From IMG/VR virus record IMGVR_UViG_3300045049_000270: DNA of 64,000 bases. One strand, given 5' to 3'. The translations under genes and the position numbers were made by a program. The stretch comes from a virus (taxonomy: Duplodnaviria > Heunggongvirae > Uroviricota > Caudoviricetes). The notes under the pieces are model-generated. The model was given only the letters and a program-made list of their open reading frames with translations. It did not search any database and was not told where the DNA came from. The first letter of the stretch is position 1; the number at the start of each line of letters is the position of its first letter. Of the stretch, positions 1-64,000 are shown one piece after another.

Positions 1-1226
1 TCTTCTAAGTAAAAACGACCACGAGCATCAGGACTGGTATTACGAGTATAAGCTTGTACGAATTCTCGAACCATTATTGAGAAATCCTTTTTGATGTGTT
101 CTGGTAATACTCTAACATCCTGGAATTGTGGCCAGCGCAAATATGCAATCATCATAGGGATGCGATTGTATGAATCTTCTGGATTGAAGTCGCAACGTAA
201 TTGCCAAATGTCCTGCAGAAATTTAGTGAATGTTGTAACGCTCAATGCATTGAATGTCACCATAAAGTTTAATCGTGCATTTGTTTCTGTGAGAACCTTA
301 CGGCAATTACTGATGAACTTATCATATTCCATTCCATACCGAATATAATCGGCTTGTTTTCCATGAGCTTCACAACTAGTGTAGATATCGAATGCCTGTA
401 CATGTGGCGCAATCTCATTATGATATTGAATGAGTTTATCGATTAGGTCATCTGGTACTTGTAAGTTGGTATTGATTGCAATCGTGAAGTCTTTCCGTGG
501 GTTGGCTTTCACGTATTCCAGTACCTTCCATGTGTTCTTTGAAAGTAAAGGTTCTCCACCAGTGATTCGGAATGTGTGCAAACTTTGATACAGAGTGGGC
601 CACCATTCCCAGAATGCATCAACATAAGGATTGTTTTCTTTCCTGGGGATTGGCATTTTCCCAGCTTGAGTTAACCATTCAATATTGCCCAATCCATAGC
701 TGGTAGGATACATACCAAAACGTTCAATTTCTTCGGTCCATTTGCTAGAGATATCAGGTGAGCAATACATACATTTGAAGTTACAAGTATTCTCAAAAGC
801 AACCTCCAGGTATGACGGTGTGATATCTGAACCGTTACCACTAGCTATTACTCTATCCATATTTGGATATGCCCAGGTGATATCAGAACTTTTGTATGTT
901 CTATCACTCATGTGATTACCAGGAAGATTTTCTACATTCCAACAATACTGGCATTCAGAAGGACGTTTGCCTGCCAGCATTTCTTCACGAACTTTAATTT
1001 TGAATTCGGTGTTGTGAAGTGCTGATGGCTTCTTCTTGATTTCACTGATGGGAATTTTATGTACTGTTGGATGGTGGCATGAATGGGTGTTGCCATTCAT
1101 CAAATATACGGTGCTTTGTAGCCATTTAGCAAGACACATGGTTGATGAACCGGCCTTTTCTTCTATTTCGGCCATACGGCTTTTCATTCCTTCTACATTT
1201 ATTTGATTTTGTGATTTTTCTGTCAT
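1..1226 (-). CDS. Radical SAM protein with N-terminal Twitch/SPASM-like Cys cluster (3' end runs off the window; absent from ORF track)
   Basis: Manual translation from ATG at 1226, overlapping the upstream TAA: MTEKSQ...CLAKW...HSCHHP...ECQYCW...TCNFKCMYCSP...ITGGEPLL. Contains CxxxCxxC and GGEP motifs; frame stays open to position 1. Confidence 0.9.
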   Translation of the reverse strand, partial: MTEKSQNQINVEGMKSRMAEIEEKAGSSTMCLAKWLQSTVYLMNGNTHSCHHPTVHKIPISEIKKKPSALHNTEFKIKVREEMLAGKRPSECQYCWNVENLPGNHMSDRTYKSSDITWAYPNMDRVIASGNGSDITPSYLEVAFENTCNFKCMYCSPDISSKWTEEIERFGMYPTSYGLGNIEWLTQAGKMPIPRKENNPYVDAFWEWWPTLYQSLHTFRITGGEPLLSKNTWKVLEYVKANPRKDFTIAINTNLQVPDDLIDKLIQYHNEIAPHVQAFDIYTSCEAHGKQADYIRYGMEYDKFISNCRKVLTETNARLNFMVTFNALSVTTFTKFLQDIWQLRCDFNPEDSYNRIPMMIAYLRWPQFQDVRVLPEHIKKDFSIMVREFVQAYTRNTSPDARGRFYLE

Positions 1227-2146
1227 TAGTCGTTTCTCAATTTAAAGCTTTCACGGAAAAAATCGCTTGCCTTTGCGTCTAAAATTGGAAATAGAATTTT
1301 GGTCTGGTTTTCAATGAATTCACCGTGATCTTTGATACGATCGTCAAGGAATTTTTCGTCATATTCCCAACCAGTTGACGTTTGTTTAACTTGGAAAATA
1401 TTTTCCATCTGAGTCTTCCATACCTGGTCAAACCAGTCGTAGTCACGAATGAGAGTATAATCCCAATTTGGATCAAGCATATTTACAAGGCCGAGGCGTG
1501 TACCATATATTGCCCATTTACCATATTCTACATCAGCACCAACACAGGCCCAAATGCGCAAATTTCGAAGATTGATATTGTGAAGTGTTGTCTTCATCTT
1601 ATCAGCAGTAACACGCTGGCCTTGATCTAGGGATAGCTTTACAGCTTCACGAAATCCAACACGGAATGCTTGATATGGACTGCCGTTATTCCAGACTGTG
1701 CTGAATGTTTTGTGAAGATGTGAATAGTCCTCTTCCCAACAGAAATCAACCGCTTTTCGAGGGTCATCACTATTCTCATGCGTATTCATGTTTAACACGA
1801 ATTGCTTTGACCATAGCTTTAAACCACCATTGCCGTACATCAAACCATTTATACCGTTTAGAGCATTCCAACTGAAGCTTTTGTTGATGTCTTTTTCTGG
1901 GTGTAGAGTAACTCGTTGATCAAAGAAATCAGGATGAACAATATTATCAGCATCAACAGTGATAAACCAGTCAGTTTCACTTTGGATAGCGCAAGCTCGA
2001 TGTGCGCTATCGAAGCCTTTTATACCATGTACTCGTTGTGCCCAAGGGCATTTTTCCAAAAGGTCGGCCCAATGCTTTTCGGCATTGGGCTCATCATAAC
2101 TCAAGAAAAATATGTCGAATTGTGTTATTTCACGTACTTGTGTCAT
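1226..2146 (-). CDS. Glycosyltransferase-like protein (GT-A fold)
   Basis: FLSYDEP N-terminus and DxD motif (TVDADN); lies in a cluster of GT-like genes. Confidence 0.65.
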   Translation of the reverse strand: MTQVREITQFDIFFLSYDEPNAEKHWADLLEKCPWAQRVHGIKGFDSAHRACAIQSETDWFITVDADNIVHPDFFDQRVTLHPEKDINKSFSWNALNGINGLMYGNGGLKLWSKQFVLNMNTHENSDDPRKAVDFCWEEDYSHLHKTFSTVWNNGSPYQAFRVGFREAVKLSLDQGQRVTADKMKTTLHNINLRNLRIWACVGADVEYGKWAIYGTRLGLVNMLDPNWDYTLIRDYDWFDQVWKTQMENIFQVKQTSTGWEYDEKFLDDRIKDHGEFIENQTKILFPILDAKASDFFRESFKLRND

Positions 2147-3050
2147 TGTTTACTTTTACGAAAGTCATGGTGTCGGCTAAGGGATAACTCGCCAAGCCAA
2201 ATTCACCAGGAAGGTCTTTCGGCAATTGTAAACTAATCTTCTTGTTTTCCAAAAATGCATCCATGTTTAAAGTCACCTGGCCATACACTACCGTTGGATC
2301 ATGTCTTTTGGTGATAAAAACTGGGCACATCGCAACATTTGGCCACGACACTTTTGTCGAACCCAGAATCTCAAAATCAAGTGTATTCTTTTCACCATTG
2401 ACTGTGACCTTGACGCCAGTCTTAGCATTCTTCTTGATTTTATATTCAGTGAGTTTATTTATTCTTGTGGTAATAGGGCGATGCAAAATACCACGACCAT
2501 TCAAAGATATATCAAAACGATACAGCTTGAATTCACTTCTGGTAAAAAGTGAATAATCTCTGAACTCTGTTTTGATTGGAATGATTACTTTACCTTTCTC
2601 AATCAATTCGGTAACGGAAATGGTAAATTCGTCGACGATATGGGATGGATCATTCTTCTTTGTGAGAATGAAGAACAACTCTTTCGCCTTTACAACATTG
2701 AGGGGTTTACCAATACATTCTCTAGGTATTGAAATTTCAATAACACTATCGGGTACAGATAAAGTGGCAAGTACACATTTGAGGTCTTCATTATTGATTC
2801 TAGTAATTTCAATCATTTGTCCAACATCTACTGGTTCAGCATCAATTGGGTTTCTGGTTAGAGACCAGTTACCACCAGTTTTTATGATATACCAGTCAGC
2901 CATACTGTATTCATTATGGAAAAACTTAAATGCCGTTTCTTGATCCAATTCCATTACTTCGGCATTTGGAAAGTCATCATTCATTTCTAATGGTCCAATC
3001 GAATTAATTTTACCAGTTGAACTGTTGAAATGTGCATAGAAAGTTCTCAT
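2130..3050 (-). CDS. Hypothetical protein with internal tandem domain duplication
   Basis: 306 aa; motif repeated as FFILTKKNDPSHIV and VFITKRHDPTVVY; overlaps both neighbours. Confidence 0.75.
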   Translation of the reverse strand: MRTFYAHFNSSTGKINSIGPLEMNDDFPNAEVMELDQETAFKFFHNEYSMADWYIIKTGGNWSLTRNPIDAEPVDVGQMIEITRINNEDLKCVLATLSVPDSVIEISIPRECIGKPLNVVKAKELFFILTKKNDPSHIVDEFTISVTELIEKGKVIIPIKTEFRDYSLFTRSEFKLYRFDISLNGRGILHRPITTRINKLTEYKIKKNAKTGVKVTVNGEKNTLDFEILGSTKVSWPNVAMCPVFITKRHDPTVVYGQVTLNMDAFLENKKISLQLPKDLPGEFGLASYPLADTMTFVKVNNDTST

Positions 3051-3910
3051 TTCAATTTTTCCTCATATGATTCGATAATCTCGTCAGTAAGAAAAGATTT
3101 ATCATGATAGTGGAGAGGAGAAAGTTGACGATAACGACCAATCTTTAATTCTAAGTCATCAGTAAAATACACACCGATATGCTTAGTCCATTCTTCTGAC
3201 ACCTTTGAATCGTCCCAGTTTTGAAGTTTTGACTTCATATGAACGAAATTGGGGAATTGTCCAACTCCAACACAATCATCCTCACGACCAATTAACCGCA
3301 TAGCCAGAGCAAACACTACATCAGTTGAAACTTCTTTTGGGCGTGGTTCTTCCAGAAATTCGAAGAAGAATTTCTGCCAGTTGTAATAGATAATCTCAGC
3401 CATCTCGAATAATTCTTGAGCTAAATCACTATATTTGAAATACATGAATGCGGTGTAGACATTTGGTAGTTTATTTGCAGTGAAAGTCTTACGATAGAAG
3501 TCACTTGTGACAATTTCACCACGAAATGTCAAAGCAGTAGTAGCAGCAAAGACGTCCTGCTTTGACAGCATTTCCCACCATGAATCAATGTTCTGAAGGA
3601 ACAACATATCGCAATCAAGCTTGATTGTTTCACGATATGGCGTCATGTGATATGCTTTCCATTCGTTCTGTAGTTTCCAATCAGCATCAGCTGCGTTATC
3701 ACCCCAAGGAATTTCGATGATTTCATCAAAAGCCCATTTGTACTTTTTTGGAACTTTATAACCTGGTGTTACACCTATTGCCAGATATGGATTATCAATT
3801 TGCGTGGCTTTCAAACTCAGAGCGAGTGCATACGCCATACGAATGTAATCGTGCGCGCTGTTTTGTGCGAACGTGAAGAAACCTCGTTCTCTTTTGAATT
3901 CTCTACTCAT
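3047..3910 (-). CDS. Glycosyltransferase-like protein (GT-A, GT8-like)
   Basis: TPYRETIKLDCDML DxD motif; FVHMK and LHYH; paralogous to 3910..4803. Confidence 0.7.
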   Translation of the reverse strand: MSREFKRERGFFTFAQNSAHDYIRMAYALALSLKATQIDNPYLAIGVTPGYKVPKKYKWAFDEIIEIPWGDNAADADWKLQNEWKAYHMTPYRETIKLDCDMLFLQNIDSWWEMLSKQDVFAATTALTFRGEIVTSDFYRKTFTANKLPNVYTAFMYFKYSDLAQELFEMAEIIYYNWQKFFFEFLEEPRPKEVSTDVVFALAMRLIGREDDCVGVGQFPNFVHMKSKLQNWDDSKVSEEWTKHIGVYFTDDLELKIGRYRQLSPLHYHDKSFLTDEIIESYEEKLK

Positions 3911-4803
3911 TATTTAGGTCCATAAATCTCAATAAGTTTGTCGGCGTGACGAAGAATCGAATATTTGTTCATAGTATGAACAGTGACATTCTTGACTGTA
4001 TTCAAGGTATATTGCCAATGCTGCTCAGAATTGTTAACCAGAAATGTCAATGCATTTTCCTTAACATTGATCAATTCATCACAATCAAAACTGGACAGAA
4101 TAGTAGATGCTGGGAAACTCTTGATTTCATTGTTCTCAAGAAAGCCATTCAACATATGAATGGCAATGCTGAATGCATAATCATTCCTAAACAGTTTTCC
4201 AGGGAACTCATATACGTATTGATAGTAGTCATATCGTTCACGAATTTGATCTACCAAGTCAAACAGCAATTGCGCACGTTCCCCCTTACGAAAGTACACT
4301 TGTGTGGCCCAATACATTGGAATACCCATGCTATCCAAACGAATTTCATTGATATGCGGCTTTTTGTGTTCTAACGTCAAAACATCTCGATTAACTAAGA
4401 TGTCTTCGTCATTGCCCCAAACCAAGTCGAAAGTATTGTCTTGCACTAACAAATCACTATCAATCATGATTGTTTCGTTGAATGGCGAAAGACTATAAGC
4501 AGAACTGCGGGTGGTATTCAACCAGCTAAGAGTTTTTTCCGTGCTCATGGAGTCACGGAATCTACGCTGCGCCGTATTTGTTTTTACATTTTTGTATTCC
4601 AAAAGCCTGATATGTTGAAACGCATAGGAAACCAACTCCTGACCCACGCTCTGTGCCAACCATTCTATTGTGCCTTGGTCAGTCACCAGACATACATCAT
4701 TATTTTTACAATAAGATTTGAGCATTAGGCTACAACAGAGAGCGATTTTGCCGTAATCGACCTCTTCATTGTTGTGTGCAAAGATGAGGAAACCCTTGCT
4801 CAT
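3910..4803 (-). CDS. Glycosyltransferase-like protein (GT-A, GT8-like)
   Basis: SPFNETIMIDSDLL DxD motif; FRNDYAFSIA; VHTMNK. Confidence 0.7.
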   Translation of the reverse strand: MSKGFLIFAHNNEEVDYGKIALCCSLMLKSYCKNNDVCLVTDQGTIEWLAQSVGQELVSYAFQHIRLLEYKNVKTNTAQRRFRDSMSTEKTLSWLNTTRSSAYSLSPFNETIMIDSDLLVQDNTFDLVWGNDEDILVNRDVLTLEHKKPHINEIRLDSMGIPMYWATQVYFRKGERAQLLFDLVDQIRERYDYYQYVYEFPGKLFRNDYAFSIAIHMLNGFLENNEIKSFPASTILSSFDCDELINVKENALTFLVNNSEQHWQYTLNTVKNVTVHTMNKYSILRHADKLIEIYGPK

Positions 4804-5147
4804 TATTCTGTTGCCTTTGCCACATTTCTGGCCTTACGCAGATCTTCGTAAGCTTGATGATATTCATTTGTGGCTTCAAAATATAAACTAACGATTTCAT
4901 CATAAAAATCCTGCAAATTGGCAATCTTGACTGGATTTTCACGTGAGTCTAGTAGAACGACTTCTGTGACCTCTTTACGCAGAAGAGCATCAATAAATGC
5001 AATCAATTCTTGGGAAACTTTGAATATGCCACCATTATGTGCATATGTGAGAAGATTCTCAAGGCGGAGCTTGAGGTTTTGTTTTTGCTGAAACACGGTT
5101 ACCTTGTAATTCCCGTGCGCCAGTGCTTTTTCTAATCTGTCATCCAT
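4803..5147 (-). CDS. Hypothetical protein
   Basis: 114 aa; GGAG RBS upstream; stop-start coupled to the next gene. Confidence 0.75.
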   Translation of the reverse strand: MDDRLEKALAHGNYKVTVFQQKQNLKLRLENLLTYAHNGGIFKVSQELIAFIDALLRKEVTEVVLLDSRENPVKIANLQDFYDEIVSLYFEATNEYHQAYEDLRKARNVAKATE

Positions 5148-5151
5148 AAGA

Positions 5152-5193
5152 AAACTCCACTTGAAGAATTCAATATTCTAACAAGTGGAGTTT
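5152..5193. terminator. Intergenic hairpin (terminator-like; on the minus strand it also pairs the RBS of 4803..5147)
   Basis: AAACTCCACTTG ... CAAGTGGAGTTT 12-bp inverted repeat. Confidence 0.6.
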
Positions 5194-5209
5194 CTAGATT
5201 GCAAATTGA

Positions 5210-6106
5210 TTAGAAGTTGGTGACGGTAGAGAATGATGGAGAGACAATCCCAGTCATGATTGCCGTTGCTTTATTATAGCTGGCGGTAACATTAGTACCA
5301 GATTGTACTACATCATAGAATGAATTTGCATGTTCATCAGTCAACGAAATTGATACTTGAAAACCATTCGTAATTTTCGTTATGGTAATAGAACAATCAT
5401 TGTTGACATAAGCACCAGTACCAATGTGTGTTCCAGTGAACCATGTTTGAGCTGATGTGGTCAGTCCATAATAACCCAAACTTTGGTTCATAGTGCCAAT
5501 TGTTCCATTCCAAAAAGAAGTAGAGCCGTGTAGACCGATAGTACCAACATTAGTAAGCATTGTGTTCCAATTCTGATCTTGCGTCGTGGATGTATTTGGG
5601 TGGCTCAATACAAAATTAACGGCACCACCAGTATTAAAAAAGAAACGGGCTTGATCTTCAGATCCCCATACAACATTAAACACCGCATTAATAGTCTCGG
5701 GACCAGAAGTATTATTGCCCCAAGTAGTGGCACGAGTATTAGTATACGCTGAGTTGGTAGCCGTCCAGTTACCAGTAGCAATAGTCATTCTATTTGAATT
5801 GATTGTGCTAATGGCATTTGAATATAGGGTGATATCTGATGCCCTAATCAGTTGCCCTGTCGCAAGTGTTGGGCATGTACCAGCAGGAACACTTACGCCG
5901 TAGATTTGTTGCCAACACAAATTAATGTCATTGTACAGAGCATTCCAATCTGCGGCTCTAATGACGTTCCCGATGGTATGTTGCGCGCTCGACACAGCTT
6001 GACCCCAACCAGAACTGCCAGAACCAGTGCCAATAACATTGGCAAGTGTGCTTTGCATCGTGTTGAAGTCTGCTGCGGCGATTAGACCACCTTGAACTAC
6101 TGTCAT
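5210..6106 (-). CDS. Virion structural protein (tail/baseplate-associated)
   Basis: Thr/Gly/Asn-rich, beta-rich; ARFFFNTGG motif; coupled to the tail-fibre gene. Confidence 0.65.
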   Translation of the reverse strand: MTVVQGGLIAAADFNTMQSTLANVIGTGSGSSGWGQAVSSAQHTIGNVIRAADWNALYNDINLCWQQIYGVSVPAGTCPTLATGQLIRASDITLYSNAISTINSNRMTIATGNWTATNSAYTNTRATTWGNNTSGPETINAVFNVVWGSEDQARFFFNTGGAVNFVLSHPNTSTTQDQNWNTMLTNVGTIGLHGSTSFWNGTIGTMNQSLGYYGLTTSAQTWFTGTHIGTGAYVNNDCSITITKITNGFQVSISLTDEHANSFYDVVQSGTNVTASYNKATAIMTGIVSPSFSTVTNF

Positions 6107-7176
6107 TATTTTGCTCCTACAGTAATTTCAAGCAAGCCAATGTCGTCAGTATCTTTATCTGCCAGTGCTCGACCAATGACAACGAATGCATTTCCGTGAA
6201 TATCAGCTGGGTCGGCAGCCATAGCTACACCAGCAAAGCTTGAGGAAACGATACGTTGGCCTTTCCTTACTTTACCGACTACTTTCACAGGAACGCGACC
6301 AACAAGCGCTACGAATGGATGTGTTTCACCAGAGCCTGCTTCTGCATTCATCATATAAGCTGGTGCTGTCGAAATTACACCAAATACATCAGCACAGAAC
6401 GCGCTGGTAGTCATCGTAATTTCTTTTTCACCACCCAACATCACAACATCACCTGCTTCTAGCGGCATGTCAGCTTCATAACGTTCCGCCAAGTCAGCAT
6501 AATTTGCTGATGTGGCGTTGCCTTGGAATGTCACTGCATATACATTTGAGTAACGATTTGATGTACTACCCAGCGAAAACGAATTGTCTGTTGTTGGTAA
6601 GTTTGTTTGGTCGTTACGCATGAAAGCGCTACTACTTGGCACAAACGATGCTGGATTAGAAAATGTATAGCCATTACCGCTAGAATTAACGGTTAGGACA
6701 TATCCAGGAGATCCAACAGATGTAAGTCCAGTACCACCTGATGCAATTGGTGCTGGTGGTGAACCAGATGGTGGATTGTAATACTGTTGAAGAGTCAAAT
6801 AATTCGCAAGTTCAGCTTGCGTAGCTGAATTGGCTTCCAACGCGGCTACAGAAGTTTGAACTTGTTGAAATGCAGCCAATGGTGCATAGTTAGCCAAGTC
6901 AGTTACTTGAGCAACCGTGGACCATGTTGAAGATCCTAGATAGAATTTGATTACATTGTGGCCTGCATCAAACCAAATTTGACCCTTTAATGGATTGGCT
7001 GGTGCATTTGCACTAGCAAAATTGCAGAGCTGTGACAATGTATTTTGCGCGACAGCCAGACCATAGCCTGGTGCCCCTCGACCCAAAAGGGCTAGAGACG
7101 TCAGCGACGTGTTGATCGTAGCGGCTGGAATGGTAAATGAGCCGTTCGCATCATTAGAGATTACATAGTCTGTCAT
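6106..7176 (-). CDS. Tail fibre-like protein with C-terminal intramolecular chaperone (peptidase G2-like) domain
   Basis: N-terminal anchor (NFASANAPANPLKGQIWFD); C-terminal YADLAERYEAD..GDVV..GVIS..GRVPVKVVG motif. Confidence 0.7.
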   Translation of the reverse strand: MTDYVISNDANGSFTIPAATINTSLTSLALLGRGAPGYGLAVAQNTLSQLCNFASANAPANPLKGQIWFDAGHNVIKFYLGSSTWSTVAQVTDLANYAPLAAFQQVQTSVAALEANSATQAELANYLTLQQYYNPPSGSPPAPIASGGTGLTSVGSPGYVLTVNSSGNGYTFSNPASFVPSSSAFMRNDQTNLPTTDNSFSLGSTSNRYSNVYAVTFQGNATSANYADLAERYEADMPLEAGDVVMLGGEKEITMTTSAFCADVFGVISTAPAYMMNAEAGSGETHPFVALVGRVPVKVVGKVRKGQRIVSSSFAGVAMAADPADIHGNAFVVIGRALADKDTDDIGLLEITVGAK

Positions 7177-7230
7177 CTATACTCCGGGGATTCGTATTAT
7201 TGTTTTATTTATTAAAGACTATTTTAACTA

Positions 7231-7833
7231 TTAAACCATTGCGATTCGCACGGTGTAAATGACTTCAATAATACGGTTCAGAGATTTCTGAAACGGATTG
7301 AAAATCACATGAGTTAACAAACGTTTTACACCAGTATTTGGATCATAAGTTTTTAATCCAAGTTCATCAAACGTATATTTGGCGTTGGTTTGAGTAACTG
7401 TATCAAATGCCTCTTGGCCTGCTGGTTCACCATAATTCAGAGTACATGTTACGATGATATCAGTATAAGTATTCCCAGTGATGTGATTGGTGGTGATATT
7501 TGTCTTCGTTGGATCGTCAGTAAAACGAGCGCTTCGATTATTAACGACCTTGAAATAAGTGTCGTTATATAAATCGGCATCCAAACCAGTTGTGTTTGGT
7601 GAATAATAGCTAATAGTGCCAGTGGCAGAAGTAACAGAGCCCCCATTACCAAAATGCATTTCTTCGATAACACCAGTTGAAAAATCTGCCATAGCCAGAG
7701 CAATAGCATTACTGAAGTTTTCATAGTGAATCGCATTCCATTGATCCACGATAATTTCTGGCGTTGGGTCTGTGATATCTCGCACTAGAACGTGGCCAAA
7801 TGTTTCTACTCTGGCTAGGTCAATCTTGCTCAT
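7231..7833 (-). CDS. Virion structural (baseplate-associated) protein
   Basis: 200 aa; FDELGL...LLTHVIF..QKSLNR; located in the baseplate gene block. Confidence 0.65.
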   Translation of the reverse strand: MSKIDLARVETFGHVLVRDITDPTPEIIVDQWNAIHYENFSNAIALAMADFSTGVIEEMHFGNGGSVTSATGTISYYSPNTTGLDADLYNDTYFKVVNNRSARFTDDPTKTNITTNHITGNTYTDIIVTCTLNYGEPAGQEAFDTVTQTNAKYTFDELGLKTYDPNTGVKRLLTHVIFNPFQKSLNRIIEVIYTVRIAMV

Positions 7834-7984
7834 TTGAATCGGAATCCTTTAGGGGTGGATTCTTGGCAGTATTTCTGATATTCACCAAAACCTTACCAGT
7901 TTCCACATCTCGAATGAGTAGATGATCAGTGGCTTGAACACCGGCTGGATCTACTTCTTCTATAATTTGTTTATCTACGTCCAT
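7820..7984 (-). CDS. Small hypothetical protein, 54 aa (below ORF-track cutoff)
   Basis: Manual translation MDVDKQIIEEVDPAGVQATDHLLIRDVETGKVLVNIRNTAKNPPLKDSDSNEQD; core resembles the N-terminus of the downstream ORF (GHVLVRDITDPTPEIIVD). Confidence 0.65.
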   Translation of the reverse strand: MDVDKQIIEEVDPAGVQATDHLLIRDVETGKVLVNIRNTAKNPPLKDSDSNEQD

Positions 7985-8006
7985 ATTTATGTGTTGAATT
8001 AAATGC
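7984..8006 (-). promoter_or_regulatory. Putative late promoter, GCATTTAATT-N6-ATAAATA
   Basis: Same bipartite motif and spacing at 22709-22731 and 29273-29295; core resembles the T4 late promoter TATAAATA. Confidence 0.6.
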
Positions 8007-8061
8007 CAATATAATTAGCTATTAGAACGAAATGTGGTCAGTTTATCAATATTCAAATGAC

Positions 8062-8087
8062 TGGAGGGGAGCATTTACTCCCCTCCA
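8062..8087 (-). terminator. Hairpin after the giant baseplate gene
   Basis: TGGAGGGGAG-catttA-CTCCCCTCCA 10-bp stem just downstream of the stop at 8105. Confidence 0.6.
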
Positions 8088-8104
8088 TATATAGCTAGTC
8101 AGTA

Positions 8105-11100
8105 TCAATAGCTATCTTGCGATAAATCAATTACTGTTTCGCCCTGCGTATGCTCAAATATTGACGATCCACGATAGCCACGTTCAACATCTATCAATGT
8201 AATGGTATTTGCGTTAGTATCTACCTTGGCTTGTAGGAATCGAACAATTTCTTTGTTCAACATCATAACACCAGGATTGTGCAAATTACGATCCACATCA
8301 AACGAACCGATTGATGGTAAGCCATCACCATTCACACGTTGCAAAACGATATTGCTTGTATTGATATCAATATCACTAGCCAATGTGTAATAATCGGAAT
8401 GAGTTGTGATTTTACTAATATCGCTAATACCATATTCACGCAGCGGATCTAGATATATGATTTGATCATATGGTATTTGTGCTTGTGTTGCAGTGAATGT
8501 TGAAATAATCACATGGTCACCTGGATTAGCAAAGATACCATTCTCTTCATTCATACGAACCGCAAAACTATTTGGACCAAAAGGTGACATTTCATCACGA
8601 GCATCAGTATCCCAAGCCGGAATATCCCAACCATTATTTGCTGGTGTGACATAGAAGTCTGCACCTTCACGCAACTTACGACCATTCAATGTCACCCACA
8701 AACTGCCAGGTGTTGGGAAACTTCCTGGGATTGGGAACCAATTATCAGTAATATGATCATAACTAACTGTATGGATACCCATGACATTCGCATTTGCGAA
8801 TGTTGTTAGTGTCATACGTTTAGCCAATGGGAACTGCTGTGCAATTGGATCAGTAAAGTTAAAGTCAGCCTGTGCTGAATCAAACACCACCAAATCACCA
8901 GTAACATCACCAAGCATCATAATCTGGTCACCCATCATGATGGCTTGAGCAACTGCACCAGGTTGTCCTGGAACATCCCATGAATAGTTAGTCAGATCAT
9001 TTGGAATGGTATTACCAAATGAGATTGTGACTGTCAAGTCAGCCGTCAATGGATTCAAACTCATCAAACGGCCCTCATAAACCACCAGAGTAGCATTAGC
9101 TGGAGCAATTGTGTACTTCAAGTATTGGTTTGGATCATCCCACAAGGAAACTCCATCCCACAGATCCTGATCCCAATAAACACCAGTCATTGAATTCAAT
9201 TCTGGTGCATCTGGATTTAGATTGCTCAATGGATAACCAGGTGCTGTGCCTACAACTTCACCAACAACTTGGACGACGCCATTGTTCTTTACAACCATAT
9301 CACTTGCTGCCCAGTTACTTCCGAGGTTCACAGAACGTGTTGATGCGGGAATAGTAAAACTCTGAACTACGTCTGTACCAATAACAATTGGTGATCCGTT
9401 AAATGTTGCAGTTAAGTTGGCATATTGAACTCCCTGACCCAATTGCAATATTTCATTTCCTGGGGATACAAAAGCTTCGTAAATGCCAGTTGACAAAACA
9501 CGTAATCCATCAACCTCTATAATTGACTGAATTGGGTTTGGTGGGGTCGACAAACCAAACGCCGCCTCGAATGTCAATGGACCACCAAGAGTCGTGAGAT
9601 CGATTTCCTTAACTGTTACGGTATTAAAACCAGACATTGGGTTGTTGTTCGCATCAACTATTGATGGCATAACAACAACCTTGATAAAGCTCCCATTTGC
9701 AGGTGCAGTCGTGAATGTAAGCTTATTATTGTTAACAGAAAATGCTGTATTCAATACGCCATCAACGGTTACGAACAAATCTGATGGATTATCAACCACC
9801 GCGTCAATTGGGAAAGTAGTTGTTGTACCATCGCCATTAAAATAATCAGTACCAGTAATCTGATTTGCACCACCGAATCCAAATGATACGCTATCTAAAA
9901 ATGTTGGATTGTCGTTACCTGTATAGTTAACAATCAATGATCGAGCATCATATGTGTAATCATTTTGAGCAACACGTACACCACCATCATACAATGCAAT
10001 AGCTTGTTTTGATTGTGGAGCAACTGGAAGCGTCATTGGTGATGCTGATTCGTATAGAGTAATAGATGCACTACCTGGTGTCCAAGTTTGATGCATCTTA
10101 ATACGCACTCCTGCAGTCACCAGCACTTGCACTAATTCTTCGGGGTGGTTGGCTTGGTGAGTTGGATCTTGGAAGATACTACCACTAATGATCTGAGAAT
10201 ATGTAGAGTTCGCAAATATGCCACCATCGATAATTTCTGTTGGTGCATCTGCCGCGACTAGCATAATAACTACATTATCATATGGTCCCAAATCCGACAT
10301 CTTGAAGTAAATCTTCCAGGAATTGGCCAAGTTTGGATCAGCCAATACGATGTAATCACCATTGATAAGAGATAGTCGTTTATTATTGCGATATACCTCT
10401 AGACGATGACCATTGTTTACATCGAATTGTGTTGCAGTAAATTCAAACTCATATGCATTGTAAATTTGACCGTTTAAACCAGCTTGTACCAAATGATTCC
10501 ATGTTGTTTGATTCAAAGCGTCCCAGGTAGTAGTATTCATTTGATCCCAAACGTAGTTTGGTTGATTGTCATTGGCTACGTCCCAAGGAGCAGGAAGAAG
10601 ATGTCCAATAGTATCAAACTTCTGAGCAAAATAAACATAGCTTGGAAGGTTTGTGCCAATCAGATGGCCTTTTCCATCTTCAACAAATGTTAATGCTGTT
10701 GGATATAAGGTCGGTGAAGCGAGGTTACTGCCCAATACCGGACCATTAAATACAGTTCCTTTCATGACCCCCATCAATCCAGTTTGTGATGTTGCATCAC
10801 CAGACCAATATTGGCTAAGACGATCAACTGCACCCCCAACACCGGAATAACTGTCAAAATCAAAGATATCCCAAGCTTCATTATCCCATCCATTTGATGG
10901 AAGCATTGAAACCCGATCGAATGTCAATGTAGCCACAATCTTACGGACTTGATTATTACCAGATACCCAGTTATTGTACCAATCTTTATATGACGGATCG
11001 GATGCTAGGATCGCCAAATCGGCAACATTGGTTTCATCAAGAATTCGATATTTTCCTTGAGTTGAATCAAAATAAACTGGTTTATCAAAATCAGTTGCAT

Positions 11101-14100
11101 GAACATTAGCAGTATCGCTCACTCCGTACTTACTGATAAAATTACGAATCTTGACGTGATATGGCTTAACCTCATTAATGTATGATAGTAAGTCTGCTGT
11201 ATAGTCAATACTTGCAATTGGGCTTGCGATTAGGTTGGCATTGAATCCCTGTACATACATAAAGGATGTCTTGAAGCACCAATCGACGAAATCTTGCTCA
11301 GTATGTAGGTAACTAATCATGCTGAAGAACAATTCATTTTGTTCTTCAGCCAACAAAACAGAATCCCGCAAAGCATTCAGCACATAATTCAATTCATACC
11401 CCATATCACGATTCGCGACTAAGGTAGCAAAATTACTTGGTAGTGTACCAGTTACATCGAATACGTTACCTGTGTTTTGCCAGATATTGTCGTTGAGTTG
11501 GATGGTGCCATTTTCCTTTGCGACTGTTGTCCAAACACCGTCGTTCCAAACTTGCCACATCCAACGCCCTTGCCCATCATCATTAATCTTGGTATAATGG
11601 ATGGTTGGATTTGCCCCCAGCGCAACCTGACGTGCTGCTTGGTTTTGATAAACTGCACTTGGAACCATAGTTGCATCATATCCAGATGCATACCAGTCAA
11701 CGATCGTAAAGATATCATTAGTGTTATAACGTTGGGTAGTAACCAATTGGAATGAAGCAGTTGATGAATTGTAAATCCACAAAGTCCACATATTGGCCGT
11801 TGCCGAGTTGGCGGCCACCAATACCTTTGTACCATCTGCAACCTGACCAATCAATGCATTCAATTCTGTTAGTGAGGAAACCTGCTTATCCCACAAAGTA
11901 GCAAAATTAATATCACCTTGTGTATCTTCGGTCATAACGGACCAGAATGGTGTTTTGCCACTGAGGTTCATTATCAAACCTGGGCTAACTGACGGATCCT
12001 TAGTATATGCATTTGTGAATTCTTGCAGTGATGCAAATTGCTTCTTCCACAATGCTTTGTTTGGAATCGGTTCGATATATGCTGAACCTTGAGTTTGAGT
12101 CCACTGCAAATATTGATCATCACTGTGGGTTTTCTGCAATGCGGTCAAAGCATATGGACGATCGTCGGCAAGTAACAAGTTAGCAAACACATTGTTCAGA
12201 TACTCCACCAAATGTTTGCGGGCACCCTGTAGGTTTTTAAACCAACTTTGGCCGACACGCAGATTGTTACCAACTCGAGTGGTCACGTAAAGTGATGGAT
12301 TTGGAATTGGTTCGTTCTCTGCATTGAAGCCAGCAATTGACGATACCATATTTGAGAACAAAGTAACTGATGGTAAACTCAATGGATCACCAGGACGTAG
12401 CAACGACCATTCTGAATGTTTACCAACCTTAGCGTCATTTTTGCGAATACGTATTTGCAATGAACTGGTTGGTGTCAAGTATTGGCTGAGTGCCGCAACA
12501 ATCATAGCATTGCTTGCGATTGGTGCTGCCCATGCAATTCCATTATTTGCTGGATTAGCAATGATTTGTGCAGCAGCTGAAGCACTAATAGAACGGAATG
12601 GAACATTTGGTGTTGTTTGGCGATTCTTAACCCAGAAATAGAATTTGGTCACATATGTACCAGTGGATGGATCGAATACTTGCTTCTCAACCCATGATGG
12701 ATTTGTTGAGTTGAAAACTGGACCATCATAAATCGTTGGTGTAGAACCAGCGTTGAAGTTGGCCATCCAATCTATTGGATTGACAGAGCTTTCTGTCCAC
12801 TCATAGAAATCAACTTCACTGTTTGGCGCTAAAGAACCCCAATTCTTCACTCGATATTTCAATTCTGTTGATGCATCAACAGAGTCAAGATTTGTGAGGT
12901 CGTTGGTTTCTGCTAACAAGAAACGTGTAGAGTCCAAGTTCCACCAAATACGACCAACTTGAGATTCATCCCATTCCATACCCAATGCCAATACATTGCT
13001 TCCCCCTTGATTGTATCGAGCTGGATCATATTCCTGCATGTAATACACTTCACGCATTGCCGCACCTGGAATCAAGCCCTGTACTGGATCATATGGAACT
13101 ACATCTGGGTATAGCAATGGGTTTGCTTGCATCAAATTACTGTCACTTGACAATGATGTGACAGTATCGTATATCTTCATTGAATCAATCAATTTGCGAT
13201 CGATGCGTGGGGCTTGTGAACGGTAACGAACAAATTCCGAACCGTTCCACTTGAATACGGCCCAACGTTTTTGATACGCAGCGTATGCTGATTGTAATGC
13301 AAACTCGTAACCAGTATCTAGGTAAATGTAATCGTTAGTGGTGAAGCCACCTGATGGCACGATCACTGCCGAACAGAAGTTAGCAGACAGAGAATTTTGC
13401 GTCATATAGCTTACCATAGAGCCACCATGCTTCTCGTTGAAACGCATTGAGAATAGGCGTAGAACTACTGGAGCATCGACACCAGGCTCCGGTATTGTCG
13501 TATTTGGGAATGTTGTCTGGCTGCTAAATGTATTACTTACGGTAATTGTTTCTGCCAACGTAATGGTTACCCCATCTGATGCAACGGCAGATACGGTGTA
13601 AACGCCACCGATATCTGGGCTTGTGTTAGATGGTGAACTAATATACAAGTGATCGCCAACTACGAATGTAGTTGGATATTCCATTACAATCGTATTGCCA
13701 GTGATACTTGAAATATAGTTTTGTGTGACTAGACCGTTCAAACCGGTACCATTTAATGCTGTGTCAACACGTAGAACATCAAATGTTGAAGTGCCATTAT
13801 TGTAAATCCACACATTATTACCGACCGCCAAACTAACAGTTCCAGCTTGCACCATAGCATTCAAAGATGCCAATGAAGGAGCGGATGCTGTGACTTCATC
13901 GATTCGAACATAACCAGCAGTTGGTAGATCACCCTTGTGGCGAGTATAATCTAGGATCGTTGGGAACACCGTATTAGTATTAATCGGGTAGATCCAACGA
14001 GTGTCATGCGCAGTACTATTTGAATACAAATCAAGTGTGATTGAATCAGGATCTTGAAGCGCAGTCAATTGATCAGCCGTTAACCCCTCAGTGCCGTCTA

Positions 14101-17100
14101 TAAAGTTAATTTGTTGTGGTTCTTGCTTGATGTCATCACTAGTCAATTCAAATTCAACAATATTTTCTTGACTAACACCGCCATAATTCCCATTCAAGAA
14201 TGCCCATTCCTCTAGGAATTCCAAGTTGGTAGTTTGTGTCAATGTTGTATTGCGCAACAATTTGTCCAAAGCCCCAGCCGAACCCTTTTGTTGAATCATG
14301 CCTTGATAGAATTCGAATTGATTCAATTCATTTGTGAAGATATCAGCCAAGTATGAACGAGATTGATAACCAATTTGGTGACGGGCGTAATCTCGCATCA
14401 CTGAATAAACTGGTTTCTCAATACTAAACATATTGCGAACGTCTTCGACAGAACGATCGAAGCTTGGAATCATCAAATTGTCGGTGAGTACAAAGCCTGG
14501 TGCATTCAATGTGCCATTCCAGTTAGTACTCAAGTTGAAGTTCATGCGAATACGATTTTGACGTAAGTTGAACAATGGCTGGTAAATAACGTCATTGAAG
14601 ATTGTTGTATTGTCAAACAACACACAATGTTCGATCTCTGAAACACACAACCGCAAACCAAAAATACCGGTTGTATCTTTTGTTGAAACTACTATTTGGC
14701 CATTGATACGGTTTACAACCGTATTCTTGATATCAACATATGCGCCAGCGCGATCCAAGATACTGTAAACACCGTTGACCATTTGCTCAACAGATTGAAT
14801 AGCACCGTGATCAGTAACGAATTTCACACCATCTGACAAAGGGCTCAATGTAATGAATGTGCCAGGAGCCCAAGCCACTTGTGCCCAATTCAGGAATTGA
14901 CGAACAGCCAGGCGGAAGTCCTTATTTTCGTTGATGGATGAATCAAATTGATCAAATACCCATCCTCGACTCTTCAAATACAGTTCGTAACCAGCCAAGA
15001 AGTTGCAAACTTCTTGCATGGTGTAGAATACTGAACCATATGGAATTGTTTGAACAGATGCATTTGGTTGCGCACTTGTATAGAAATCAAGAGATGGCGA
15101 TGCACCAGCAAAACTGCTTTCAAGCTGCCAATATTCTTGTTCAAATATACCAACACTTGTATGGGATTTAATACATGAATATGTTGCATTCTGCCAGGTT
15201 ACCTGTACCCCTGTCTGATAGAAGGTATTGGGTAACCATGGATATGCTGGTGCTGGGAGCGCCCCGAGGGAAATCTTTACCTTTGATGCATTCGTATCAA
15301 CTGGAAGGATACTGAATACAGGATCAAGAACATCATAACCAATTACAACCCAACCAGCGCCATTCCACTTAATGATGACACCACTGTAGAATTCTTCACG
15401 TGTACTTGGTGAATTGTATAATTGAACTGTTACGTTTTCGCTTGGTAAGACGCCTTGGCTTTCTGTTGAAGCCTGCATTGTTTTAGAATCAGTAAATGCA
15501 CCAACTTTATGGGCAAGTTTTACTTGCAACCCTCTAACATGATTTCCAAATGTGGTAGTGATGTCTTGTCCATTAGAACGAACATAATCTGAAATCCATT
15601 GTTGGAAACCAACAACACGAACAGGTGCTTTGTCCACAACTTCATTGTGAACGGTGAAATCTGAAAAGTGAGGTCGTCTTCCCAGAGTTTTACTAATCCA
15701 TTGGTTTGATTGGCCTGGATACACCAATTGGTTATCAAGTGTCTGCCAACCAGTATCAATAAAACGAACAGGTTTCAGCAAATAGCCCAATTCGGACAAT
15801 GTGAAACTAATATATTCGCTATTCCACCATGAGTTTTCGACTGGGCCACAATCACCAAACACCCAGTCCTGGTCATATGCTGTAACATTACCAGTATCAA
15901 CAACTATACCTGCTTGGAATGGATCCAATAGATTGCCGTTAGTATCTACCGGAATGAAACGAGCAAAATCAGCACGGGCAAATATTGGGTCAATAGTTAC
16001 ACTAGGTGGTTGCTCTACATTACCAGCAACAATGGCAGCAATCAAAGCGGTTCTTTTTGCTGAGTCTGTCCATGAATAATATGTATCCCACCATGTTGGC
16101 TTTGACGTATAACCAAGCATTTCCCAAGGATGAGTATCTGGTCGATCAGTATCATAGTAATAGCGGTAGATACCTCGCCAGTAACCTGGTATTGATTGGC
16201 CATCAGCATCTCTGAGCTGTTTATAGTTCCAAGTCCATGTATTGTTTGGATCGTAGATCTTATTACTGGTATAGTCTTTTTGACCACGAGCAACCCAACG
16301 CTCGAAAATTGGAGTAGCAACTTGGTTGAATTCTCCCACCGAGTATTCAGTTGTACGGAATTTACCAGGTTGTACGGACTTCAAGTCAAATGCTGGACGA
16401 CGTTGTTCTTGTAATGAAGCATCGCATGAATTGAACAGTAATTGTTCGTAAGCCATCATGACCGTATCCCGGATATCGAGTTCTTCCTCGACTCCGTCTA
16501 CCATCACACCTTGAATTGTCAACGATACATTTTGAGTTGCAAATTTGGTGAAACCTGGCAATAAACTACCATCGTGACCACGAAGCATTACTGCGGCGCC
16601 GCCAGTTGACGAATTCTGAATAATGAATTCTGGTTTCCACAATGGTGTCAAACCCAGATATGCACCTGATGCTGGAATGTAGTAGTTGTCACCACCCATA
16701 CCATTGTTGAAGAATGCGAATGAAGAAGTCTTCGTAACCTTCAAATAATTCAATGCAGTAGTCAGAGCGGATGATGCATCAATGATCTGGCCACTTGTAT
16801 ACATGGTAGTCAGATACTGTACCAACTTTGCACGATAACGACTATATTCACGTTCAACATAGAGCATTGACTTCATAACGTCAATGTTCTTATTTGAACT
16901 CATCAGCATAGTCTTCAATAGATTGTCACGGTTTTGCACAATATTCGTGCCACCAGTCAAGGTATAATATTTGCTATCCCACAACCAATTATTTTCTGGT
17001 AGGATCTGTTGGAACTGTGGATACCAATCATTTCGTGAAATCGTAGTGATGTCGTCGTTGTTCGGATTGGCTTGCAAGTTCTGCGGGATGGAGTAGAAAC

Positions 17101-18922
17101 CTGTTGCAGAGTCTATTGGTTGTTGTGTTTGTCCAGCATAGCGCCATGCACTTTCGTAATCGAAAGTAACTATACCATTATTGATGGATTCCAAGGCAAA
17201 GTATTTCAAACCAGGAACTGCGGAACCATCAATGTTTAATTTATTATCATATTCAAAAGAACCGTACTGATTGTACACTGGGGCAAAACCTAGAACACTG
17301 TCAATTGGCGTTGTTCCAGTGGTATCATGTGAATATGCGAAGATTTCTGAGCCAGCAAATGTACTTGTTGGGTAGATTGTCGGATCAGCCAAACTTGTGC
17401 TATTACGATCGAATAGGTCGAACAATGGTGGTTGATCGCCATAAGCTTGTGCCTTTACCCATTTTGTTCCATTGAACCAATATTCAACACCATTTGTAGC
17501 CTCAACCGTGTCGTACTGTTTTGGAGTAATAAGTGATACCAAAGTTGGTGTGCCCCCCGGGGCTGAGACATAATACATGCCATCAGAAACCGAAGGATTT
17601 GCAGAATTAACGATGAGAATTTTCTTCCCAACTGGTAAACCAGCAACATTGATATTCACCCCCTCGTAAACCAAATCAACGTTATCTAGACGATTGACGC
17701 CGTAGTTGAACAACTTCAAACTATTAAAAAATTCAATAATTGGACGAGTTGCTTTAGCTGGTGCATAGCCATTACCATCATAGAAGATAATGCTCGAATG
17801 ATACCACCGATTGTTCAAACTCCATTGATTTTCAGAAATTGATCGTCGTTCAATTGTCCAATATTGTGGAACGGTGCGATGTACCATCTTTGGATCTTGA
17901 TCGATCATCTCGACGACCATTTGACCATTTTGCTTCTGAACATTGACTTCCTTGGCTACTTTCGTGTCCCAAAGATCAATATCCCATAGCATGACATCCC
18001 AATTATTATCCCAAGTGTCATCTTGAATTTCAACCAGCATACCGCGAACCAATGCTGGAGATGGATCCAGATCAATCGTTGGGAAGTTAAACATTCCTGT
18101 CTGAGTTTCCAATGATGCTTGGATTTCCCATGTAATCATGTCATTTGTTGACCATGGTTCTGTATCCCACAAAACGTCACTTTCTACGGTCTGTGATATA
18201 GTGCGTTGTTCACTTGCATAGGCGGTAGCCACCCCAGGGTAGGTGTATGCTGTTTTACCATCTATGTTCGCTTCAAATTCACCATTTGTCCAAATTTGAA
18301 TTTTAGAACCAGATGCTGGTGCTGACTGGAATGTCACTTCACCTACACCGTTGACTACGGTATATGTGAAGTTTGTAGCATAAACACCTTGAACTTTTAC
18401 TTTAACATTCACAATTGAGTTTGGCAAACTAACAGGTGCAGCAAACACAGTAGTTGTACCATCACCAGTATATGTATTAACTGGAATTGCGAAAGTCATG
18501 ATTGGTGGACCATCTGGCAACCAGTAATAGTTGCGATAATTGTCCAACATATCGAGATTAATTGGTGGACACCAGGTATAATAATCAGTTTCGAACAAAC
18601 GTTGATGATTATCAACCAATGCACCCTGGTAACGCAAGTTGTTGACTATATCTACATAGAATAACAGATTTTGTGTTGTATCTGACGAGTCAGTACTAAC
18701 CATTGCTGGTTCAAGCTGATAGAATGCGCGTTCGGCATCGTATTCTGGCTTGTAAAAATCAGTTTTTTGATTATAATACGATGGCTTTCTACCAATATAT
18801 GCATTGACATTCTGCAACTGACCAGGTTGGAATACTTGGTCAACTGTAGCGTTGAAAAACTTTTGCAGAGTTGTTGTCTGCTGAACAACTGGTAGTTGCT
18901 TAATAAAATTGCGTTGCGCCAT
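8105..18922 (-). CDS. Giant virion protein, probable baseplate wedge subunit (gp7-like position), with CBM5/12-like and repeated GDGTTTxF domains
   Basis: 3605 aa, coupled to the gp6-like gene; YINEVKPYHVKIR wedge-type motif; WLPNTFYQTGVQVTWQNATYSCIKSHTS..W carbohydrate-binding-like module; many WD motifs. Confidence 0.75.
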   Translation of the reverse strand: MAQRNFIKQLPVVQQTTTLQKFFNATVDQVFQPGQLQNVNAYIGRKPSYYNQKTDFYKPEYDAERAFYQLEPAMVSTDSSDTTQNLLFYVDIVNNLRYQGALVDNHQRLFETDYYTWCPPINLDMLDNYRNYYWLPDGPPIMTFAIPVNTYTGDGTTTVFAAPVSLPNSIVNVKVKVQGVYATNFTYTVVNGVGEVTFQSAPASGSKIQIWTNGEFEANIDGKTAYTYPGVATAYASEQRTISQTVESDVLWDTEPWSTNDMITWEIQASLETQTGMFNFPTIDLDPSPALVRGMLVEIQDDTWDNNWDVMLWDIDLWDTKVAKEVNVQKQNGQMVVEMIDQDPKMVHRTVPQYWTIERRSISENQWSLNNRWYHSSIIFYDGNGYAPAKATRPIIEFFNSLKLFNYGVNRLDNVDLVYEGVNINVAGLPVGKKILIVNSANPSVSDGMYYVSAPGGTPTLVSLITPKQYDTVEATNGVEYWFNGTKWVKAQAYGDQPPLFDLFDRNSTSLADPTIYPTSTFAGSEIFAYSHDTTGTTPIDSVLGFAPVYNQYGSFEYDNKLNIDGSAVPGLKYFALESINNGIVTFDYESAWRYAGQTQQPIDSATGFYSIPQNLQANPNNDDITTISRNDWYPQFQQILPENNWLWDSKYYTLTGGTNIVQNRDNLLKTMLMSSNKNIDVMKSMLYVEREYSRYRAKLVQYLTTMYTSGQIIDASSALTTALNYLKVTKTSSFAFFNNGMGGDNYYIPASGAYLGLTPLWKPEFIIQNSSTGGAAVMLRGHDGSLLPGFTKFATQNVSLTIQGVMVDGVEEELDIRDTVMMAYEQLLFNSCDASLQEQRRPAFDLKSVQPGKFRTTEYSVGEFNQVATPIFERWVARGQKDYTSNKIYDPNNTWTWNYKQLRDADGQSIPGYWRGIYRYYYDTDRPDTHPWEMLGYTSKPTWWDTYYSWTDSAKRTALIAAIVAGNVEQPPSVTIDPIFARADFARFIPVDTNGNLLDPFQAGIVVDTGNVTAYDQDWVFGDCGPVENSWWNSEYISFTLSELGYLLKPVRFIDTGWQTLDNQLVYPGQSNQWISKTLGRRPHFSDFTVHNEVVDKAPVRVVGFQQWISDYVRSNGQDITTTFGNHVRGLQVKLAHKVGAFTDSKTMQASTESQGVLPSENVTVQLYNSPSTREEFYSGVIIKWNGAGWVVIGYDVLDPVFSILPVDTNASKVKISLGALPAPAYPWLPNTFYQTGVQVTWQNATYSCIKSHTSVGIFEQEYWQLESSFAGASPSLDFYTSAQPNASVQTIPYGSVFYTMQEVCNFLAGYELYLKSRGWVFDQFDSSINENKDFRLAVRQFLNWAQVAWAPGTFITLSPLSDGVKFVTDHGAIQSVEQMVNGVYSILDRAGAYVDIKNTVVNRINGQIVVSTKDTTGIFGLRLCVSEIEHCVLFDNTTIFNDVIYQPLFNLRQNRIRMNFNLSTNWNGTLNAPGFVLTDNLMIPSFDRSVEDVRNMFSIEKPVYSVMRDYARHQIGYQSRSYLADIFTNELNQFEFYQGMIQQKGSAGALDKLLRNTTLTQTTNLEFLEEWAFLNGNYGGVSQENIVEFELTSDDIKQEPQQINFIDGTEGLTADQLTALQDPDSITLDLYSNSTAHDTRWIYPINTNTVFPTILDYTRHKGDLPTAGYVRIDEVTASAPSLASLNAMVQAGTVSLAVGNNVWIYNNGTSTFDVLRVDTALNGTGLNGLVTQNYISSITGNTIVMEYPTTFVVGDHLYISSPSNTSPDIGGVYTVSAVASDGVTITLAETITVSNTFSSQTTFPNTTIPEPGVDAPVVLRLFSMRFNEKHGGSMVSYMTQNSLSANFCSAVIVPSGGFTTNDYIYLDTGYEFALQSAYAAYQKRWAVFKWNGSEFVRYRSQAPRIDRKLIDSMKIYDTVTSLSSDSNLMQANPLLYPDVVPYDPVQGLIPGAAMREVYYMQEYDPARYNQGGSNVLALGMEWDESQVGRIWWNLDSTRFLLAETNDLTNLDSVDASTELKYRVKNWGSLAPNSEVDFYEWTESSVNPIDWMANFNAGSTPTIYDGPVFNSTNPSWVEKQVFDPSTGTYVTKFYFWVKNRQTTPNVPFRSISASAAAQIIANPANNGIAWAAPIASNAMIVAALSQYLTPTSSLQIRIRKNDAKVGKHSEWSLLRPGDPLSLPSVTLFSNMVSSIAGFNAENEPIPNPSLYVTTRVGNNLRVGQSWFKNLQGARKHLVEYLNNVFANLLLADDRPYALTALQKTHSDDQYLQWTQTQGSAYIEPIPNKALWKKQFASLQEFTNAYTKDPSVSPGLIMNLSGKTPFWSVMTEDTQGDINFATLWDKQVSSLTELNALIGQVADGTKVLVAANSATANMWTLWIYNSSTASFQLVTTQRYNTNDIFTIVDWYASGYDATMVPSAVYQNQAARQVALGANPTIHYTKINDDGQGRWMWQVWNDGVWTTVAKENGTIQLNDNIWQNTGNVFDVTGTLPSNFATLVANRDMGYELNYVLNALRDSVLLAEEQNELFFSMISYLHTEQDFVDWCFKTSFMYVQGFNANLIASPIASIDYTADLLSYINEVKPYHVKIRNFISKYGVSDTANVHATDFDKPVYFDSTQGKYRILDETNVADLAILASDPSYKDWYNNWVSGNNQVRKIVATLTFDRVSMLPSNGWDNEAWDIFDFDSYSGVGGAVDRLSQYWSGDATSQTGLMGVMKGTVFNGPVLGSNLASPTLYPTALTFVEDGKGHLIGTNLPSYVYFAQKFDTIGHLLPAPWDVANDNQPNYVWDQMNTTTWDALNQTTWNHLVQAGLNGQIYNAYEFEFTATQFDVNNGHRLEVYRNNKRLSLINGDYIVLADPNLANSWKIYFKMSDLGPYDNVVIMLVAADAPTEIIDGGIFANSTYSQIISGSIFQDPTHQANHPEELVQVLVTAGVRIKMHQTWTPGSASITLYESASPMTLPVAPQSKQAIALYDGGVRVAQNDYTYDARSLIVNYTGNDNPTFLDSVSFGFGGANQITGTDYFNGDGTTTTFPIDAVVDNPSDLFVTVDGVLNTAFSVNNNKLTFTTAPANGSFIKVVVMPSIVDANNNPMSGFNTVTVKEIDLTTLGGPLTFEAAFGLSTPPNPIQSIIEVDGLRVLSTGIYEAFVSPGNEILQLGQGVQYANLTATFNGSPIVIGTDVVQSFTIPASTRSVNLGSNWAASDMVVKNNGVVQVVGEVVGTAPGYPLSNLNPDAPELNSMTGVYWDQDLWDGVSLWDDPNQYLKYTIAPANATLVVYEGRLMSLNPLTADLTVTISFGNTIPNDLTNYSWDVPGQPGAVAQAIMMGDQIMMLGDVTGDLVVFDSAQADFNFTDPIAQQFPLAKRMTLTTFANANVMGIHTVSYDHITDNWFPIPGSFPTPGSLWVTLNGRKLREGADFYVTPANNGWDIPAWDTDARDEMSPFGPNSFAVRMNEENGIFANPGDHVIISTFTATQAQIPYDQIIYLDPLREYGISDISKITTHSDYYTLASDIDINTSNIVLQRVNGDGLPSIGSFDVDRNLHNPGVMMLNKEIVRFLQAKVDTNANTITLIDVERGYRGSSIFEHTQGETVIDLSQDSY

Positions 18923-21900
18923 TATGAAATCCGTAGGTTAGAAGCTGTATTGGAATTTACGATTACAATATCGCTTACCTGTGCTGTGCTAATAAACAAT
19001 TCGTCACTGTTGCTTCGTACTTCAAATAAATTACCAAAAACACCAGTTGGTGATGTTGGAACAATAACAACAGAACTGATGGCGGTGGCCAATTGAATAT
19101 GAATATATGCTGCCAATTCGGTGTAATAGAAAGTTTCTCCGAATTCCCATTTATTTACATCGAAATAAGAATTGATAGCCGCAATAATATTCGATCGAAT
19201 TTCACCATCACTCATTGTGGTGTTAGGTATCTTAACAACTTTGAACTGTGCTTGTAATTCAGTTTCTGCCGTTGAACCAAACAAGAATTTGTAGTTGACT
19301 GGGCGCCAAACAATCTGATCGCTGAACATCTTATATTGTTCGAGGCTTGCAAACTGCTGGGCCAACTCTACATCAGTTGGTGCTTTTGGTTGGGTCGATG
19401 GATCACAACCAGCTGCAATCCACTGGCGAATCAAAAAATCATATTCATATGTTAGAACAAATGCATCAATTACATTAGTGATTGCTGGGTCAATACGAGT
19501 ATCCAAGTCGGCATAGTGTTTCCATTGGAATTGCAATTTACCAGCACCTGGTAGAGCAACATAGCCAGGATCAGTAATCAATGTGGGAGCGCCATTCACA
19601 TATTTGTAAAACGTCTGTATATTTTCCGTTGTATTGATTAGACAGAAAATTGTTCCATCAGCAAATTGACCATTCTCAGGCATCACTTGATATGCATTAA
19701 TATCAAGTGGTTGCAACCCTGAATCTTGTGTTGTCGGATCACCATAAAAGAATACATAGCCAAAGTTTGTTGAATTATTAGCTACTACTGTTTGGAATAC
19801 ATCTGGAGTGTCAGGATTACCATCATTATCAGAATCCGTGGGTGTAACGATAACGCGAGTTGGATCTATGAAACCATCGCTTTCGTACATTGCTGACATA
19901 ATATCAAAACTTACACCGGTCAATGATGGCTGGAGAAAGGTAATATGATCGCGAACGGCCAATCCAGTGTTGGCATCAATTATTGATGCAGATGCATCAT
20001 TGTACCATTGGACATTGCTCATACTCTGGAATACGAATTTCAAACCTTGAATAATGTTGATAGTCCAGAAAGATGATCCTACATATTGAATATCAGCAAC
20101 ATGAATAGCTGGTAAACCATTAATTCCAATAACTGGTCCAGTAGAATTGATGTCCAGCACATTCCATGTACCAGCAATCATATCACCACTAGCCAACAAT
20201 GTGTTCATATCAAATTGATACCATAGTGAGAATGGTCGACGTGTTGTGAAATAATTCTGTACCTGTTGTAATTCTGTTGGTGCCAAATTGCTTGGTATTT
20301 GATTACTCAAACCAGGACGGAATGCTGGGCAAATTTGGATAATCGATGCACCATTTTGAATTGTTTCATCAGTTATCAAAGCATTCGATAACGCCAATTG
20401 GCTAACAAAATCAGGAATGGCACCAGCAGTATTCTGCGTAACATTACGAAGCACATTTGATTGGCTGATCTTCACCCATCGTGTTTTTGTAACAGCAGAC
20501 CCAGAAGTCATATCAGTCCATTGAACTTTCAATTGTGCTCCAGTTGTCAAGAAATTGAATAATGGGTAAATCGTATTGTTATCAGAATTCGAATTGATTG
20601 AAATTCCACCAGTTGCACTCCAACCTGCACCAGTTGATGCCACCCAAGTAGCAGTATTAGCTGGAATAGTCATCTGTGATGTATATGAATTCATCCACAA
20701 ATTAATGAAGTAATCTCGAAGTGAGATATTGTTCAACATTGGTTGAAGTTTATTAATTGCCAATTGTTCTGGCGTCAAATTAGCAGTTGTTGGAATATTC
20801 AAATATTGTGTGGTTGGCAGGGTGTACATCCAACCATCATCACTATAAACAACAGTGTCTTGGTATGTCGACGTAGGATCATTAATGTCTAAGTAACGAC
20901 TATGGCCTGAGTAAATTCTATTCACCGCATGCATCTTCACAATTTCGTTCGATGTTAATGGGTAAACGTTGTAATCCTCGCCAGAAACCATACGATTCTG
21001 TGATGCAAATGATTGTGGAGCACGACGACGAATGGCATCGATATCTTCACTAGCAACCGCATTAGCAACCGTTTCTTGCAATGAGAAAGTTAATGTTAGG
21101 GTCTGATTGCGACCAGTTACGTCAGTATAAGGGATAACAATCTGGCAATTCTGCATGTCGGATGGTCGCAATTGATATTGCTGACCATTTACTGTGCGAT
21201 ACCATAGACGTAGATTGCCTACTGGCACATCCCCAAATGTCCCATCGCCGAAACGCATCGTCACTTGATCGTTATCTTGCGTAATAACACTGTAGATGCT
21301 ACGAACGCTTGGTGCTACTGAATTGAATGTGATATTATCAGTAATAACGGTTGGGACTTGGGTCCATTGTGTTGTGATATTACTTGAACTATCGATTGAT
21401 TGAACCCAAACATCAGTCTGGCTGATATTGTTTACATTAATGTCTATTGTACGATTTTCAATAGGGTCGGGTAGATAGTATGTTGTCGATTGCAATGTTC
21501 CTTGCTTAAACAGCATAAAGAAACCAGTTCGTGTACTCGAATTTCCCAGACCATCATTCCGATATACTATATGGAATGCTTGTGATGGATCTGGATCTAA
21601 TTCCGAAAAACCAACGGTATCGAAATCAGTATTAACGATTTCGAATGGATTACTTGTGCCATCCACGTTTGCACTATATGAATAGACACATGTTGGATTT
21701 GACACATTGGTTAGAGCATACAGTTGTGTTGGGATGCTTGAAACACTGAGCGATTTTAATGGAATACCAAATGGATTAGTAGTTGGAAATGCGGCGTTCA
21801 ATACTACTGTGAATTGTTCCATCCAGTCTGGATTATCTGGATCGTTCCAGTTGATTGTCTGATTGTTTAGATTTGTTCCAAAACTGTCAAAAACGCTCTG

Positions 21901-22284
21901 GCTGGTTTTCACGTTTGTGATCTTTACTAGACCTCGAGCTGACTGCGCACGACGTGCATTGTAGCTCAGGAAGCGTGCCAGACGTAATACGGACTCACGA
22001 GCTTGTGCCGTTTCCAGAAAATTTTCGCGCGCATTGACATCTGTGCGGAAAGCCAGGGTACCAGCCAACCATGACAGCAAGTCAATGATCATCACGAATT
22101 CTTGATCTTCGATCCAATCGTTAAAGTCTTCAGGATAGTTTGTCTGAATATAGTTTTGTAGAGCAGTATTGATACTCGCAGGATCTGATGCATTGAAGTT
22201 GATCTGCGTGAATGCTCGATAAAGAACTGTCCAGTCCTGGCCTGAAAACAGCTCACTTTGTCTGATCTGTTGGTTTGATGACAT
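18922..22284 (-). CDS. gp6: Baseplate wedge protein, T4 gp6-like
   Basis: ARENFLETAQARESVLRLARFLSY, FGDGTFG, and ASEDIDAIRRRAPQSFASQNRMVSGEDY motifs; follows gp25. Confidence 0.85.
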   Translation of the reverse strand: MSSNQQIRQSELFSGQDWTVLYRAFTQINFNASDPASINTALQNYIQTNYPEDFNDWIEDQEFVMIIDLLSWLAGTLAFRTDVNARENFLETAQARESVLRLARFLSYNARRAQSARGLVKITNVKTSQSVFDSFGTNLNNQTINWNDPDNPDWMEQFTVVLNAAFPTTNPFGIPLKSLSVSSIPTQLYALTNVSNPTCVYSYSANVDGTSNPFEIVNTDFDTVGFSELDPDPSQAFHIVYRNDGLGNSSTRTGFFMLFKQGTLQSTTYYLPDPIENRTIDINVNNISQTDVWVQSIDSSSNITTQWTQVPTVITDNITFNSVAPSVRSIYSVITQDNDQVTMRFGDGTFGDVPVGNLRLWYRTVNGQQYQLRPSDMQNCQIVIPYTDVTGRNQTLTLTFSLQETVANAVASEDIDAIRRRAPQSFASQNRMVSGEDYNVYPLTSNEIVKMHAVNRIYSGHSRYLDINDPTSTYQDTVVYSDDGWMYTLPTTQYLNIPTTANLTPEQLAINKLQPMLNNISLRDYFINLWMNSYTSQMTIPANTATWVASTGAGWSATGGISINSNSDNNTIYPLFNFLTTGAQLKVQWTDMTSGSAVTKTRWVKISQSNVLRNVTQNTAGAIPDFVSQLALSNALITDETIQNGASIIQICPAFRPGLSNQIPSNLAPTELQQVQNYFTTRRPFSLWYQFDMNTLLASGDMIAGTWNVLDINSTGPVIGINGLPAIHVADIQYVGSSFWTINIIQGLKFVFQSMSNVQWYNDASASIIDANTGLAVRDHITFLQPSLTGVSFDIMSAMYESDGFIDPTRVIVTPTDSDNDGNPDTPDVFQTVVANNSTNFGYVFFYGDPTTQDSGLQPLDINAYQVMPENGQFADGTIFCLINTTENIQTFYKYVNGAPTLITDPGYVALPGAGKLQFQWKHYADLDTRIDPAITNVIDAFVLTYEYDFLIRQWIAAGCDPSTQPKAPTDVELAQQFASLEQYKMFSDQIVWRPVNYKFLFGSTAETELQAQFKVVKIPNTTMSDGEIRSNIIAAINSYFDVNKWEFGETFYYTELAAYIHIQLATAISSVVIVPTSPTGVFGNLFEVRSNSDELFISTAQVSDIVIVNSNTASNLRIS

Positions 22285-22685
22285 TAGCTATTGTCTCCCA
22301 ATGACGCTGAAAGTGCGGATTGGCGGTTATTGAAGTCAACGATGAAAGTACCAATTGAGTTGTATGGAATGTAATTCAAGACTATTTCTACACGAATGCC
22401 TAAATCATATTGAATCACATTCACACTAACAACACTCAGACGAGGATCCAATTCGCAAATGCGAATTGCTTCTGTTTTGATACTGTCTACCAATTGTTGA
22501 GTGAATGGTTCTTCCAATTTGTACCAAATGGTGCAACCACGTTCTGGGCGCATTACCTGTTCACCAGGAAGAACATGGAAACGAACGTACAAGTCTTGTT
22601 CGATCAATTTCAGATCGTGTAGTGTTTTATCGCCACCATTGTCAGCAGACATACTACTGAAACCAGTGAATGTGAAGTTACTCAT
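22284..22685 (-). CDS. gp25: Baseplate wedge protein, gp25-like
   Basis: LIEQDL...PGEQVMRPERG...EPF...DPRL pattern of the gp25/GPW family. Confidence 0.85.
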   Translation of the reverse strand: MSNFTFTGFSSMSADNGGDKTLHDLKLIEQDLYVRFHVLPGEQVMRPERGCTIWYKLEEPFTQQLVDSIKTEAIRICELDPRLSVVSVNVIQYDLGIRVEIVLNYIPYNSIGTFIVDFNNRQSALSASLGDNS

Positions 22686-22708
22686 TATCTTTCATCCAAT
22701 TATGTACT

Positions 22709-22731
22709 TATTTATTCACGGAATTAAATGC
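22709..22731 (-). promoter_or_regulatory. Putative late promoter, GCATTTAATT-N6-ATAAATA
   Basis: Upstream of gp25; motif shared with two other loci. Confidence 0.65.
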
Positions 22732-22751
22732 TCAGATAATGGTGAAACTCA

Positions 22752-22903
22752 GAGTTCTCTCTGGGTTCTGTATCGTCCGTGAAGGCTTAGCCAGCGATTA
22801 CAACCTTCATGAATTTGAGGAGTTCTCTCTGGGTTTGACATAAACATCTGATAGAGCCAGTGATACTGGCGACATGTTTTGTAACCTCCATGAATTATTC
22901 GTG
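22752..22903 (-). repeat. Two copies of a bipartite arm-hairpin-arm element (minus orientation)
   Basis: On the + strand: GAGTTCTCTCTGGGTT at 22752 and 22820; AACCT(T/C)CATGAATT at 22802 and 22883. Self-complementary spacers lie between the arms. The same element occurs at 53478-53760. Confidence 0.85.
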
Positions 22904-22924
22904 AAGAATGATTTTTAATGGATG

Positions 22925-25009
22925 TTAAGTGGTAGTGGTACTATTAGCTTTAGCTGCGAATGCTTGTGCTCTTCCGCCTATTTTCTTTTGGAAGCCGTTG
23001 TAGACGTCTTGTACGGTTGAAGCCACTTTAAAGATATCTGGATTAGAAGTCACCACCCAGACTGGTACTACTGATCGTGCGTTTGCTGTTGGATCGGCTT
23101 TTAGGAATTTCAGAGCTCCTCCTGGTCCCAGGAAGTGAGCCATGTAGATATCGGTTGCTACGGGATCTCTGCCTAATCCTCTTTTGAGTATTGCTGTATT
23201 TTCTGCTGCGTAGAATGCGCCGAAGAGTGCTGATGCTTCTGGGTCTTTTTTCATTGCGAAGGTGATATTATATTGTGGGTATCGTTGCATCATAGACTTC
23301 CAGGTGCCGTCGGTGAATTGATATAAACCGTCAGCGGTTGATGCTGGTCGTGCTGAAGCATTGGGTCTGAATGCTGATTCAGTTGCACAGATAGCCATAA
23401 GAACGCCGATATCTACGCCTGTTATGCTTGCTGCTTTTTTTATAGCGTTCATTACTTCGATGGGGATATGGAAGCCGTTGATGCTTGTTTGTTGTCCGCT
23501 CAGGGATGGATTAGGTATTAGTTTGTCTTTACCATCGCCAGTAGTAACATTTGTTGTTGCTGGTTGATCGGTTGTACCATCACCAGGTTTGGTTTTAAAT
23601 GGTGATGGTCGATCAGTTGAACCATTTGGTTGGAATGGTACATTAGCGATTTGACCTTGTGGTGGTGTTGCTGCTTTGGATGATGGGTGACCGTTCCATG
23701 GTTCGTGAGTTGGCATTCTGCTAACGATGGTATTGATGCTTGTTGTGCCGTTAGTTTGTGTGGTTGGTACTATCTTTTCTGGTGCTGTTGCTTTATCAGC
23801 TTTATCGGGATCTGGGGCGGATCCACTATTATCTTGAATTTGTCCAGCTGAACGGATAATCGTACCTGCTTTTGTGGTATGATTTCCTCCTGCGCCAGTT
23901 TGCATATCGCCTGTAGCATACAAATTCACATTGCTTGATGCAGTGGCATCAAGATCAGATTGTGTTGATAGAGCCAGAGTTCCGGTTGATGTCAAAAGTA
24001 ATTGACCAGATGACAATCCACTCATATCGCGTGCTGATGCTAATTGTAGAGTACCACCGGAATTCAATGAAGTATTGCCTGTGCTCTGAGTTGCGATATT
24101 GCCACCTGAGGTAACGGTTACGTTACCACCGGCATCCAGATTGATATTTCGATCTGATCTTACGTTGAAGTCTTGTTCTGTGTGTAGACTAATAGAACCA
24201 CGTGAGTATATGTCAACGCCAGCGTCTGACACTTCAATCCATGAATTGCCTAATCCTGAGTTGATATAAACATAGCCATTAGTTTCGTGTACTAATACTT
24301 GGGTACCAGAACGAGTACGTAGACGGATGAACTCATTGTTTTCATTATCATCAACATATACTTGGTTTGCACGTGGAGTTAAAAATCCAAACACCTTTGA
24401 TGGTGCTTCACGACGTGCTGATGCTGATGTTGAACCTCGTTCGTAGTCATGTGTCAATCCCTGGGATTGTAGGCCCAAAGCTAGTGGATCGAATCGTGGG
24501 CGAATTGGGTTGGCCGTATTGATGTTTGGATCAGCTTTGTTATATTCAACGACTGGTGGCAAGCTGTTGTCTGCGTTATTCTCAAATGCGGTATCGATAG
24601 CCACACCAGGAACCATATGGTTCATATTTTGGGAATAGATACAAGCGAACCAGAAGCCTTTCGAAGCTTCACCATTAATGAAAGTAACCAGTACTTGATT
24701 TTCTACATCTGGTGGGACTGACCACCAGCCATAGCTTTGTTGGCTTTCACCATACAAATGTGAATTTGGTACACGATTAGCAGGGTCGCTTACGCCAGCG
24801 AATGGCGAAGCGTAGCTTACTACGAACCAATGTGCTTCATTTTTTGGATCGCCGCCCATTTCAGGAATGAAGACTTCAAGTCGACCCATACGTTGTTGAT
24901 CGACATTATTTTTTACAATACCAATGTAGATTTTCCCATCTACGATACGGCCGGCACCGGGTTCATTTTTATAGCCAGATGATGTGTGTTTAAAAGAGCC
25001 AAAAGACAT
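22925..25009 (-). CDS. gp5: Baseplate hub/spike protein, gp5-like, with C-terminal lytic transglycosylase (SLT) domain
   Basis: N-terminal OB fold (GIVKNNVDQQRMGRLEVFIP..YASPFAG..PPDVENQVLVTF); beta-helix repeats; PTHEPW; ATESAFRPNA..GLYQF..TW..YMAHFLGPGG. Confidence 0.85.
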   Translation of the reverse strand: MSFGSFKHTSSGYKNEPGAGRIVDGKIYIGIVKNNVDQQRMGRLEVFIPEMGGDPKNEAHWFVVSYASPFAGVSDPANRVPNSHLYGESQQSYGWWSVPPDVENQVLVTFINGEASKGFWFACIYSQNMNHMVPGVAIDTAFENNADNSLPPVVEYNKADPNINTANPIRPRFDPLALGLQSQGLTHDYERGSTSASARREAPSKVFGFLTPRANQVYVDDNENNEFIRLRTRSGTQVLVHETNGYVYINSGLGNSWIEVSDAGVDIYSRGSISLHTEQDFNVRSDRNINLDAGGNVTVTSGGNIATQSTGNTSLNSGGTLQLASARDMSGLSSGQLLLTSTGTLALSTQSDLDATASSNVNLYATGDMQTGAGGNHTTKAGTIIRSAGQIQDNSGSAPDPDKADKATAPEKIVPTTQTNGTTSINTIVSRMPTHEPWNGHPSSKAATPPQGQIANVPFQPNGSTDRPSPFKTKPGDGTTDQPATTNVTTGDGKDKLIPNPSLSGQQTSINGFHIPIEVMNAIKKAASITGVDIGVLMAICATESAFRPNASARPASTADGLYQFTDGTWKSMMQRYPQYNITFAMKKDPEASALFGAFYAAENTAILKRGLGRDPVATDIYMAHFLGPGGALKFLKADPTANARSVVPVWVVTSNPDIFKVASTVQDVYNGFQKKIGGRAQAFAAKANSTTTT

Positions 25010-25017
25010 ATATTACC

Positions 25018-27513
25018 TTATTGATTGACTTGGCCTGAAATTGTTTGATTAGCTGCAATTGAAGGTTGAGCTTGCGCGCTTGTATTAAAGTCAAGTGCTT
25101 TGAATGCATCAGTCAATGCCATACGTGCTGCGGAAATATCTTGTTTGAAAACTCCACCTGCAAAGGTATGAATAATCTGGGTCACACGGTAGATACCAGT
25201 GAAACTTTCGTTGTATTTGAATATTGGTGAACCATCGCTAGCTACGCCTAATGGATATTTGAATGCAATTAGGAACATGATATCACCATAGGTATAATCG
25301 ACTTGTTTTAATCTGGTCATATCTTTCGCCATATGGTCACGTGGAATAGAAATGTTCACCCATCGATTTACACAGCGTTCTAGATTACTAGCACCAAGCC
25401 AATATGGATCGCCGCGTATTGTTAATTGAATACTTTGTAGATCCGCAGTTACTGGACCGTAAATTTGATCCAGGATGGCACCATATATTGAGCGATCTCG
25501 AGTATAATATGCTGGTAATGGTCCTGCACCATAAGTTGTAGGACTTGGTGCTTGTTTTATTGAAACTGGCAATCTTGGAACCTGCGTATTGGATAACTGA
25601 TCTTCAGCATATAAAATATTAGAGCGACTTTGATCTGGTCTTTGTTTACTCAATAAGAAGTCCTGATTTGTTTGTGAAGCGGCACTTGATACTTGGGTTT
25701 TTAGTGAACCAATTTGATTACTTTTTCTAGTAATAGAATCTCGAATTTCTGATTCTTTTGCTTGTATCTCGGTTAGTTTCTGATCATTTGATCCATTGTT
25801 ATTGGTATTTTTCAGTTGTGATTCGGTGGCTTCGAGCTCAGTCAATTGTTGTTTCAATGAATTATTCTGCTCAACCAAATTCTGCATTTGTGCAGCCAGA
25901 GCATTATAATCCTGAGCATCTTGACGTGCTTTTGCCTGATCCGTCATAGCAACATTCGATCCTTGCAGACCATACAAATATGGTAAAGTTGCAGACCAGT
26001 TCAAGTTAAATTTGAAATCGAAAGATAAAACTTCAGTATTCAAACCAGTAAACAAATAATCATAACGCTTGACCATATACGCACTTTCTGTGAAGTTTGT
26101 TATTTTGGTTATTTGATTATTCGTTATGTTTGCATTCGTGATATCTGATTCCGAGATGATAGGTTTGGTTGTAAAATAGCTCAGAATGTTGAAAGTGACA
26201 GTCTTTGCGTATTGATTCACGGTAGCCAAATAATCACCAAAATCAACTGTAGGTTCATGACGGAATACAATACAGTTTCTTGTGGATTGATCAGGTTTGT
26301 CGATATCGCCATCAGTCATAACATCTTTTGCATACTTCTGTGCATCTGGGCAACTCACAAAAAGTTGTTCAATAACATCAGTGAGATTAGTACCCTTTGC
26401 AAATGCTGCTTTGTGTGGTGTGGCTTTATCAACTCCTTCTTCTGAACTTAATGGATTACTTCTTATATCACTGAAATCGATTTGGCTTGGTGATAGCGAC
26501 CATTTCGAAGGATCGATTGTTTTGCCGTTCATAATGAATGGAACCAAGTTAAATTGGTATTGTGTCACTTGGGAGCCATACATAATCAGATTATTACTAT
26601 TCAATGCTGATGCTAAGTCATTCAGCATTTGGCCTATAGTCGAACCTTTTGGTAGATATGGGAACGGTAATTTTAAATCTAATTCTTCATAAATGTCTTC
26701 TTCGGCAGGGATACAAGTAATTGTATATGTACTACCGGCAGCATTTGCTTCAACTGCAATATTTGAAATGGCTACTTGGTATAACCATGAGCCACTATTT
26801 GGAAAATCAACACAAGGATTTTTGTCGAATAAACCATTGTCGTCATAACCTTTGAATGTTACTTCAATAAAATAATAGAACTTGCTGAAGTTGCTGATGC
26901 CAAGTTCTGCTGCTGACTGCGCGATCATATCAAAAAAACTAACACCAAGTGGTTCCTTGATGATCAATGTGAATTCGGTAGCGGCAACTGATCTAGTTAC
27001 ATGGTTGGGTGCGGGAATTGTCTTTATTGTGAGACTGTCAACAGCTAGACCAGTAACACCAGATTGAGCAATTGTGGTTGACTTTCTATCCGCCACCGCT
27101 TGGCGAGCAGCCGTCCAAGATTTGGTAGTTGAAAACGAAATTGGTGTATCATCCGTAATGAAGAAACGAATGTTATATGTGGCTTGATTTACACTTGACA
27201 GAACATTAGGTTGCCAAGATGTATCGTTCGCATTGCTTAGAATCTGAGCCCCAACTGCTGCCGTTGTAGAATCTGACAAAGGCGTTGATGTAACCAAATT
27301 GCTTGTAAATGTTCCTGATTGTGCGGCAACATTATTGGCAATATTTGGGCTTATAGTCGTGAATAGCGTGCTATTACCCAATGTGGCCAATCCAGAAGTA
27401 TTTGCAGTATCAGTTACTACTGATTTTGTAGCAAAAGTGGGCGGTGCTAATTTGGAAACCTTCTGGTTTTGAGCCACATTACCAGTAGGTGTTGAATCTG
27501 TAAAATCAGCCAT
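25018..27513 (-). CDS. Probable baseplate hub protein (gp27-like)
   Basis: 831 aa between the gp53-like and gp5-like genes; LTIRGDPYWL and FTGIYRVTQIIHTF..GVFKQ C-terminal hub motifs. Confidence 0.6.
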   Translation of the reverse strand: MADFTDSTPTGNVAQNQKVSKLAPPTFATKSVVTDTANTSGLATLGNSTLFTTISPNIANNVAAQSGTFTSNLVTSTPLSDSTTAAVGAQILSNANDTSWQPNVLSSVNQATYNIRFFITDDTPISFSTTKSWTAARQAVADRKSTTIAQSGVTGLAVDSLTIKTIPAPNHVTRSVAATEFTLIIKEPLGVSFFDMIAQSAAELGISNFSKFYYFIEVTFKGYDDNGLFDKNPCVDFPNSGSWLYQVAISNIAVEANAAGSTYTITCIPAEEDIYEELDLKLPFPYLPKGSTIGQMLNDLASALNSNNLIMYGSQVTQYQFNLVPFIMNGKTIDPSKWSLSPSQIDFSDIRSNPLSSEEGVDKATPHKAAFAKGTNLTDVIEQLFVSCPDAQKYAKDVMTDGDIDKPDQSTRNCIVFRHEPTVDFGDYLATVNQYAKTVTFNILSYFTTKPIISESDITNANITNNQITKITNFTESAYMVKRYDYLFTGLNTEVLSFDFKFNLNWSATLPYLYGLQGSNVAMTDQAKARQDAQDYNALAAQMQNLVEQNNSLKQQLTELEATESQLKNTNNNGSNDQKLTEIQAKESEIRDSITRKSNQIGSLKTQVSSAASQTNQDFLLSKQRPDQSRSNILYAEDQLSNTQVPRLPVSIKQAPSPTTYGAGPLPAYYTRDRSIYGAILDQIYGPVTADLQSIQLTIRGDPYWLGASNLERCVNRWVNISIPRDHMAKDMTRLKQVDYTYGDIMFLIAFKYPLGVASDGSPIFKYNESFTGIYRVTQIIHTFAGGVFKQDISAARMALTDAFKALDFNTSAQAQPSIAANQTISGQVNQ

Positions 27514-27515
27514 AA

Positions 27516-27830
27516 TTAACCAAGAAGCGATTGAATGCGAGATTTTGTCGGAACATAGATTGACATACCGGCAGTCATATCCCAGATTGGATCACGAATA
27601 AGATCGACATTTCTAACCATAAACACCCACCAGTAAGCAGGAGTCTGATACAATTCATAACTCAAAGCATCTGGTCGATATTGATATCGAGGATCCAGTG
27701 ATGCAATAAATTGATCGGTAGAATCAGCTGGTATATTACGATATTGAATTGGTCCAATATACCAGCTTGTTTGTGGTGTTGTGAAATATGGTGATGATGC
27801 AGGGTAAACAATCTTAGTCATTAGATCCAA
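27516..27830 (-). CDS. gp53: Baseplate wedge protein, gp53-like (LysM-like)
   Basis: YRPDALSYELYQTPAYWWVF..N..I.DPIWD...G..IYVP. Confidence 0.8.
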   Translation of the reverse strand: MDLMTKIVYPASSPYFTTPQTSWYIGPIQYRNIPADSTDQFIASLDPRYQYRPDALSYELYQTPAYWWVFMVRNVDLIRDPIWDMTAGMSIYVPTKSRIQSLLG

Positions 27831-28729
27831 CCTTTCGAACGCATAAGTTCGCCCGTTCTGAATTTATCCAAATCAAAATCTTTTCTCATGGCGGTTGGCG
27901 TGTGTTGAACAACTAAGGAAACCGAGATTTGCATTAAGGATGGCAAACGCACATGGCCACCAGCAACTTGGATTGTCACATAGTCAACTGTGTTGTCTAA
28001 TGTATATGAATGATTCATCACAATAACTGGTAAATCATTAAACATGTAATCACCATAACCGCTTAAGAGTAATACTGGTGGTGGCATGCCGGCCAAGGAA
28101 GGATTTGATTGACCAAAATACATCTTACTCACTGTTCTCAAAAAATGTATTGAAGCGAGTAAATATTCTCCTTCGCGTTGATTTTGCAATGACCATTGAC
28201 CAGATATATCAATCTTCGTACTTGGTGTATTTTTATATGCGTAATAATCTTGATTACTATGTATAAAATGTAATGGTTCGTACTCTACCGCTTGATTCCA
28301 TGAAATCGTTGGTGTGTATGGAAAGAACATACCATTCGTTTCATACAGAATATTCAATATATTATTCGTACCGTTGGGCCCATAAACTTTCTGTTGTGCT
28401 GATACTTGTGGACGTATACGAACACGAAAATCAACAGAATTACCAATGCTGCCTGTTTGGTTAGCCGTAGATCCAAAAATACTATTCGAAATATTTGAGA
28501 TTTCGGAATTGATACCACCAGTAAGGCCAGTAAGAGTTGCTGGCAAACCACTAAGGCTGGACGTCAAGCCTGTAGTTAGGCTACTAGCGGTTTGAGTGAA
28601 ACTAGCTGGAATGCTAAGAGCATCACTGCTTATATTGGTGCCACCAGTAATGCTAAAGCCATTTAGAGAAGTAGTGGTACTACCGACTGAATTTGGCAAA
28701 GAAAAATTAAAATCACTCATTTTGGACAC
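27821..28729 (-). CDS. Probable baseplate-tail tube junction protein (gp48/gp54-like)
   Basis: FPYTPTI, HFLRTVSKM and PPPVLLLSGYG..MFNDLPV motifs; position in the baseplate block. Confidence 0.55.
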   Translation of the reverse strand: MSKMSDFNFSLPNSVGSTTTSLNGFSITGGTNISSDALSIPASFTQTASSLTTGLTSSLSGLPATLTGLTGGINSEISNISNSIFGSTANQTGSIGNSVDFRVRIRPQVSAQQKVYGPNGTNNILNILYETNGMFFPYTPTISWNQAVEYEPLHFIHSNQDYYAYKNTPSTKIDISGQWSLQNQREGEYLLASIHFLRTVSKMYFGQSNPSLAGMPPPVLLLSGYGDYMFNDLPVIVMNHSYTLDNTVDYVTIQVAGGHVRLPSLMQISVSLVVQHTPTAMRKDFDLDKFRTGELMRSKGWI

Positions 28730-29258
28730 CCAAGCCCTGACGGACGCATTTATATATTTCTTGCGCTACCGTAATGCTTTTGATGGGAACCATTTTTTGG
28801 AAGTTCACAAAATTGCCTTCCGAAGCCCATTTTCTTGCGGCAGTAGCGCTGTAATCATGGACATCACGTGGAATTACGATCACCTCGATCGATTGCAAGC
28901 CAATTCTTTTTTCTGGTTCTGGATGATTGATATAATTGTTCAAAGCTGTTTCGAACGAATTTTCTCGATCTTGACCAACAACCAAAGTGCCATGCAAATA
29001 CCCTTCTTTTGCCAATTCACGACATGCTGAGAAAACGTTCATGGTATCTACTATATTGACACCAGGAAAGCATTGTTTGGCAAAATCAAGCTTCTTTTCT
29101 ACGACTAGTGGATTATTCTTTTTGTCATGTGTCCTAGTTAAAAACACACGATGATCGCACTTTTTTTCATCTGCCAAGTCTAAGACTCGTTTTACCAATT
29201 TCTCGTGTCCTTTTGTTGGCGGATTCATACGGCAGATCGTAAAAACAATTTTATCCAT
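28713..29258 (-). CDS. Cytidyltransferase-like (HIGH-motif) nucleotidyltransferase
   Basis: RMNPPTKGH, KKNNPL, VVGQDR and SATAAR motifs. Confidence 0.8.
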   Translation of the reverse strand: MDKIVFTICRMNPPTKGHEKLVKRVLDLADEKKCDHRVFLTRTHDKKNNPLVVEKKLDFAKQCFPGVNIVDTMNVFSACRELAKEGYLHGTLVVGQDRENSFETALNNYINHPEPEKRIGLQSIEVIVIPRDVHDYSATAARKWASEGNFVNFQKMVPIKSITVAQEIYKCVRQGLGVQNE

Positions 29259-29272
29259 GATTTTTACCCAAG

Positions 29273-29295
29273 TATTTATTCGTTAAATTAAATGC
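29273..29295 (-). promoter_or_regulatory. Putative late promoter, GCATTTAATT-N6-ATAAATA
   Basis: Heads the leftward baseplate gene block; motif shared with 7984 and 22709. Confidence 0.65.
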
Positions 29296-29311
29296 CACTA
29301 TAACTGGTTTA

Positions 29312-29340
29312 TTGATATTAACCAGATATTTCATTACTCT
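29312..29340 (+). promoter_or_regulatory. Putative sigma70-type promoter for gp55-gp47-gp46
   Basis: TTGATA-N17-TACTCT upstream of 29386. Confidence 0.45.
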
Positions 29341-29385
29341 AGGTGAAACAATAAACGGACTTTTGTCCATTAATTAAGAATTACA

Positions 29386-30261
29386 ATGACTGATAAAGTA
29401 GAAACAAGTACCACCTCTGCTAACGGCAAGGTTAAGTATATCACTAACAAAGAACTTCTCGCTGAAATTCATAAGAGCAAGAATTCATATTGTGTGTACA
29501 TTGATCCTAAATATGCTGCCTACGATGCTATAGTTCATAGCCTTAGTGAAATCACAGACGAACTGATTCAAGCCACTAAAGTCGAAAAAGCCCGCCTTAT
29601 TGTACAACAAGCCAAGGCAAAACAGCGTGAAGCTGGCAAAAAGCCATATGAAATCAAGGTTGACGATGTCAAGCCAGAGGACTTACCCACGGAATCTATC
29701 GTATTCCGTGTTATGACACCTCATCACCTACCACTTGATCCTGATCGTAAGCGCCGTGGAAAAGGGGAGGAAGGCAACTATGTCAAAACTCCATTTCTTC
29801 CATTCAAACATTTCATCATAGTTGACGGGAACCCAACAGAAGTTGGACGTAGTCACTGGACTGGTACCATCCAAGATGGTAAGTTTGATATGACGCATGG
29901 ACAGATTAGCCATCGCCTGGCTGTAATGTTTATGATGTTGGTTGATCGTTATTCTAGACGTTCGAACTGGCGCGGTTATACGTATCTGGATGAAATGAAG
30001 AGTCATGCTTTATTGCAGCTTTCACAGATTGGCCTTCAATTTGATGAATCAAAATCCGATAATCCATTTGCTTTTTACACAACTACGATTAAGAACTGTT
30101 TTACTCGTATTTTGAATCTTGAGAAGAAAAATCAAAATATCCGTGATGACATCTTGATTATGCACGGTGTAAATCCTTCTTATACTCGACAAAATGAGCA
30201 TGAATATGCCAATGTAGAAGGTCCTAGCGAAGTAATCGATCGTACTGCCGACCACAAATAA
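29386..30261 (+). CDS. gp55: Late-transcription sigma factor, gp55-like
   Basis: YITNKELLAEI; NWRGYTYLDEMK; FDESKSDNPFAFYTT; adjacent to gp47/gp46 as in T4-like phages. Confidence 0.85.
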   Translation: MTDKVETSTTSANGKVKYITNKELLAEIHKSKNSYCVYIDPKYAAYDAIVHSLSEITDELIQATKVEKARLIVQQAKAKQREAGKKPYEIKVDDVKPEDLPTESIVFRVMTPHHLPLDPDRKRRGKGEEGNYVKTPFLPFKHFIIVDGNPTEVGRSHWTGTIQDGKFDMTHGQISHRLAVMFMMLVDRYSRRSNWRGYTYLDEMKSHALLQLSQIGLQFDESKSDNPFAFYTTTIKNCFTRILNLEKKNQNIRDDILIMHGVNPSYTRQNEHEYANVEGPSEVIDRTADHK

Positions 30262-30319
30262 CAATTTTGGTTCTGTCTGAGAGCGCGCATATAATCGCGC
30301 TACATTAATAGGATAAAGC

Positions 30320-31333
30320 ATGGCACTATTCGATAAAATCGTAGGGTTCACAGATATCCATTTCGGCAGAAAAGGCAATGATCGACAGGCGAACCAGGAT
30401 AATGAGAATTTCATTTCCTGGTTTATCGAAGAAGCGCACGCTTGGGGAGCAAAGCAGTGCGTCTTTCTTGGCGATTGGCACGATAATCGCCACAATCTGC
30501 ATGTTGGTACATTGAGTTCTTCATTGTCCAATTTGGAACGTCTAAGTAAAGCATTTGACAAAGTATGGTTCATTCCAGGTAATCATGATTTGTTTTATCG
30601 AGAAAAGCGCGATATTAGTAGTATTGAATTTGCGCGAAATATTGGCAATATCGAGATTATCAATGAAGTAAGAGTGGAAGGTGATGTGGCATTTATGCCA
30701 TGGTTGGTTTCTGAAGAATGGAAACAGATCCCAGAAATCAAATCTCGTTATATGTTTGGTCATTTTGAATTGCCAAATTTCTTCATGAATGCAATGGTTG
30801 AAATGCCAGATCATGGCGGTTTGAATCAAACTCATTTTCAAAACCAAGAATATGTTTTCAGTGGTCACTTCCATAAGCGTCAAGCTCGTGGTAAGGTGAT
30901 CTATATTGGCAATGCGTTCCCATTCAGTTTTGCTGATGCTTGGGACGATGATCGCGGTATGTTGCTCTTGGAATGGGGACAGGAACCATTCTTTAAGGAA
31001 TGGCCTGGTGCTCCAACATATAGAACAATGAAGCTAACTGAGGTTCTTGAGGCACCTGAGAAGTTCATTGTTGGTAAGAGTTATAATCGAATTAGCATTG
31101 ACTGTGATATCTCATATGAGGAAGCACAGTTTGTAAAAGAGACTTTTATCGCGCAATTTGGTGCTCGTAAGATTGATTTGGTGCCTTTGAATAAGGAAGA
31201 AGCCGATCAAGAATTTGACGACAACGTTATTTTCCAGAGTATCGATCAGATCGTTATTGAGGGTCTGAACTCAGTGCAATCAACTGGTATAGATACAAAG
31301 ACGCTGGTTGAGATTTACAAAGGTCTTCAGTAA
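30320..31333 (+). CDS. gp47: Recombination nuclease subunit, Mre11/SbcD-like
   Basis: Metallophosphoesterase motifs TDIHFG, LGDW, PGNHD, GHFE and SGHFH. Confidence 0.92.
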   Translation: MALFDKIVGFTDIHFGRKGNDRQANQDNENFISWFIEEAHAWGAKQCVFLGDWHDNRHNLHVGTLSSSLSNLERLSKAFDKVWFIPGNHDLFYREKRDISSIEFARNIGNIEIINEVRVEGDVAFMPWLVSEEWKQIPEIKSRYMFGHFELPNFFMNAMVEMPDHGGLNQTHFQNQEYVFSGHFHKRQARGKVIYIGNAFPFSFADAWDDDRGMLLLEWGQEPFFKEWPGAPTYRTMKLTEVLEAPEKFIVGKSYNRISIDCDISYEEAQFVKETFIAQFGARKIDLVPLNKEEADQEFDDNVIFQSIDQIVIEGLNSVQSTGIDTKTLVEIYKGLQ

Positions 31334-31335
31334 CG

Positions 31336-33120
31336 ATGTTAAAAATAAAGAGTGTTTCGATGCGTAATTTCTTGAGTGTTGGTAATGCCACTCAAGCAGT
31401 TGTGCTTAATAAAGAAGGATTGACGCTAGTTCTTGGTGAAAACTTGGATAATGGCGGTGTCAATAGTCGTAACGGAGTTGGTAAATCAACGCTTTTGCAA
31501 GCTGTTAGTTTTGGTTTATTTGGCCAACCATTAACCAATATCAAGAAAGATAATCTGATCAACAACATTAATGGCAAGAACCTCGTCGTTAGTATTGACT
31601 TTGAAAAAGATGGCAAAGCTTATCGTATTGAGCGTGGTCGCAAACCCACATTCATGCGATATTATGTTGGTGATAATCTAGTACAAGATCCAACAAATGA
31701 TGAAGCTCAGGGTGAAAATAAGTTCACCCAGATCGAAATCGAACGGGTACTCGGTTTCAGCCATGACATGTTTCGCCATATCATTGCTCTGAATACGTAT
31801 ACTGAACCATTCTTGAAAATGCGACCTGGTGATCAACGCCAGATCATTGAAGAATTGTTGGGTATTACGCAACTTAGTACTCGTGCTGATGTTCTGAAGG
31901 AACTAATCAAGAATACAAAAGATAGCATTCGTGATGAAGAAGCACGAATCAAGGCAGTAATTGCGCAGAACGATAAAATGCGGTCTACCATTAGTGACTT
32001 GATGTTGAAAAGCCGTGGATGGGATCAAGCAAGAGACCGTCGAGTATTGCAAGCCGAAAGCCAGCTTACAAATTTACGTAATTTGGATATTGAAGTTGAA
32101 ATCGAAAAGCATAAAAAACTGGGTGATTTCAAGGTTCTAACCACTGAATTGAACCGTACCAAACGCGATCTTCGTAGAATGGAAGGTGATCTGCTTACCA
32201 AGAACTCTAGCCTAGAACGATATTTGACTGATCTTTCAGCAGCTGAAAATCACCATTGTCCGACATGTGGTCAAGAAACCCATGACGGCAGTAATGAGCG
32301 TATTATTGCTGAGTTGAAAGAAAAGATTGCCAAGATTGAACCAGAGCTTATCGCCATTGCTACCGAGGTCGAAGAGCACTCAACAGTCGTAAAACAACTG
32401 GAAGAGGGTTTGGCGTTGATTGGTGACGAACCAATCACAACATATGCAAGCTTGGAACAAGCACTTGAACATCGTAATACGATTAACAATCTGCTTGAGA
32501 CTATATCTCGTGAAACTGAGTCGGTAAACCCATATCAAGATCAAATTAATACACTTGAAACAAGCGGTATTCAGGAAGTCTCTTATGAAACATTGAACGA
32601 ATTACAAGTCTTGTTGAAACATCAAGATTTCTTGTTCAAGATGCTAACAAGCAAGGACTCGTTTATTCGTAAGAAAATCATAGACCAGAATATCAATCAC
32701 TTGAATCACAGATTGAATTTCTACTTGGAAAAGTTGGCTCTACCACATGAGGTGACATTCCATTCAGATTTGAGTGTGGAAATCAATTTACTTGGTCGTG
32801 ACTTTGACTTTGAACAATTGAGTCGTGGCGAATCTACTCGCGTTATTCTGGCAACTAGCTGGGCATTCCGTGATGTGTGGGAAAGCTTGAATCAAACGGT
32901 CAATCTACTTTTCGTGGATGAGATGGTAGACAATGGACTTGATCAACAAGGTAGTGAGAATGCGTTGGATTTGATGAAACGTATGGCACGTGATAGAAAC
33001 AAGAACATTTTCTTGATCTCACACAAAGATGATTTGGTAGGTCGAGTGAACAAGTTGCTGCTGGTGAAGAAAGAGAATTCCTTTACTAGATTTGACAATG
33101 ACGCAGAAGACATTGAATAA
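31336..33120 (+). CDS. gp46: Recombination ATPase subunit, Rad50/SbcC-like
   Basis: Walker A NGVGKST, zinc hook CPTC, coiled coil, signature LSRGE, Walker B LFVDE, and ISH. Confidence 0.92.
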   Translation: MLKIKSVSMRNFLSVGNATQAVVLNKEGLTLVLGENLDNGGVNSRNGVGKSTLLQAVSFGLFGQPLTNIKKDNLINNINGKNLVVSIDFEKDGKAYRIERGRKPTFMRYYVGDNLVQDPTNDEAQGENKFTQIEIERVLGFSHDMFRHIIALNTYTEPFLKMRPGDQRQIIEELLGITQLSTRADVLKELIKNTKDSIRDEEARIKAVIAQNDKMRSTISDLMLKSRGWDQARDRRVLQAESQLTNLRNLDIEVEIEKHKKLGDFKVLTTELNRTKRDLRRMEGDLLTKNSSLERYLTDLSAAENHHCPTCGQETHDGSNERIIAELKEKIAKIEPELIAIATEVEEHSTVVKQLEEGLALIGDEPITTYASLEQALEHRNTINNLLETISRETESVNPYQDQINTLETSGIQEVSYETLNELQVLLKHQDFLFKMLTSKDSFIRKKIIDQNINHLNHRLNFYLEKLALPHEVTFHSDLSVEINLLGRDFDFEQLSRGESTRVILATSWAFRDVWESLNQTVNLLFVDEMVDNGLDQQGSENALDLMKRMARDRNKNIFLISHKDDLVGRVNKLLLVKKENSFTRFDNDAEDIE

Positions 33121-33182
33121 CTGACAACTCTGTTGTACAATTTGGCACCCACGACGGGTGCCAAATTCATTTGAGCCAAGAT

Positions 33183-33506
33183 ATGTCATCAACAGTAATA
33201 ATAAAGATTCCAAGGCTTAACGCAATGCGCATAAAGCTCCAGAGCATTATGCTCCAAGCTGGCGTCGTCACTAAAGGAGTGGATGTGCAAAAGATTATCC
33301 AAAATCGGCTGGACGAATATTATGGAAAATCAGTTCATAACTGCGCTGAAATAGGCAATGAATCAGGTAAAAGTGGTTTAAGTATGCGTATTTTTAAAAT
33401 CGTAACACCGGATTCATATTGGCTTGTAGCAATGAAATTGGCTCCCAATGATCTAGAAGAAAAAATTATCCGATATTCAACAATAACCTACACGGACACA
33501 CTATGA
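33183..33506 (+). CDS. Hypothetical protein
   Basis: ORF overlapping the next gene at ATGA; start uncertain (TTG 33171 or ATG 33183). Confidence 0.55.
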   Translation: MSSTVIIKIPRLNAMRIKLQSIMLQAGVVTKGVDVQKIIQNRLDEYYGKSVHNCAEIGNESGKSGLSMRIFKIVTPDSYWLVAMKLAPNDLEEKIIRYSTITYTDTL

Positions 33507-33862
33507 TGGACCAACCAGAAGACAAGAAAGAAGAAATTAAAATCGAAAACGTCGAAGTCAATCCATTCGACGAATATTGGGATCCGCGGTCACTGTTCAA
33601 GGATATTCAGTATCGTCTGTTGTTTGAGAACAAGAATGAGTTCTACAACAACTATCTGGCTGGAGAACTAGAGGATCTCATGAATTCGCAATGTGGTGAA
33701 GAAGGTAAAGATTGGTTCATCCGTTATGAATTCAATTCCAACGCAGAATATGGTATTGAACTATATTGCCAGAATACTGGTTGGATGATTCTAACAAAGC
33801 TTGTTAATCCAGAACACGAAGCTTTGCCAAAGATTAAACGGATTGAAAAACGTAATCGCTGA
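33503..33862 (+). CDS. Hypothetical protein
   Basis: 119-aa ORF coupled to the upstream gene. Confidence 0.7.
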   Translation: MMDQPEDKKEEIKIENVEVNPFDEYWDPRSLFKDIQYRLLFENKNEFYNNYLAGELEDLMNSQCGEEGKDWFIRYEFNSNAEYGIELYCQNTGWMILTKLVNPEHEALPKIKRIEKRNR

Positions 33863-34333
33863 TTAGCTGTTGATGGTTGATGAGCCCTTAACGGGCTCAT
33901 CAACCATCCTGAAGATTTTTCGAACGTGTTCTCGGTGGCAGAGCATAAACATCATGAGGTCAGATTCTGATTCGAGTTTGATGCTCTTAATCGCAGCGAG
34001 CTTTTTACTGCGGATACGATAGATCTTATATTGGGACGACAAACAAGACTTCAACCAATTGGTCAATTCTATATTGAGTTTATCAAGCACCGACCAAGTT
34101 CTTTCTTGTGAAATGAATACTTCATATTCGAAGATTTCGCCTTCTTTCTTCTGAACCTCACGGACATTCAGGTTCTGTCGAGACGCTAGTCTACTTCTAC
34201 GACCAGATTGGCGACTATTGAAGTGGTTCCTTTTTGGAGTACTATATGATTGCCGCCAAGATCTAATTCGACGTCCAATTCTTACACGTCTTCCACGCAA
34301 GGGTGCTGCTCTACGACGTGGTCTCTTTGCCAT
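33863..34333 (-). CDS. Hypothetical protein with Arg-rich N-terminus
   Basis: MAKRPRRRAAPLRGRRVRIGRRIRSWR...; C-terminal KLESESDLMMFML motif. Confidence 0.7.
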   Translation of the reverse strand: MAKRPRRRAAPLRGRRVRIGRRIRSWRQSYSTPKRNHFNSRQSGRRSRLASRQNLNVREVQKKEGEIFEYEVFISQERTWSVLDKLNIELTNWLKSCLSSQYKIYRIRSKKLAAIKSIKLESESDLMMFMLCHREHVRKIFRMVDEPVKGSSTINS

Positions 34334-34334
34334 T

Positions 34335-34847
34335 TTATGCTGTAATTTGCAAGATAATACTTTTGTTTAGTGTAAAGAATTCTTCGAGTTCTGTCACAAT
34401 AAACTTACCATGCTTACCAGTATATACTGAGTGATTACCGAAAGTATATTTTTCTGATCCGTCAAATGGTACCGCAGCAAAGAACCCTTTGCGATTGATC
34501 TTAAAAGCAACATACCAAACATCACCTTCTTCGACGCAATCTAGAGTTTGATCAATCCACGTATCCAACTGAGGAATGGCACCTGGTGTCATCAATGAAT
34601 GAAAAGGGAAATCGGCGTAGAATTTCGACTCCAATACCAACTTTGGCATGAAGTCAGGAGGTTGAATGTCACCTTTTGCATGACGTACTTGACCCTCGCT
34701 CAAATATTCACGGCGGATGGCATTTGTGCCACCAATATATGCGCCTGAACCAGGAACACGAATAAATGATCCTTCAAAAATTCCAGCAAGAATTTTACAG
34801 AGCTCGCGCTCTCCAGCATTACCCTTAACCTTAGCCTTACTTGGCAT
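34335..34847 (-). CDS. Holliday junction resolvase-like PD-(D/E)xK nuclease
   Basis: KGNAGERE...RVPGSGA...GDI...LESK motifs of Hjc-like resolvases. Confidence 0.8.
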   Translation of the reverse strand: MPSKAKVKGNAGERELCKILAGIFEGSFIRVPGSGAYIGGTNAIRREYLSEGQVRHAKGDIQPPDFMPKLVLESKFYADFPFHSLMTPGAIPQLDTWIDQTLDCVEEGDVWYVAFKINRKGFFAAVPFDGSEKYTFGNHSVYTGKHGKFIVTELEEFFTLNKSIILQITA

Positions 34848-34874
34848 ATTTTTTCCTTATTGTGGCAAGGGCGC

Positions 34875-34903
34875 TTGCTGCCCTTGCCAATCTTTGTTAT
34901 AGT
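34875..34903 (+). promoter_or_regulatory. Putative sigma70 promoter with extended -10
   Basis: TTGCTG-N17-TATAGT with TG at the extended -10 position; the -35 lies inside a 10-bp inverted repeat (34863-34889). Confidence 0.55.
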
Positions 34904-34906
34904 TAC

Positions 34907-35146
34907 GGTATGGTGAGCATACCTCTATTATTTAATTAGAACTGTTAGAGGATGTAACCACCTAAATGATTAAGCCATTATAACTGCAGGTGTGATGGCA
35001 GTCTAATCATTTGCCGAGCAGTAACGGCGCTGATACCTTTATAATTATTAGTATAATAAATTTGATAGTAGTACCAGATCATCTAATACAAATATAAGCC
35101 CATAGATGGTCGAATGGCACTAAGATTTGATATCTTAGTGCCATTT
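34907..35146 (+). ncRNA. Candidate structured ncRNA A (about 240 nt)
   Basis: No ORF; lies between a promoter and a hairpin; nested stems AAATGATTA/TAATCATTT and GCCATTA/TGATGGC, plus further hairpins. Confidence 0.4.
35113..35145. terminator. 14-bp hairpin terminator
   Basis: AATGGCACTAAGAT-ttgat-ATCTTAGTGCCATT next to the stop at 35151. Confidence 0.75.
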
Positions 35147-35150
35147 CTCA

Positions 35151-35384
35151 TTAGAGTAGCATCATACCCGATTGCTCAGTTGATTTGATTCGCTTCTTGA
35201 TTGCTTCGATCATTATTCGACGTTCGTCAACACATAAAGTCCAAGCTTCTTCACGTGGTAAACTACCTCTGGAATGCCACATCAATTCATGAATTTGTTC
35301 AGTTAGCTCATCTCGTTCCTGTTTTAGATATGCCAAATATTCTGGTATCTTTTCAGGTGAGGTATGGAGGAGCTTTACCCGAAA
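35151..35384 (-). CDS. gp51-like / tail chaperone C-terminal segment, probably reached by -1 frameshift from 35375..36214
   Basis: Frame is open from the slippery T TTT TTC (35387-35381) through the TTG at 35336; LMWHSRGSL..EEAW.L...ERR motif. Confidence 0.7.
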   Translation of the reverse strand, partial: FRVKLLHTSPEKIPEYLAYLKQERDELTEQIHELMWHSRGSLPREEAWTLCVDERRIMIEAIKKRIKSTEQSGMMLL

Positions 35385-36214
35385 AAATTTGATGGATCAA
35401 ATTCAACCGTGGTTTTAAACAGTTCCTGGCATTTTGCACACTGTACTTCTTGATCCTTCTGGACACCAGCTTCATTAACTTTCTTTAGCTGTAATTCAAT
35501 TTTCTTTGTCCAATCAGCTGGAATATTATTGATAAAGTCACGAATCATGGATCGGTCGATAACCTGGCCCTCAGGAACTACAATCATCTCGATACTATCA
35601 ACGATTGATTCGACATTCATTTGATTGATACGATCAAAACTAATATTCAATTCGCGTTGTTTTTCTTCTTCTGAAGCGTCAGAATCTTCTAGAATCTGCA
35701 TCTTACGAGCTTCTTGAAAAGCTAGTGTGCTGATATTAGTGCTCGTAACCAGATTAAACGGACGAACATACACAATAACTTCATCGTTCAAACGAACAGG
35801 ATATTCAGGCTCGAGCGGGACCGCAGTATCAAGAATAGCTGAAATGCTAAATGCAAATGTGTTTTCGGCCTTGCATTTTGGACATTCGCATTCGATATCC
35901 ATTTGATCGCCGAATGTAGATGCACGAATAGCCAGTAGAACCGCGTCAACATCCGGTGTTGGGAGTCTTTGTGGATCAGCAATGTTTGGAACACAGCTAC
36001 GAATACATGATTCAATAGCATGGCCACTCATTAGCGCATCAGGGCTCTTCATAAGCATTTCATCGGCACCGCGCATTGGTAGAACGGGTACGTCGCCATT
36101 TGGGGCAAATGTGACGTTTCCTTCTGGTTGGAAACGACCTCCACTCGGCAATCGTACATTTATACCAGGAGCACGATAATATTTTGCCAAAGGATTTGGA
36201 GTCATAGATGTCAT
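35375..36214 (-). CDS. gp26: Baseplate hub assembly / tail chaperone protein, gp26-like
   Basis: NPLAKYYR.P...LPSGG; DEML.K.PDAL; D..LLAIR.ST.G; two CxxC pairs; ends FDPSNFFG. Confidence 0.75.
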   Translation of the reverse strand: MTSMTPNPLAKYYRAPGINVRLPSGGRFQPEGNVTFAPNGDVPVLPMRGADEMLMKSPDALMSGHAIESCIRSCVPNIADPQRLPTPDVDAVLLAIRASTFGDQMDIECECPKCKAENTFAFSISAILDTAVPLEPEYPVRLNDEVIVYVRPFNLVTSTNISTLAFQEARKMQILEDSDASEEEKQRELNISFDRINQMNVESIVDSIEMIVVPEGQVIDRSMIRDFINNIPADWTKKIELQLKKVNEAGVQKDQEVQCAKCQELFKTTVEFDPSNFFG

Positions 36215-36243
36215 AGTTTCCTCGTTAAGTACACTGTTTACTC

Positions 36244-36290
36244 TATTTATGAGTGAGTAATTATCTATGTACTTAATGTCTGAATAAATA
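36244..36290. promoter_or_regulatory. Divergent pair of putative late promoters
   Basis: TATTTAT at 36244-36250 (minus) and ATAAATA at 36284-36290 (plus), between the gp26-like and tape measure genes. Confidence 0.6.
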
Positions 36291-36318
36291 TTCAGATAAC
36301 TTATAAACTGGATTCACC

Positions 36319-39111
36319 ATGGCAGACGTATCTAACCAAGATTTTGCTGAGCTATTATCTCATATAAAAGATCTCACTGGTTCTATGAACAAACTGGTGA
36401 AGAATAGTGATGCAGAACTAAAATATACCAAAGATGTTGCTTCGAAACATGGCGAAGGTTCATTCAAAGGTGCCAGAAAAGACGCTGGTGACGTATCAAA
36501 AGCGTTTACTGCTCTTGGTAACGGTGTGGTTCGTTTTGCTAAACACTTAGAATCCAACACAATCAATGTATCTGGTTCCTTTAAGAAACTAAGCACCGCC
36601 ACTGAAGGTGCATCCGGTTTCTTTTCTAAAACGGCCGCAACCTTTGTGGCAGCAGGTGCCATGATTGGTGTTGCGGTTGAGGAAAATATCAAACGCACAT
36701 TCCAGACATATCAGGGGATGCGAAATATTGGTCAAACATTTGGTGGTAGTTTACTCCAATTACAACTGTCAGCAGCTCAAGCCCGTTTGCCTTTAGATAA
36801 ATTTGCAGAACTCTTGAAGAACAATGGTCAAGCAGCGGCCTCACTCGGCGCACAAGGACTTGGCCAGTGGAGCCGAGGTTTGCGCGAAAGTTTGAAAGAC
36901 GTTGGTGAATTGGGTATGTCAACTGATCAACTGAATGACGTGGTTGGTAACTATACTCAAACAATGATGTTATTTGGTCGTTTGCAAACCACGACTAATC
37001 AACAAGCCATTGCCTCGATGCGCGATTTGTCAATTGAAGCAACTGCGTTGGCTGGGGTTAGTGGTAAAAATCGCATGGAATTGATGAAGGATGCAAATAC
37101 TGCTCTGCAATCCGCGACTTTACGTTCGGCGGCAATTACACAAGAAGGCCGTAACAGCCAAGCAGTAATTAATGCTACTACGAAAGCAACGATGTTCTTG
37201 GCTTCGCTACCGGGTGAAGCCGGTTCTACACTATCAAAGATGTTGGCTGATACTGTTGGTAGCAATGGTGCATATATGACCGAGGCGGTGAAGGATTTCA
37301 CCAATGCTGGCTTATATGGTGTTGCCAATATGATGGACACTATGGCTGACAAGGTAAAAAGTGGTAAAGACCTATCTCCTGAGGACGAAGCCAAATTTTA
37401 TCGAGACTTCATAGCTCAAGGTAAAGCCAATATGGCAACCTTGAATTTGCAAGCTCAAGCAGGTAATCAATCGGCCATCAAAGCTATTTCGATGATCAAG
37501 GATATGGAAAACCAAGCTGGTAATTTTACAGCCGATAATATCCGTAAGCAACGTGAACAAGCACAAATGCAAACTGATGCAACTAAAGCAATCAGTAATC
37601 TTCAGGAAATATTCAACGAAGTAAGTGGTGCAATTCGTGAACGTTTCCTAAAAACAATCATCGCGTGGTCTGAAACACCATCTTTCAAGGATCTTATCGA
37701 AAACTTTAAGAAGCTCGGTGGGCAAGTATCTGAACTATGGTCAAAATATTTTACTCCTGAAAATTTACAGAAAATCGGTAATGCTATTTTCTGGCTTGGC
37801 GAAAAATTCATAAGTGGTATTAGTCTTGCTGTAGATGGTTTCACCAAAATAGTAAGTGTTGTGAATAGGATGGTCGATACATTCGGTAGACTTGGGACCG
37901 CCGCGATGTTATTGGCTGCGTATTTTGGAACAAAATTTCTTGCTAAACGTTATGCACAAGCTCAGACCGATTCACGCCAGCGTGTAGCTATGGCGGCTGG
38001 CGTGAGTCAAGCATTGGCCCGATACAGTTCTGGTGGAGCGTTGCGTGTCATTGGTGGAGGATTTGGCAGTAACGCTATTGCTGAAGCTGAAGAAGAATTA
38101 CGGGAAACTGGGTTGAATGCAGCACGTGGTACACGTTGGCGGCGCGCTGGATATAATGCTGGTCAACGATTTGGACGAGGTATATCGGCCATTCGTAATT
38201 TCCCGTCAACAGCTATAGAACTTGCCAGAAATGCGCCTGGTGGTTTGTTGCGTGGAGCAGGTACACTAGCTAAAGGAGTTGGTCCATCGTTACTGAGAGG
38301 CGCCATGCGTTATGGTGGTATCGCCAGTGCGTTGGGTGGTGTCGCTCTTGATATGGCGCCAAATTTCCGTGGCAAAGAAACACTTTCAAATGCTTTATCG
38401 ATGGGTGGTCTAGGAGCCCAGATTGGTTCAATTTTTGGTCCACTTGGTACATTGATTGGTGGTGGAGTGGGTGCTCTAGCTGGTATAATCATGTCAAATT
38501 GGGAACCAATTAAGAATGCCTTAGGTAAGGCAATTGATTGGATAGGTAGTGCCGTAACTAAAGTATTTGGATGGGTAGCAACTGCATTTAAATTCACACC
38601 GATCGGTATGGCGGTTTCACTATTTGAGTCGCTGAAGAACAATGGATTGACTGGTACCTTCGATGCTATAAAAGAAAAGTTTGATGGTTTCTTTGCTGGT
38701 ATTGGTAATATGGCGAGCAGTGTTGGTGAATGGATTGCTAACAAATTCTCATGGTTAAAGAATTTTGATGTTTTTGGAATCATGAAGAAGGCCATTCTTG
38801 CATTGCCTGGAGGTTCACTATTGGTGAACGCATTTGAAAAAGCAGTAGGTACTACGAACGTTTCGGGGCCGGCTTCAAGTGCTACTACACCCAATACACC
38901 GAATGTAGAAGTAGATCGTTTACAAAACTTAGTAAATACACTCCAGAAACAAAATGCTGACATGCAGAAACAAATGCATTCTCAACAACAAGTTATGTTG
39001 AAGATTCTTGAAGCCTTGCAACATGGTAATGCACAAGATCGCGCAATTGCAATGGCGGCACAAGATTCAATGAAGAAACTCGGCATGAATATGGATCCTA
39101 ATAAAGCATAA
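36319..39111 (+). CDS. Tape measure protein
   Basis: 930 aa, Ala/Gly-rich helical; GAQIGSIFGPLGTLIGGGVG motif and periodic W/F residues; next to the chaperone-like pair. Confidence 0.75.
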   Translation: MADVSNQDFAELLSHIKDLTGSMNKLVKNSDAELKYTKDVASKHGEGSFKGARKDAGDVSKAFTALGNGVVRFAKHLESNTINVSGSFKKLSTATEGASGFFSKTAATFVAAGAMIGVAVEENIKRTFQTYQGMRNIGQTFGGSLLQLQLSAAQARLPLDKFAELLKNNGQAAASLGAQGLGQWSRGLRESLKDVGELGMSTDQLNDVVGNYTQTMMLFGRLQTTTNQQAIASMRDLSIEATALAGVSGKNRMELMKDANTALQSATLRSAAITQEGRNSQAVINATTKATMFLASLPGEAGSTLSKMLADTVGSNGAYMTEAVKDFTNAGLYGVANMMDTMADKVKSGKDLSPEDEAKFYRDFIAQGKANMATLNLQAQAGNQSAIKAISMIKDMENQAGNFTADNIRKQREQAQMQTDATKAISNLQEIFNEVSGAIRERFLKTIIAWSETPSFKDLIENFKKLGGQVSELWSKYFTPENLQKIGNAIFWLGEKFISGISLAVDGFTKIVSVVNRMVDTFGRLGTAAMLLAAYFGTKFLAKRYAQAQTDSRQRVAMAAGVSQALARYSSGGALRVIGGGFGSNAIAEAEEELRETGLNAARGTRWRRAGYNAGQRFGRGISAIRNFPSTAIELARNAPGGLLRGAGTLAKGVGPSLLRGAMRYGGIASALGGVALDMAPNFRGKETLSNALSMGGLGAQIGSIFGPLGTLIGGGVGALAGIIMSNWEPIKNALGKAIDWIGSAVTKVFGWVATAFKFTPIGMAVSLFESLKNNGLTGTFDAIKEKFDGFFAGIGNMASSVGEWIANKFSWLKNFDVFGIMKKAILALPGGSLLVNAFEKAVGTTNVSGPASSATTPNTPNVEVDRLQNLVNTLQKQNADMQKQMHSQQQVMLKILEALQHGNAQDRAIAMAAQDSMKKLGMNMDPNKA

Positions 39112-39146
39112 CCACCTTTTTGACAGGTTCGCATAACATTAATAGA

Positions 39147-39153
39147 ATAAATA
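39147..39153 (+). promoter_or_regulatory. Putative late promoter (ATAAATA)
   Basis: Upstream of portal; preceded at 6-nt spacing by GCATAACATT, a variant of the upstream box. Confidence 0.6.
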
Positions 39154-39181
39154 TTCAAAATTCCTAAGGAAGAAGAATAAC

Positions 39182-40942
39182 GTGACATGGCGTAAGCATT
39201 TTCGTATGGTAAAGATGCCGGGGCAGAAAAATCCTGGATCTACCGGTGGAAGTCTGGGTGGTTCTGGTAGTAAATTTTCAAGCTATTTGCCAGAAATTTA
39301 TGCCGGACATCCAAATAGAATTCAACGATATTTTCAATATGAGGATATGGATCGAGACAGCGAGATCAATGCGGCTCTCGATACTATTGCCGACTTCTGT
39401 ACTCAAAGTGAAGAACAGAATGATCAGCCTTTTTATATTAGATACAACGATGAAGCAACAGATACCGAAGTAACAATTATTCACCAATTACTTCAGAAGT
39501 GGTGCAAACTTAATAACTTTCGTAGTCGCTTGTATACTGCGTTTCGAAATGTTATTAAGAACGGTGATCAATTCTTCTTACGTGATCCAGAAACAAAAGA
39601 ATGGTTGTGGATTAGCCACTTTGATGTTGAACTCGTTCGAGTAGACGAAGCGGCTGGTAAAATTCCAATGGAATATGTTATTCGTAATCTGGATTACGGC
39701 AAGCAAGATAAATTTGCTACCAAGCCCGCCGATCCAAATGAATACAATACTCCAATGGGTATGGCGACTTCACCATTTACTCGTACATCAAGTGCATCAG
39801 TATCTCCTGGTAATATGTTCACACTTCCGGGACAGGGAGCTGATCCTCGTATGGGTAATCAATCAGTCCCACAAAGCCACGTTGTTGATGCCAAGCATGT
39901 TGTGCATTTGAGCTTGTCAACTGGTATGGATGAGAATTGGCCTTTTGGATCATCAGTGCTGGAACCAGTATTCAAGACCTTTAAGCAAAAAGAATTGTTG
40001 GAAGATGCAGTTATCATTTACCGTGTTCAACGTGCTCCAGAACGACGCATTTTCTACATCGACGTGGGTGGTATGAACCCAGTTATGGCTAATGCTCACG
40101 TTGAAAAGATTAAAAATGATATTCACCAACGTCGTATTCCAAACCGTACAGGTGGTGGCAATTCGATCATGGATGCTGCATACAACCCGTTGACTATGAT
40201 GGAAGATTACTTCTTTGCACAGACGCCAGAAGGTCGCGGCTCTAAGGTAGAAACATTGCCTGGAGGTGATAACCTTGGTGAGATTTCAGACTTGGAATTC
40301 TTTAATAAGAAACTACGTGCTGGTTTGCGTATTCCATCATCATACTTGCCTGGTGGAGAAGATAATCAACAGATTGCCTACAACGACGGTAAGATGGGGG
40401 CGGCAATGATTCAGGAATTCCGTTTCAACAAATATTGTATGCGTTTGCAGAATATGCTCGCGCCAGTATTTGATAAGGAATTCAAATTGTTTATTAAAGA
40501 AAACGGCATTCAAATTGAAGAAAGCCTTTTCGAAATGCTGTTCAATCCACCACAAAACTTCACAAAATATCGCCAGATTGAACTCGATGCGGCACAAATG
40601 AATGTGTATGCCCAAGTTGCTGACAATAAACGATTGGCAGAACGTTTCAAGTTGAAGCGTTTCTTGAATCTTACTGATGAAGAGATTCTGGAAAATGAAC
40701 GTATGTGGGCTGAAGAAAACCCACAAAAAATGAAGAGTGCAATTGGTACCACCTCAGCAGATGCAAATCCACCTGATGGATTAAGTTCTGTGGGTGTTAG
40801 TTCTTCCGCTGGTGACGACTTCGGCGATATGGGAGATGATAATCTCGAGGACACCACATCTGAAGAGGGTGGTGAAGAAAATAATACTGAGGAAGGTGGT
40901 TCTGAAGGAGTAGGAGCAATACCCCCAGAAGGAGAAGAATAA
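39182..40942 (+). CDS. gp20: Portal protein
   Basis: LEDAVIIYRVQRAPERRIFYIDVG, EDYFF, GRGSKVETLPGG and LRIPSSYL motifs. Confidence 0.95.
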   Translation: MTWRKHFRMVKMPGQKNPGSTGGSLGGSGSKFSSYLPEIYAGHPNRIQRYFQYEDMDRDSEINAALDTIADFCTQSEEQNDQPFYIRYNDEATDTEVTIIHQLLQKWCKLNNFRSRLYTAFRNVIKNGDQFFLRDPETKEWLWISHFDVELVRVDEAAGKIPMEYVIRNLDYGKQDKFATKPADPNEYNTPMGMATSPFTRTSSASVSPGNMFTLPGQGADPRMGNQSVPQSHVVDAKHVVHLSLSTGMDENWPFGSSVLEPVFKTFKQKELLEDAVIIYRVQRAPERRIFYIDVGGMNPVMANAHVEKIKNDIHQRRIPNRTGGGNSIMDAAYNPLTMMEDYFFAQTPEGRGSKVETLPGGDNLGEISDLEFFNKKLRAGLRIPSSYLPGGEDNQQIAYNDGKMGAAMIQEFRFNKYCMRLQNMLAPVFDKEFKLFIKENGIQIEESLFEMLFNPPQNFTKYRQIELDAAQMNVYAQVADNKRLAERFKLKRFLNLTDEEILENERMWAEENPQKMKSAIGTTSADANPPDGLSSVGVSSSAGDDFGDMGDDNLEDTTSEEGGEENNTEEGGSEGVGAIPPEGEE

Positions 40943-41172
40943 TGGAAACTGACGATTTTAATAATGATTTGCCAACAAATTATGACCCAGATTCTGACGA
41001 ATTGGGAGCAGCAGATATTATGGATACGCGTAAAGATCGTCTAACGCTTCGAGATCTAAATCGTCTCAAGAAACTTCGTGCTTTTCGCAAGTTAGAAATG
41101 TTGAAGCGACAAGATACATTGGCTGCAATCTATGGCCAAGGTGGTGGTGAAGAAGACGAAGGCGGATTCTAA
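40942..41172 (+). CDS. Small head-region protein
   Basis: 76 aa coupled to portal; TRK.RLTLRDLNRLKK..R...IYG. Confidence 0.75.
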   Translation: METDDFNNDLPTNYDPDSDELGAADIMDTRKDRLTLRDLNRLKKLRAFRKLEMLKRQDTLAAIYGQGGGEEDEGGF

Positions 41173-41182
41173 AATCCACAAC

Positions 41183-41218
41183 AATAAAATGGCGAGGGAA
41201 TTCCCTCGCCATTTTATT
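41183..41218. terminator. Perfect 36-nt palindrome, bidirectional terminator-like
   Basis: AATAAAATGGCGAGGGAA|TTCCCTCGCCATTTTATT. Confidence 0.8.
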
Positions 41219-41368
41219 TTGATCTCATCTTATCAATGTAACAAAACCGTAATAACACATTATTTGGTAAAAATCGCGTTTTTTCGGGCTTATGGCAACT
41301 TCGAATTAACTACGAACTAAATAACAAAGAACGAACATTATATGTGCGTTAATTTAGGGAGACTTAAA

Positions 41369-42334
41369 ATGCGTTCAATTTTGGAAAAAGCACTGATCGC
41401 GCTGCTCAACGAAGAGCGTGAAAAGGCAGAAGCGCTTTTCCACGATTTCATTCTTGAACGTTCTCGCCAGATTCATGAATCATTGCGTCAGGGCGAGGAC
41501 TTTGTTCTCGATGAAAGCTGGGAAGCTGGTCTTGCTATGGACGAAATGTTCACCGAATCAGATTTGATCGGCGAAGATGACGACACAGAAGACGAAGAAC
41601 AAGTCAACGAATTCGCTAACGATGGCGAAGAAGATGGCGAAGAAATTTCAGCAGATGCTGAAGCAGATGCAGACGACGAAGCAGCAGACGATGCCGCTGA
41701 AGATTCAGCAATCGATGCAGAAGATGACGTCGTAGGTGACGAAGAAGGTATCGAAGCACGCGTCGATGACCTCGAAGCAGAATTGACACGTCTGGCCGCA
41801 GAGTTCGATGAACTTGTAGCTGGTGAAGACGAAGTTATTGATGATGTTCGTGGTGATCTAGAAGGCGGTGAATTTGGTCCAGAAGGCGACGACGTTGTTG
41901 GTGGTGCCGAAGACGAATTCGCAGACGACACAGGTGTTGAAGAAGAAGGTTTTGACCCACTAGGTGAATCAGTTACATCAGAACTTGAAAAAGTTAAGGT
42001 GACCATGGCTGATGGCGTCGAACAAGGTGGTAAGTCATTCACACAAAACAAAAAGAGCCCAGCTCTGCAACCTAAGCTTGGCGACCGCGCACTCAAGGGT
42101 GAGCCAGTCGAAATCAAGGCTAAGGAACATGTTGGTTTCGAAAAAGAAACAGCCCCAGGTGTTGCTGATCAAAAGATCGTAAAGGCACGTAATACAAAGG
42201 CTAAGGCAGCAGATGGTCGTACTAAGGTTAGCAAAGAAGGTGACAAATCAGCTGAGCTGAATGATCCATTGCTGAGCAAGGAAAACGACAAGAGCTTGAT
42301 TGGTTCTACTAAGGTCCCAATGGGTAAGAACTAA
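41369..42334 (+). CDS. Acidic prohead core protein
   Basis: Very D/E-rich centre and basic tail; between portal and protease; ATG at 41369 follows a GGGAG RBS. Confidence 0.7.
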   Translation: MRSILEKALIALLNEEREKAEALFHDFILERSRQIHESLRQGEDFVLDESWEAGLAMDEMFTESDLIGEDDDTEDEEQVNEFANDGEEDGEEISADAEADADDEAADDAAEDSAIDAEDDVVGDEEGIEARVDDLEAELTRLAAEFDELVAGEDEVIDDVRGDLEGGEFGPEGDDVVGGAEDEFADDTGVEEEGFDPLGESVTSELEKVKVTMADGVEQGGKSFTQNKKSPALQPKLGDRALKGEPVEIKAKEHVGFEKETAPGVADQKIVKARNTKAKAADGRTKVSKEGDKSAELNDPLLSKENDKSLIGSTKVPMGKN

Positions 42335-42338
42335 GATC

Positions 42339-42971
42339 ATGGACAGATTTCTAACAGAACGTTTGACATACGATCAAGCAAATATCAAGGTTGAAGCGGT
42401 AGCACCTTTCGAAGGGGCACCAAAGAAACTTTACATGAACGGCATCTTTATTCAAGGTGGTGTTCGTAACTTGAACGAACGTGTGTATCCGGTCTCAGAA
42501 ATCCGCCGTGCTGTTGAAAGTGTAAACGAGATCCTTGTTAGAGGTGAAAGCGTTCTGGGTGAAGCAGATCACCCAGAAGAGCTGAATATTAACTTGGATC
42601 GAGTCAGCCACATGATTACCCAGATGTGGATGGATGGTCCAAACGGTATGGGCAAATTGCAAATTTTGCCAACACCTATGGGCAACATCGTAACAACTCT
42701 CCTTGAGAGTGGTGTGAAGTTGGGTGTTTCCAGTCGTGGTAGCGGTAACGTTAACGACGCTGGCGAAGTCTCCGACTTCCAAATCGTAACAGTTGACATC
42801 GTTGCACGTCCTAGCGCGCCAAACGCTTATCCAAGAGCGGTTTACGAAGCTAAGAATAGCAAGCGCGGTGCAATTATCGAAGATCTAGCTCATGCCGTAA
42901 TGCATGATGAAAAGGCTAAGAAGCACTTACAAAAAGAGCTTCTGGATTGGATCAAAAATTTGAAAGCCTAA
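42339..42971 (+). CDS. gp21: Prohead protease
   Basis: GIFIQ..RNLNERVYP, LGEADHP, LGVSSRGSG and DIVARPSAPNAY; start reassigned to ATG 42339. Confidence 0.93.
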   Translation: MDRFLTERLTYDQANIKVEAVAPFEGAPKKLYMNGIFIQGGVRNLNERVYPVSEIRRAVESVNEILVRGESVLGEADHPEELNINLDRVSHMITQMWMDGPNGMGKLQILPTPMGNIVTTLLESGVKLGVSSRGSGNVNDAGEVSDFQIVTVDIVARPSAPNAYPRAVYEAKNSKRGAIIEDLAHAVMHDEKAKKHLQKELLDWIKNLKA

Positions 42972-42983
42972 TTGGAGTGGTCC

Positions 42984-44408
42984 ATGGATAACATTGTTAA
43001 AAAGTTGTTTGAAGCTGGATTGCTCAGTGAGGAAGACACAAAGTCATTGCAAGAAAGTTTTGACGCTCGTGTTCAAGAAGCTACGTCAGGTCTTCGCGAA
43101 TCTCTGGAAACACAGATCCGTGAAGAAATGGCACAACGTTTTGAACATGACAAGTCAACATTGGTAGAAGCAATGGATCGTATGCTCACTGATGTAGTTC
43201 AGAAAGTTGAGGAACAGCGCGCAAGCGAGATTGCTCAACTGCGTGAAGCTCGTGAACGTTACGATGCAGCCGTTAAGGAAGCTCGTGATACTTACAAGAC
43301 TCGCGTTCAGGAACACGCCCAAGTTTTGGAATCCTTCGTTATGAAGAAGCTCGGTTCAGAATTGGCCGAATTCAACGAAGATAAGAATGCAGTTGCCGAA
43401 ATGCGTATCAAGCTGGCTACACAAGTAGCAGAAGGCAAAGATATGTACAAAGCACGTCTGAAAGAGCATATGGCTCTGATGCGTGATTTCGTGTTGGAAA
43501 AGCTGGCTGGTGAATTGGCGCAAGTCAAAGAACAAGCTAAAGCTCTCGAAGCTGAACGCGCAGCTATTGTTGCCGAATCAGCAGAACACAAGGCTGCTCT
43601 CGAAGAAGCTTACACACAACGCATCAAGCAAATTGATGAGTTTACTGTTCGTCAAGTTTCTAAAGAACTGCGTGAATTCCAAGAAGACAAGCGTGCCCTA
43701 GTGGAAAAGCGTGTTCAGCTAGTTGCTGAGTCACGTAAAAAGTTGGCTGAAACACAACGTGAGTTTGTGGCGACAGCAGCTAAGATGGTTGACAAACAAG
43801 TCACAGAAACATTGAAGGCTGAATTGACACAATTGCACGAAGAACTCGAAAAGAATCGTCAGAATGCGTTCGGACGTCGCATTTTCGAAGCAGTAGCAGC
43901 TGAGTTTATGACAAGCTATTTCGGCGAAAGCACTGAAGTTAAGAAGATGGAAGCCATTCTCGAGTCACAAAAGGCAGAAATGGAAGCCATGAAGCAACAA
44001 CTTCAAGAGTCTCAACGTATTGCTGATGCAGCATCACGTAAGGCTAAGCTGGCTGAAGAACAAGCTAAACGCACACAAATTATGGCCGAACTCACAGGTA
44101 ATTTGTCACGTGAGAAGAAAGCCGTTATGGAAGAACTCTTGGAAACTGTGAAAACAACACAGCTTCGTGAGTCTTTTAATAAATATCTTCCAGCAGTCCT
44201 CAGTGAGGGCAGCAAGAAGAAAGACGCTCCGCAGAGCCGCCAACGTACATTGACTGAGGCACCTGTTAAGGAGTTGAGCACTGTTGCTATTACCGGCGAT
44301 CAGCGCACTAATCGACTGCGTGAAACAGTCCAGGCTGAAGGAACAGAACAAACAGCCGTATCAGACGATACAGCCACAATTCTGCGACTAGCCGGTTTGA
44401 AAAAGTAA
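42984..44408 (+). CDS. gp22: Prohead scaffold protein (gp22-like)
   Basis: Long E/K/A-rich coiled coil between protease and capsid genes; ATG at 42984 after GGAG. Confidence 0.8.
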   Translation: MDNIVKKLFEAGLLSEEDTKSLQESFDARVQEATSGLRESLETQIREEMAQRFEHDKSTLVEAMDRMLTDVVQKVEEQRASEIAQLREARERYDAAVKEARDTYKTRVQEHAQVLESFVMKKLGSELAEFNEDKNAVAEMRIKLATQVAEGKDMYKARLKEHMALMRDFVLEKLAGELAQVKEQAKALEAERAAIVAESAEHKAALEEAYTQRIKQIDEFTVRQVSKELREFQEDKRALVEKRVQLVAESRKKLAETQREFVATAAKMVDKQVTETLKAELTQLHEELEKNRQNAFGRRIFEAVAAEFMTSYFGESTEVKKMEAILESQKAEMEAMKQQLQESQRIADAASRKAKLAEEQAKRTQIMAELTGNLSREKKAVMEELLETVKTTQLRESFNKYLPAVLSEGSKKKDAPQSRQRTLTEAPVKELSTVAITGDQRTNRLRETVQAEGTEQTAVSDDTATILRLAGLKK

Positions 44409-44427
44409 TTTTGGAGTAAATTTTACC

Positions 44428-45651
44428 ATGACTAAACTCTTTGAATCCCAGTGGTCAGTTACTAAGAAAGCTCTCTGCGAAGGTAAGGATCTGACACACA
44501 ACCAAGATGGCTCAGTTAACCCAACTAAGAAGGCCATCATGGAAACTGTTCTTGAGAACACATACCGTGAAATCAAGCAAACAGCAGCACTGATGGAAAA
44601 TGCAACAATCGGCGCCACAAACAGCGCAAACGTTGCAACACTGAACAAGGTTATCCTGCCAGTTATCCGTCGTGTGATGCCAACAGTTATCGCTAACGAA
44701 ATTATTGGTGTTCAGCCAATGACTGGTCCAGTTGCACAAATCCACACACTGCGCGTTCGCTATGCTGACACAGTGCAAGGTTATGTACAAGCTGGTAACG
44801 AAGCATTGTCACCATTTGATATTGCACGTGCATATTCAGGTGACACAAGCAACGTTCAAGCTCCTAAGGCTGCATCAACTACAACACTGGAAGGTGTTGC
44901 TGGTAAGCGTCTGAGCATCCAGATCGTTAAGGAAGTTGTTGAAGCTAAGACACGTAAGCTGTCAGCACGTTGGACATTCGAAGCTGCGCAAGATGCACAA
45001 GCACAGCAAGGTATTGACATCGAAGCTGAAATTATGGCTGCGTTGGCACAAGAAATCACAGCAGAAATTGACCAAGAAATCTTGACATCACTGCGTGCTC
45101 TCCCAGGTGCTCCAACAGCGATCTTCGATCAAGCACAAGTTTCAGGTACACCACACTTCGTCGGTGACGTCCACGCTGCTCTGGCTATCTTGATTAACCG
45201 TCAAGCTAACTTGATCGCTGCACGTACACGTCGCGGTGCAGGTAACTGGGTTGTTGTTTCACCAACAGCTTTGACAATCCTGCAATCAGCAACAACATCA
45301 GCTTTCGCACGTACAACAGAAGGCGCATTCGAAGCTCCAACAAACACAAAGTATGTTGGTATGCTGAACAACTCAATGCGTGTTTACGTTGACCAGTACG
45401 CACAAGACAGCACACCAGTGCTGGTTGGTTACAAGGGTCAAGGCGAAATCGATGCGGCAGCTTACTACTGCCCATACGTTCCACTGACATCAAGTGGTGT
45501 TGTTATCGATCCTAACACGTTCGAACCAGTTGTCAGCTTTATGACACGTTACGGCTTCTTGGAACTGACAAACTCAGCTTCAAGCTTGGGTAACGCGGCT
45601 GACTACCTCGGACTTGTAGGTATAAATACCGCTAACTTAAAGTTTTTGTAA
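44428..45651 (+). CDS. gp23: Major capsid protein
   Basis: VIRRVMP..IA.EIIGVQPMTGP; TRKLSARWT.EAAQD; YCPYVPL; FMTRYG. Confidence 0.96.
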   Translation: MTKLFESQWSVTKKALCEGKDLTHNQDGSVNPTKKAIMETVLENTYREIKQTAALMENATIGATNSANVATLNKVILPVIRRVMPTVIANEIIGVQPMTGPVAQIHTLRVRYADTVQGYVQAGNEALSPFDIARAYSGDTSNVQAPKAASTTTLEGVAGKRLSIQIVKEVVEAKTRKLSARWTFEAAQDAQAQQGIDIEAEIMAALAQEITAEIDQEILTSLRALPGAPTAIFDQAQVSGTPHFVGDVHAALAILINRQANLIAARTRRGAGNWVVVSPTALTILQSATTSAFARTTEGAFEAPTNTKYVGMLNNSMRVYVDQYAQDSTPVLVGYKGQGEIDAAAYYCPYVPLTSSGVVIDPNTFEPVVSFMTRYGFLELTNSASSLGNAADYLGLVGINTANLKFL

Positions 45652-45658
45652 AATTTAC

Positions 45659-45676
45659 ACACTGCTTCGGCAGTGT
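45659..45676 (+). other. C(UUCG)G tetraloop hairpin after the capsid gene
   Basis: ACACTGC-TTCG-GCAGTGT just downstream of the stop codon. Confidence 0.6.
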
Positions 45677-45703
45677 TGTAGAAAATACAACAAACAGTCA
45701 AAC

Positions 45704-45732
45704 AAAAACGGGGAACAATGTTCCCCGTTTTT
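45704..45732. terminator. Bidirectional intrinsic terminator
   Basis: AAAAACGGGGAAC-aat-GTTCCCCGTTTTT between convergent genes. Confidence 0.85.
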
Positions 45733-46061
45733 TATTGGCTAATGAATAAGCCCTGTTGTGCCATCTGCCCTACAAAGTTACCTAAATTCTTTTCAACTTG
45801 AATTCTGACAATTTTGTATCCATTCTTTATAGCCTCTAGATTTTCTCTAGCATCCTTTGTTTCTTTCGATAATTTGATGCCTGCTCGTGCTTTATTTCGT
45901 TTACGCAATCGTTCTTTATGTACATCGTCTACTAGGATTGCACCAGGAAACAATGCTCTATATGAGTCAAAGGTATGACCATGAATCTTCAGATGAGTTG
46001 CTGTGATGATTCTAAAAGATTTAGAGCATATTTGGCATATCGGATATGTATCTGTTGTCAT
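45732..46061 (-). pseudogene. Probable internally deleted homing-endonuclease-like gene (Zn finger + NUMOD3-like + DUF559/Vsr-like tail)
   Basis: CQICSKSFRIITATHLKIH..Y...FP, then GIKLSKETK joined directly to DARENLEAIKNGYKIVRI; no recognisable nuclease core. Confidence 0.5.
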
Positions 46062-46108
46062 TATTAAACGTGAAATAAATATTTGGCACATTATACAGGA
46101 ATTTGGCT

Positions 46109-46531
46109 ATGCGCTTTCAAGAAATCACTGAACTCTTTGACAATAGAGCAAGTTGGCATTATACCAAAATCGATAAGAATCAAGTTGAAGCCACATTTAC
46201 TATTGGTGAAAACACGCATATAGTTGGCTTTGGTATTGTTGATGTGAGTGAAGAAGGTGATACTTGGGAAGTGGCTTTTGACACCAATCGTCAATTTGAT
46301 ATGACTGGCACTGGTAATGCTTATACGGTATTTGCAACTGTGGCCAATGTCATTCTGGACTTTGTCAAACGGGCGAAACCATATAGAATAGAATTCTCAG
46401 CAGAGAAAAATGAAGGATCAAGAGTGACAGTTTATAGGAAGATGGCTAAACAATTGGCATCAAAGATTGGTTATAATATTGAAGAAGAACAACGTTACAT
46501 AAGCGTATATTACGTATTGACTAGAAAATAA
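46109..46531 (+). CDS. Hypothetical late protein, possible internal head protein
   Basis: ATAAATA at 46075-46081 and AGGA RBS; begins MRFQEITE. Confidence 0.7.
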   Translation: MRFQEITELFDNRASWHYTKIDKNQVEATFTIGENTHIVGFGIVDVSEEGDTWEVAFDTNRQFDMTGTGNAYTVFATVANVILDFVKRAKPYRIEFSAEKNEGSRVTVYRKMAKQLASKIGYNIEEEQRYISVYYVLTRK

Positions 46532-46558
46532 AAGAGGAGCGATTGCTCCTCTTTTATT
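46527..46558. terminator. Bidirectional intrinsic terminator
   Basis: AATAAAAGAGGAGC-gatt-GCTCCTCTTTTATT between convergent genes. Confidence 0.85.
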
Positions 46559-46832
46559 AATTATCACGTTGCAGAATATTGGCTATTAATACTGTATTGT
46601 TGCTGACATCGAGTATTTCATATTTGCCATTCGGCTCTCGAATTAAAAATTTGTTATTCAATAGTTTAATTGTTGAATGATTCAATGACAGTCGTTCATA
46701 AATCTTTCTGCCATCAGAAATCATATCAACATATGATTTGATGCATTCATGACGTTCTATGATTTCTCCATTTCTATCGAATGCAGTAACAGTCCATGCT
46801 TTGGTAGAATATATCCACTCACCAATTATCAT
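46557..46832 (-). CDS. Small paralogue-array protein
   Basis: AWTVT; ends EILDVSNNTVLIANIL; coupled. Confidence 0.65.
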   Translation of the reverse strand: MIIGEWIYSTKAWTVTAFDRNGEIIERHECIKSYVDMISDGRKIYERLSLNHSTIKLLNNKFLIREPNGKYEILDVSNNTVLIANILQRDN

Positions 46833-47095
46833 TAATTGTATTCCTCATCGTAGCCATACTGCAACATAATTTGCATCATGTCTCCATCAGTATCAAGCAG
46901 AAATTCGTCATCACCAATCAGTAATCGTACGGTTTTGTTATACGTTAGTTGTTTACGTTTATGCCAAGCAAATTCAAGAGCGGCTTTCAACGTTTTAATG
47001 TAAGTATTAACCATCACCTGACGTTCAAAATCTGGGGCACTCACTGTCCATTTATATGCAAGGTCGCCAGTACTTCTTATGATTATTTGCATCAT
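46832..47095 (-). CDS. Small paralogue-array protein
   Basis: KWTVSAP..TLKAALEFA..LLDTDGDMMQIMLQY. Confidence 0.75.
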   Translation of the reverse strand: MMQIIIRSTGDLAYKWTVSAPDFERQVMVNTYIKTLKAALEFAWHKRKQLTYNKTVRLLIGDDEFLLDTDGDMMQIMLQYGYDEEYN

Positions 47096-47346
47096 TTAGA
47101 ATATCTTAATAGAAATGCTACCACGTCTGCATCATCTAATACGTCAAGGAACGTCTTCCCTTCACCAGTATACACACTAATCGTTGATGGATACTTCAAT
47201 GCTTGGTGATACTTCTTCACTTCATCTACTGCTTCTTTAGCTGACTTTACCTCAAAGATATCCCATTTACCAGATATACCACGCCGTAGATGAATGAATA
47301 TATCGTTACCAACTATTTGGATTGCAATCTCTCGATTTACAGTCAT
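47092..47346 (-). CDS. Small paralogue-array protein
   Basis: SAKEAVDEV..YPSTISV..VLDDADVVAFLLRYS. Confidence 0.75.
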   Translation of the reverse strand: MTVNREIAIQIVGNDIFIHLRRGISGKWDIFEVKSAKEAVDEVKKYHQALKYPSTISVYTGEGKTFLDVLDDADVVAFLLRYSK

Positions 47347-47624
47347 ATTGCTTTGAGCATAACGTACATAAGATCACCATCTGTTTCAATGGTGTAAACT
47401 GTTCTATCTTTGAAAATTACACGAATTGGTGCATCTTCAATTGCGATATTCTTCTCGTTCATATGATTCATAGCTGCATCATATGCTGTTCTAAAGTCAG
47501 CAAAACAATCAGCAATGCGATATACAGAAAAACCATCTAATAACAGAGTTTGACGCTTATATAGAAGCCAATGTGGCTTCTGATTTAACGCTTTATATTC
47601 AATAGAAACTTCTGAAGGTTTCAT
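47343..47624 (-). CDS. Small paralogue-array protein
   Basis: HWLLY..DFRTAYDAA..APIRV..IETDGDLMYVMLK. Confidence 0.75.
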   Translation of the reverse strand: MKPSEVSIEYKALNQKPHWLLYKRQTLLLDGFSVYRIADCFADFRTAYDAAMNHMNEKNIAIEDAPIRVIFKDRTVYTIETDGDLMYVMLKAI

Positions 47625-47929
47625 AGTGTATATCGCAAAATAAGTTGAACTATGTCAAATTCATCAAATAAGTTGATTTGAAGAGTTTCTTCTTCGTCTA
47701 TGTTCTTGATATTGATCAGGCAACCCATCATGAAGGGGTGAGTCTTGTATTTGAAACGAATCGTATCAATTACGTCTCTGATCGTATTCACACGAATTTC
47801 ATGACTATCGCAAATGTCATCAAATTCTGGGAAGATGATTGTCCAATTGTAATCTGGATCTACTTCTTCGCTATATCGCTCTACCGTGATTTTTTTACGA
47901 TTATGAGTATTATTTGGTACTACTATCAT
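47621..47929 (-). CDS. Small paralogue-array protein
   Basis: NWTIIFP..TIRDVIDTI..LFDEFDIVQLILRY; start uncertain (47929 or 47938). Confidence 0.7.
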   Translation of the reverse strand: MIVVPNNTHNRKKITVERYSEEVDPDYNWTIIFPEFDDICDSHEIRVNTIRDVIDTIRFKYKTHPFMMGCLINIKNIDEEETLQINLFDEFDIVQLILRYTL

Positions 47930-48197
47930 ATTCTTCAATTCTCAATAACAACGAAATCATATCGGTGTCATCTGCTATGATTTCAAATTCTGATGTATTA
48001 TCATTGAAATCATGACGCACAACAAATGGATAACCTTTCAACTGTTTGGTGACCATTATGGCTTCACGCTTTGATGCAAAACTTTGCAGTATTGTGTTAT
48101 ACCACAATACTGACAATTCTTCTAAATCGACATTAGCAGATAAAAACACAATTGATGTGCCCACACCCAACCAGACTACAGGAGTTTTGGTTATCAT
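47910..48197 (-). CDS. Small paralogue-array protein
   Basis: FASKREAIMV..YPFVV..IADDTDMISLLLR. Confidence 0.7.
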   Translation of the reverse strand: MITKTPVVWLGVGTSIVFLSANVDLEELSVLWYNTILQSFASKREAIMVTKQLKGYPFVVRHDFNDNTSEFEIIADDTDMISLLLRIEEYDSSTK

Positions 48198-48532
48198 TTC
48201 GAATCAGCAGTGAGAATGTGAACCATCGCGTCACTTTCAGTTTCTACTAATTCGAAAAACCCAGACATCCAAGATTTACCAAGCCCTTCTGGACGAACTT
48301 CCAAATATATTGGTAAATCTTTGAAAGCTTTAACCATCTGTTTGGCTCTGAATATCCGTTTAAAAGCGGTGCCAAGAGATTTATGAGTTTCACGCTCTGA
48401 ATCAAAACTACAAAGTCTCATACTGAGAGCTTTGCCATATGCACGCAATGGCAAACATACCTGCCATTCGTTATGACCACGAACAATGACAAGCATTGGA
48501 TCGTAATATTGGGTATAGTTGAATTCTACCAT
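48194..48532 (-). CDS. Small paralogue-array protein
   Basis: EWQVCLP..SLGTAFKRI..LPIYL..VETESDAMVHIL. Confidence 0.75.
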   Translation of the reverse strand: MVEFNYTQYYDPMLVIVRGHNEWQVCLPLRAYGKALSMRLCSFDSERETHKSLGTAFKRIFRAKQMVKAFKDLPIYLEVRPEGLGKSWMSGFFELVETESDAMVHILTADSK

Positions 48533-48846
48533 TAACTGTATTTCAAAATTAATTCAATCAATTGAACATCACTACAATCGGTCAAATCCCCAGATTGATT
48601 ACCATCTTCGGTTACCAATATAATTGGAAATTGTTTGTAATTCTGATCATTTTTTGAATACTGTTCTTTTTGTTCTTTGGCAAATTTTATACTTTCAGCC
48701 AAACTTTTAGTGAAATTAGTGACAACAGATGAAGTGGTTACAACAATTTCACCATTCAAAATAATGTAACTTGGTTTTGCGTTAATCCAATTACCAATTC
48801 TATTTCTATAAATGGTAAACCAGGGCTTAATTTCATCATTCATCAT
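48532..48846 (-). CDS. Small paralogue-array protein
   Basis: SLAESIKFAK..FPIILV..SDVQLIELILKYS. Confidence 0.75.
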   Translation of the reverse strand: MMNDEIKPWFTIYRNRIGNWINAKPSYIILNGEIVVTTSSVVTNFTKSLAESIKFAKEQKEQYSKNDQNYKQFPIILVTEDGNQSGDLTDCSDVQLIELILKYS

Positions 48847-49124
48847 TGATAACTCAAAATAGCAACAAGATGATCATCGTCATTTGCAAGAATATGAGGT
48901 TCTTCACTTTGTGAAAATATTACAATTGGCAGCTTATGATAATAAGGTGTGAGATCCCTTATTATCTTCATAGCGTTGTATGCATCCATGAAATTGCTGT
49001 ATTCGAGCCCCGTATTAGGACCAAAAGCTGGTTTCCCTGTATGTGCTGTGGTCATTAACGGATATGTGAATTTCCAGCCAAATTCATATTGAATCAACGA
49101 TAAGTGAAAAACAGGTAATATCAT
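48843..49124 (-). CDS. Small paralogue-array protein
   Basis: GWKFTYP..NFMDAYNAM..LPIVIF..LANDDDHLVAILSY. Confidence 0.75.
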   Translation of the reverse strand: MILPVFHLSLIQYEFGWKFTYPLMTTAHTGKPAFGPNTGLEYSNFMDAYNAMKIIRDLTPYYHKLPIVIFSQSEEPHILANDDDHLVAILSYQ

Positions 49125-49417
49125 AAGTACGCCAAAATTGCTGCTACAACATCACTATCTGTTTCGATTTCCATCCATTGACCATTTTTCATGACAATGA
49201 TTGGAATATCAGTTAATTCTGCATTTTCTTCTTTTACTTTAAACGCGTCACTGATAGCATTTTTCAATGGTTGATATTGAGCTTGCTCATATATGTCATG
49301 ATCATCATAGAAGATGAGTAAGTCGTGTTCATAATACCAACTAGGGACTAGAACAGCAAAAGCATCAGCGGTTGTTGAGTAGAAAATCCCAATGTTGTAG
49401 AAATCTAGAGGTTTCAT
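49121..49417 (-). CDS. Small paralogue-array protein
   Basis: PLKNAISDA..IPIIVM..IETDSDVVAAILAY. Confidence 0.75.
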   Translation of the reverse strand: MKPLDFYNIGIFYSTTADAFAVLVPSWYYEHDLLIFYDDHDIYEQAQYQPLKNAISDAFKVKEENAELTDIPIIVMKNGQWMEIETDSDVVAAILAYL

Positions 49418-49647
49418 TTTGAATACTTCAAAATTGCAAGTAATGCATCATTTTCACTTTCGACGACAAAAACACCGTCTTTTTCCATTAGGAGAATTTC
49501 CAGATAGTTCAAATAATCGTAATTTACCCGCAAATTCGCTGCCGTTTCTAGTGCCTGCGTGAAAGTCAGCCGTTCAATCCATGTATTATATGAAGGATAG
49601 ATCCTTTCAGGATCAGGATATCGGACAACCCAAGGTTTCTTTTTCAT
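49414..49647 (-). CDS. Small paralogue-array protein (true start may be 49681, with a 1-nt frameshift)
   Basis: PWVVRYP..TFTQALETA..VESENDALLAILKYS. Confidence 0.7.
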   Translation of the reverse strand: MKKKPWVVRYPDPERIYPSYNTWIERLTFTQALETAANLRVNYDYLNYLEILLMEKDGVFVVESENDALLAILKYSK

Positions 49648-49677
49648 CTTGGTGATATGTTATTGTTATCGCTTTTC

Positions 49678-49986
49678 TCATAATCCACTGTATTTCAAAA
49701 AGAACTCTAGAGCGGCGATCTCATCGTCAAGATAAACTCGGTCACTATTACAAACCATGATAATTGGTAGTTCACCGTACATCTCAGGTGCCAAAGTCTT
49801 CAACTTTTTAGCTATTCGTATCGCATCATTCAAATCAGTAGCACGATCTTTGCTGTACATAACATCACCAGATACTGACCAACGAAGAAACTCTTTGCCG
49901 TTAAGTGTTGGCCATTTGACAACCCATTTTGTATATTTGGCAATAATGGCGTCAGTCTCCAACATAATGTAAATCTTCTCAGACAT
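49678..49986 (-). CDS. Small paralogue-array protein
   Basis: KWVVKWP..DLNDAIRIAK..LPIIMV..LDDEIAALEFFLKYS. Confidence 0.75.
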   Translation of the reverse strand: MSEKIYIMLETDAIIAKYTKWVVKWPTLNGKEFLRWSVSGDVMYSKDRATDLNDAIRIAKKLKTLAPEMYGELPIIMVCNSDRVYLDDEIAALEFFLKYSGL

Positions 49987-49990
49987 TACA

Positions 49991-50425
49991 TCATCCCATT
50001 AGCGATAGATCCCCTAGGATCGACGCCAAATCGTCTTTCGGACCAAATACATATCCGCACGTGTCCAGTGGAATCAAATGCGTTACAGAGCCGTCTCGTA
50101 GGGGATAGGTAGGATCATGACATACACCACACACATGGCCTGCTTGAACAGCGGCCAAGAGTTTCTGCTGAAGAAGCGTTCCATCGACACTCAAAGTAAT
50201 GGCGGTGCCAAACCCACGATCACCCTTCCAATGATCGAACAGAGCACGTTCAAAGTCTGAACGAGTGCCATGCTTCATGACATTCTCGAATAAGTTGGTA
50301 GCATGTGAACCCTGGGCAACTGCTTTGCCAGGGTTCATGCTGGCAAGATCTGTGCGCATCAGGATATAGAGGCATGGCTCAGATGAATATGAAACTGCGT
50401 TCTTTTGTTTTTCTTTTGACATCAT
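49991..50425 (-). CDS. Peptidyl-tRNA hydrolase PTH2-like protein
   Basis: LYILMRTDL.SMNPGKAVAQGSHA N-terminal PTH2 motif; T..YVFGP near the C-terminus. Confidence 0.75.
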   Translation of the reverse strand: MMSKEKQKNAVSYSSEPCLYILMRTDLASMNPGKAVAQGSHATNLFENVMKHGTRSDFERALFDHWKGDRGFGTAITLSVDGTLLQQKLLAAVQAGHVCGVCHDPTYPLRDGSVTHLIPLDTCGYVFGPKDDLASILGDLSLMG

Positions 50426-50443
50426 TCACTCCAATGGTAGAGT
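50416..50443 (+). promoter_or_regulatory. Putative sigma70 promoter for candidate ncRNA B
   Basis: TTGACA-N16-TAGAGT with TGn extension; predicted start about 50450. Confidence 0.6.
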
Positions 50444-50449
50444 GAATGG

Positions 50450-50791
50450 TAACACTAACTCAGTGACTTGTGTATGGTTTGGCAACCAGTTTATCTGAAA
50501 TGGCTTTCACTATGAGTTCATTTACTACTGTAACAACAGATCTAGCATCAAAGAGCCCGCCAGCATAGCTCATGTCTGGGCGAACACCGAATACATGATT
50601 CCAGCAGTAAGCAAGCCTAGCTTATTCGGTGTAAGCCTAATAGATCCATATGGTGTATATAGGGTTCGGTCTTCACTGCTCATAAGCTCACGCAGTAAGT
50701 CGACTGTAAAGATTGCATGCGATAGCAGCATATTAGGAACCTCTACATACAATACGTGTAAGAGTAACACACATGCAGATGAGTAGTGTTA
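50450..50791 (+). ncRNA. Candidate large structured ncRNA B (about 340 nt)
   Basis: Ends pair (TAACACTAACTCA / TGAGTAGTGTTA); internal stems ACACCGAATA/TATTCGGTGT, CCTAATA/TATTAGG and ATGAGTT/AGCTCAT; G-U pairs favour the + strand. Confidence 0.6.
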
Positions 50792-50815
50792 AAACCGTGT
50801 TAAACGTATTAGGTA

Positions 50816-50843
50816 TTGACTAGAAGGCGGTATCGTATAGACT
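50816..50843 (+). promoter_or_regulatory. Putative sigma70 (early) promoter
   Basis: TTGACT-N16-TAGACT; same -10 as the promoter at 56920. Confidence 0.65.
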
Positions 50844-50868
50844 GCATTTTTCATTAGGATTGGCAACG

Positions 50869-51048
50869 ATGAAAACCCTAGACGAATTTATCGGCACGAT
50901 ATTGACAGAGGATGAAATCGAACAACTACAAGAACAAGGCGTTCGCGTTAAACGCCCTGGATTCATGTACACCATGGAGTTCATCGGTAGTCGTGTAAAT
51001 GTTCATTTGGATAAACAAAATATGGTTCTTGGAATCAATCAGGGTTGA
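50869..51048 (+). CDS. Peptidase inhibitor I78 / potato inhibitor I-like protein
   Basis: VRVKRPGFMYTMEFIGSRVNVHLD...V..I..G fits the family pattern VRxxxPGxxxTMDxxxxRxNxxxD. Confidence 0.7.
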   Translation: MKTLDEFIGTILTEDEIEQLQEQGVRVKRPGFMYTMEFIGSRVNVHLDKQNMVLGINQG

Positions 51049-51068
51049 TCTTGGTAAGCTTGCCTTGA

Positions 51069-51338
51069 TTGGCAATAAAGTTTGCCATATCATCTATGTT
51101 TTCAAAACATTCAAATAAAATGAACGAAATCGTAGTCAACAACACTCAACAGCAAGTGACAGCGTCTTTTGATCTTCTGAATTTCATAATTAGTATGACA
51201 GAAGAAATTCTGTCAGATGTGGAATTCGCTTACCCCCGCAATGAATTTGATGAAGAACGAGCTAATACGATGCTACAAAAAATCCAAGGGGAAGCACGAG
51301 CGTTAAAGACCGTGGTCGAAAATATTAAGAAGTCATGA
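51069..51338 (+). CDS. Hypothetical helical protein
   Basis: ORF coupled to the next gene; start uncertain. Confidence 0.6.
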   Translation: MAIKFAISSMFSKHSNKMNEIVVNNTQQQVTASFDLLNFIISMTEEILSDVEFAYPRNEFDEERANTMLQKIQGEARALKTVVENIKKS

Positions 51339-51631
51339 TCTTCTTGATGCCCTTGATTGAAAATCGTAGATCAAGAAAATACTGGCAAGTCAAAGCAGGA
51401 ATCAAAATCGACGTTGTTGGGAAACGTATACGTAATTTTGATTTCAAAGATGACAACGCGCTGCAATTCAAATCCTTCCGTGAAGCCATGTTATTTGTCA
51501 AGGAAAAATGGGGATTCCCGATTGCAATATCAGACTGGGTTTTCGGTTCAGAACCAGCCTCTAACGTGCATGACGTAGAGATCGTCATGAATGAAACGGA
51601 AGCCATACAAGCACTTCTTCAATACACATGA
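51335..51631 (+). CDS. Small paralogue-array protein
   Basis: YWQVKA..SFREAMLFVK..FPIAI..VMNETEAIQALLQY. Confidence 0.75.
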   Translation: MIFLMPLIENRRSRKYWQVKAGIKIDVVGKRIRNFDFKDDNALQFKSFREAMLFVKEKWGFPIAISDWVFGSEPASNVHDVEIVMNETEAIQALLQYT

Positions 51632-51930
51632 TCAATTGTCCATTGATAGCTTGGAGTAGATGGAGTCGATGGAGTCCATACCGTTGGTATATCTATCCAA
51701 ATGCAACATTTGATATTGAAGATAATATAATCATAAAATATAGACTTTCGACTTTACCTACTTCGGATGAAAAACCCAAGTCGTTTTCTGAAACGTTGGC
51801 TTCAGTTAAAAAGGATTACCACTATCCAATAGTGGTATTTAAGAATGAAATTGATAAAGCAACATCAGATTCTTTATTCATCATCGAAAATGAACATGAT
51901 GAAGTCGAAGCTATATTGAAATTCTCATGA
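51628..51930 (+). CDS. Small paralogue-array protein
   Basis: RWYIYP..SFSETLASVK..YPIVVF..IENEHDEVEAILKFS. Confidence 0.75.
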   Translation: MINCPLIAWSRWSRWSPYRWYIYPNATFDIEDNIIIKYRLSTLPTSDEKPKSFSETLASVKKDYHYPIVVFKNEIDKATSDSLFIIENEHDEVEAILKFS

Positions 51931-52244
51931 TCGAAAAAGTATTGTTGGTTTATTACATCTGCTATGACCAAACGTGGGAATTGCTGTTTGATGCAGAAAT
52001 AAATGTTGATGATGGATTTGGATTTCTCTATACGGTTGGGACATCAGAACACAGTTTTGATTCGTTCAGTGTAGCAATCAAATCAGCATGGTTCTATAAA
52101 AATAAGATCGATGCAAGACTTGGTGATAAACGCAAATTGTTTGTGATCAAGAATCCACGTGATAGTCGATTCTTCAACGATGATATAAGTATGTCGATAG
52201 AAACTGATAATGATATGGTTGAAGCCATTCTGAGGTTTTCATGA
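51927..52244 (+). CDS. Small paralogue-array protein
   Basis: TWELLF..SFSVAIKSA..IETDNDMVEAILRFS. Confidence 0.75.
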   Translation: MIEKVLLVYYICYDQTWELLFDAEINVDDGFGFLYTVGTSEHSFDSFSVAIKSAWFYKNKIDARLGDKRKLFVIKNPRDSRFFNDDISMSIETDNDMVEAILRFS

Positions 52245-52564
52245 GTACCGAAATCATAGCCACCTTAGTTGGTCCAGTCCCCGAAGCTTGGGAATTACAA
52301 CCTTGGGTGGTTTACCCGAATAGAACAGTATTCGTCAATGATCAATTAAATCAAATTACCTTAGAACTATTCACATCTGGTAGATGGGATAAGGTCTTAA
52401 ATCTGTTCATCCCAGAAAAATTGGGCCAAAAGTTTGTAAAAACCAGGCAAGAAGCAATCACTTACGCATTAACATTGGGTAAACCAGTTGTAATTAAAAC
52501 GACAAATAGATTAGTCCTAATAAATGACGAATATGAAGCTATAGTAGCTCTATTAGATCAATAA
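52241..52564 (+). CDS. Small paralogue-array protein
   Basis: PWVVYP..TRQEAITYA..KPVVI..INDEYEAIVALL. Confidence 0.75.
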   Translation: MSTEIIATLVGPVPEAWELQPWVVYPNRTVFVNDQLNQITLELFTSGRWDKVLNLFIPEKLGQKFVKTRQEAITYALTLGKPVVIKTTNRLVLINDEYEAIVALLDQ

Positions 52565-52566
52565 AA

Positions 52567-52592
52567 TGATGGCACCTAATTAGGTGCCATCA
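52567..52592. terminator. Perfect 26-nt palindrome between convergent genes
   Basis: TGATGGCACCTAA|TTAGGTGCCATCA. Confidence 0.7.
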
Positions 52593-52609
52593 ACCAATAC
52601 AACCACCAA

Positions 52610-53398
52610 TTAACCTATCGAAAAGCCATATCCACCGGCACGTGAATCGATTAGATCCTTCAATTCCTTCTCCAATCTCTCCATCTCAGCCGCCGCTTCA
52701 GTCTTCAAAGCTTCACCATTCAGCTGAAATCCACCCTGCGGTCCAGCAATCTGGCTAAACATACCACGAGCTTCACCTAACATCTGTTTACACACCGCAG
52801 TTGTATAATCACGCAACCACGGACGTGCATATGTATCCGCAAATAATACTTCCTCAGGACGGGTATTCCATACCTGCATTAAGATAGTTTCAACAGCCAC
52901 AAACGCACGGTCAAATGTGATACGATGACTTACCGGCTCCCATTGAAACAATAACTCACGACCAAACATACGGCCAGCTTGACTCTGAAATTGCATCGCT
53001 AAGTCATAGGTGGCTAACGTACCAGATCCACCAGCACTCATACCACCAGGATTGTTGATCAAATACAAATTGTTCGAAAACGCAAGACTGAACGGATCAA
53101 TCTGGGGACCACCCTGGTTACCACCAATACCACGACGAAAAACCTTAGTAACCTCCTGAACCTCATTAGGCAAAGTATATTGAGTAGTATCCGGTTGAAG
53201 ATCCAAAAAGATATACGATTCCTCCAACGAATTATTCGATCTCTGGCGATAACGATCCAATGCATATTGCACAGCTAAATCATAATGCTCAGGGTCTAAA
53301 TCAATATCAATCATACCAGAACCAAGTCGTAATTGCACTTCCTTGATAATCCTCTGGCGTCCACTCATCTGATTGGAATCCATATACCAATCCCCCAT
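52610..53398 (-). CDS. gp13: Neck protein, gp13-like
   Basis: LRLGSGMIDIDLDPEH; WLRDYTTAVCKQMLGEARG.F..IAGPQGG..LNG; late-promoter core at 53413-53419. Confidence 0.88.
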   Translation of the reverse strand: MGDWYMDSNQMSGRQRIIKEVQLRLGSGMIDIDLDPEHYDLAVQYALDRYRQRSNNSLEESYIFLDLQPDTTQYTLPNEVQEVTKVFRRGIGGNQGGPQIDPFSLAFSNNLYLINNPGGMSAGGSGTLATYDLAMQFQSQAGRMFGRELLFQWEPVSHRITFDRAFVAVETILMQVWNTRPEEVLFADTYARPWLRDYTTAVCKQMLGEARGMFSQIAGPQGGFQLNGEALKTEAAAEMERLEKELKDLIDSRAGGYGFSIG

Positions 53399-53477
53399 AT
53401 AGTAATTACCAATATTTATCGCAATTCCTCATCAATTAACACTCCAGTAGCTTCCCAAAAACAACCCCCATTATCAC

Positions 53478-53760
53478 CACGAATATTCCATGGAGGTACC
53501 TAATACTCATCACGAAGTATTACCAAAACCCAGAGAGAAGTCGTCAAAATCCTCAACGAAGAACTCATGAAGGTTATCCATGACACCCTAATCATGAATA
53601 GAAACCCCGAGAGAACTACAAAAATTGGCTATACCACTACTATGGTGGTTAAACCAATAATGAAGAAACCACCAATAATATCAACGAATATTCATGGAGG
53701 TTGAGATCGTTTCAGGGTCTACGGACCCTTCATGGACGACATCAAACCCAGAGAGAAGTC
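53478..53760 (+). repeat. Three copies of the bipartite arm-hairpin-arm element
   Basis: Left arms (CGAAtAtTCATGrAGGT) at 53478, 53556 and 53684; right arms (AAACCCmGAGAGAAsT) at 53526, 53602 and 53744; hairpin spacers between them. Confidence 0.85.
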
Positions 53761-53867
53761 TTCAAATTTGGTGAGTATTTTTAGCATCAAATTAGTGTGA
53801 TGGCACAACATCATTCGCTAGAAATCGCATAGCAATAAACGCTTGAGATTTGGTAGGTGAATTCCCG

Positions 53868-53874
53868 ATAAATA
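53868..53874 (+). promoter_or_regulatory. Putative late promoter (ATAAATA)
   Basis: Upstream of gp14 and its GAGGGAG RBS. Confidence 0.6.
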
Positions 53875-53895
53875 TACAATCTGAGGGAGACTTTA

Positions 53896-54981
53896 ATGCC
53901 AAGACTTTCTATCTGGAATTCTGGACGGAAATCCAATAACTACAAATTCATAGACCGTTCCATCGCTCAATACTTCCAAGTGGGAGGTACAGCCATCCTT
54001 GTACACAAATACATTGGTATTCAGGATCCGAATGGTGTGGACGAAAACGGTAATCCGAATGGGGTTGCTCCTGGTGGGGAGACAAAAATTCAGGATATCC
54101 TATTCTTGGAGAATCGTGATCGAGCTTATGCGCCTGATGTTTACGAATTGCGTGGCATCTATAATGTTTCAGACTCTGAATTCGATCTATCGCAATTTGG
54201 TCTCTTCCTTCAGAATGACACGGTATTCATTGAAGTTCATCTCAATGACATGATCAAGATCCTGGGTCGAAAACTGATGCCAGGTGATGTAATCGAACTT
54301 CCACATTTGCGCGATGATGCTTTATTGGATCCGAATGCGCCAGCAATCAACAAATTCTATTCCATCAGTGATTCTGACCGTGCAAGTGATGGATACTCTC
54401 AGACATGGTATCCACATATCTGGCGTGTGAAATGCGCACCACTTACTGACTCACAAGAATACGAACAGATTTTGCAACAGAATGCATTGGATCCGTTTGG
54501 ACTCGAAACAAACACCAAATTACAGGATATTATGTCCAATGTGGCAACCACTATGGGTATTGATAATTCAGTAGTGGCCGAAGCCAAACAATACGTTAAG
54601 GAACGATATTTCCAGACTCAGCAGTACTACATTGTTCCTGGGGATGAAATTGGTAGCCAATATCCATGGGTTTTTGCTGGAGATGGTGTACCCCCAGATG
54701 GTGCAGTTCCGGTCGGTGCTGGTAACGTCTTCCCAATTAATGCAAATGTAGGTGATTACTATTTGCGTACAGATTACGAACCAAATGTTCTATTCCAGAA
54801 AGATGCAAACGGTTCATGGATTCGACAAGAACTGGATTATCGTCAGCAAGATTGGAGTATGGCAACCAGAGTGCTGGAGAGCTTCATAAATAACAACAAT
54901 ACTACCACACTTAATGACGGCTCTGTGGTCCCACAAAAACAACCGCTTAGCCGCGTGGTACTTCCTAAGGTGGACTTCTAA
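53896..54981 (+). CDS. gp14: Neck protein, gp14-like
   Basis: IQDILFLENRDR.Y; FDLSQFGLF; GRKLMPGDVIELPH; position before gp15. Confidence 0.8.
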   Translation: MPRLSIWNSGRKSNNYKFIDRSIAQYFQVGGTAILVHKYIGIQDPNGVDENGNPNGVAPGGETKIQDILFLENRDRAYAPDVYELRGIYNVSDSEFDLSQFGLFLQNDTVFIEVHLNDMIKILGRKLMPGDVIELPHLRDDALLDPNAPAINKFYSISDSDRASDGYSQTWYPHIWRVKCAPLTDSQEYEQILQQNALDPFGLETNTKLQDIMSNVATTMGIDNSVVAEAKQYVKERYFQTQQYYIVPGDEIGSQYPWVFAGDGVPPDGAVPVGAGNVFPINANVGDYYLRTDYEPNVLFQKDANGSWIRQELDYRQQDWSMATRVLESFINNNNTTTLNDGSVVPQKQPLSRVVLPKVDF

Positions 54982-55481
54982 TGGCAGATATGAATTTCAG
55001 TGATGCTTGCATCAATTTGATCAAGCAATTTGAGGGCTTGGCTCGTTATGACCAGTCAACTGGATTGGTCTATCCATACAAGGATCCAATTGGTCTCCCA
55101 ACAATTGGTTATGGTAGTCGTATCGACCTGAATGAGTGTGCAGTCACAATGCAAACTGCCCCAATGACTACAGATCAATGTGAACAATTGCTCGAGATGG
55201 TACTTGGACAATTTGTTGATGCGGTTAACTCAATTGTAACTGTCGATTTGACCCAACATCAGTTCGACGCGTTGGTGGATTTCGCATATAATGCAGGTGT
55301 TGGTAATCTGAAGTCATCCACCCTTTTGAAATATGTGAATGCTGGTAATTTTGATGCTGCCGCAAATGAATTCCCAAAATGGAATAAAGCTCGCCAAAAT
55401 GGAGTGTTGGTTGCCCTACCTGGGTTGACTCGCCGCCGCAATGCCGAACGCACATTGTTCTTGACACCGGACGCTCAATAA
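54981..55481 (+). CDS. Phage lysozyme (GH24)
   Basis: IKQFEG..Y.DPIGLPTIGYG; QFDALVDFAYNAG; LPGLTRRRNAER.LF. Confidence 0.92.
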   Translation: MADMNFSDACINLIKQFEGLARYDQSTGLVYPYKDPIGLPTIGYGSRIDLNECAVTMQTAPMTTDQCEQLLEMVLGQFVDAVNSIVTVDLTQHQFDALVDFAYNAGVGNLKSSTLLKYVNAGNFDAAANEFPKWNKARQNGVLVALPGLTRRRNAERTLFLTPDAQ

Positions 55482-56914
55482 TGGCTGTAACACCAACGTT
55501 CAATACCGTTGATTTCTTCTACGATGGCCAGATCAAACGTTTCTTACTTCAAGTAATTCGTGCATTTTCTGGCTTTCAATATCAAACTGGTGTGCTTGCT
55601 GACGGTACCCAGCAGACCCGAGTTGTACCATGCCGTATGGCTACGCAAAACCGCCAAGTCGGTTATATCATGCAGAACAACTCTGCAAACACTTTGACTT
55701 CTTGTCCACTGATTACAGTCTTCATCAAGGGTGTAGAAATCAATCGTGAACGTACACAGTCACCTTCCCATGTTAGTACTGTTCATGTGAACGAGCGACA
55801 GTTCAACCCAGCTACTCAACAATATACAGGTGCTTTGGGTAACCAATACACGATTGAACGTCGTATGCCACATCCACTGGATATTACGATTCAGGTGGAT
55901 GTATGGACCAGCAATGAAATGCAAAAACACCAACTGTTTGAACAAATATTCATGATGTTCAATGTTGGTTTCGATATTCAGAACTCTGATAATCCAGTTG
56001 ATTGGTCAGCATTGACAACCATGTTATTAGAGGATGTGACTTGGAGTTCAAAAGCCATCCCTGTTGGTTCTAGTGATCAAATTGACATCATGACATTTAT
56101 GTTCAAGTTACCAGTTTGGATTACACCTCCAGCGAAGGTAAAGGAACAGCATATGATCCAACAGATTGTTACCAATATTCACAACAATTCAACAGAAATA
56201 TATCACGATTTAGATAACGGCTATATGTTGCCAGATACTGCCGGATATGAAGGTGGGGGTGGTATTGGTCCTATTACATCACGTGTAATTACAACGCCCG
56301 GTGATAATCAAATTGAGATTTCTAATGGTATTATCACATTACTCGGACCAGATGGTAGCCAAACTGATGCAAATGGTAATATTTTCAAATGGTCGGATTT
56401 GATAGTAAAGTATGGTACTTTGGTGCCAGCTCATAGTGCTTTGCGATTAATTCATAGCATTGATGATGGCTATTCCAACCTAGATGTGATTGGGACGATC
56501 CAATATGGTACGCAGCCTAATCAGTTAGTCTGGCAAGTAAATGTCGATACTTTACCAAGCAATACGTTGCCAGCAATCAATGCAATTATTAATCCGCTTA
56601 CTACATATCCAGGTGCAACATTAGCAAATGGAACAATATTTCCAGCCGCCGTGTCGGGCCAGAGTTATATGATAACTGAGGATGTGGCTGGGGGTATTGC
56701 TTGGGGTCAGGGTATCAATGCATCTGCTGGTGATATTATTACATATACGAATAGTGGTTGGGTAATCTCTTTTGATGCATCACAAGCTACTTCAATTCAA
56801 TTTGTGTCTAACTTGAGTTCAGGAGCACAATTGAAGTACGATCCCACTGCTGGTCGATGGCAAATGGCTATCGACGGCACCTATTATGCTGGTTACTGGC
56901 GCCTACAATTATAA
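55481..56914 (+). CDS. gp15: Tail terminator / sheath stabiliser, gp15-like, with C-terminal extension
   Basis: FFYDGQIKRF..Q.IR.FS; MPHP..I...VDVWTSN..QK.QL.EQI; PVWITPP. Confidence 0.82.
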   Translation: MAVTPTFNTVDFFYDGQIKRFLLQVIRAFSGFQYQTGVLADGTQQTRVVPCRMATQNRQVGYIMQNNSANTLTSCPLITVFIKGVEINRERTQSPSHVSTVHVNERQFNPATQQYTGALGNQYTIERRMPHPLDITIQVDVWTSNEMQKHQLFEQIFMMFNVGFDIQNSDNPVDWSALTTMLLEDVTWSSKAIPVGSSDQIDIMTFMFKLPVWITPPAKVKEQHMIQQIVTNIHNNSTEIYHDLDNGYMLPDTAGYEGGGGIGPITSRVITTPGDNQIEISNGIITLLGPDGSQTDANGNIFKWSDLIVKYGTLVPAHSALRLIHSIDDGYSNLDVIGTIQYGTQPNQLVWQVNVDTLPSNTLPAINAIINPLTTYPGATLANGTIFPAAVSGQSYMITEDVAGGIAWGQGINASAGDIITYTNSGWVISFDASQATSIQFVSNLSSGAQLKYDPTAGRWQMAIDGTYYAGYWRLQL

Positions 56915-56919
56915 TTCAC

Positions 56920-56948
56920 TTGACGCCGCTCATATGGTGTACTAGACT
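56920..56948 (+). promoter_or_regulatory. Putative sigma70 (early) promoter
   Basis: TTGACG-N17-TAGACT ahead of a non-structural gene block. Confidence 0.7.
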
Positions 56949-56978
56949 TGCGCATCTAATCACTTGAGAAGGTGCGCG

Positions 56979-57365
56979 ATGTCAGATGAAGCGAATGACT
57001 ATCTCCAGATGACCGAAGGTTCAGTAACTGGTTCAACTTACACTCCGCTTTCAGACGAAGAAGTTACGAAGCTTGCAAAAGCAATGTATCGTAATGAGGT
57101 GTTCTTCAGTTTCATGATTCCCGAGAATCAGCGAATACGGATGATTCCGATGGTGTTCATGGTTGTGCTCTTTATGGATGACATAACAAAGAAACAGCTA
57201 GTAGCAAACGAAATTGATGTGTTTTACGAATACATGTCTGAAGCTGGCCCTCGGGGAATTAACGGATATCCTACGTTTTTCTCCTGTCGCTCGATGACTC
57301 GTAATGACGGTAATCGAGTCATCAACAAATATAATGAAATCCGCAGACTTCTGGGAGATGATTAA
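56979..57365 (+). CDS. Hypothetical protein
   Basis: YEYMSEAGPRGINGYPTFFS; ATG at 56979 after GAAGG. Confidence 0.75.
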   Translation: MSDEANDYLQMTEGSVTGSTYTPLSDEEVTKLAKAMYRNEVFFSFMIPENQRIRMIPMVFMVVLFMDDITKKQLVANEIDVFYEYMSEAGPRGINGYPTFFSCRSMTRNDGNRVINKYNEIRRLLGDD

Positions 57366-57628
57366 TGGCTGATTCGCTTACCGAAGAACAATGGAGGGCA
57401 TTAAAACCACCGTTTCACTGGATGAAGGTAAGGAAGACTTCATGGCCTAGTTTTGTTTTTGAAATGGCAGAAAAACATCTGTACACTCTTACGTCCGGTT
57501 GGTGGTACCACGGTCTGGAAACAAACGATTATCATCTATTCGTATTTGAACGAGCAGAGGACATGGTAGCGTTCAAACTGTGGATTGCCTCCGATCCGTT
57601 CAAAGAGGAATATGGAGAAATTGAGTAA
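57365..57628 (+). CDS. Hypothetical protein
   Basis: 87 aa; FVFERAEDMVAFKLW motif. Confidence 0.75.
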   Translation: MADSLTEEQWRALKPPFHWMKVRKTSWPSFVFEMAEKHLYTLTSGWWYHGLETNDYHLFVFERAEDMVAFKLWIASDPFKEEYGEIE

Positions 57629-58184
57629 GCGAGTTTTTAAGGTAAAGCATAAACAGACCTCTGAATATTGGCATGGACATGGCAGCGTTTTTGGTTTGCA
57701 GGGTAAGGTTTTTCATTCAGCCTTAGATGCTGCTCATGATATCGATCTTGCTAGAATTAGATTAGAAAGTAATCAAGGTCATCGAAATCGTGTCCAAAAC
57801 ACACTGGCAAATCTAGTCATTATCGAAGAAGTAAATCCAGAAAATCACTCAGAAACTATTAACTTCATTAAAACTGAAGATGCAATCGCAGCAATGCGAT
57901 TACAAAATGCCATTAAAGCCAAATACGGATATCCATTTTTGTGTTTATGGCTCAAAGTCACTAGTAAGCCAGAATATGAAAATGCGAAATATCTGGTGAA
58001 AATCAGCAATAATTATAAAGGATTCAGGGAACGCTTGAAAGAGTTAGGTTGTAGTTCAAGAACGTACAAGAAACTTGGTGATTGGCTTGTCATTTTTGAC
58101 GATGACGCAGCACTACGAATTAAGCTTCTTGACGGATATGACCAATTCATTGCACTTGAGACGTTTATTGAAGATCTAATCTGA
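57611..58184 (+). CDS. Hypothetical protein
   Basis: ATG at 57611 after GAGG RBS; IFDDDAALRIKLL near the C-terminus. Confidence 0.7.
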
Positions 58185-58236
58185 AAAGCAGTATCATAAA
58201 ACCAATTTCCCATAAAAAATAATAAAAAGGGAGCAT

Positions 58237-58878
58237 ATGAAAATAATTGGTTTCGTGGGCTTCAAAGGCTCTGGAAAGGATACTGCATCACAACCCTTAA
58301 TAGAACAAGGGTATCAACGGACCTCATTTGCTAGTGTACTCAAGGATTGTTGCTCGGCCATATTTGGTTGGGATCGTCAAATGCTTGAAGGCACTGACGT
58401 CGAGAGTCGTTTAAAACGAGAAGAAACAGATTTATGGTGGGCTGAAAGGCTGAAACGTCCCGGCTTCAGCCCACGTCGAGCATTTCAAATCTTTGGGACA
58501 GATATAGTCAGAAATCATTTTGATGATAATATTTGGATTTACGCCGTAGAACGCCAAATCACACAAGCAGGTGGTGATTGGGTAATTACAGACTGTCGAT
58601 TTCCGAATGAGCTCAAACTTATCAAGGATTTAGGTGGCAAGGTGATTCGCGTCAAACGTGGCCCGGAACCAGAATGGTATGAACATGCGAAGCTGGCTAA
58701 TGTCAAAGAAGACCGAGATTTGGACAATCAAAAAGCAGAAGATCTAATGGCTACAGTCTACAAAAATGTTCATATTAGTGAATGGGCATGGATCGGCAGT
58801 CCGCTTATTGATCATACTATCGAAAATGATTCTGCCGCCGAGGAACTTCATTTGAAAGTGAAAAAGATTGTAGGGTAA
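58237..58878 (+). CDS. gp1: Deoxynucleoside monophosphate kinase
   Basis: IIGFVGFKGSGKDT P-loop; SFA..LK; PR..FQ.FGTD; VITDCRFPNE; HISE. Confidence 0.9.
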   Translation: MKIIGFVGFKGSGKDTASQPLIEQGYQRTSFASVLKDCCSAIFGWDRQMLEGTDVESRLKREETDLWWAERLKRPGFSPRRAFQIFGTDIVRNHFDDNIWIYAVERQITQAGGDWVITDCRFPNELKLIKDLGGKVIRVKRGPEPEWYEHAKLANVKEDRDLDNQKAEDLMATVYKNVHISEWAWIGSPLIDHTIENDSAAEELHLKVKKIVG

Positions 58879-58912
58879 TGAAATTACCAAATAGTAAAAG
58901 GCGAAACGCATA

Positions 58913-59488
58913 GTGACAACTGACAAACTATTCAAAGATCAGAATACTTGCATGTCTGGTGGAGCGGATGGCGCCGATCTCCAGTGGGGAATGTGTGCTG
59001 GTAAAGCAGGGCATCAAGTCATTCATTGGAGCTTTGACGGCCATAGATCACAAGCTCCAGCGCAAGAGTTAGTCAGAATTCCTGAAGATTTGCTTAAAGA
59101 AGCCGACGAACACTTGAAAGTAGCCAATAAAACACTGAAAAGAAAATTGCCCTTTCATAAACCATGGATTATCAATTTACTTCGTCGCAATTACTACCAG
59201 GTAGGTAACTCCCAGTCAGTTTATGCGGTTTCTACTTTAAAAGACGGCAAAGTTCAAGGTGGAACAGCTTGGGCTGTTCAAATGTATCTGGATTTGCACC
59301 CGGATAATCCTCAATGCTATGTATTTGATCAGGATGTAGAACAATGGTTTACGTGGTCCAATAACGAATGGACTGCAATAGAGACTCCTCCTCCCCCTAC
59401 TGGTGTTTGGGCAGGCGTGGGTACTCGTGACCTCAACCAAGCTGGCAAACAGGCTATACGCAAGCTTATGGGTTATACGCCTGATTAA
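58913..59488 (+). CDS. SLOG-superfamily (YspA/DprA-like) protein
   Basis: SGGADGAD, LLRRN, GGTAWAV and AGVGTR motifs. Confidence 0.65.
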   Translation: MTTDKLFKDQNTCMSGGADGADLQWGMCAGKAGHQVIHWSFDGHRSQAPAQELVRIPEDLLKEADEHLKVANKTLKRKLPFHKPWIINLLRRNYYQVGNSQSVYAVSTLKDGKVQGGTAWAVQMYLDLHPDNPQCYVFDQDVEQWFTWSNNEWTAIETPPPPTGVWAGVGTRDLNQAGKQAIRKLMGYTPD

Positions 59489-59532
59489 CAGCTAATTTAA
59501 TGTAGGAAATGCGCAGTTTCGGGTAACTCCAG

Positions 59533-59539
59533 ATAAATA
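59533..59539 (+). promoter_or_regulatory. Putative late promoter (ATAAATA)
   Basis: Upstream of the sheath gene and its GGAGG RBS. Confidence 0.6.
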
Positions 59540-59570
59540 CTCTACAAAAGTATTTTTGGAGGATACCCAT

Positions 59571-62459
59571 ATGGCAACATTGCTCAGTCCCGGCGTCGAC
59601 GTCGAGATTACAGACGAGTCATTCTATAATTCGTCTGGTAACGGTACCGTCCCTCTGATTGTTTTCGCAACAGCGGAAAATAAGGCTTCCCCAACAGGTA
59701 CAGGTATTGCTCCTGGTACTGTTCCGGGTACTGCTGGCCAGTTGTACAATATCTCCAGCCAGCGCGAGCTAATTCAGACATTCGGTAATCCACATTTCGA
59801 TTCAGTTCAAGGGACCACAGTTTATGGTTCCGAACTTAACGAATACGGTTTGCATGCAGCTTATCAATTCCTGGGTATCAGCAACAGCATTTATGCGCTG
59901 CGTGCTGATATCGACTTGGGCCAATTGCAACCAAACCAATCAGCACCAGTTGGTGCGCCAGTTAATGGTACATTCTGGTTTGACACAGCTGATACATTAT
60001 TTGGTGCATTCCAGAGTTCAGGTGCAACAAACACGTTGAATCCATTCAGCGTAAAGAATGTAACAGTTTTCTCCAGCACTACACAGTTGGATTCAAATGG
60101 TTACCCATTGGCAACCTTGGGTCAAGATGGTGATTTTGGTATTGTTACTGCCAATGCACCATTTATGATGTTTGAACGTATCAACACGAACAATGTCAGC
60201 GCTTGGTATCCAATTGGTTCCAAGGGTTGGACTTTGGCTAAGAATATTTTGCGTGGTTCAGCAGCGGTAGGTGCAGGCGGCATAACAGTTGCTCAAGGTG
60301 ACACCTTCTCAATTAATGGTGTTGCGGTCGTGGTTGGTACTGACACTTCGGCAGCTGGTATTACAACAGCAATCAACACGGCAATTGCTGCATCAAATCA
60401 ATCTGGTCTGATTACTGCATCATATGATTCAGCTGGTCGTATCATTCTTTCATACGCAGTTAACATGATTCTGGCTAATGTTGTTAATACACCATTGGCT
60501 TACTTGAATCTGGTAGCTGGTACTTATAACAGTGTTAAACTGACATTTGCTCCACACAACAAGATCCCACAAGGTAGCACCCAGGGTGATGTTTGGATTA
60601 AAACTACAACACCAAATCAAGGAGCCAATTACGTTGTTAAGCAATACAGCTCAACAACTGGATCATGGACAACTTTGACGGCCCCGTTGTATGACAACGA
60701 TGCAGATGCCAGCGCTGGTATTGGTGGTACTGTTCCAACTGGTTCAGTTTATGTTCAATATGATGCTGCTCCGTTGAACAATTATGCAACTGCTAGTTTC
60801 GATCTTCGTTATTACAACGGTTCGGCGTGGACAGATCTCGTTTTTGAACAAAGTGCAACTGCACCAACAACAGCACCAGCACAAGGTACATTGTGGTTCA
60901 ATAACGACTTCCAAGTTGATATTATGTACACCGATGGTGAATTGTGGCATGGTTACAAGAACCAATTTCCAAATACTGATCCAAATGGTGTAATTCTTTC
61001 TGGTTCAGCACCATTGTTGCAAACAGATGGTACATCATTGGTAGATCAAGACCTGTGGATTGATACGTCAGATCTTGAACACTATCCAAAGATTTACCGT
61101 TATGTAGCTGCGACTAAGACATGGACATTGCTCAATAACGCAGATCATACAACTCCATACGGTATTGTTTTTGCTGATGCACGCACAAATAGTGGTCCAG
61201 CTTATACTGGTTCTGGTACGAACTATAACTTCAACTCAGTTCTAGCAGCTGATATGCTGGTGTCAAACTATGTGGATCCTGATGCTCCTGATCCACGTAC
61301 ATATCCACTTGGAACATTGTTATTCAACACACGTTATTCAACATATAACGTGAAGAAGTGGGAACCAAACTGGTTCAACAAGGGTGGCTTCGAGACGGCA
61401 ACTGACTTCACACAAACATCATACAATGTGGGTGAAGCTACAGTCACATTTCCACCAGTAACAAATGCTGGTCGTTGGGTAACAGCTTCTGGAAACGATG
61501 TAACTGGCGCACCATACATGGGTCGTCATGCACAACGTCAGATGATTGTTCAAGCTTTGGCAGCACAATTCGCAAATAACCAGCAAATTCGCTCAGAAGT
61601 AGTTTTCTTCAACTTGATCGCTTGCCCAGGATACGTTGAATTGTTGAGCGAAATGGTTACTCTGAATAACGATTGTAAGGAAGTGGCTTTCATCGTTGGT
61701 GATACACCAGCACGTTTGACTCCAGATTCAACATCAATCTCACGTTGGGCGACAAACACAAACAACGTTGCGACTGATGGCGATAATGGTTTGGTGACAA
61801 AGAATCGTAACATTGGATTGTACTACCCATGGGGTTTCAGTACAAACATTGACGGTACTAACGTTGTAGTTCCACCATCAACGATTGCCTTGTACACCTA
61901 CGCATTTAACGATCAAATTGCTTACCCATGGTTTGCACCAGCAGGTTTCACACGTGGTTTAGTATCAAATGCGACTTCAGTTGGTTACTTGGATTCAACA
62001 AAGAATGATGAGTATGTTTCAGTTATTCTGAACCCGGGCCAACGCGATACTTTGTATACAAACAGCATCAACCCAATTGCATACATTCCAAATCGCGGTT
62101 TGGTAGTTTACGGCCAGAAGACTTTGGATCCGCTGTCACAAGCAACAGATCGTGTAAATGTGGCTCGCTTGTGTAACTACTTACAGTATCATTTGGATTT
62201 GGTTGCCAAGCCATTCTTGTTTGAACAAAATGATCAACAAACACGTGATGCGTTCCGAGTAGCGATTGAACGTTTCCTGAGTGGTCTAGTTGGTTTGCAA
62301 GCTCTGAATGACTTTGCTGTTGTTTGCGATACATCAAACAACACACCAGCTCGTATTGATGCAAATGAATTGTGGTGCGATATCTTTATCCAACCAATCA
62401 AATCAATTGAGTTCATCTACTTGCCAGTTCGTATACAGAACACTGGTGCAACACACTAA
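59571..62459 (+). CDS. gp18: Tail sheath protein with large insertion domains
   Basis: LLSPGVDV...DES; PWFAPAGFTRG; INPI..PNRG.VVYGQKT; DRVNVARL; FEQND; DF.VVCD.SNNT. Start at ATG 59571. Confidence 0.95.
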   Translation: MATLLSPGVDVEITDESFYNSSGNGTVPLIVFATAENKASPTGTGIAPGTVPGTAGQLYNISSQRELIQTFGNPHFDSVQGTTVYGSELNEYGLHAAYQFLGISNSIYALRADIDLGQLQPNQSAPVGAPVNGTFWFDTADTLFGAFQSSGATNTLNPFSVKNVTVFSSTTQLDSNGYPLATLGQDGDFGIVTANAPFMMFERINTNNVSAWYPIGSKGWTLAKNILRGSAAVGAGGITVAQGDTFSINGVAVVVGTDTSAAGITTAINTAIAASNQSGLITASYDSAGRIILSYAVNMILANVVNTPLAYLNLVAGTYNSVKLTFAPHNKIPQGSTQGDVWIKTTTPNQGANYVVKQYSSTTGSWTTLTAPLYDNDADASAGIGGTVPTGSVYVQYDAAPLNNYATASFDLRYYNGSAWTDLVFEQSATAPTTAPAQGTLWFNNDFQVDIMYTDGELWHGYKNQFPNTDPNGVILSGSAPLLQTDGTSLVDQDLWIDTSDLEHYPKIYRYVAATKTWTLLNNADHTTPYGIVFADARTNSGPAYTGSGTNYNFNSVLAADMLVSNYVDPDAPDPRTYPLGTLLFNTRYSTYNVKKWEPNWFNKGGFETATDFTQTSYNVGEATVTFPPVTNAGRWVTASGNDVTGAPYMGRHAQRQMIVQALAAQFANNQQIRSEVVFFNLIACPGYVELLSEMVTLNNDCKEVAFIVGDTPARLTPDSTSISRWATNTNNVATDGDNGLVTKNRNIGLYYPWGFSTNIDGTNVVVPPSTIALYTYAFNDQIAYPWFAPAGFTRGLVSNATSVGYLDSTKNDEYVSVILNPGQRDTLYTNSINPIAYIPNRGLVVYGQKTLDPLSQATDRVNVARLCNYLQYHLDLVAKPFLFEQNDQQTRDAFRVAIERFLSGLVGLQALNDFAVVCDTSNNTPARIDANELWCDIFIQPIKSIEFIYLPVRIQNTGATH

Positions 62460-62476
62460 GTAGTTGAATAATTAAC

Positions 62477-62512
62477 ATGGTTCTGCCAATTGTAAAAGAT
62501 TGGCAGAACCAT
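62477..62512. terminator. 14-bp hairpin after the sheath gene
   Basis: ATGGTTCTGCCAAT-tgtaaaag-ATTGGCAGAACCAT. Confidence 0.65.
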
Positions 62513-62525
62513 TACCATTGGAACT

Positions 62526-62864
62526 ATGAAAAAAGAAAGAAATTTCAAGATCCGCATTCATAATCTGGACTTAACTACCACTACATTTTTTGTAGCCGCC
62601 GAAGATCACGCCGAGGTATTCCGTAGATTTTCCGGCATCATTCGGAACAAAGGTTATGTGGAATCTCGATCCTACTGGCGTGGATATCACCAACAGATTA
62701 ATTTACATAATTATAATCGTATTGTAGCGATGAGTACCCGCCAGAATTGCAAAACCCGAACATATTATTTCATGCCAGTCAATACCCAAAAGTCAGCATT
62801 TCGACTATCATATTCAGATCGAGTAAAAATTGAAGTAGCCATGGAAGTCACAAAACTGAAATAA
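62526..62864 (+). CDS. Hypothetical basic protein
   Basis: 112-aa ORF between sheath and tube genes. Confidence 0.65.
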   Translation: MKKERNFKIRIHNLDLTTTTFFVAAEDHAEVFRRFSGIIRNKGYVESRSYWRGYHQQINLHNYNRIVAMSTRQNCKTRTYYFMPVNTQKSAFRLSYSDRVKIEVAMEVTKLK

Positions 62865-62867
62865 TAT

Positions 62868-62896
62868 TTGCTTGATTGCTTGTCAATTGTTACTAT
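62868..62896 (+). promoter_or_regulatory. Putative sigma70 promoter for candidate ncRNA C
   Basis: TTGCTT-N17-TACTAT. Confidence 0.6.
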
Positions 62897-62901
62897 CTAT
62901 G

Positions 62902-63138
62902 AAGCTGTAAAGCTAGTGGGCGAAGGGCTTCACTGTCCTGAACCTATAAAGTCTTCTACTGGTGACTAGGCTGCGTTTGGCAGAACGCACAATGGTAGGT
63001 CTCGATTAGCCTCGAGGGGTAGAAAGACATGTGTGAGTTTACACACTAAGTCCACTAGGGTATGTTCACGGTTAGTCTACCCGGCCTGCCCGACTAAGCT
63101 GCCCCAAGTGCGCAATTGGGGTAACCGTGAGCTTTTTT
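62902..63138 (+). ncRNA. Candidate structured ncRNA C (about 235 nt)
   Basis: Locally GC-rich; stems CTAGTGGGC/GTCCACTAG, GTCTTCTAC/GTAGAAAGAC, TGCGTTT/GAACGCA, GTGTG/CACAC and GTTCACGGTTA/TAACCGTGAGC, followed by T6. Confidence 0.65.
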
Positions 63139-63171
63139 CATCTAAATTAACTGCGTCTATATCGTTCTTCA

Positions 63172-63178
63172 ATAAATA
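63172..63178 (+). promoter_or_regulatory. Putative late promoter (ATAAATA)
   Basis: Upstream of the tube gene and its GGAGG RBS. Confidence 0.6.
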
Positions 63179-63209
63179 CGAGTTGGATATCCAACTTTGG
63201 AGGAACGAT

Positions 63210-63797
63210 ATGTCTTCTACACTTTCACGCTTTGGCGTACCATTGGGCGGCGGTGCCGGTCGTGGTGGTATTCTTCAGCCAAAGGTAAAGTACAAGTTCC
63301 GCGTTCGTGTAATTAACTTTGGACCACTACAAGGTGGTATGGAACTGTCACAACAGGTCATGTCTGTTGGTCGTCCAAAGCTTGCTCATGAACCTGTAGC
63401 TGTACACTCATACAATTCAACAATGTACTACCCTGGTAAGGGTCAGTACGAAGCCATCTCACTGAAAGTACGTGACGATGTTACCAACTCAGTGGCAACA
63501 CTAGTTGGTTATCAAGAACAAAAGCAATTGAATCACTTTGACCAGACAAGCGCATTGGCTGGTATCAATTACAAGTTCAATATGTATATTGAAACCCTGG
63601 ACGGTGGTGACGACACTGTTCTGGAACAATGGTACTTGGAAGGTTGCTTCTTGGCTAACGTTGAGTATGATGAATTTGAATACTCAAGCTCAGAAGTGAT
63701 GACAATCACAATGAGCATCCGTTATGATAACGCAACACAAAGCGGTGGCTTGATGCCAACAACAGTTCAATTGCTGACAGGCTCAATGCTCGGTTAA
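63210..63797 (+). CDS. gp19: Tail tube protein
   Basis: QPKVKYKFRV; Y.PGK..YE.I...VRDD; EQWYLEGCF..NV.Y....Y..SE...ITMSIRYDNA. Start at 63210 after GGAGG. Confidence 0.9.
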   Translation: MSSTLSRFGVPLGGGAGRGGILQPKVKYKFRVRVINFGPLQGGMELSQQVMSVGRPKLAHEPVAVHSYNSTMYYPGKGQYEAISLKVRDDVTNSVATLVGYQEQKQLNHFDQTSALAGINYKFNMYIETLDGGDDTVLEQWYLEGCFLANVEYDEFEYSSSEVMTITMSIRYDNATQSGGLMPTTVQLLTGSMLG

Positions 63798-63801
63798 TTG
63801 A

Positions 63802-64000
63802 ATGGCAACAAGATTTGATCAATTCGGCAATCCGGTCATTTGGGCCGGACCGAACGATGCGGCGACTGTTTTTGGGCAAAACCAACAGGCGTTTAGTGCA
63901 AATGCTCAGAGCTACGCGGGGACACCACGCCCCCGCTATTTGTTCATGGTGCGATTTGTTCGTGCAAGTGGATCTGGCAGTGCTAAATGGGCTGACGGGA
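63802..64000 (+). CDS. Probable second tail-tube-like protein (partial; absent from ORF track)
   Basis: MATRFDQFG...PRPRYLFMVRF parallels the tube N-terminus (LSRFG...PKVKYKFRVRV); frame open to the window end. Confidence 0.55.
   Translation, partial: MATRFDQFGNPVIWAGPNDAATVFGQNQQAFSANAQSYAGTPRPRYLFMVRFVRASGSGSAKWADG

Follow-up and report, generated by a model that had tools for sequence, protein, structure and literature searches.

Replication of T4 begins at several origins per genome, each about 100 bp: at R-loop origins such as oriF and oriG, R-loops prime synthesis, the non-template strand is displaced on firing and becomes available to the primosome, and synthesis without the helicase extends no further than ~2.5 kb (PMC3016281). 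These origins open one way, displacing one strand for the helicase-primase, but they have no motif in common and need a middle promoter and an A+T-rich unwinding element (PMC3016281). The DNA analysed here (the window, a 64-kb stretch) carries, in the structural module of a T4-like jumbo myophage, copies of a ~100-base element that, by contrast, is one conserved structured motif, evenly repeated, with no promoter toward the side that it is proposed to open; the same replisome families are encoded, as a T4-type replisome in a complete relative. The ssi/pas/sso sites (phiX174 ssi/pas, G4 oric, plasmid sso; PMC5714925) offer a second parallel, as irregular one-strand hairpins with conserved unpaired bases and a fixed strand and direction; they are single sites in small rolling-circle replicons that rely on host enzymes, whereas the element occupies 10-16 sites, in both orientations, on a dsDNA phage of 0.4-0.5 Mb that has its own replisome. 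PeSL cassettes of T4-like phages are dispersed, conserved intergenic stem-loops exchanged among loci, but they combine a sigma-70-like promoter with a terminator-type stem and are found clustered in hyperplastic regions (PMC4122927). In our element, neither an embedded -35/-10 promoter nor a terminator-type stem-loop is found; its copies also occupy core modules and are evenly spaced. Baculovirus hrs, dispersed arrays of imperfect palindromes that act as origins and transcription enhancers on a large viral genome, share this layout, but belong to a eukaryotic virus and are symmetric palindromes bound as duplex DNA. We know of no covarying variable stem or one-sided footprint in hrs.

Five right arms lie in the window, at +53526-53542, +53602-53618, +53744-53760, -22820-22836 and -22752-22768, where an earlier sequence-only reading had placed them; their pattern at up to 3 mismatches has 5 matches, against a mean of 0.18 (largest 2) in 100 shuffles. 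Left cores CATG(G/A)AGGT are present in all five copies (+53489, +53566, +53693, -22892 and -22811), but the full left arm first proposed fits only two of them at up to 3 mismatches, its GGTT is GGTA in the first + copy, and the nTCAAA said usually to follow the right arm occurs in three. At locus A on the + strand, unit A1 (53472-53548; covariance-model score 50 bits) has an inner stem TAATACT/AGTATTA (53501-53507/53516-53522) between its arms, unit A2 (53554-53624; 36 bits) has variant arms and an inner stem CATGA/TCATG, and unit A3 (53676-53772; 78 bits), of a long class, combines an inner stem TCGT/ACGA with an apical hairpin. At locus B on the - strand, unit B1 (22812-22909; 82 bits) is also long, with an inner stem AAACAT/ATGTTT and an apical hairpin; unit B2 (22746-22819; inner stem ATCG/CGAT) has a truncated left arm. 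The spacer helices named at the outset do exist in the window sequence, and Rfam gives no match at E values of up to 10. Run without filters, a covariance-model scan of the window adds no further copy to the five, and a tRNA/tmRNA search finds nothing. The 50450-50800 gap folds no better than shuffles (z -0.7); resemblances to the hairpin ribozyme and glmS were dropped by eye, the cleavage-site strand and other domains being absent.

Are these loci a pair? Both are real, but the element first described as a two-locus feature is a genome-wide family. Conservation in relatives, on which the sequence-only reading had made function partly depend, is seen in G001, in G004 and in other contigs. G001, a complete 524-kb relative, carries the element 23 times, in both orientations whichever way the genes run, at 16 loci that are evenly spaced (largest gap 52.9 kb, CV 0.41, P~1e-4 against uniform and intergenic-only nulls); the evenness appears only with both orientations pooled, same-strand gaps reaching ~175-215 kb. 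G004, a 425-kb phage, has a diverged homologous family of 16 right arms at 10 loci, also evenly spaced (P 0.005), at least two of them orthologous to G001 loci; element loci are conserved between phages at 60-80% protein identity. Even spacing would suit packaging, ejection or fork-arrest signals along the genome, but the orientations are mixed, none of these functions would be expected to expose a strand with its 5' end at the site, as described below, and nothing supports the packaging option of the sequence-only reading; we regard such signals as the least credible explanation.

The nearest isolates, Phosso and Atu_ph07, have genomes of similar size and lack the element in pattern, PWM and covariance-model scans, as does PA5oct in a pattern scan. 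Two weak covariance-model hits in Phosso/Atu_ph07 (E 1.1 and 1.5) are single-copy coding starts with no footprint, and the dispersed 11-mers of these two phages and the second repeat of G004 are ordinary early promoters, which form separate repeat families in all three. In blastn searches of 50,697 phage records, both loci and the G004 variant return chance pieces of 21-32 nt only, and we found no cultured phage that carries the element. Among the scan results, 15 of 22 loci, 7 of 27, 14 of 14 and 112 of at least 120 (the last from 20 of 64 parts) were set aside as chance.

Flanking genes differ at every element locus, and some copies lie antisense between co-directional genes. The G001 copy at 166 kb is an in-frame, antisense insertion of ~34-42 codons within a gene, absent from the orthologues in G004, Phosso and Atu_ph07. 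The G001 copy at 67 kb has a spacer to which that of A3 is 84% alike. The de novo insertion at 166 kb, the tandem arrays and near-identical spacers at non-orthologous loci (the B1 spacer is 88%/86% like those of the G001 copies at 166/226 kb) would suit a non-autonomous mobile hairpin of REP/MITE type, spread by a nicking enzyme, with the strand skew described below as a by-product of nick-primed strand displacement. REP/REPIN/RPE repeats with their RAYT transposase are likewise short hairpins that form arrays and sometimes lie in frame in genes; here, however, there is no Y1 transposase and no GTAG foot, and copy number is low and even. The Y1 HUH transposase domain (PF01797) is found in 0/4 genomes (controls 6/14), G001 and G004 included, and no Y1 transposase or integrase among 255 scanned proteins, although a host Y1 enzyme may act in trans. 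Even spacing in two genomes and conserved loci also speak against mobility as the explanation, as do the lack of a target-site duplication by eye at the 166-kb insertion and of copies in bacterial genomes (14 pattern hits, 0/14 scoring on both arms); we judge it improbable.

What is conserved in a spacer whose sequence is not? A Watson-Crick stem of at least 4 bp occurs at a fixed offset in 40 of 45 spacers (null mean 6.3) and in 20 of 22 subfamily representatives (null mean 3.0), with 21 distinct stem cores: the inner stem covaries, pairing being kept while sequence varies. This anchored test replaced a column-wise one; on a MAFFT alignment, RNAalifold finds no structure and pair counts for the inner stem are not significant (45.8% paired), because its register moves by 1-3 nt. 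The outer arms are nearly invariant, which leaves their pairing putative. The claim that all spacers fold holds as covariation but not as stability: among the five whole units in the window, only the 22812-22915 copy beats shuffles as DNA (z -3.4/-2.4), the other four ranging from -1.1 to +0.2 on both strands. Let strand F be the strand reading GAG(T/A)TCT..CTGGGTT-stem-AACCTCCATGAA. Across the family, whole-unit DNA folds are weak and favour neither strand (F is lower in 21/45), and spacer energies alone are modestly better than shuffles (mean z ~-1). Of the marks of an ssi-type one-strand fold, the element has a covarying inner stem and flanking pairs that favour F (27 G-T pairs versus 14.9 expected; 10 versus 11.6 on the other strand), but not a preference in DNA energies.

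Strand F also carries a mark outside the element. A G+T excess of ~0.9 kb follows it on the 3' side, on one strand only and strongest at four-fold sites. At locus B, it covers 22910-23810 on the + strand, antisense over the 3' end of a tail-lysozyme/hub gene (keto skew 0.10-0.46 per 100 nt), lasting 900 nt before falling to ~0, with an 800-nt value of 0.25; at locus A, it covers 52570-53471 on the - strand, in sense over a neck (gp13-like) gene (0.08-0.34 per 100 nt). No further 800-nt segment of the 64 kb reaches |0.2|. The four-fold skew of the neck gene is 0.52, versus 0.03 and 0.09 in the Phosso and G004 orthologues, and four-fold keto skew in the window is 0.58/0.46 in sense/antisense genes; the corresponding G001 values are 0.43/0.38 versus 0.17/0.00 further out. 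In G001, the footprint (z -10.8 over the first 500 nt; -1.2 on the opposite side) is present at 15/15 intact loci and absent at a degenerate copy at 27.7 kb; in other contigs, it is present at 12/12 distinct loci (0.12-0.27 versus -0.05 to 0.07), although loci within one genome and in related phages are not independent samples for these counts. Downstream of the 166-kb insertion, the four-fold skew is 0.55, versus 0.02 and 0.13 in element-free orthologues. The excess is highest 200-350 nt away from the site and has faded by 800 nt, with no long-range skew switch, no mirror signal on the opposite side and, in G001, no G+T depletion there. A non-coding, repeat-rich candidate main origin at 516 kb in G001 has flanking skew of the same sign. 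The strongest skew peak of Phosso is a glycine-rich gene. The G004 family shows no footprint (keto -0.07 to +0.08 in every bin out to 2 kb); absence of uracil glycosylase is no difference between G001 and G004, as 0/4 genomes have one. Relative to most genes (0.38-0.66), synonymous divergence from G001 shows no rise in the window footprints (0.44 and 0.35). Differences from a co-occurring strain (16 of 37 fall in 22910-23810) amount to one event and no evidence, because 14 of the 16 lie in one patch (23131-23246).

This patch, spacer exchange among loci and conserved imperfect arms around a variable terminal stem could also be read as marks of single-strand recombination or inversion sites like integron attC, which have imperfect paired arms, extrahelical bases, variable terminal structures and a G/T-richer strand. 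The attC core order is RYYYAAC ... GTTRRRY; the element arms read GGTT ... AACC on both strands, the reverse order, and are conserved in sequence, with neither an integrase nor a cassette array. Tyrosine recombinase PF00589 is found in 0/4 genomes (controls 14/14), G001 has the A-B interval in collinear order without inversion, and contigs of one sample contain no strand-changing joints of the kind that inversion between the loci would leave. As it also leaves the 0.9-kb one-sided footprint unexplained, this option of the sequence-only reading is very improbable.

Could the footprint reflect transcription? An unrecognised promoter or processed RNA along F, with an R-loop of 0.2-0.8 kb or a transcript of very high abundance, would turn the skew into transcription-associated mutation. 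RNA folding energies, which favour F in 34/45 copies, and the peak at 200-350 nt with its decay by 800 nt speak for this explanation, which overlaps with an origin, because R-loops prime T4 origins. However, F-rich composition by itself lowers RNA energies; apical loops show no conservation (1/45 is cUACGg); some copies are antisense, between genes that run the same way or within one gene; Rfam is silent; and no sigma-70-type or late promoter faces F at a fixed position (15 G001 loci and the window). A clade-specific middle promoter might have escaped detection, but the sequence beyond the arms holds no conserved block. Together, these observations make an RNA-level element rather unlikely.

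Promoters do occur on the other side of the element. The window encodes a late sigma gp55 homologue (29386-30261), and its late-promoter motif is of the T4 TATAAATA type. As first described, two outward-facing motifs bracket the 53-kb cluster: one (53867-53874, +) is ~100 nt past the last right arm and points away from the footprint, and that of the neck gene (53413-53420, -) lies within it. At locus B, the motif (22709-22716, -) is ~30 nt past the last right arm, upstream of a gp25-like wedge gene. A motif lies 3-34 nt beyond the right arm at 5/5 multi-copy G001 arrays (background 31/590; P~1e-3 for 5/16 loci) and also beyond it at both window loci and 6/12 other loci. The elements might be fixed sites at which passing forks prime the lagging strand or load clamps, with activation of late transcription rather than the start of forks as their main job: after hairpin priming on F, the Okazaki-length stretch of F that comes next would be the longest exposed, and gp45-like clamps would be loaded facing the adjacent promoter. 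The ~0.9-kb footprint is about one Okazaki fragment in length. The geometry would also supply what T4 late activation requires, a 3' end on the non-transcribed strand and, downstream of the promoter, a primer-template junction (PMC2988020). However, single-copy G001 loci have the motif in 0/11 cases, yet the 10 intact ones show the footprint; spacing is even only across orientations; and the predicted opposite-side G+T depletion is missing. We consider this explanation unlikely.

A DNA-level role for a folded single strand and, among the functions offered by the sequence-only reading, that of replication origins are supported by transcription-independent orientation, the antisense in-frame copy inside a gene, covariation, even spacing and the one-sided footprint; packaging and recombination are left without support. 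The reading that we prefer, at a probability of roughly one half, is that the elements are predicted, evenly spaced origin-like sites, at which DNA would be opened in one direction and the replisome loaded. The arms, folded or opened, would be bound by a candidate protein; G001 and G004 have 114 proteins in common that Phosso and Atu_ph07 lack. The UL9-type origin-binding SF2 helicase family (PF02399) is found in 0/4 genomes, with no control matched either. Strand F would then be displaced 3' of the site, of which the footprint is indirect evidence, and ~0.9 kb of it, left single-stranded or often re-synthesised, would gain G+T either from exposure as a single strand (C to T, A to G) or from synthesis of low fidelity. 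The polarity, with the 5' end of the exposed strand at the site, would fit displacement rather than end resection or fork arrest. A 5'-to-3' replicative helicase would load on F and travel away from the site; the first lagging-strand primer would be laid on F near the hairpin and run back through it, so that a sliding clamp would be loaded in the orientation that activates late promoters beyond multi-copy arrays. Many such sites would allow fast copying of a 0.4-0.5 Mb genome. The design is not that of T4 oriF/oriG, because no promoter points into the footprint and A+T enrichment is only mild (0.585/0.575/0.559 at 100/300/800 nt versus 0.529 for the genome, in mostly coding DNA). Against the origin reading stand the diverged G004 family, which has no footprint, weak folds and cultured phages of similar size without the element. 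More tentatively, the element could be a promoter-less, structure-encoded portable origin cassette, copied to new places, in-frame positions in genes included, selected at 30-50 kb intervals, started via a phage-specific recognition protein and doubling, at multi-copy arrays, as a clamp-loading enhancer for late promoters.

To our knowledge, how replication starts on half-megabase jumbo T4-like phage genomes is essentially unknown. Even T4 origins lack a common motif (PMC3016281). A conserved, directional, evenly spaced element with a measurable mutational footprint offers defined sites and a defined strand for testing. With no cultured phage in hand that carries it, there is a practical limit, but the cassette could be assayed as a 100-120 bp part because the in-frame insertion shows an autonomous effect at a new place, and the footprint method may locate such sites in uncultured phages. 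If the elements are indeed portable origins, a bacterial virus would have many origins, as eukaryotes do, and a sequence-structure code common to them.

The five right arms lie where the sequence-only reading had placed them (5 matches vs 0.18 expected), and a left core precedes each of them by 24-48 nt. Locus A (window 53472..53772, + strand; units A1-A3) sits between the divergent neck genes and their late promoters, and locus B (22746..22909, - strand; units B1 and B2) fills the gap from the tail-lysozyme gene to the late promoter of a gp25-like gene; the window element has no Rfam, tRNA or cultured-phage match. A separate small hairpin stands between A2 and A3 (53633-53649); the same place in G001, a complete relative, holds a different one. 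On the strand on which it was first written, the unit opens with TTCA(C/A)GAATAAT-TCATGGAGGTT and 3-6 unpaired nt, continues with a 4-7 bp stem under a variable top and 3-7 unpaired nt, and closes with AACCCAG-R-N-AGAA(C/G)TC and a weak (T/A)GATT(C/T)TGG tail. The two arms form imperfect inverted repeats able to pair (TC/GA, TTC/GAA, TG/CA, GGTT/AACC); 93-94% of outer-arm cells are paired, yet they are nearly invariant, so covariation does not test this pairing. By eye, the closing stem differs in step between families: GGTT/AACC here, GATT/AATC and GAGT/ACTC in G004, a more distant phage.

The real covariation signal is the inner stem: at least 4 Watson-Crick pairs form at the anchored offset in 40 of 45 distinct spacers, against 6.3 expected after exchanging halves between copies (largest of 5000, 16), and in 20 of 22 subfamily representatives (3.0 expected; largest 10 in 20000), which have 21 different 4-bp stem cores. 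G-T in the flanking pairs numbers 27 vs 14.9 expected on strand F, opposite to the one first written, and 10 vs 11.6 on the latter, a mild sign that F is the folding strand. Could the fold instead act as RNA? This is unlikely, as orientation and loop variability speak against it: copies occur in both orientations in G001, sense and antisense to flanking genes, and apical loops show no conservation among copies. Whole-unit DNA folds reach -3.4 to -13.6 kcal/mol and only B1 beats shuffles, a low stability implying that the strand is already open or that a protein is needed for folding. Between tandem copies in three arrays (L032, L033, L044) lies a 12-bp palindrome of the left-arm core, which hints at a dimer recognizing CATGGAGG as duplex.

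The window comes from a T4-like jumbo myophage and constitutes its structural module, with genes for baseplate, late sigma factor, gp46/47-like nuclease, portal, major capsid, neck, sheath and tube; among isolates, Sinorhizobium phage Phosso (capsid 81%, neck 51%) and Agrobacterium phage Atu_ph07 (70%, 47%) come nearest, and sequencing runs containing its DNA are from soil or rhizosphere. About 20 clustered small ORFs (45732-52564; 70-140 aa, no family matches) are hypervariable between strains and relatives; a gap of ~430 nt without a long ORF (50416-50860), 3' of a sigma-70-like promoter, has no Rfam match or unusual fold.

Pattern scans found the element in G001 (an IMG/VR phage of 523,836 bp with direct terminal repeats, whose aligned blocks share ~73-84% nucleotide identity with the window) as well as in several genome fragments; judged by both arms, true copies made up 20/27 loci in one scan and 8/120 among the matches listed in a second. 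Further copies occur at loose contig ends of the window's own phage (contigs from four runs of one sample, possibly its source). A two-arm weight matrix detects 22 intact copies in G001 and none when the sequence is shuffled or reversed; a further, degenerate copy scores 39 bits, and all copies together occupy 16 loci. These are evenly spaced (largest gap 52.9 kb, CV of gaps 0.41; P 1.4e-4 under uniform placement, 5.5e-5 with sites drawn from intergenic gaps). In G004 (complete, 424,529 bp; neck protein 60%) the family is diverged: 16 right arms, 9 of them with a recognizable left arm, are distributed over 10 loci, which again are evenly spaced (P 0.005) and include the neck locus and the orthologue of the G001 67-kb locus; three of the five hits of a covariance model outside the window are G004 copies, all weak (E 0.04-5). 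Short tandem duplications of 8-11 nt, together with a GATGTCGTA motif, precede the 7/16 copies lacking a left arm (e.g., at 40.7, 155.9 and 190.3 kb). Searches of Phosso, Atu_ph07 and PA5oct found no element, and 0/14 matches in bacterial and archaeal genomes score on both arms. G001 also carries host-like genes: IF3, ClpP/ClpX/ClpB, DnaJ, a tRNA synthetase, a TerC/TelA cluster, a PAS histidine kinase, queuosine-pathway-like genes and UvdE.

The element is accompanied by a one-sided footprint. In G001, G+T exceeds A+C on F, 3' of the element, at 15/15 intact loci (0.11-0.26 over the first 500 nt; 0.02 at the degenerate copy), with a pooled z of 10.8 relative to random intergenic anchors (other side, 1.2); the excess peaks at 0.26-0.32 at 200-350 nt and has faded by 800-900 nt. 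The two window loci reach 0.25 and 0.21 over 800 nt, and no 800-nt stretch elsewhere in the 64 kb reaches 0.2. The footprint recurs at 12/12 distinct loci of other contigs (5 with <300 nt flank, two probably orthologous), and an element adjoins the strongest skew peak of G002 and that of G007. It is strongest at four-fold degenerate sites, which have fewer C and A and more T and G, and similar in sense and antisense genes (0.43 and 0.38 in G001, 0.58 and 0.46 in the window; controls 0.17 to -0.04); it is thus mutational rather than a coding effect. What speaks against its generality is G004, where no footprint accompanies the elements anywhere out to 2 kb. Within footprint B (23131-23246), a co-occurring strain from run X3 has 14 differences within 116 nt, vs 37 differences in 9 kb overall; this resembles a single imported patch, and the place may be a hot spot of recombination.

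A natural experiment, read from sequence, points to the element as the cause of the footprint. The 166-kb copy in G001 is an in-frame insertion of ~34-42 codons in a gene (166266-167270; L058:6266-7270) without Pfam or PHROG match, presumably nucleotidyltransferase-like from its motifs; orthologues in G004, Phosso and Atu_ph07 lack the insertion. The remainder of this gene has a four-fold skew of 0.55, compared with 0.02 and 0.13 in orthologues and a genome mean of 0.08 (sd 0.13). The same insertion is visible at a loose contig end of the window's phage. This insertion, and spacers common to non-orthologous loci, show copying, as a mobile hairpin would; such an origin is nonetheless improbable, since the loci are old, their spacing is even, and neither a Y1 transposase nor an integrase is encoded (family scan of 255 proteins of 170-1500 aa, E 1e-8, outside the 72-137 kb module and within stretch borders). 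Recombination at attC-like sites is very improbable: there is no tyrosine recombinase, and the inversion junctions proposed earlier did not appear, the A-B interval being uninverted in G001 and the contigs, able to show presence only, containing no strand-changing joint.

What exposes F? The strand that is exposed begins, 5', at the element and extends away from it, as would be expected if F were displaced by synthesis or by a 5'-to-3' helicase starting there. Resection from a break would expose the other strand, on both sides, and neither a fork barrier nor transcription directed into the site would fit this polarity. Passages of PMC3269016 give cytosine deamination in single-stranded DNA as the usual, not sole, explanation of replication strand bias. 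Wobble errors in repeatedly re-synthesized F would give the same sign and direction. G001 encodes a family-B polymerase, primase, DnaB-type helicase, SSB, UvsX, UvsW, clamp-loader-like ATPase, ligase and 5'-3' nuclease, and in T4, according to parts of PMC3016281, the displaced strand receives the primosome and synthesis without helicase ends after ~2.5 kb. From this polarity, these genes and the T4 precedent, we give roughly even odds (about 0.5) that the elements are one-way origin-like loading sites. They are not members of the T4 oriF/oriG class, and no promoter faces the opened side. A candidate for the main two-way origin, or a packaging/terminus region, is ~2 kb of non-coding DNA at G001 515.4-517.4 kb (L075:15400-17400), with a sharp keto-skew inversion, ten clustered TTCCTCTGAG repeats and footprint-type skew on both sides, as expected of a two-way origin.

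A full-text search, reaching few subscription papers, returned no description of the element, and passages of PMC3322345, PMC4122927, PMC5714925 and PMC7824862 do not contain it. We take it to be undescribed, and it probably functions like a known kind, an origin or single-strand initiation site.

Repeat family D1 is an extended block, longer than the T4 octamer, upstream of three late promoters (window 7976-8015, 22701-22740, 29265-29304). Late-promoter motifs, taken to be such from the T4 consensus, lie just beyond the right arm and point away from the footprint at 5/5 multi-copy G001 arrays, and adjoin 0/11 single-copy loci (background 5.3%). For T4 late activation, according to passages of PMC2988020, a clamp must be loaded where the non-transcribed strand has a 3' end, and a primer junction activates from downstream of the promoter. 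Such a clamp could be supplied by the first lagging primer on F if it ran back through the element, and the elements may thereby be coupled to late-promoter activation.

Follow-up and report, generated by a model that had tools for sequence, protein, structure and literature searches.

The pattern closest to the one described here is that of GRINS, which, in the portion of the published account that we drew on (PMC8256042), are patches of ~1 kb where GC skew and TA skew go together and peak at the third codon position, and in which working genes are recoded. GRINS occur as near-identical repeats in bacterial PKS genes, that portion describes no boundary element for them, and their mechanism is open, although linked to gene conversion. 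A one-way start is known from the plasmid ColE1, whose nascent leading strand near the origin shows an excess of A>G (32:9), C>T (140:29) and A>T (18:7) changes over ~1.3 kb, according to the data taken from PMC3167613; this is a single plasmid origin primed by RNA II, and the footprint came from an engineered error-prone Pol I. With regard to T4, the parts of a review used here (PMC3016281) state that its origins share no local motif and need a promoter plus an unwinding element. Finally, as set out in the sections of PMC2839356 relied on here, the PeSL of phages RB49 and phi1 are dispersed intergenic stem-loops that have sigma-70 boxes and are oriented towards a downstream gene, and their copies exchange sequence.

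We examined a 64,000-nucleotide stretch of a Caudoviricetes genome (IMG/VR record IMGVR_UViG_3300045049_000270), hereafter called the window, together with a complete relative of 523,836 bp (G001), which was found by pattern scan and whose gp13 is 93% identical to that of the window. It should be underlined that the genome-wide tests were done on G001 and not on the window phage. The window holds the structural module of a T4-like jumbo phage, with PHROG matches to portal, major head protein, sheath, tube, gp55-like late sigma and gp46/47. The best isolate matches of its gp13 are Sinorhizobium phage Phosso (51%) and Atu_ph07 and PA5oct (47%), and the sequencing runs containing the phage are labelled soil or rhizosphere. 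Strains were compared using four runs, which were contigs of one sample; short, dense patches of strain differences lie in the small-ORF arrays of the window at 49,577–49,639, 51,151–51,238 and 52,181–52,248, consistent with a recombinational patchwork of co-occurring strains. A three-copy intergenic motif with AATAAATA stands before late genes on the minus strand (7,976–8,015, 22,701–22,740 and 29,265–29,304); it is likely a late promoter and presumably resembles that of T4. In G001 (L032–L058), tRNA/tmRNA calls number 60, among them one for tRNA-SeC (tca) and one for a permuted tmRNA; the genome also has FolE, PTPS, QueC and QueE-like genes, suggesting 7-deazaguanine chemistry, and genes for IF3 and a class II tRNA synthetase.

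Two loci in the window stand out in strand composition. The plus strand carries an A/C-rich (amino-skewed) tract, G/T-rich on the minus strand, whose best-scoring segment is 52,408–53,688 and whose cumulative skew reaches +270 between ~52,400 and 53,750; a mirror A/C-rich tract lies on the minus strand with its best-scoring segment at 22,814–23,885. As judged by the (A+C−G−T) skew over 1200 nt, the maximum of the window (+0.227, start 52,491) and its minimum (−0.235, start 22,703) coincide with these two loci, away from which the skew ranges from +0.117 to −0.150 (sd 0.036). Inside the first tract, the gp13-like head-tail adaptor (neck) gene (52,610–53,398, minus strand; PHROG 211) is synonymously recoded to G/T endings: A/C-ending synonymous codons make up 49/205 (0.24), versus 7622/15440 (0.49) in the other window genes (Fisher p=1.4e-13). 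A sequence-only reading of this DNA had quoted a run of G/T-ending codons in gp13 and noted proline codons without CCA. The run was located in the gene, and CCA accounts for 0 of its 10 proline codons versus 502 of 768 elsewhere in the window.

The same reading had made the plus strand A/C-rich for about 1.2 kb on the 5' side of the element. The tract is real but its edges lie elsewhere, as it starts ~170 nt after position 52,241, ~1.07 kb 5' of the first element unit, and continues through the element cluster. Only the 3' half of the small plus-strand ORF at 52,241–52,564 (no PHROG match) falls inside it, and the A/C lean ascribed to this gene is weak (51/80, p=0.013), being not significant in the first half (23/39) and present in the second (28/41, p=0.018). 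A perfect 11-bp hairpin inside the tract, at 52,567–52,592 between this ORF and the converging gp13, is likely a two-way terminator. At the second locus, the last ~320 codons of a gp5-like baseplate hub/transglycosylase gene (22,925–25,009, minus strand; assigned by PHROGs) are recoded to A/C endings (196/276 = 0.71, p=6e-13 for the last 320 codons). The two loci share the same geometry on strands that are opposite relative to transcription, just as had been proposed: the tract strand is the coding strand at 22.9 kb and the non-coding strand of gp13 at 53.5 kb.

The element itself was mapped by a position-weight scan. On the plus strand of the window, unit 1 (A-box, short stem, B-box) occupies 53,476–53,542, unit 2, with slightly degenerate boxes, 53,553–53,618, and unit 3, which has a long stem and at which the skew stops, 53,680–53,760; at the second locus the 5'-most unit lies at 22,820–22,905 and the second at 22,752–22,824, both on the minus strand. 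A unit (~80 nt) consists of the A-box (consensus TCATGGAGGTT) with a looser A/T-rich lead-in, a variable middle of 23–49 nt and the B-box AACCCAGRNAGAASTC. The window has five units at two loci and G001 has 22 at 15 loci, with none in the reversed-genome control; further copies occur in contigs of the window's phage, one of them with the flank of G001's 67-kb locus. Between or beside units in G001 (e.g. at 226,320) and in the G002 and G003 clusters there are also solo palindromes of the CCTCCATGGAGG type, which are akin to the A-box and may point to a DNA-binding protein that is dimeric.

In G001 all 15 loci carry a tract on the 5' side of the element. The synonymous z upstream is 2.5–9.7 (mean 5.5), the lowest value being reached by 4.4% of random windows, versus a mean of 0.2 downstream, and the total skew is +0.11 to +0.25 upstream with a downstream mean of 0.01. 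The direction of the tract genes follows the element strand at seven loci and opposes it at eight. When 17 loci were pooled, C exceeded G (0.16–0.35) and A exceeded T (0.03–0.25) from about −900 to 0; the skew was gone within 25 nt past the last unit and GC content was unchanged. The shift is synonymous, one-sided and independent of gene direction, and no deaminase-like context motif was found in the tracts. Seen from the skew rather than the element, 12 of the 17 total-skew peaks in G001 lie at correctly oriented elements; of the five peaks lacking one, two flank a switch at 516 kb (see below) and three are not or only weakly synonymous. The loci are also evenly distributed, most being separated by 28–53 kb, with 13 of 15 gaps measuring 28–69 kb and two less than 4 kb (post hoc P about 1e-5).

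Beyond G001, 79 loci obtained by two pattern scans comprised 29 true units, 11 weak ones and 39 without a unit, and the matches in bacterial genomes (8/8) as well as two more viral matches scored below a unit. The tract was present at all 28 strong-scoring loci in other contigs that had upstream sequence, corresponding to 14 distinct loci, many of them syntenic with those of G001; weak pattern matches were mostly without one. Scans found no element in L026, Phosso, Atu_ph07, PA5oct, XacN1 or CBB, and the four-fold A+C of gp13 is 0.17–0.24 in four element-bearing phages versus 0.38–0.58 in L026, Phosso, Atu_ph07 and PA5oct. The idea that element and tract form one oriented DNA-level module is therefore supported by the three checks put forward with it: both loci are the skew extremes of the window, with gp13 at the p-value given above; every G001 locus has its 5' A/C tract and none has one on the far side; and the bias is missing from the gp13 orthologues in four phages that have no element.

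Compared with the systems introduced above, the tracts resemble GRINS in size, correlated GC and TA skew, third-position emphasis and the recoding of working genes, and differ in being unrelated sequences of a single fixed polarity, anchored by a conserved hairpin element. GRINS repeats exceed 500 bp and 80% identity within the same cluster, whereas blastn gave no match among the 15 G001 and two window tracts, orthologous pairs excepted; both parts of the two-part GRINS measure were found in 9 of the 17 tracts, and the sign of the GC skew was identical in 17/17. Unlike T4 oriF, oriG and oriE, with which it has the machinery in common, the element is one repeated, evenly spaced motif family. 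The promoter that lies upstream of the primed region in T4 R-loop origins was not seen (no motif outside the boxes of 51 units, sigma-70-like sites below chance), nor was a T4-type unwinding element, rich in A+T, on the downstream side, tract GC being 0.41–0.47 as in the flanks. ColE1 shares with the element a one-way start and a footprint of the same sign and scale, and differs in its RNA II priming; no RNA II-like unit or promoter was found at the element. Rolling-circle dso, ssi/pas, the G4 origin and REP/BIME are comparable to the element in that they combine an imperfect hairpin with a conserved basal sequence and act on single-stranded or extruded DNA. The cognate Y1 HUH protein expected for REP/RAYT or a rolling-circle dso had no match in G001 (PF01797), nor had Prim-Pol; for other HUH families the coverage was that of the Pfam scans, limited to ORFs of at least 170 aa.

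That the element is a PeSL-like regulatory repeat beside a coincidental codon bias, or that the tract is the footprint of a reverse transcriptase, appears very improbable. Dispersed intergenic stem-loop cassettes do occur in T4-type phages, as reported in the consulted part of PMC2839356, and the element is likewise a multicopy intergenic stem-loop (22 units in G001, five in the window) with a covarying stem. However, sigma-70 −35/−10 boxes and a fixed gene orientation were not found at the element, gene direction being mixed, and the tracts are oriented at 15/15 loci. A retroelement or DGR is opposed by the lack of an RVT_1 (PF00078) match in G001 and by the nature of the change, which is not adenine-specific: A and C are both depleted on the G/T strand, unlike in adenine-only mutagenesis. 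The element belongs to none of the known families tested. A literature search that left most subscription papers outside its reach returned nothing that describes the element, its tract or jumbo-phage ends with amino/keto switches, GRINS being the closest pattern.

The units have a covarying stem. Across 51 distinct units GGTT and AACC are able to close a stem, and a second helix of at least 4 bp (Watson–Crick) in near-fixed register is present in 28 of them with 16 different arm sequences, compared with 4.6 units (maximum 12) in 2000 partner shuffles; since the units are akin, this count overstates their independence. Among 86 mismatches adjoining the second helix on the element strand, 32 are A-C and 9 are G-T, the former being G-T wobbles on the other strand. 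When seven related units were folded to a consensus, the G/T strand formed a 17-pair stem that includes C-G/U-G and A-U/G-U changes, and the element strand a local fold of 10 pairs. The wobble counts and the consensus folding thus make the G/T strand the likelier folded strand of the element, although the unpaired bases are A-rich on the element strand, which points the other way. Hairpins within the A-box or B-box and long-range pairing between the boxes were rejected, as covariation was no higher than the marginals, and likenesses to a k-turn, a hairpin ribozyme and a CsrA sponge clash with the variable columns. The middle of the 22.9-kb unit in the window matches the 166-kb and 226-kb units of G001 and not the orthologous 95.8-kb unit, and such middles, common to non-orthologous loci, indicate that units are copied between sites.

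A covarying stem, with changes on the G/T strand that allow G-U pairs, is also what would be expected if the element were a structured RNA serving a ~1-kb transcript as primer, promoter-proximal leader or terminator, with the skew stemming from transcription or an R-loop; T4 has RNA-primed origins, according to the portion of PMC3016281 used. We nevertheless judge this reading quite improbable. No conserved promoter-like motif lies more than ~25 nt from the boxes of the 51 units, sigma-70-like sites at the elements number 3 versus 6.7 expected, and no Rfam match was obtained at the elements of the window and of ten element loci, although a phage-specific promoter inside the boxes could still be present. 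Moreover, orientation is independent of the genes, the highly expressed capsid and sheath genes have no skew, and the T4 R-loop origins ori(uvsY) and ori(34) carry no significant footprint (z 1.5 and −0.5).

We consider it probable that the element is a site of strand cutting or priming, if a variant with resection (see below) is included. The more specific reading that we prefer, for which the chances seem about even, is that of an oriented, evenly spaced one-way priming or nick site from which ~1 kb of one strand would be displaced or remade; the word origin, used for the element in the sequence-only reading, is plausible. Stem folding on the G/T strand, provision of a 3'-OH, the ~1-kb extension and strand exposure as the source of the skew are all steps that we infer. 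The stem would fold on the G/T strand when this is opened or displaced, and a phage protein would bind the conserved base. A nick or a primer would then create a 3'-OH on the G/T-rich strand at the element, and from there the phage's T4-type polymerase with gp32 would proceed for ~1 kb on the A/C-rich template, displacing the G/T strand before a full fork is established. In every model the G/T-rich strand would have its 5' end at the site, with the A/C-rich strand as its template. Either repeated exposure or re-synthesis of the G/T strand (C>T, A>G, A>T) or the wobble-tolerant fixation of heteroduplexes would give rise to the GC and TA skew. Skew of the same sign results whether the displaced strand is deaminated or the polymerase makes wobble errors in the new one. 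The sign of the tracts matches that of the ColE1 Pol I nascent leading strand. The ~1-kb tract also fits the scale of helicase-less T4 synthesis, since leading-strand synthesis without helicase is limited to ~2.5 kb (PMC3016281, in the part consulted). The purpose would be to provide auxiliary replication or recombination starts every 30–50 kb along a half-megabase genome.

Divergence data bear on how the skew is fixed. For gp13, p/B is 0.53–0.71 versus 0.68–0.93 in the neighbouring gene, so that synonymous divergence is not raised and tends to be lower; for the gp5 tract it is 0.70–0.78 in 5/6 pairs versus 0.74–0.88. Strain differences number 26 in 5,570 nt inside the tracts versus 79 in ~23,250 nt outside, a 1.4-fold difference that is clustered and without transition excess, and an added mutation load in the tracts is not visible. 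Equal or lower divergence without a transition excess favours biased fixation, by heteroduplex conversion or weak selection, over added mutation.

The slightly reduced divergence could also reflect selection on an A/C-rich strand to stay unstructured at an origin or helicase-loading site, as the sequence-only reading had it, and most of the codon shift is captured by one A/C-versus-G/T term with log-odds of 0.77. The element strand of the tract does fold less than the downstream DNA (−69.6 versus −90.5 kcal per 900 nt). However, both strands lose structure, and do so by composition alone; native tracts fold more than their own synonymous shuffles in 14/17 cases (controls 17/17); the wobbles lean to folding of the G/T strand; and the same footprint is found at genome ends without the element. 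Selection for an unstructured A/C strand finds no support in the folding data, and we regard this version as improbable.

The footprint at genome ends emerged from a scan for two-sided switches (A/C left, G/T right) in six genomes. The strongest switch of G001, at 516.45 kb, lies in a 2-kb non-coding region (515.3–517.4 kb; L057:15340–17400) with A-tracts and ten same-strand TTCCTCTGAGG repeats, which is likely a packaging end or main origin. In XacN1 the two strongest switches, at 66,100 (z 10.1) and 318,750 (z 5.6), fall at the terminal-repeat boundaries given as 65,875 and 318,796 in the part of PMC5852040 used; the repeat boundary was confirmed by sequence, and the signal is stronger in the outer arms, which lie beyond the virion ends. 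The strongest switch of PA5oct is at record position 50, which would be its left genome end judging from the repeat description in the available portion of PMC7318152. The second PA5oct boundary and both CBB boundaries are weak, ranking only in the top 1.4–2.8%, and the best switch of Atu_ph07 is at 332.7 kb (z 4.4). Of the positive controls, T5 and SPO1 repeat boundaries showed no such switch, one SPO1 boundary being opposite in sign. With the XacN1 and PA5oct switches lying at repeat boundaries, the footprint goes with fixed DNA ends in this phage group and not in all phages. At such ends, synthesis is primed by 3' ends and the 5' strands undergo processing. Each element resembles one half of a two-sided end site of this kind, and in the preferred reading extension at the element would parallel that from an invading genome end at the terminal repeats.

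The ends also speak for a rival. The element could be the site of a programmed one-ended break or gap, at which the G/T strand is nicked and chewed back ~0.9 kb by gp46/47 or a 5'-3' exonuclease, so that the A/C 3' tail invades a sister genome; elements would then be internal mimics of genome ends and recombination hot spots, and the skew would come from biased conversion or weak selection on the tail. The divergence result keeps this reading in play, as slightly reduced divergence is expected from selection or biased conversion. The real ends of XacN1 and PA5oct carry the footprint, with the A/C-rich strand being the 3'-ended one, inner stems common to non-orthologous loci imply copying between sites, and GRINS tie a ~1-kb amino/keto skew to gene conversion in the account drawn on (PMC8256042). 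Three points weigh against it. The stronger outer arms of XacN1, beyond the virion ends, fit synthesis past the end better, and the wobble counts favour the G/T strand as the one that folds. By established chemistry, deamination of an exposed A/C strand gives a skew of the opposite sign. On balance we find resection unlikely.

With regard to the proteins that might act at the element, G001 has a full T4-type replication and recombination set, comprising polymerase B, gp32, UvsX, UvsW, primase, a DnaB-like helicase, a 5'-3' exonuclease, clamp loader and ligase. Among the ORFs scanned (Pfam on 259 of at least 170 aa and PHROGs on 89, out of ~790 called, with small ORFs mostly outside), no nickase, primase-polymerase or element-binding protein was identified. 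A candidate lead for the cognate nuclease, suggested by gene context, is a UvdE-family endonuclease (L033:7191–8222; G001 27,191–28,222) that adjoins the ligase and DNA polymerase genes. It is absent from five element-less phages and syntenic in relatives, with homologues in 117 phage records. Its gene holds a variant, sixteenth copy of the element, with a perfect B-box, an altered A-box and no clear tract, and this copy is unconserved in close orthologues (none in L301, partial in L302–L304). A bolder form of the preferred reading would make the elements a genome-wide lattice of internal 'pseudo-ends', with hairpins nicked by a phage nuclease (candidate UvdE) and recombination-type one-way synthesis every 30–50 kb, in which a strand-biased heteroduplex or D-loop step recodes ~1 kb to G/T without raising the mutation rate; this would also be the mechanism of GRINS. 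We put it forward tentatively, as possible though rather unlikely in full. Against our best reading stand the divergence, which is not raised, the T4 origins, which carry no significant footprint, the T5 and SPO1 ends, which show none, the weak signals at CBB and at the second PA5oct boundary, the outcome of the protein scans, in which no nickase, primase-polymerase or binding protein emerged, and the sixteenth copy, which has no clear tract.

We conclude that the element is real and undescribed, and that this oriented piece of DNA has a footprint strictly on one side. How a T4-like genome of 0.5 Mb is replicated within one infection is an open question, T4 origins having no common motif. If our reading is true, evenly spaced, sequence-defined one-way starts would constitute a new design of initiation with exact coordinates. 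The footprint also serves as a practical marker, as it located the mapped XacN1 and PA5oct ends with sequence as the only input, and it predicts ends that are unmapped. Furthermore, the tracts are a polarised, anchored example of GRINS-type amino/keto skew, which makes the origin of GRINS testable.
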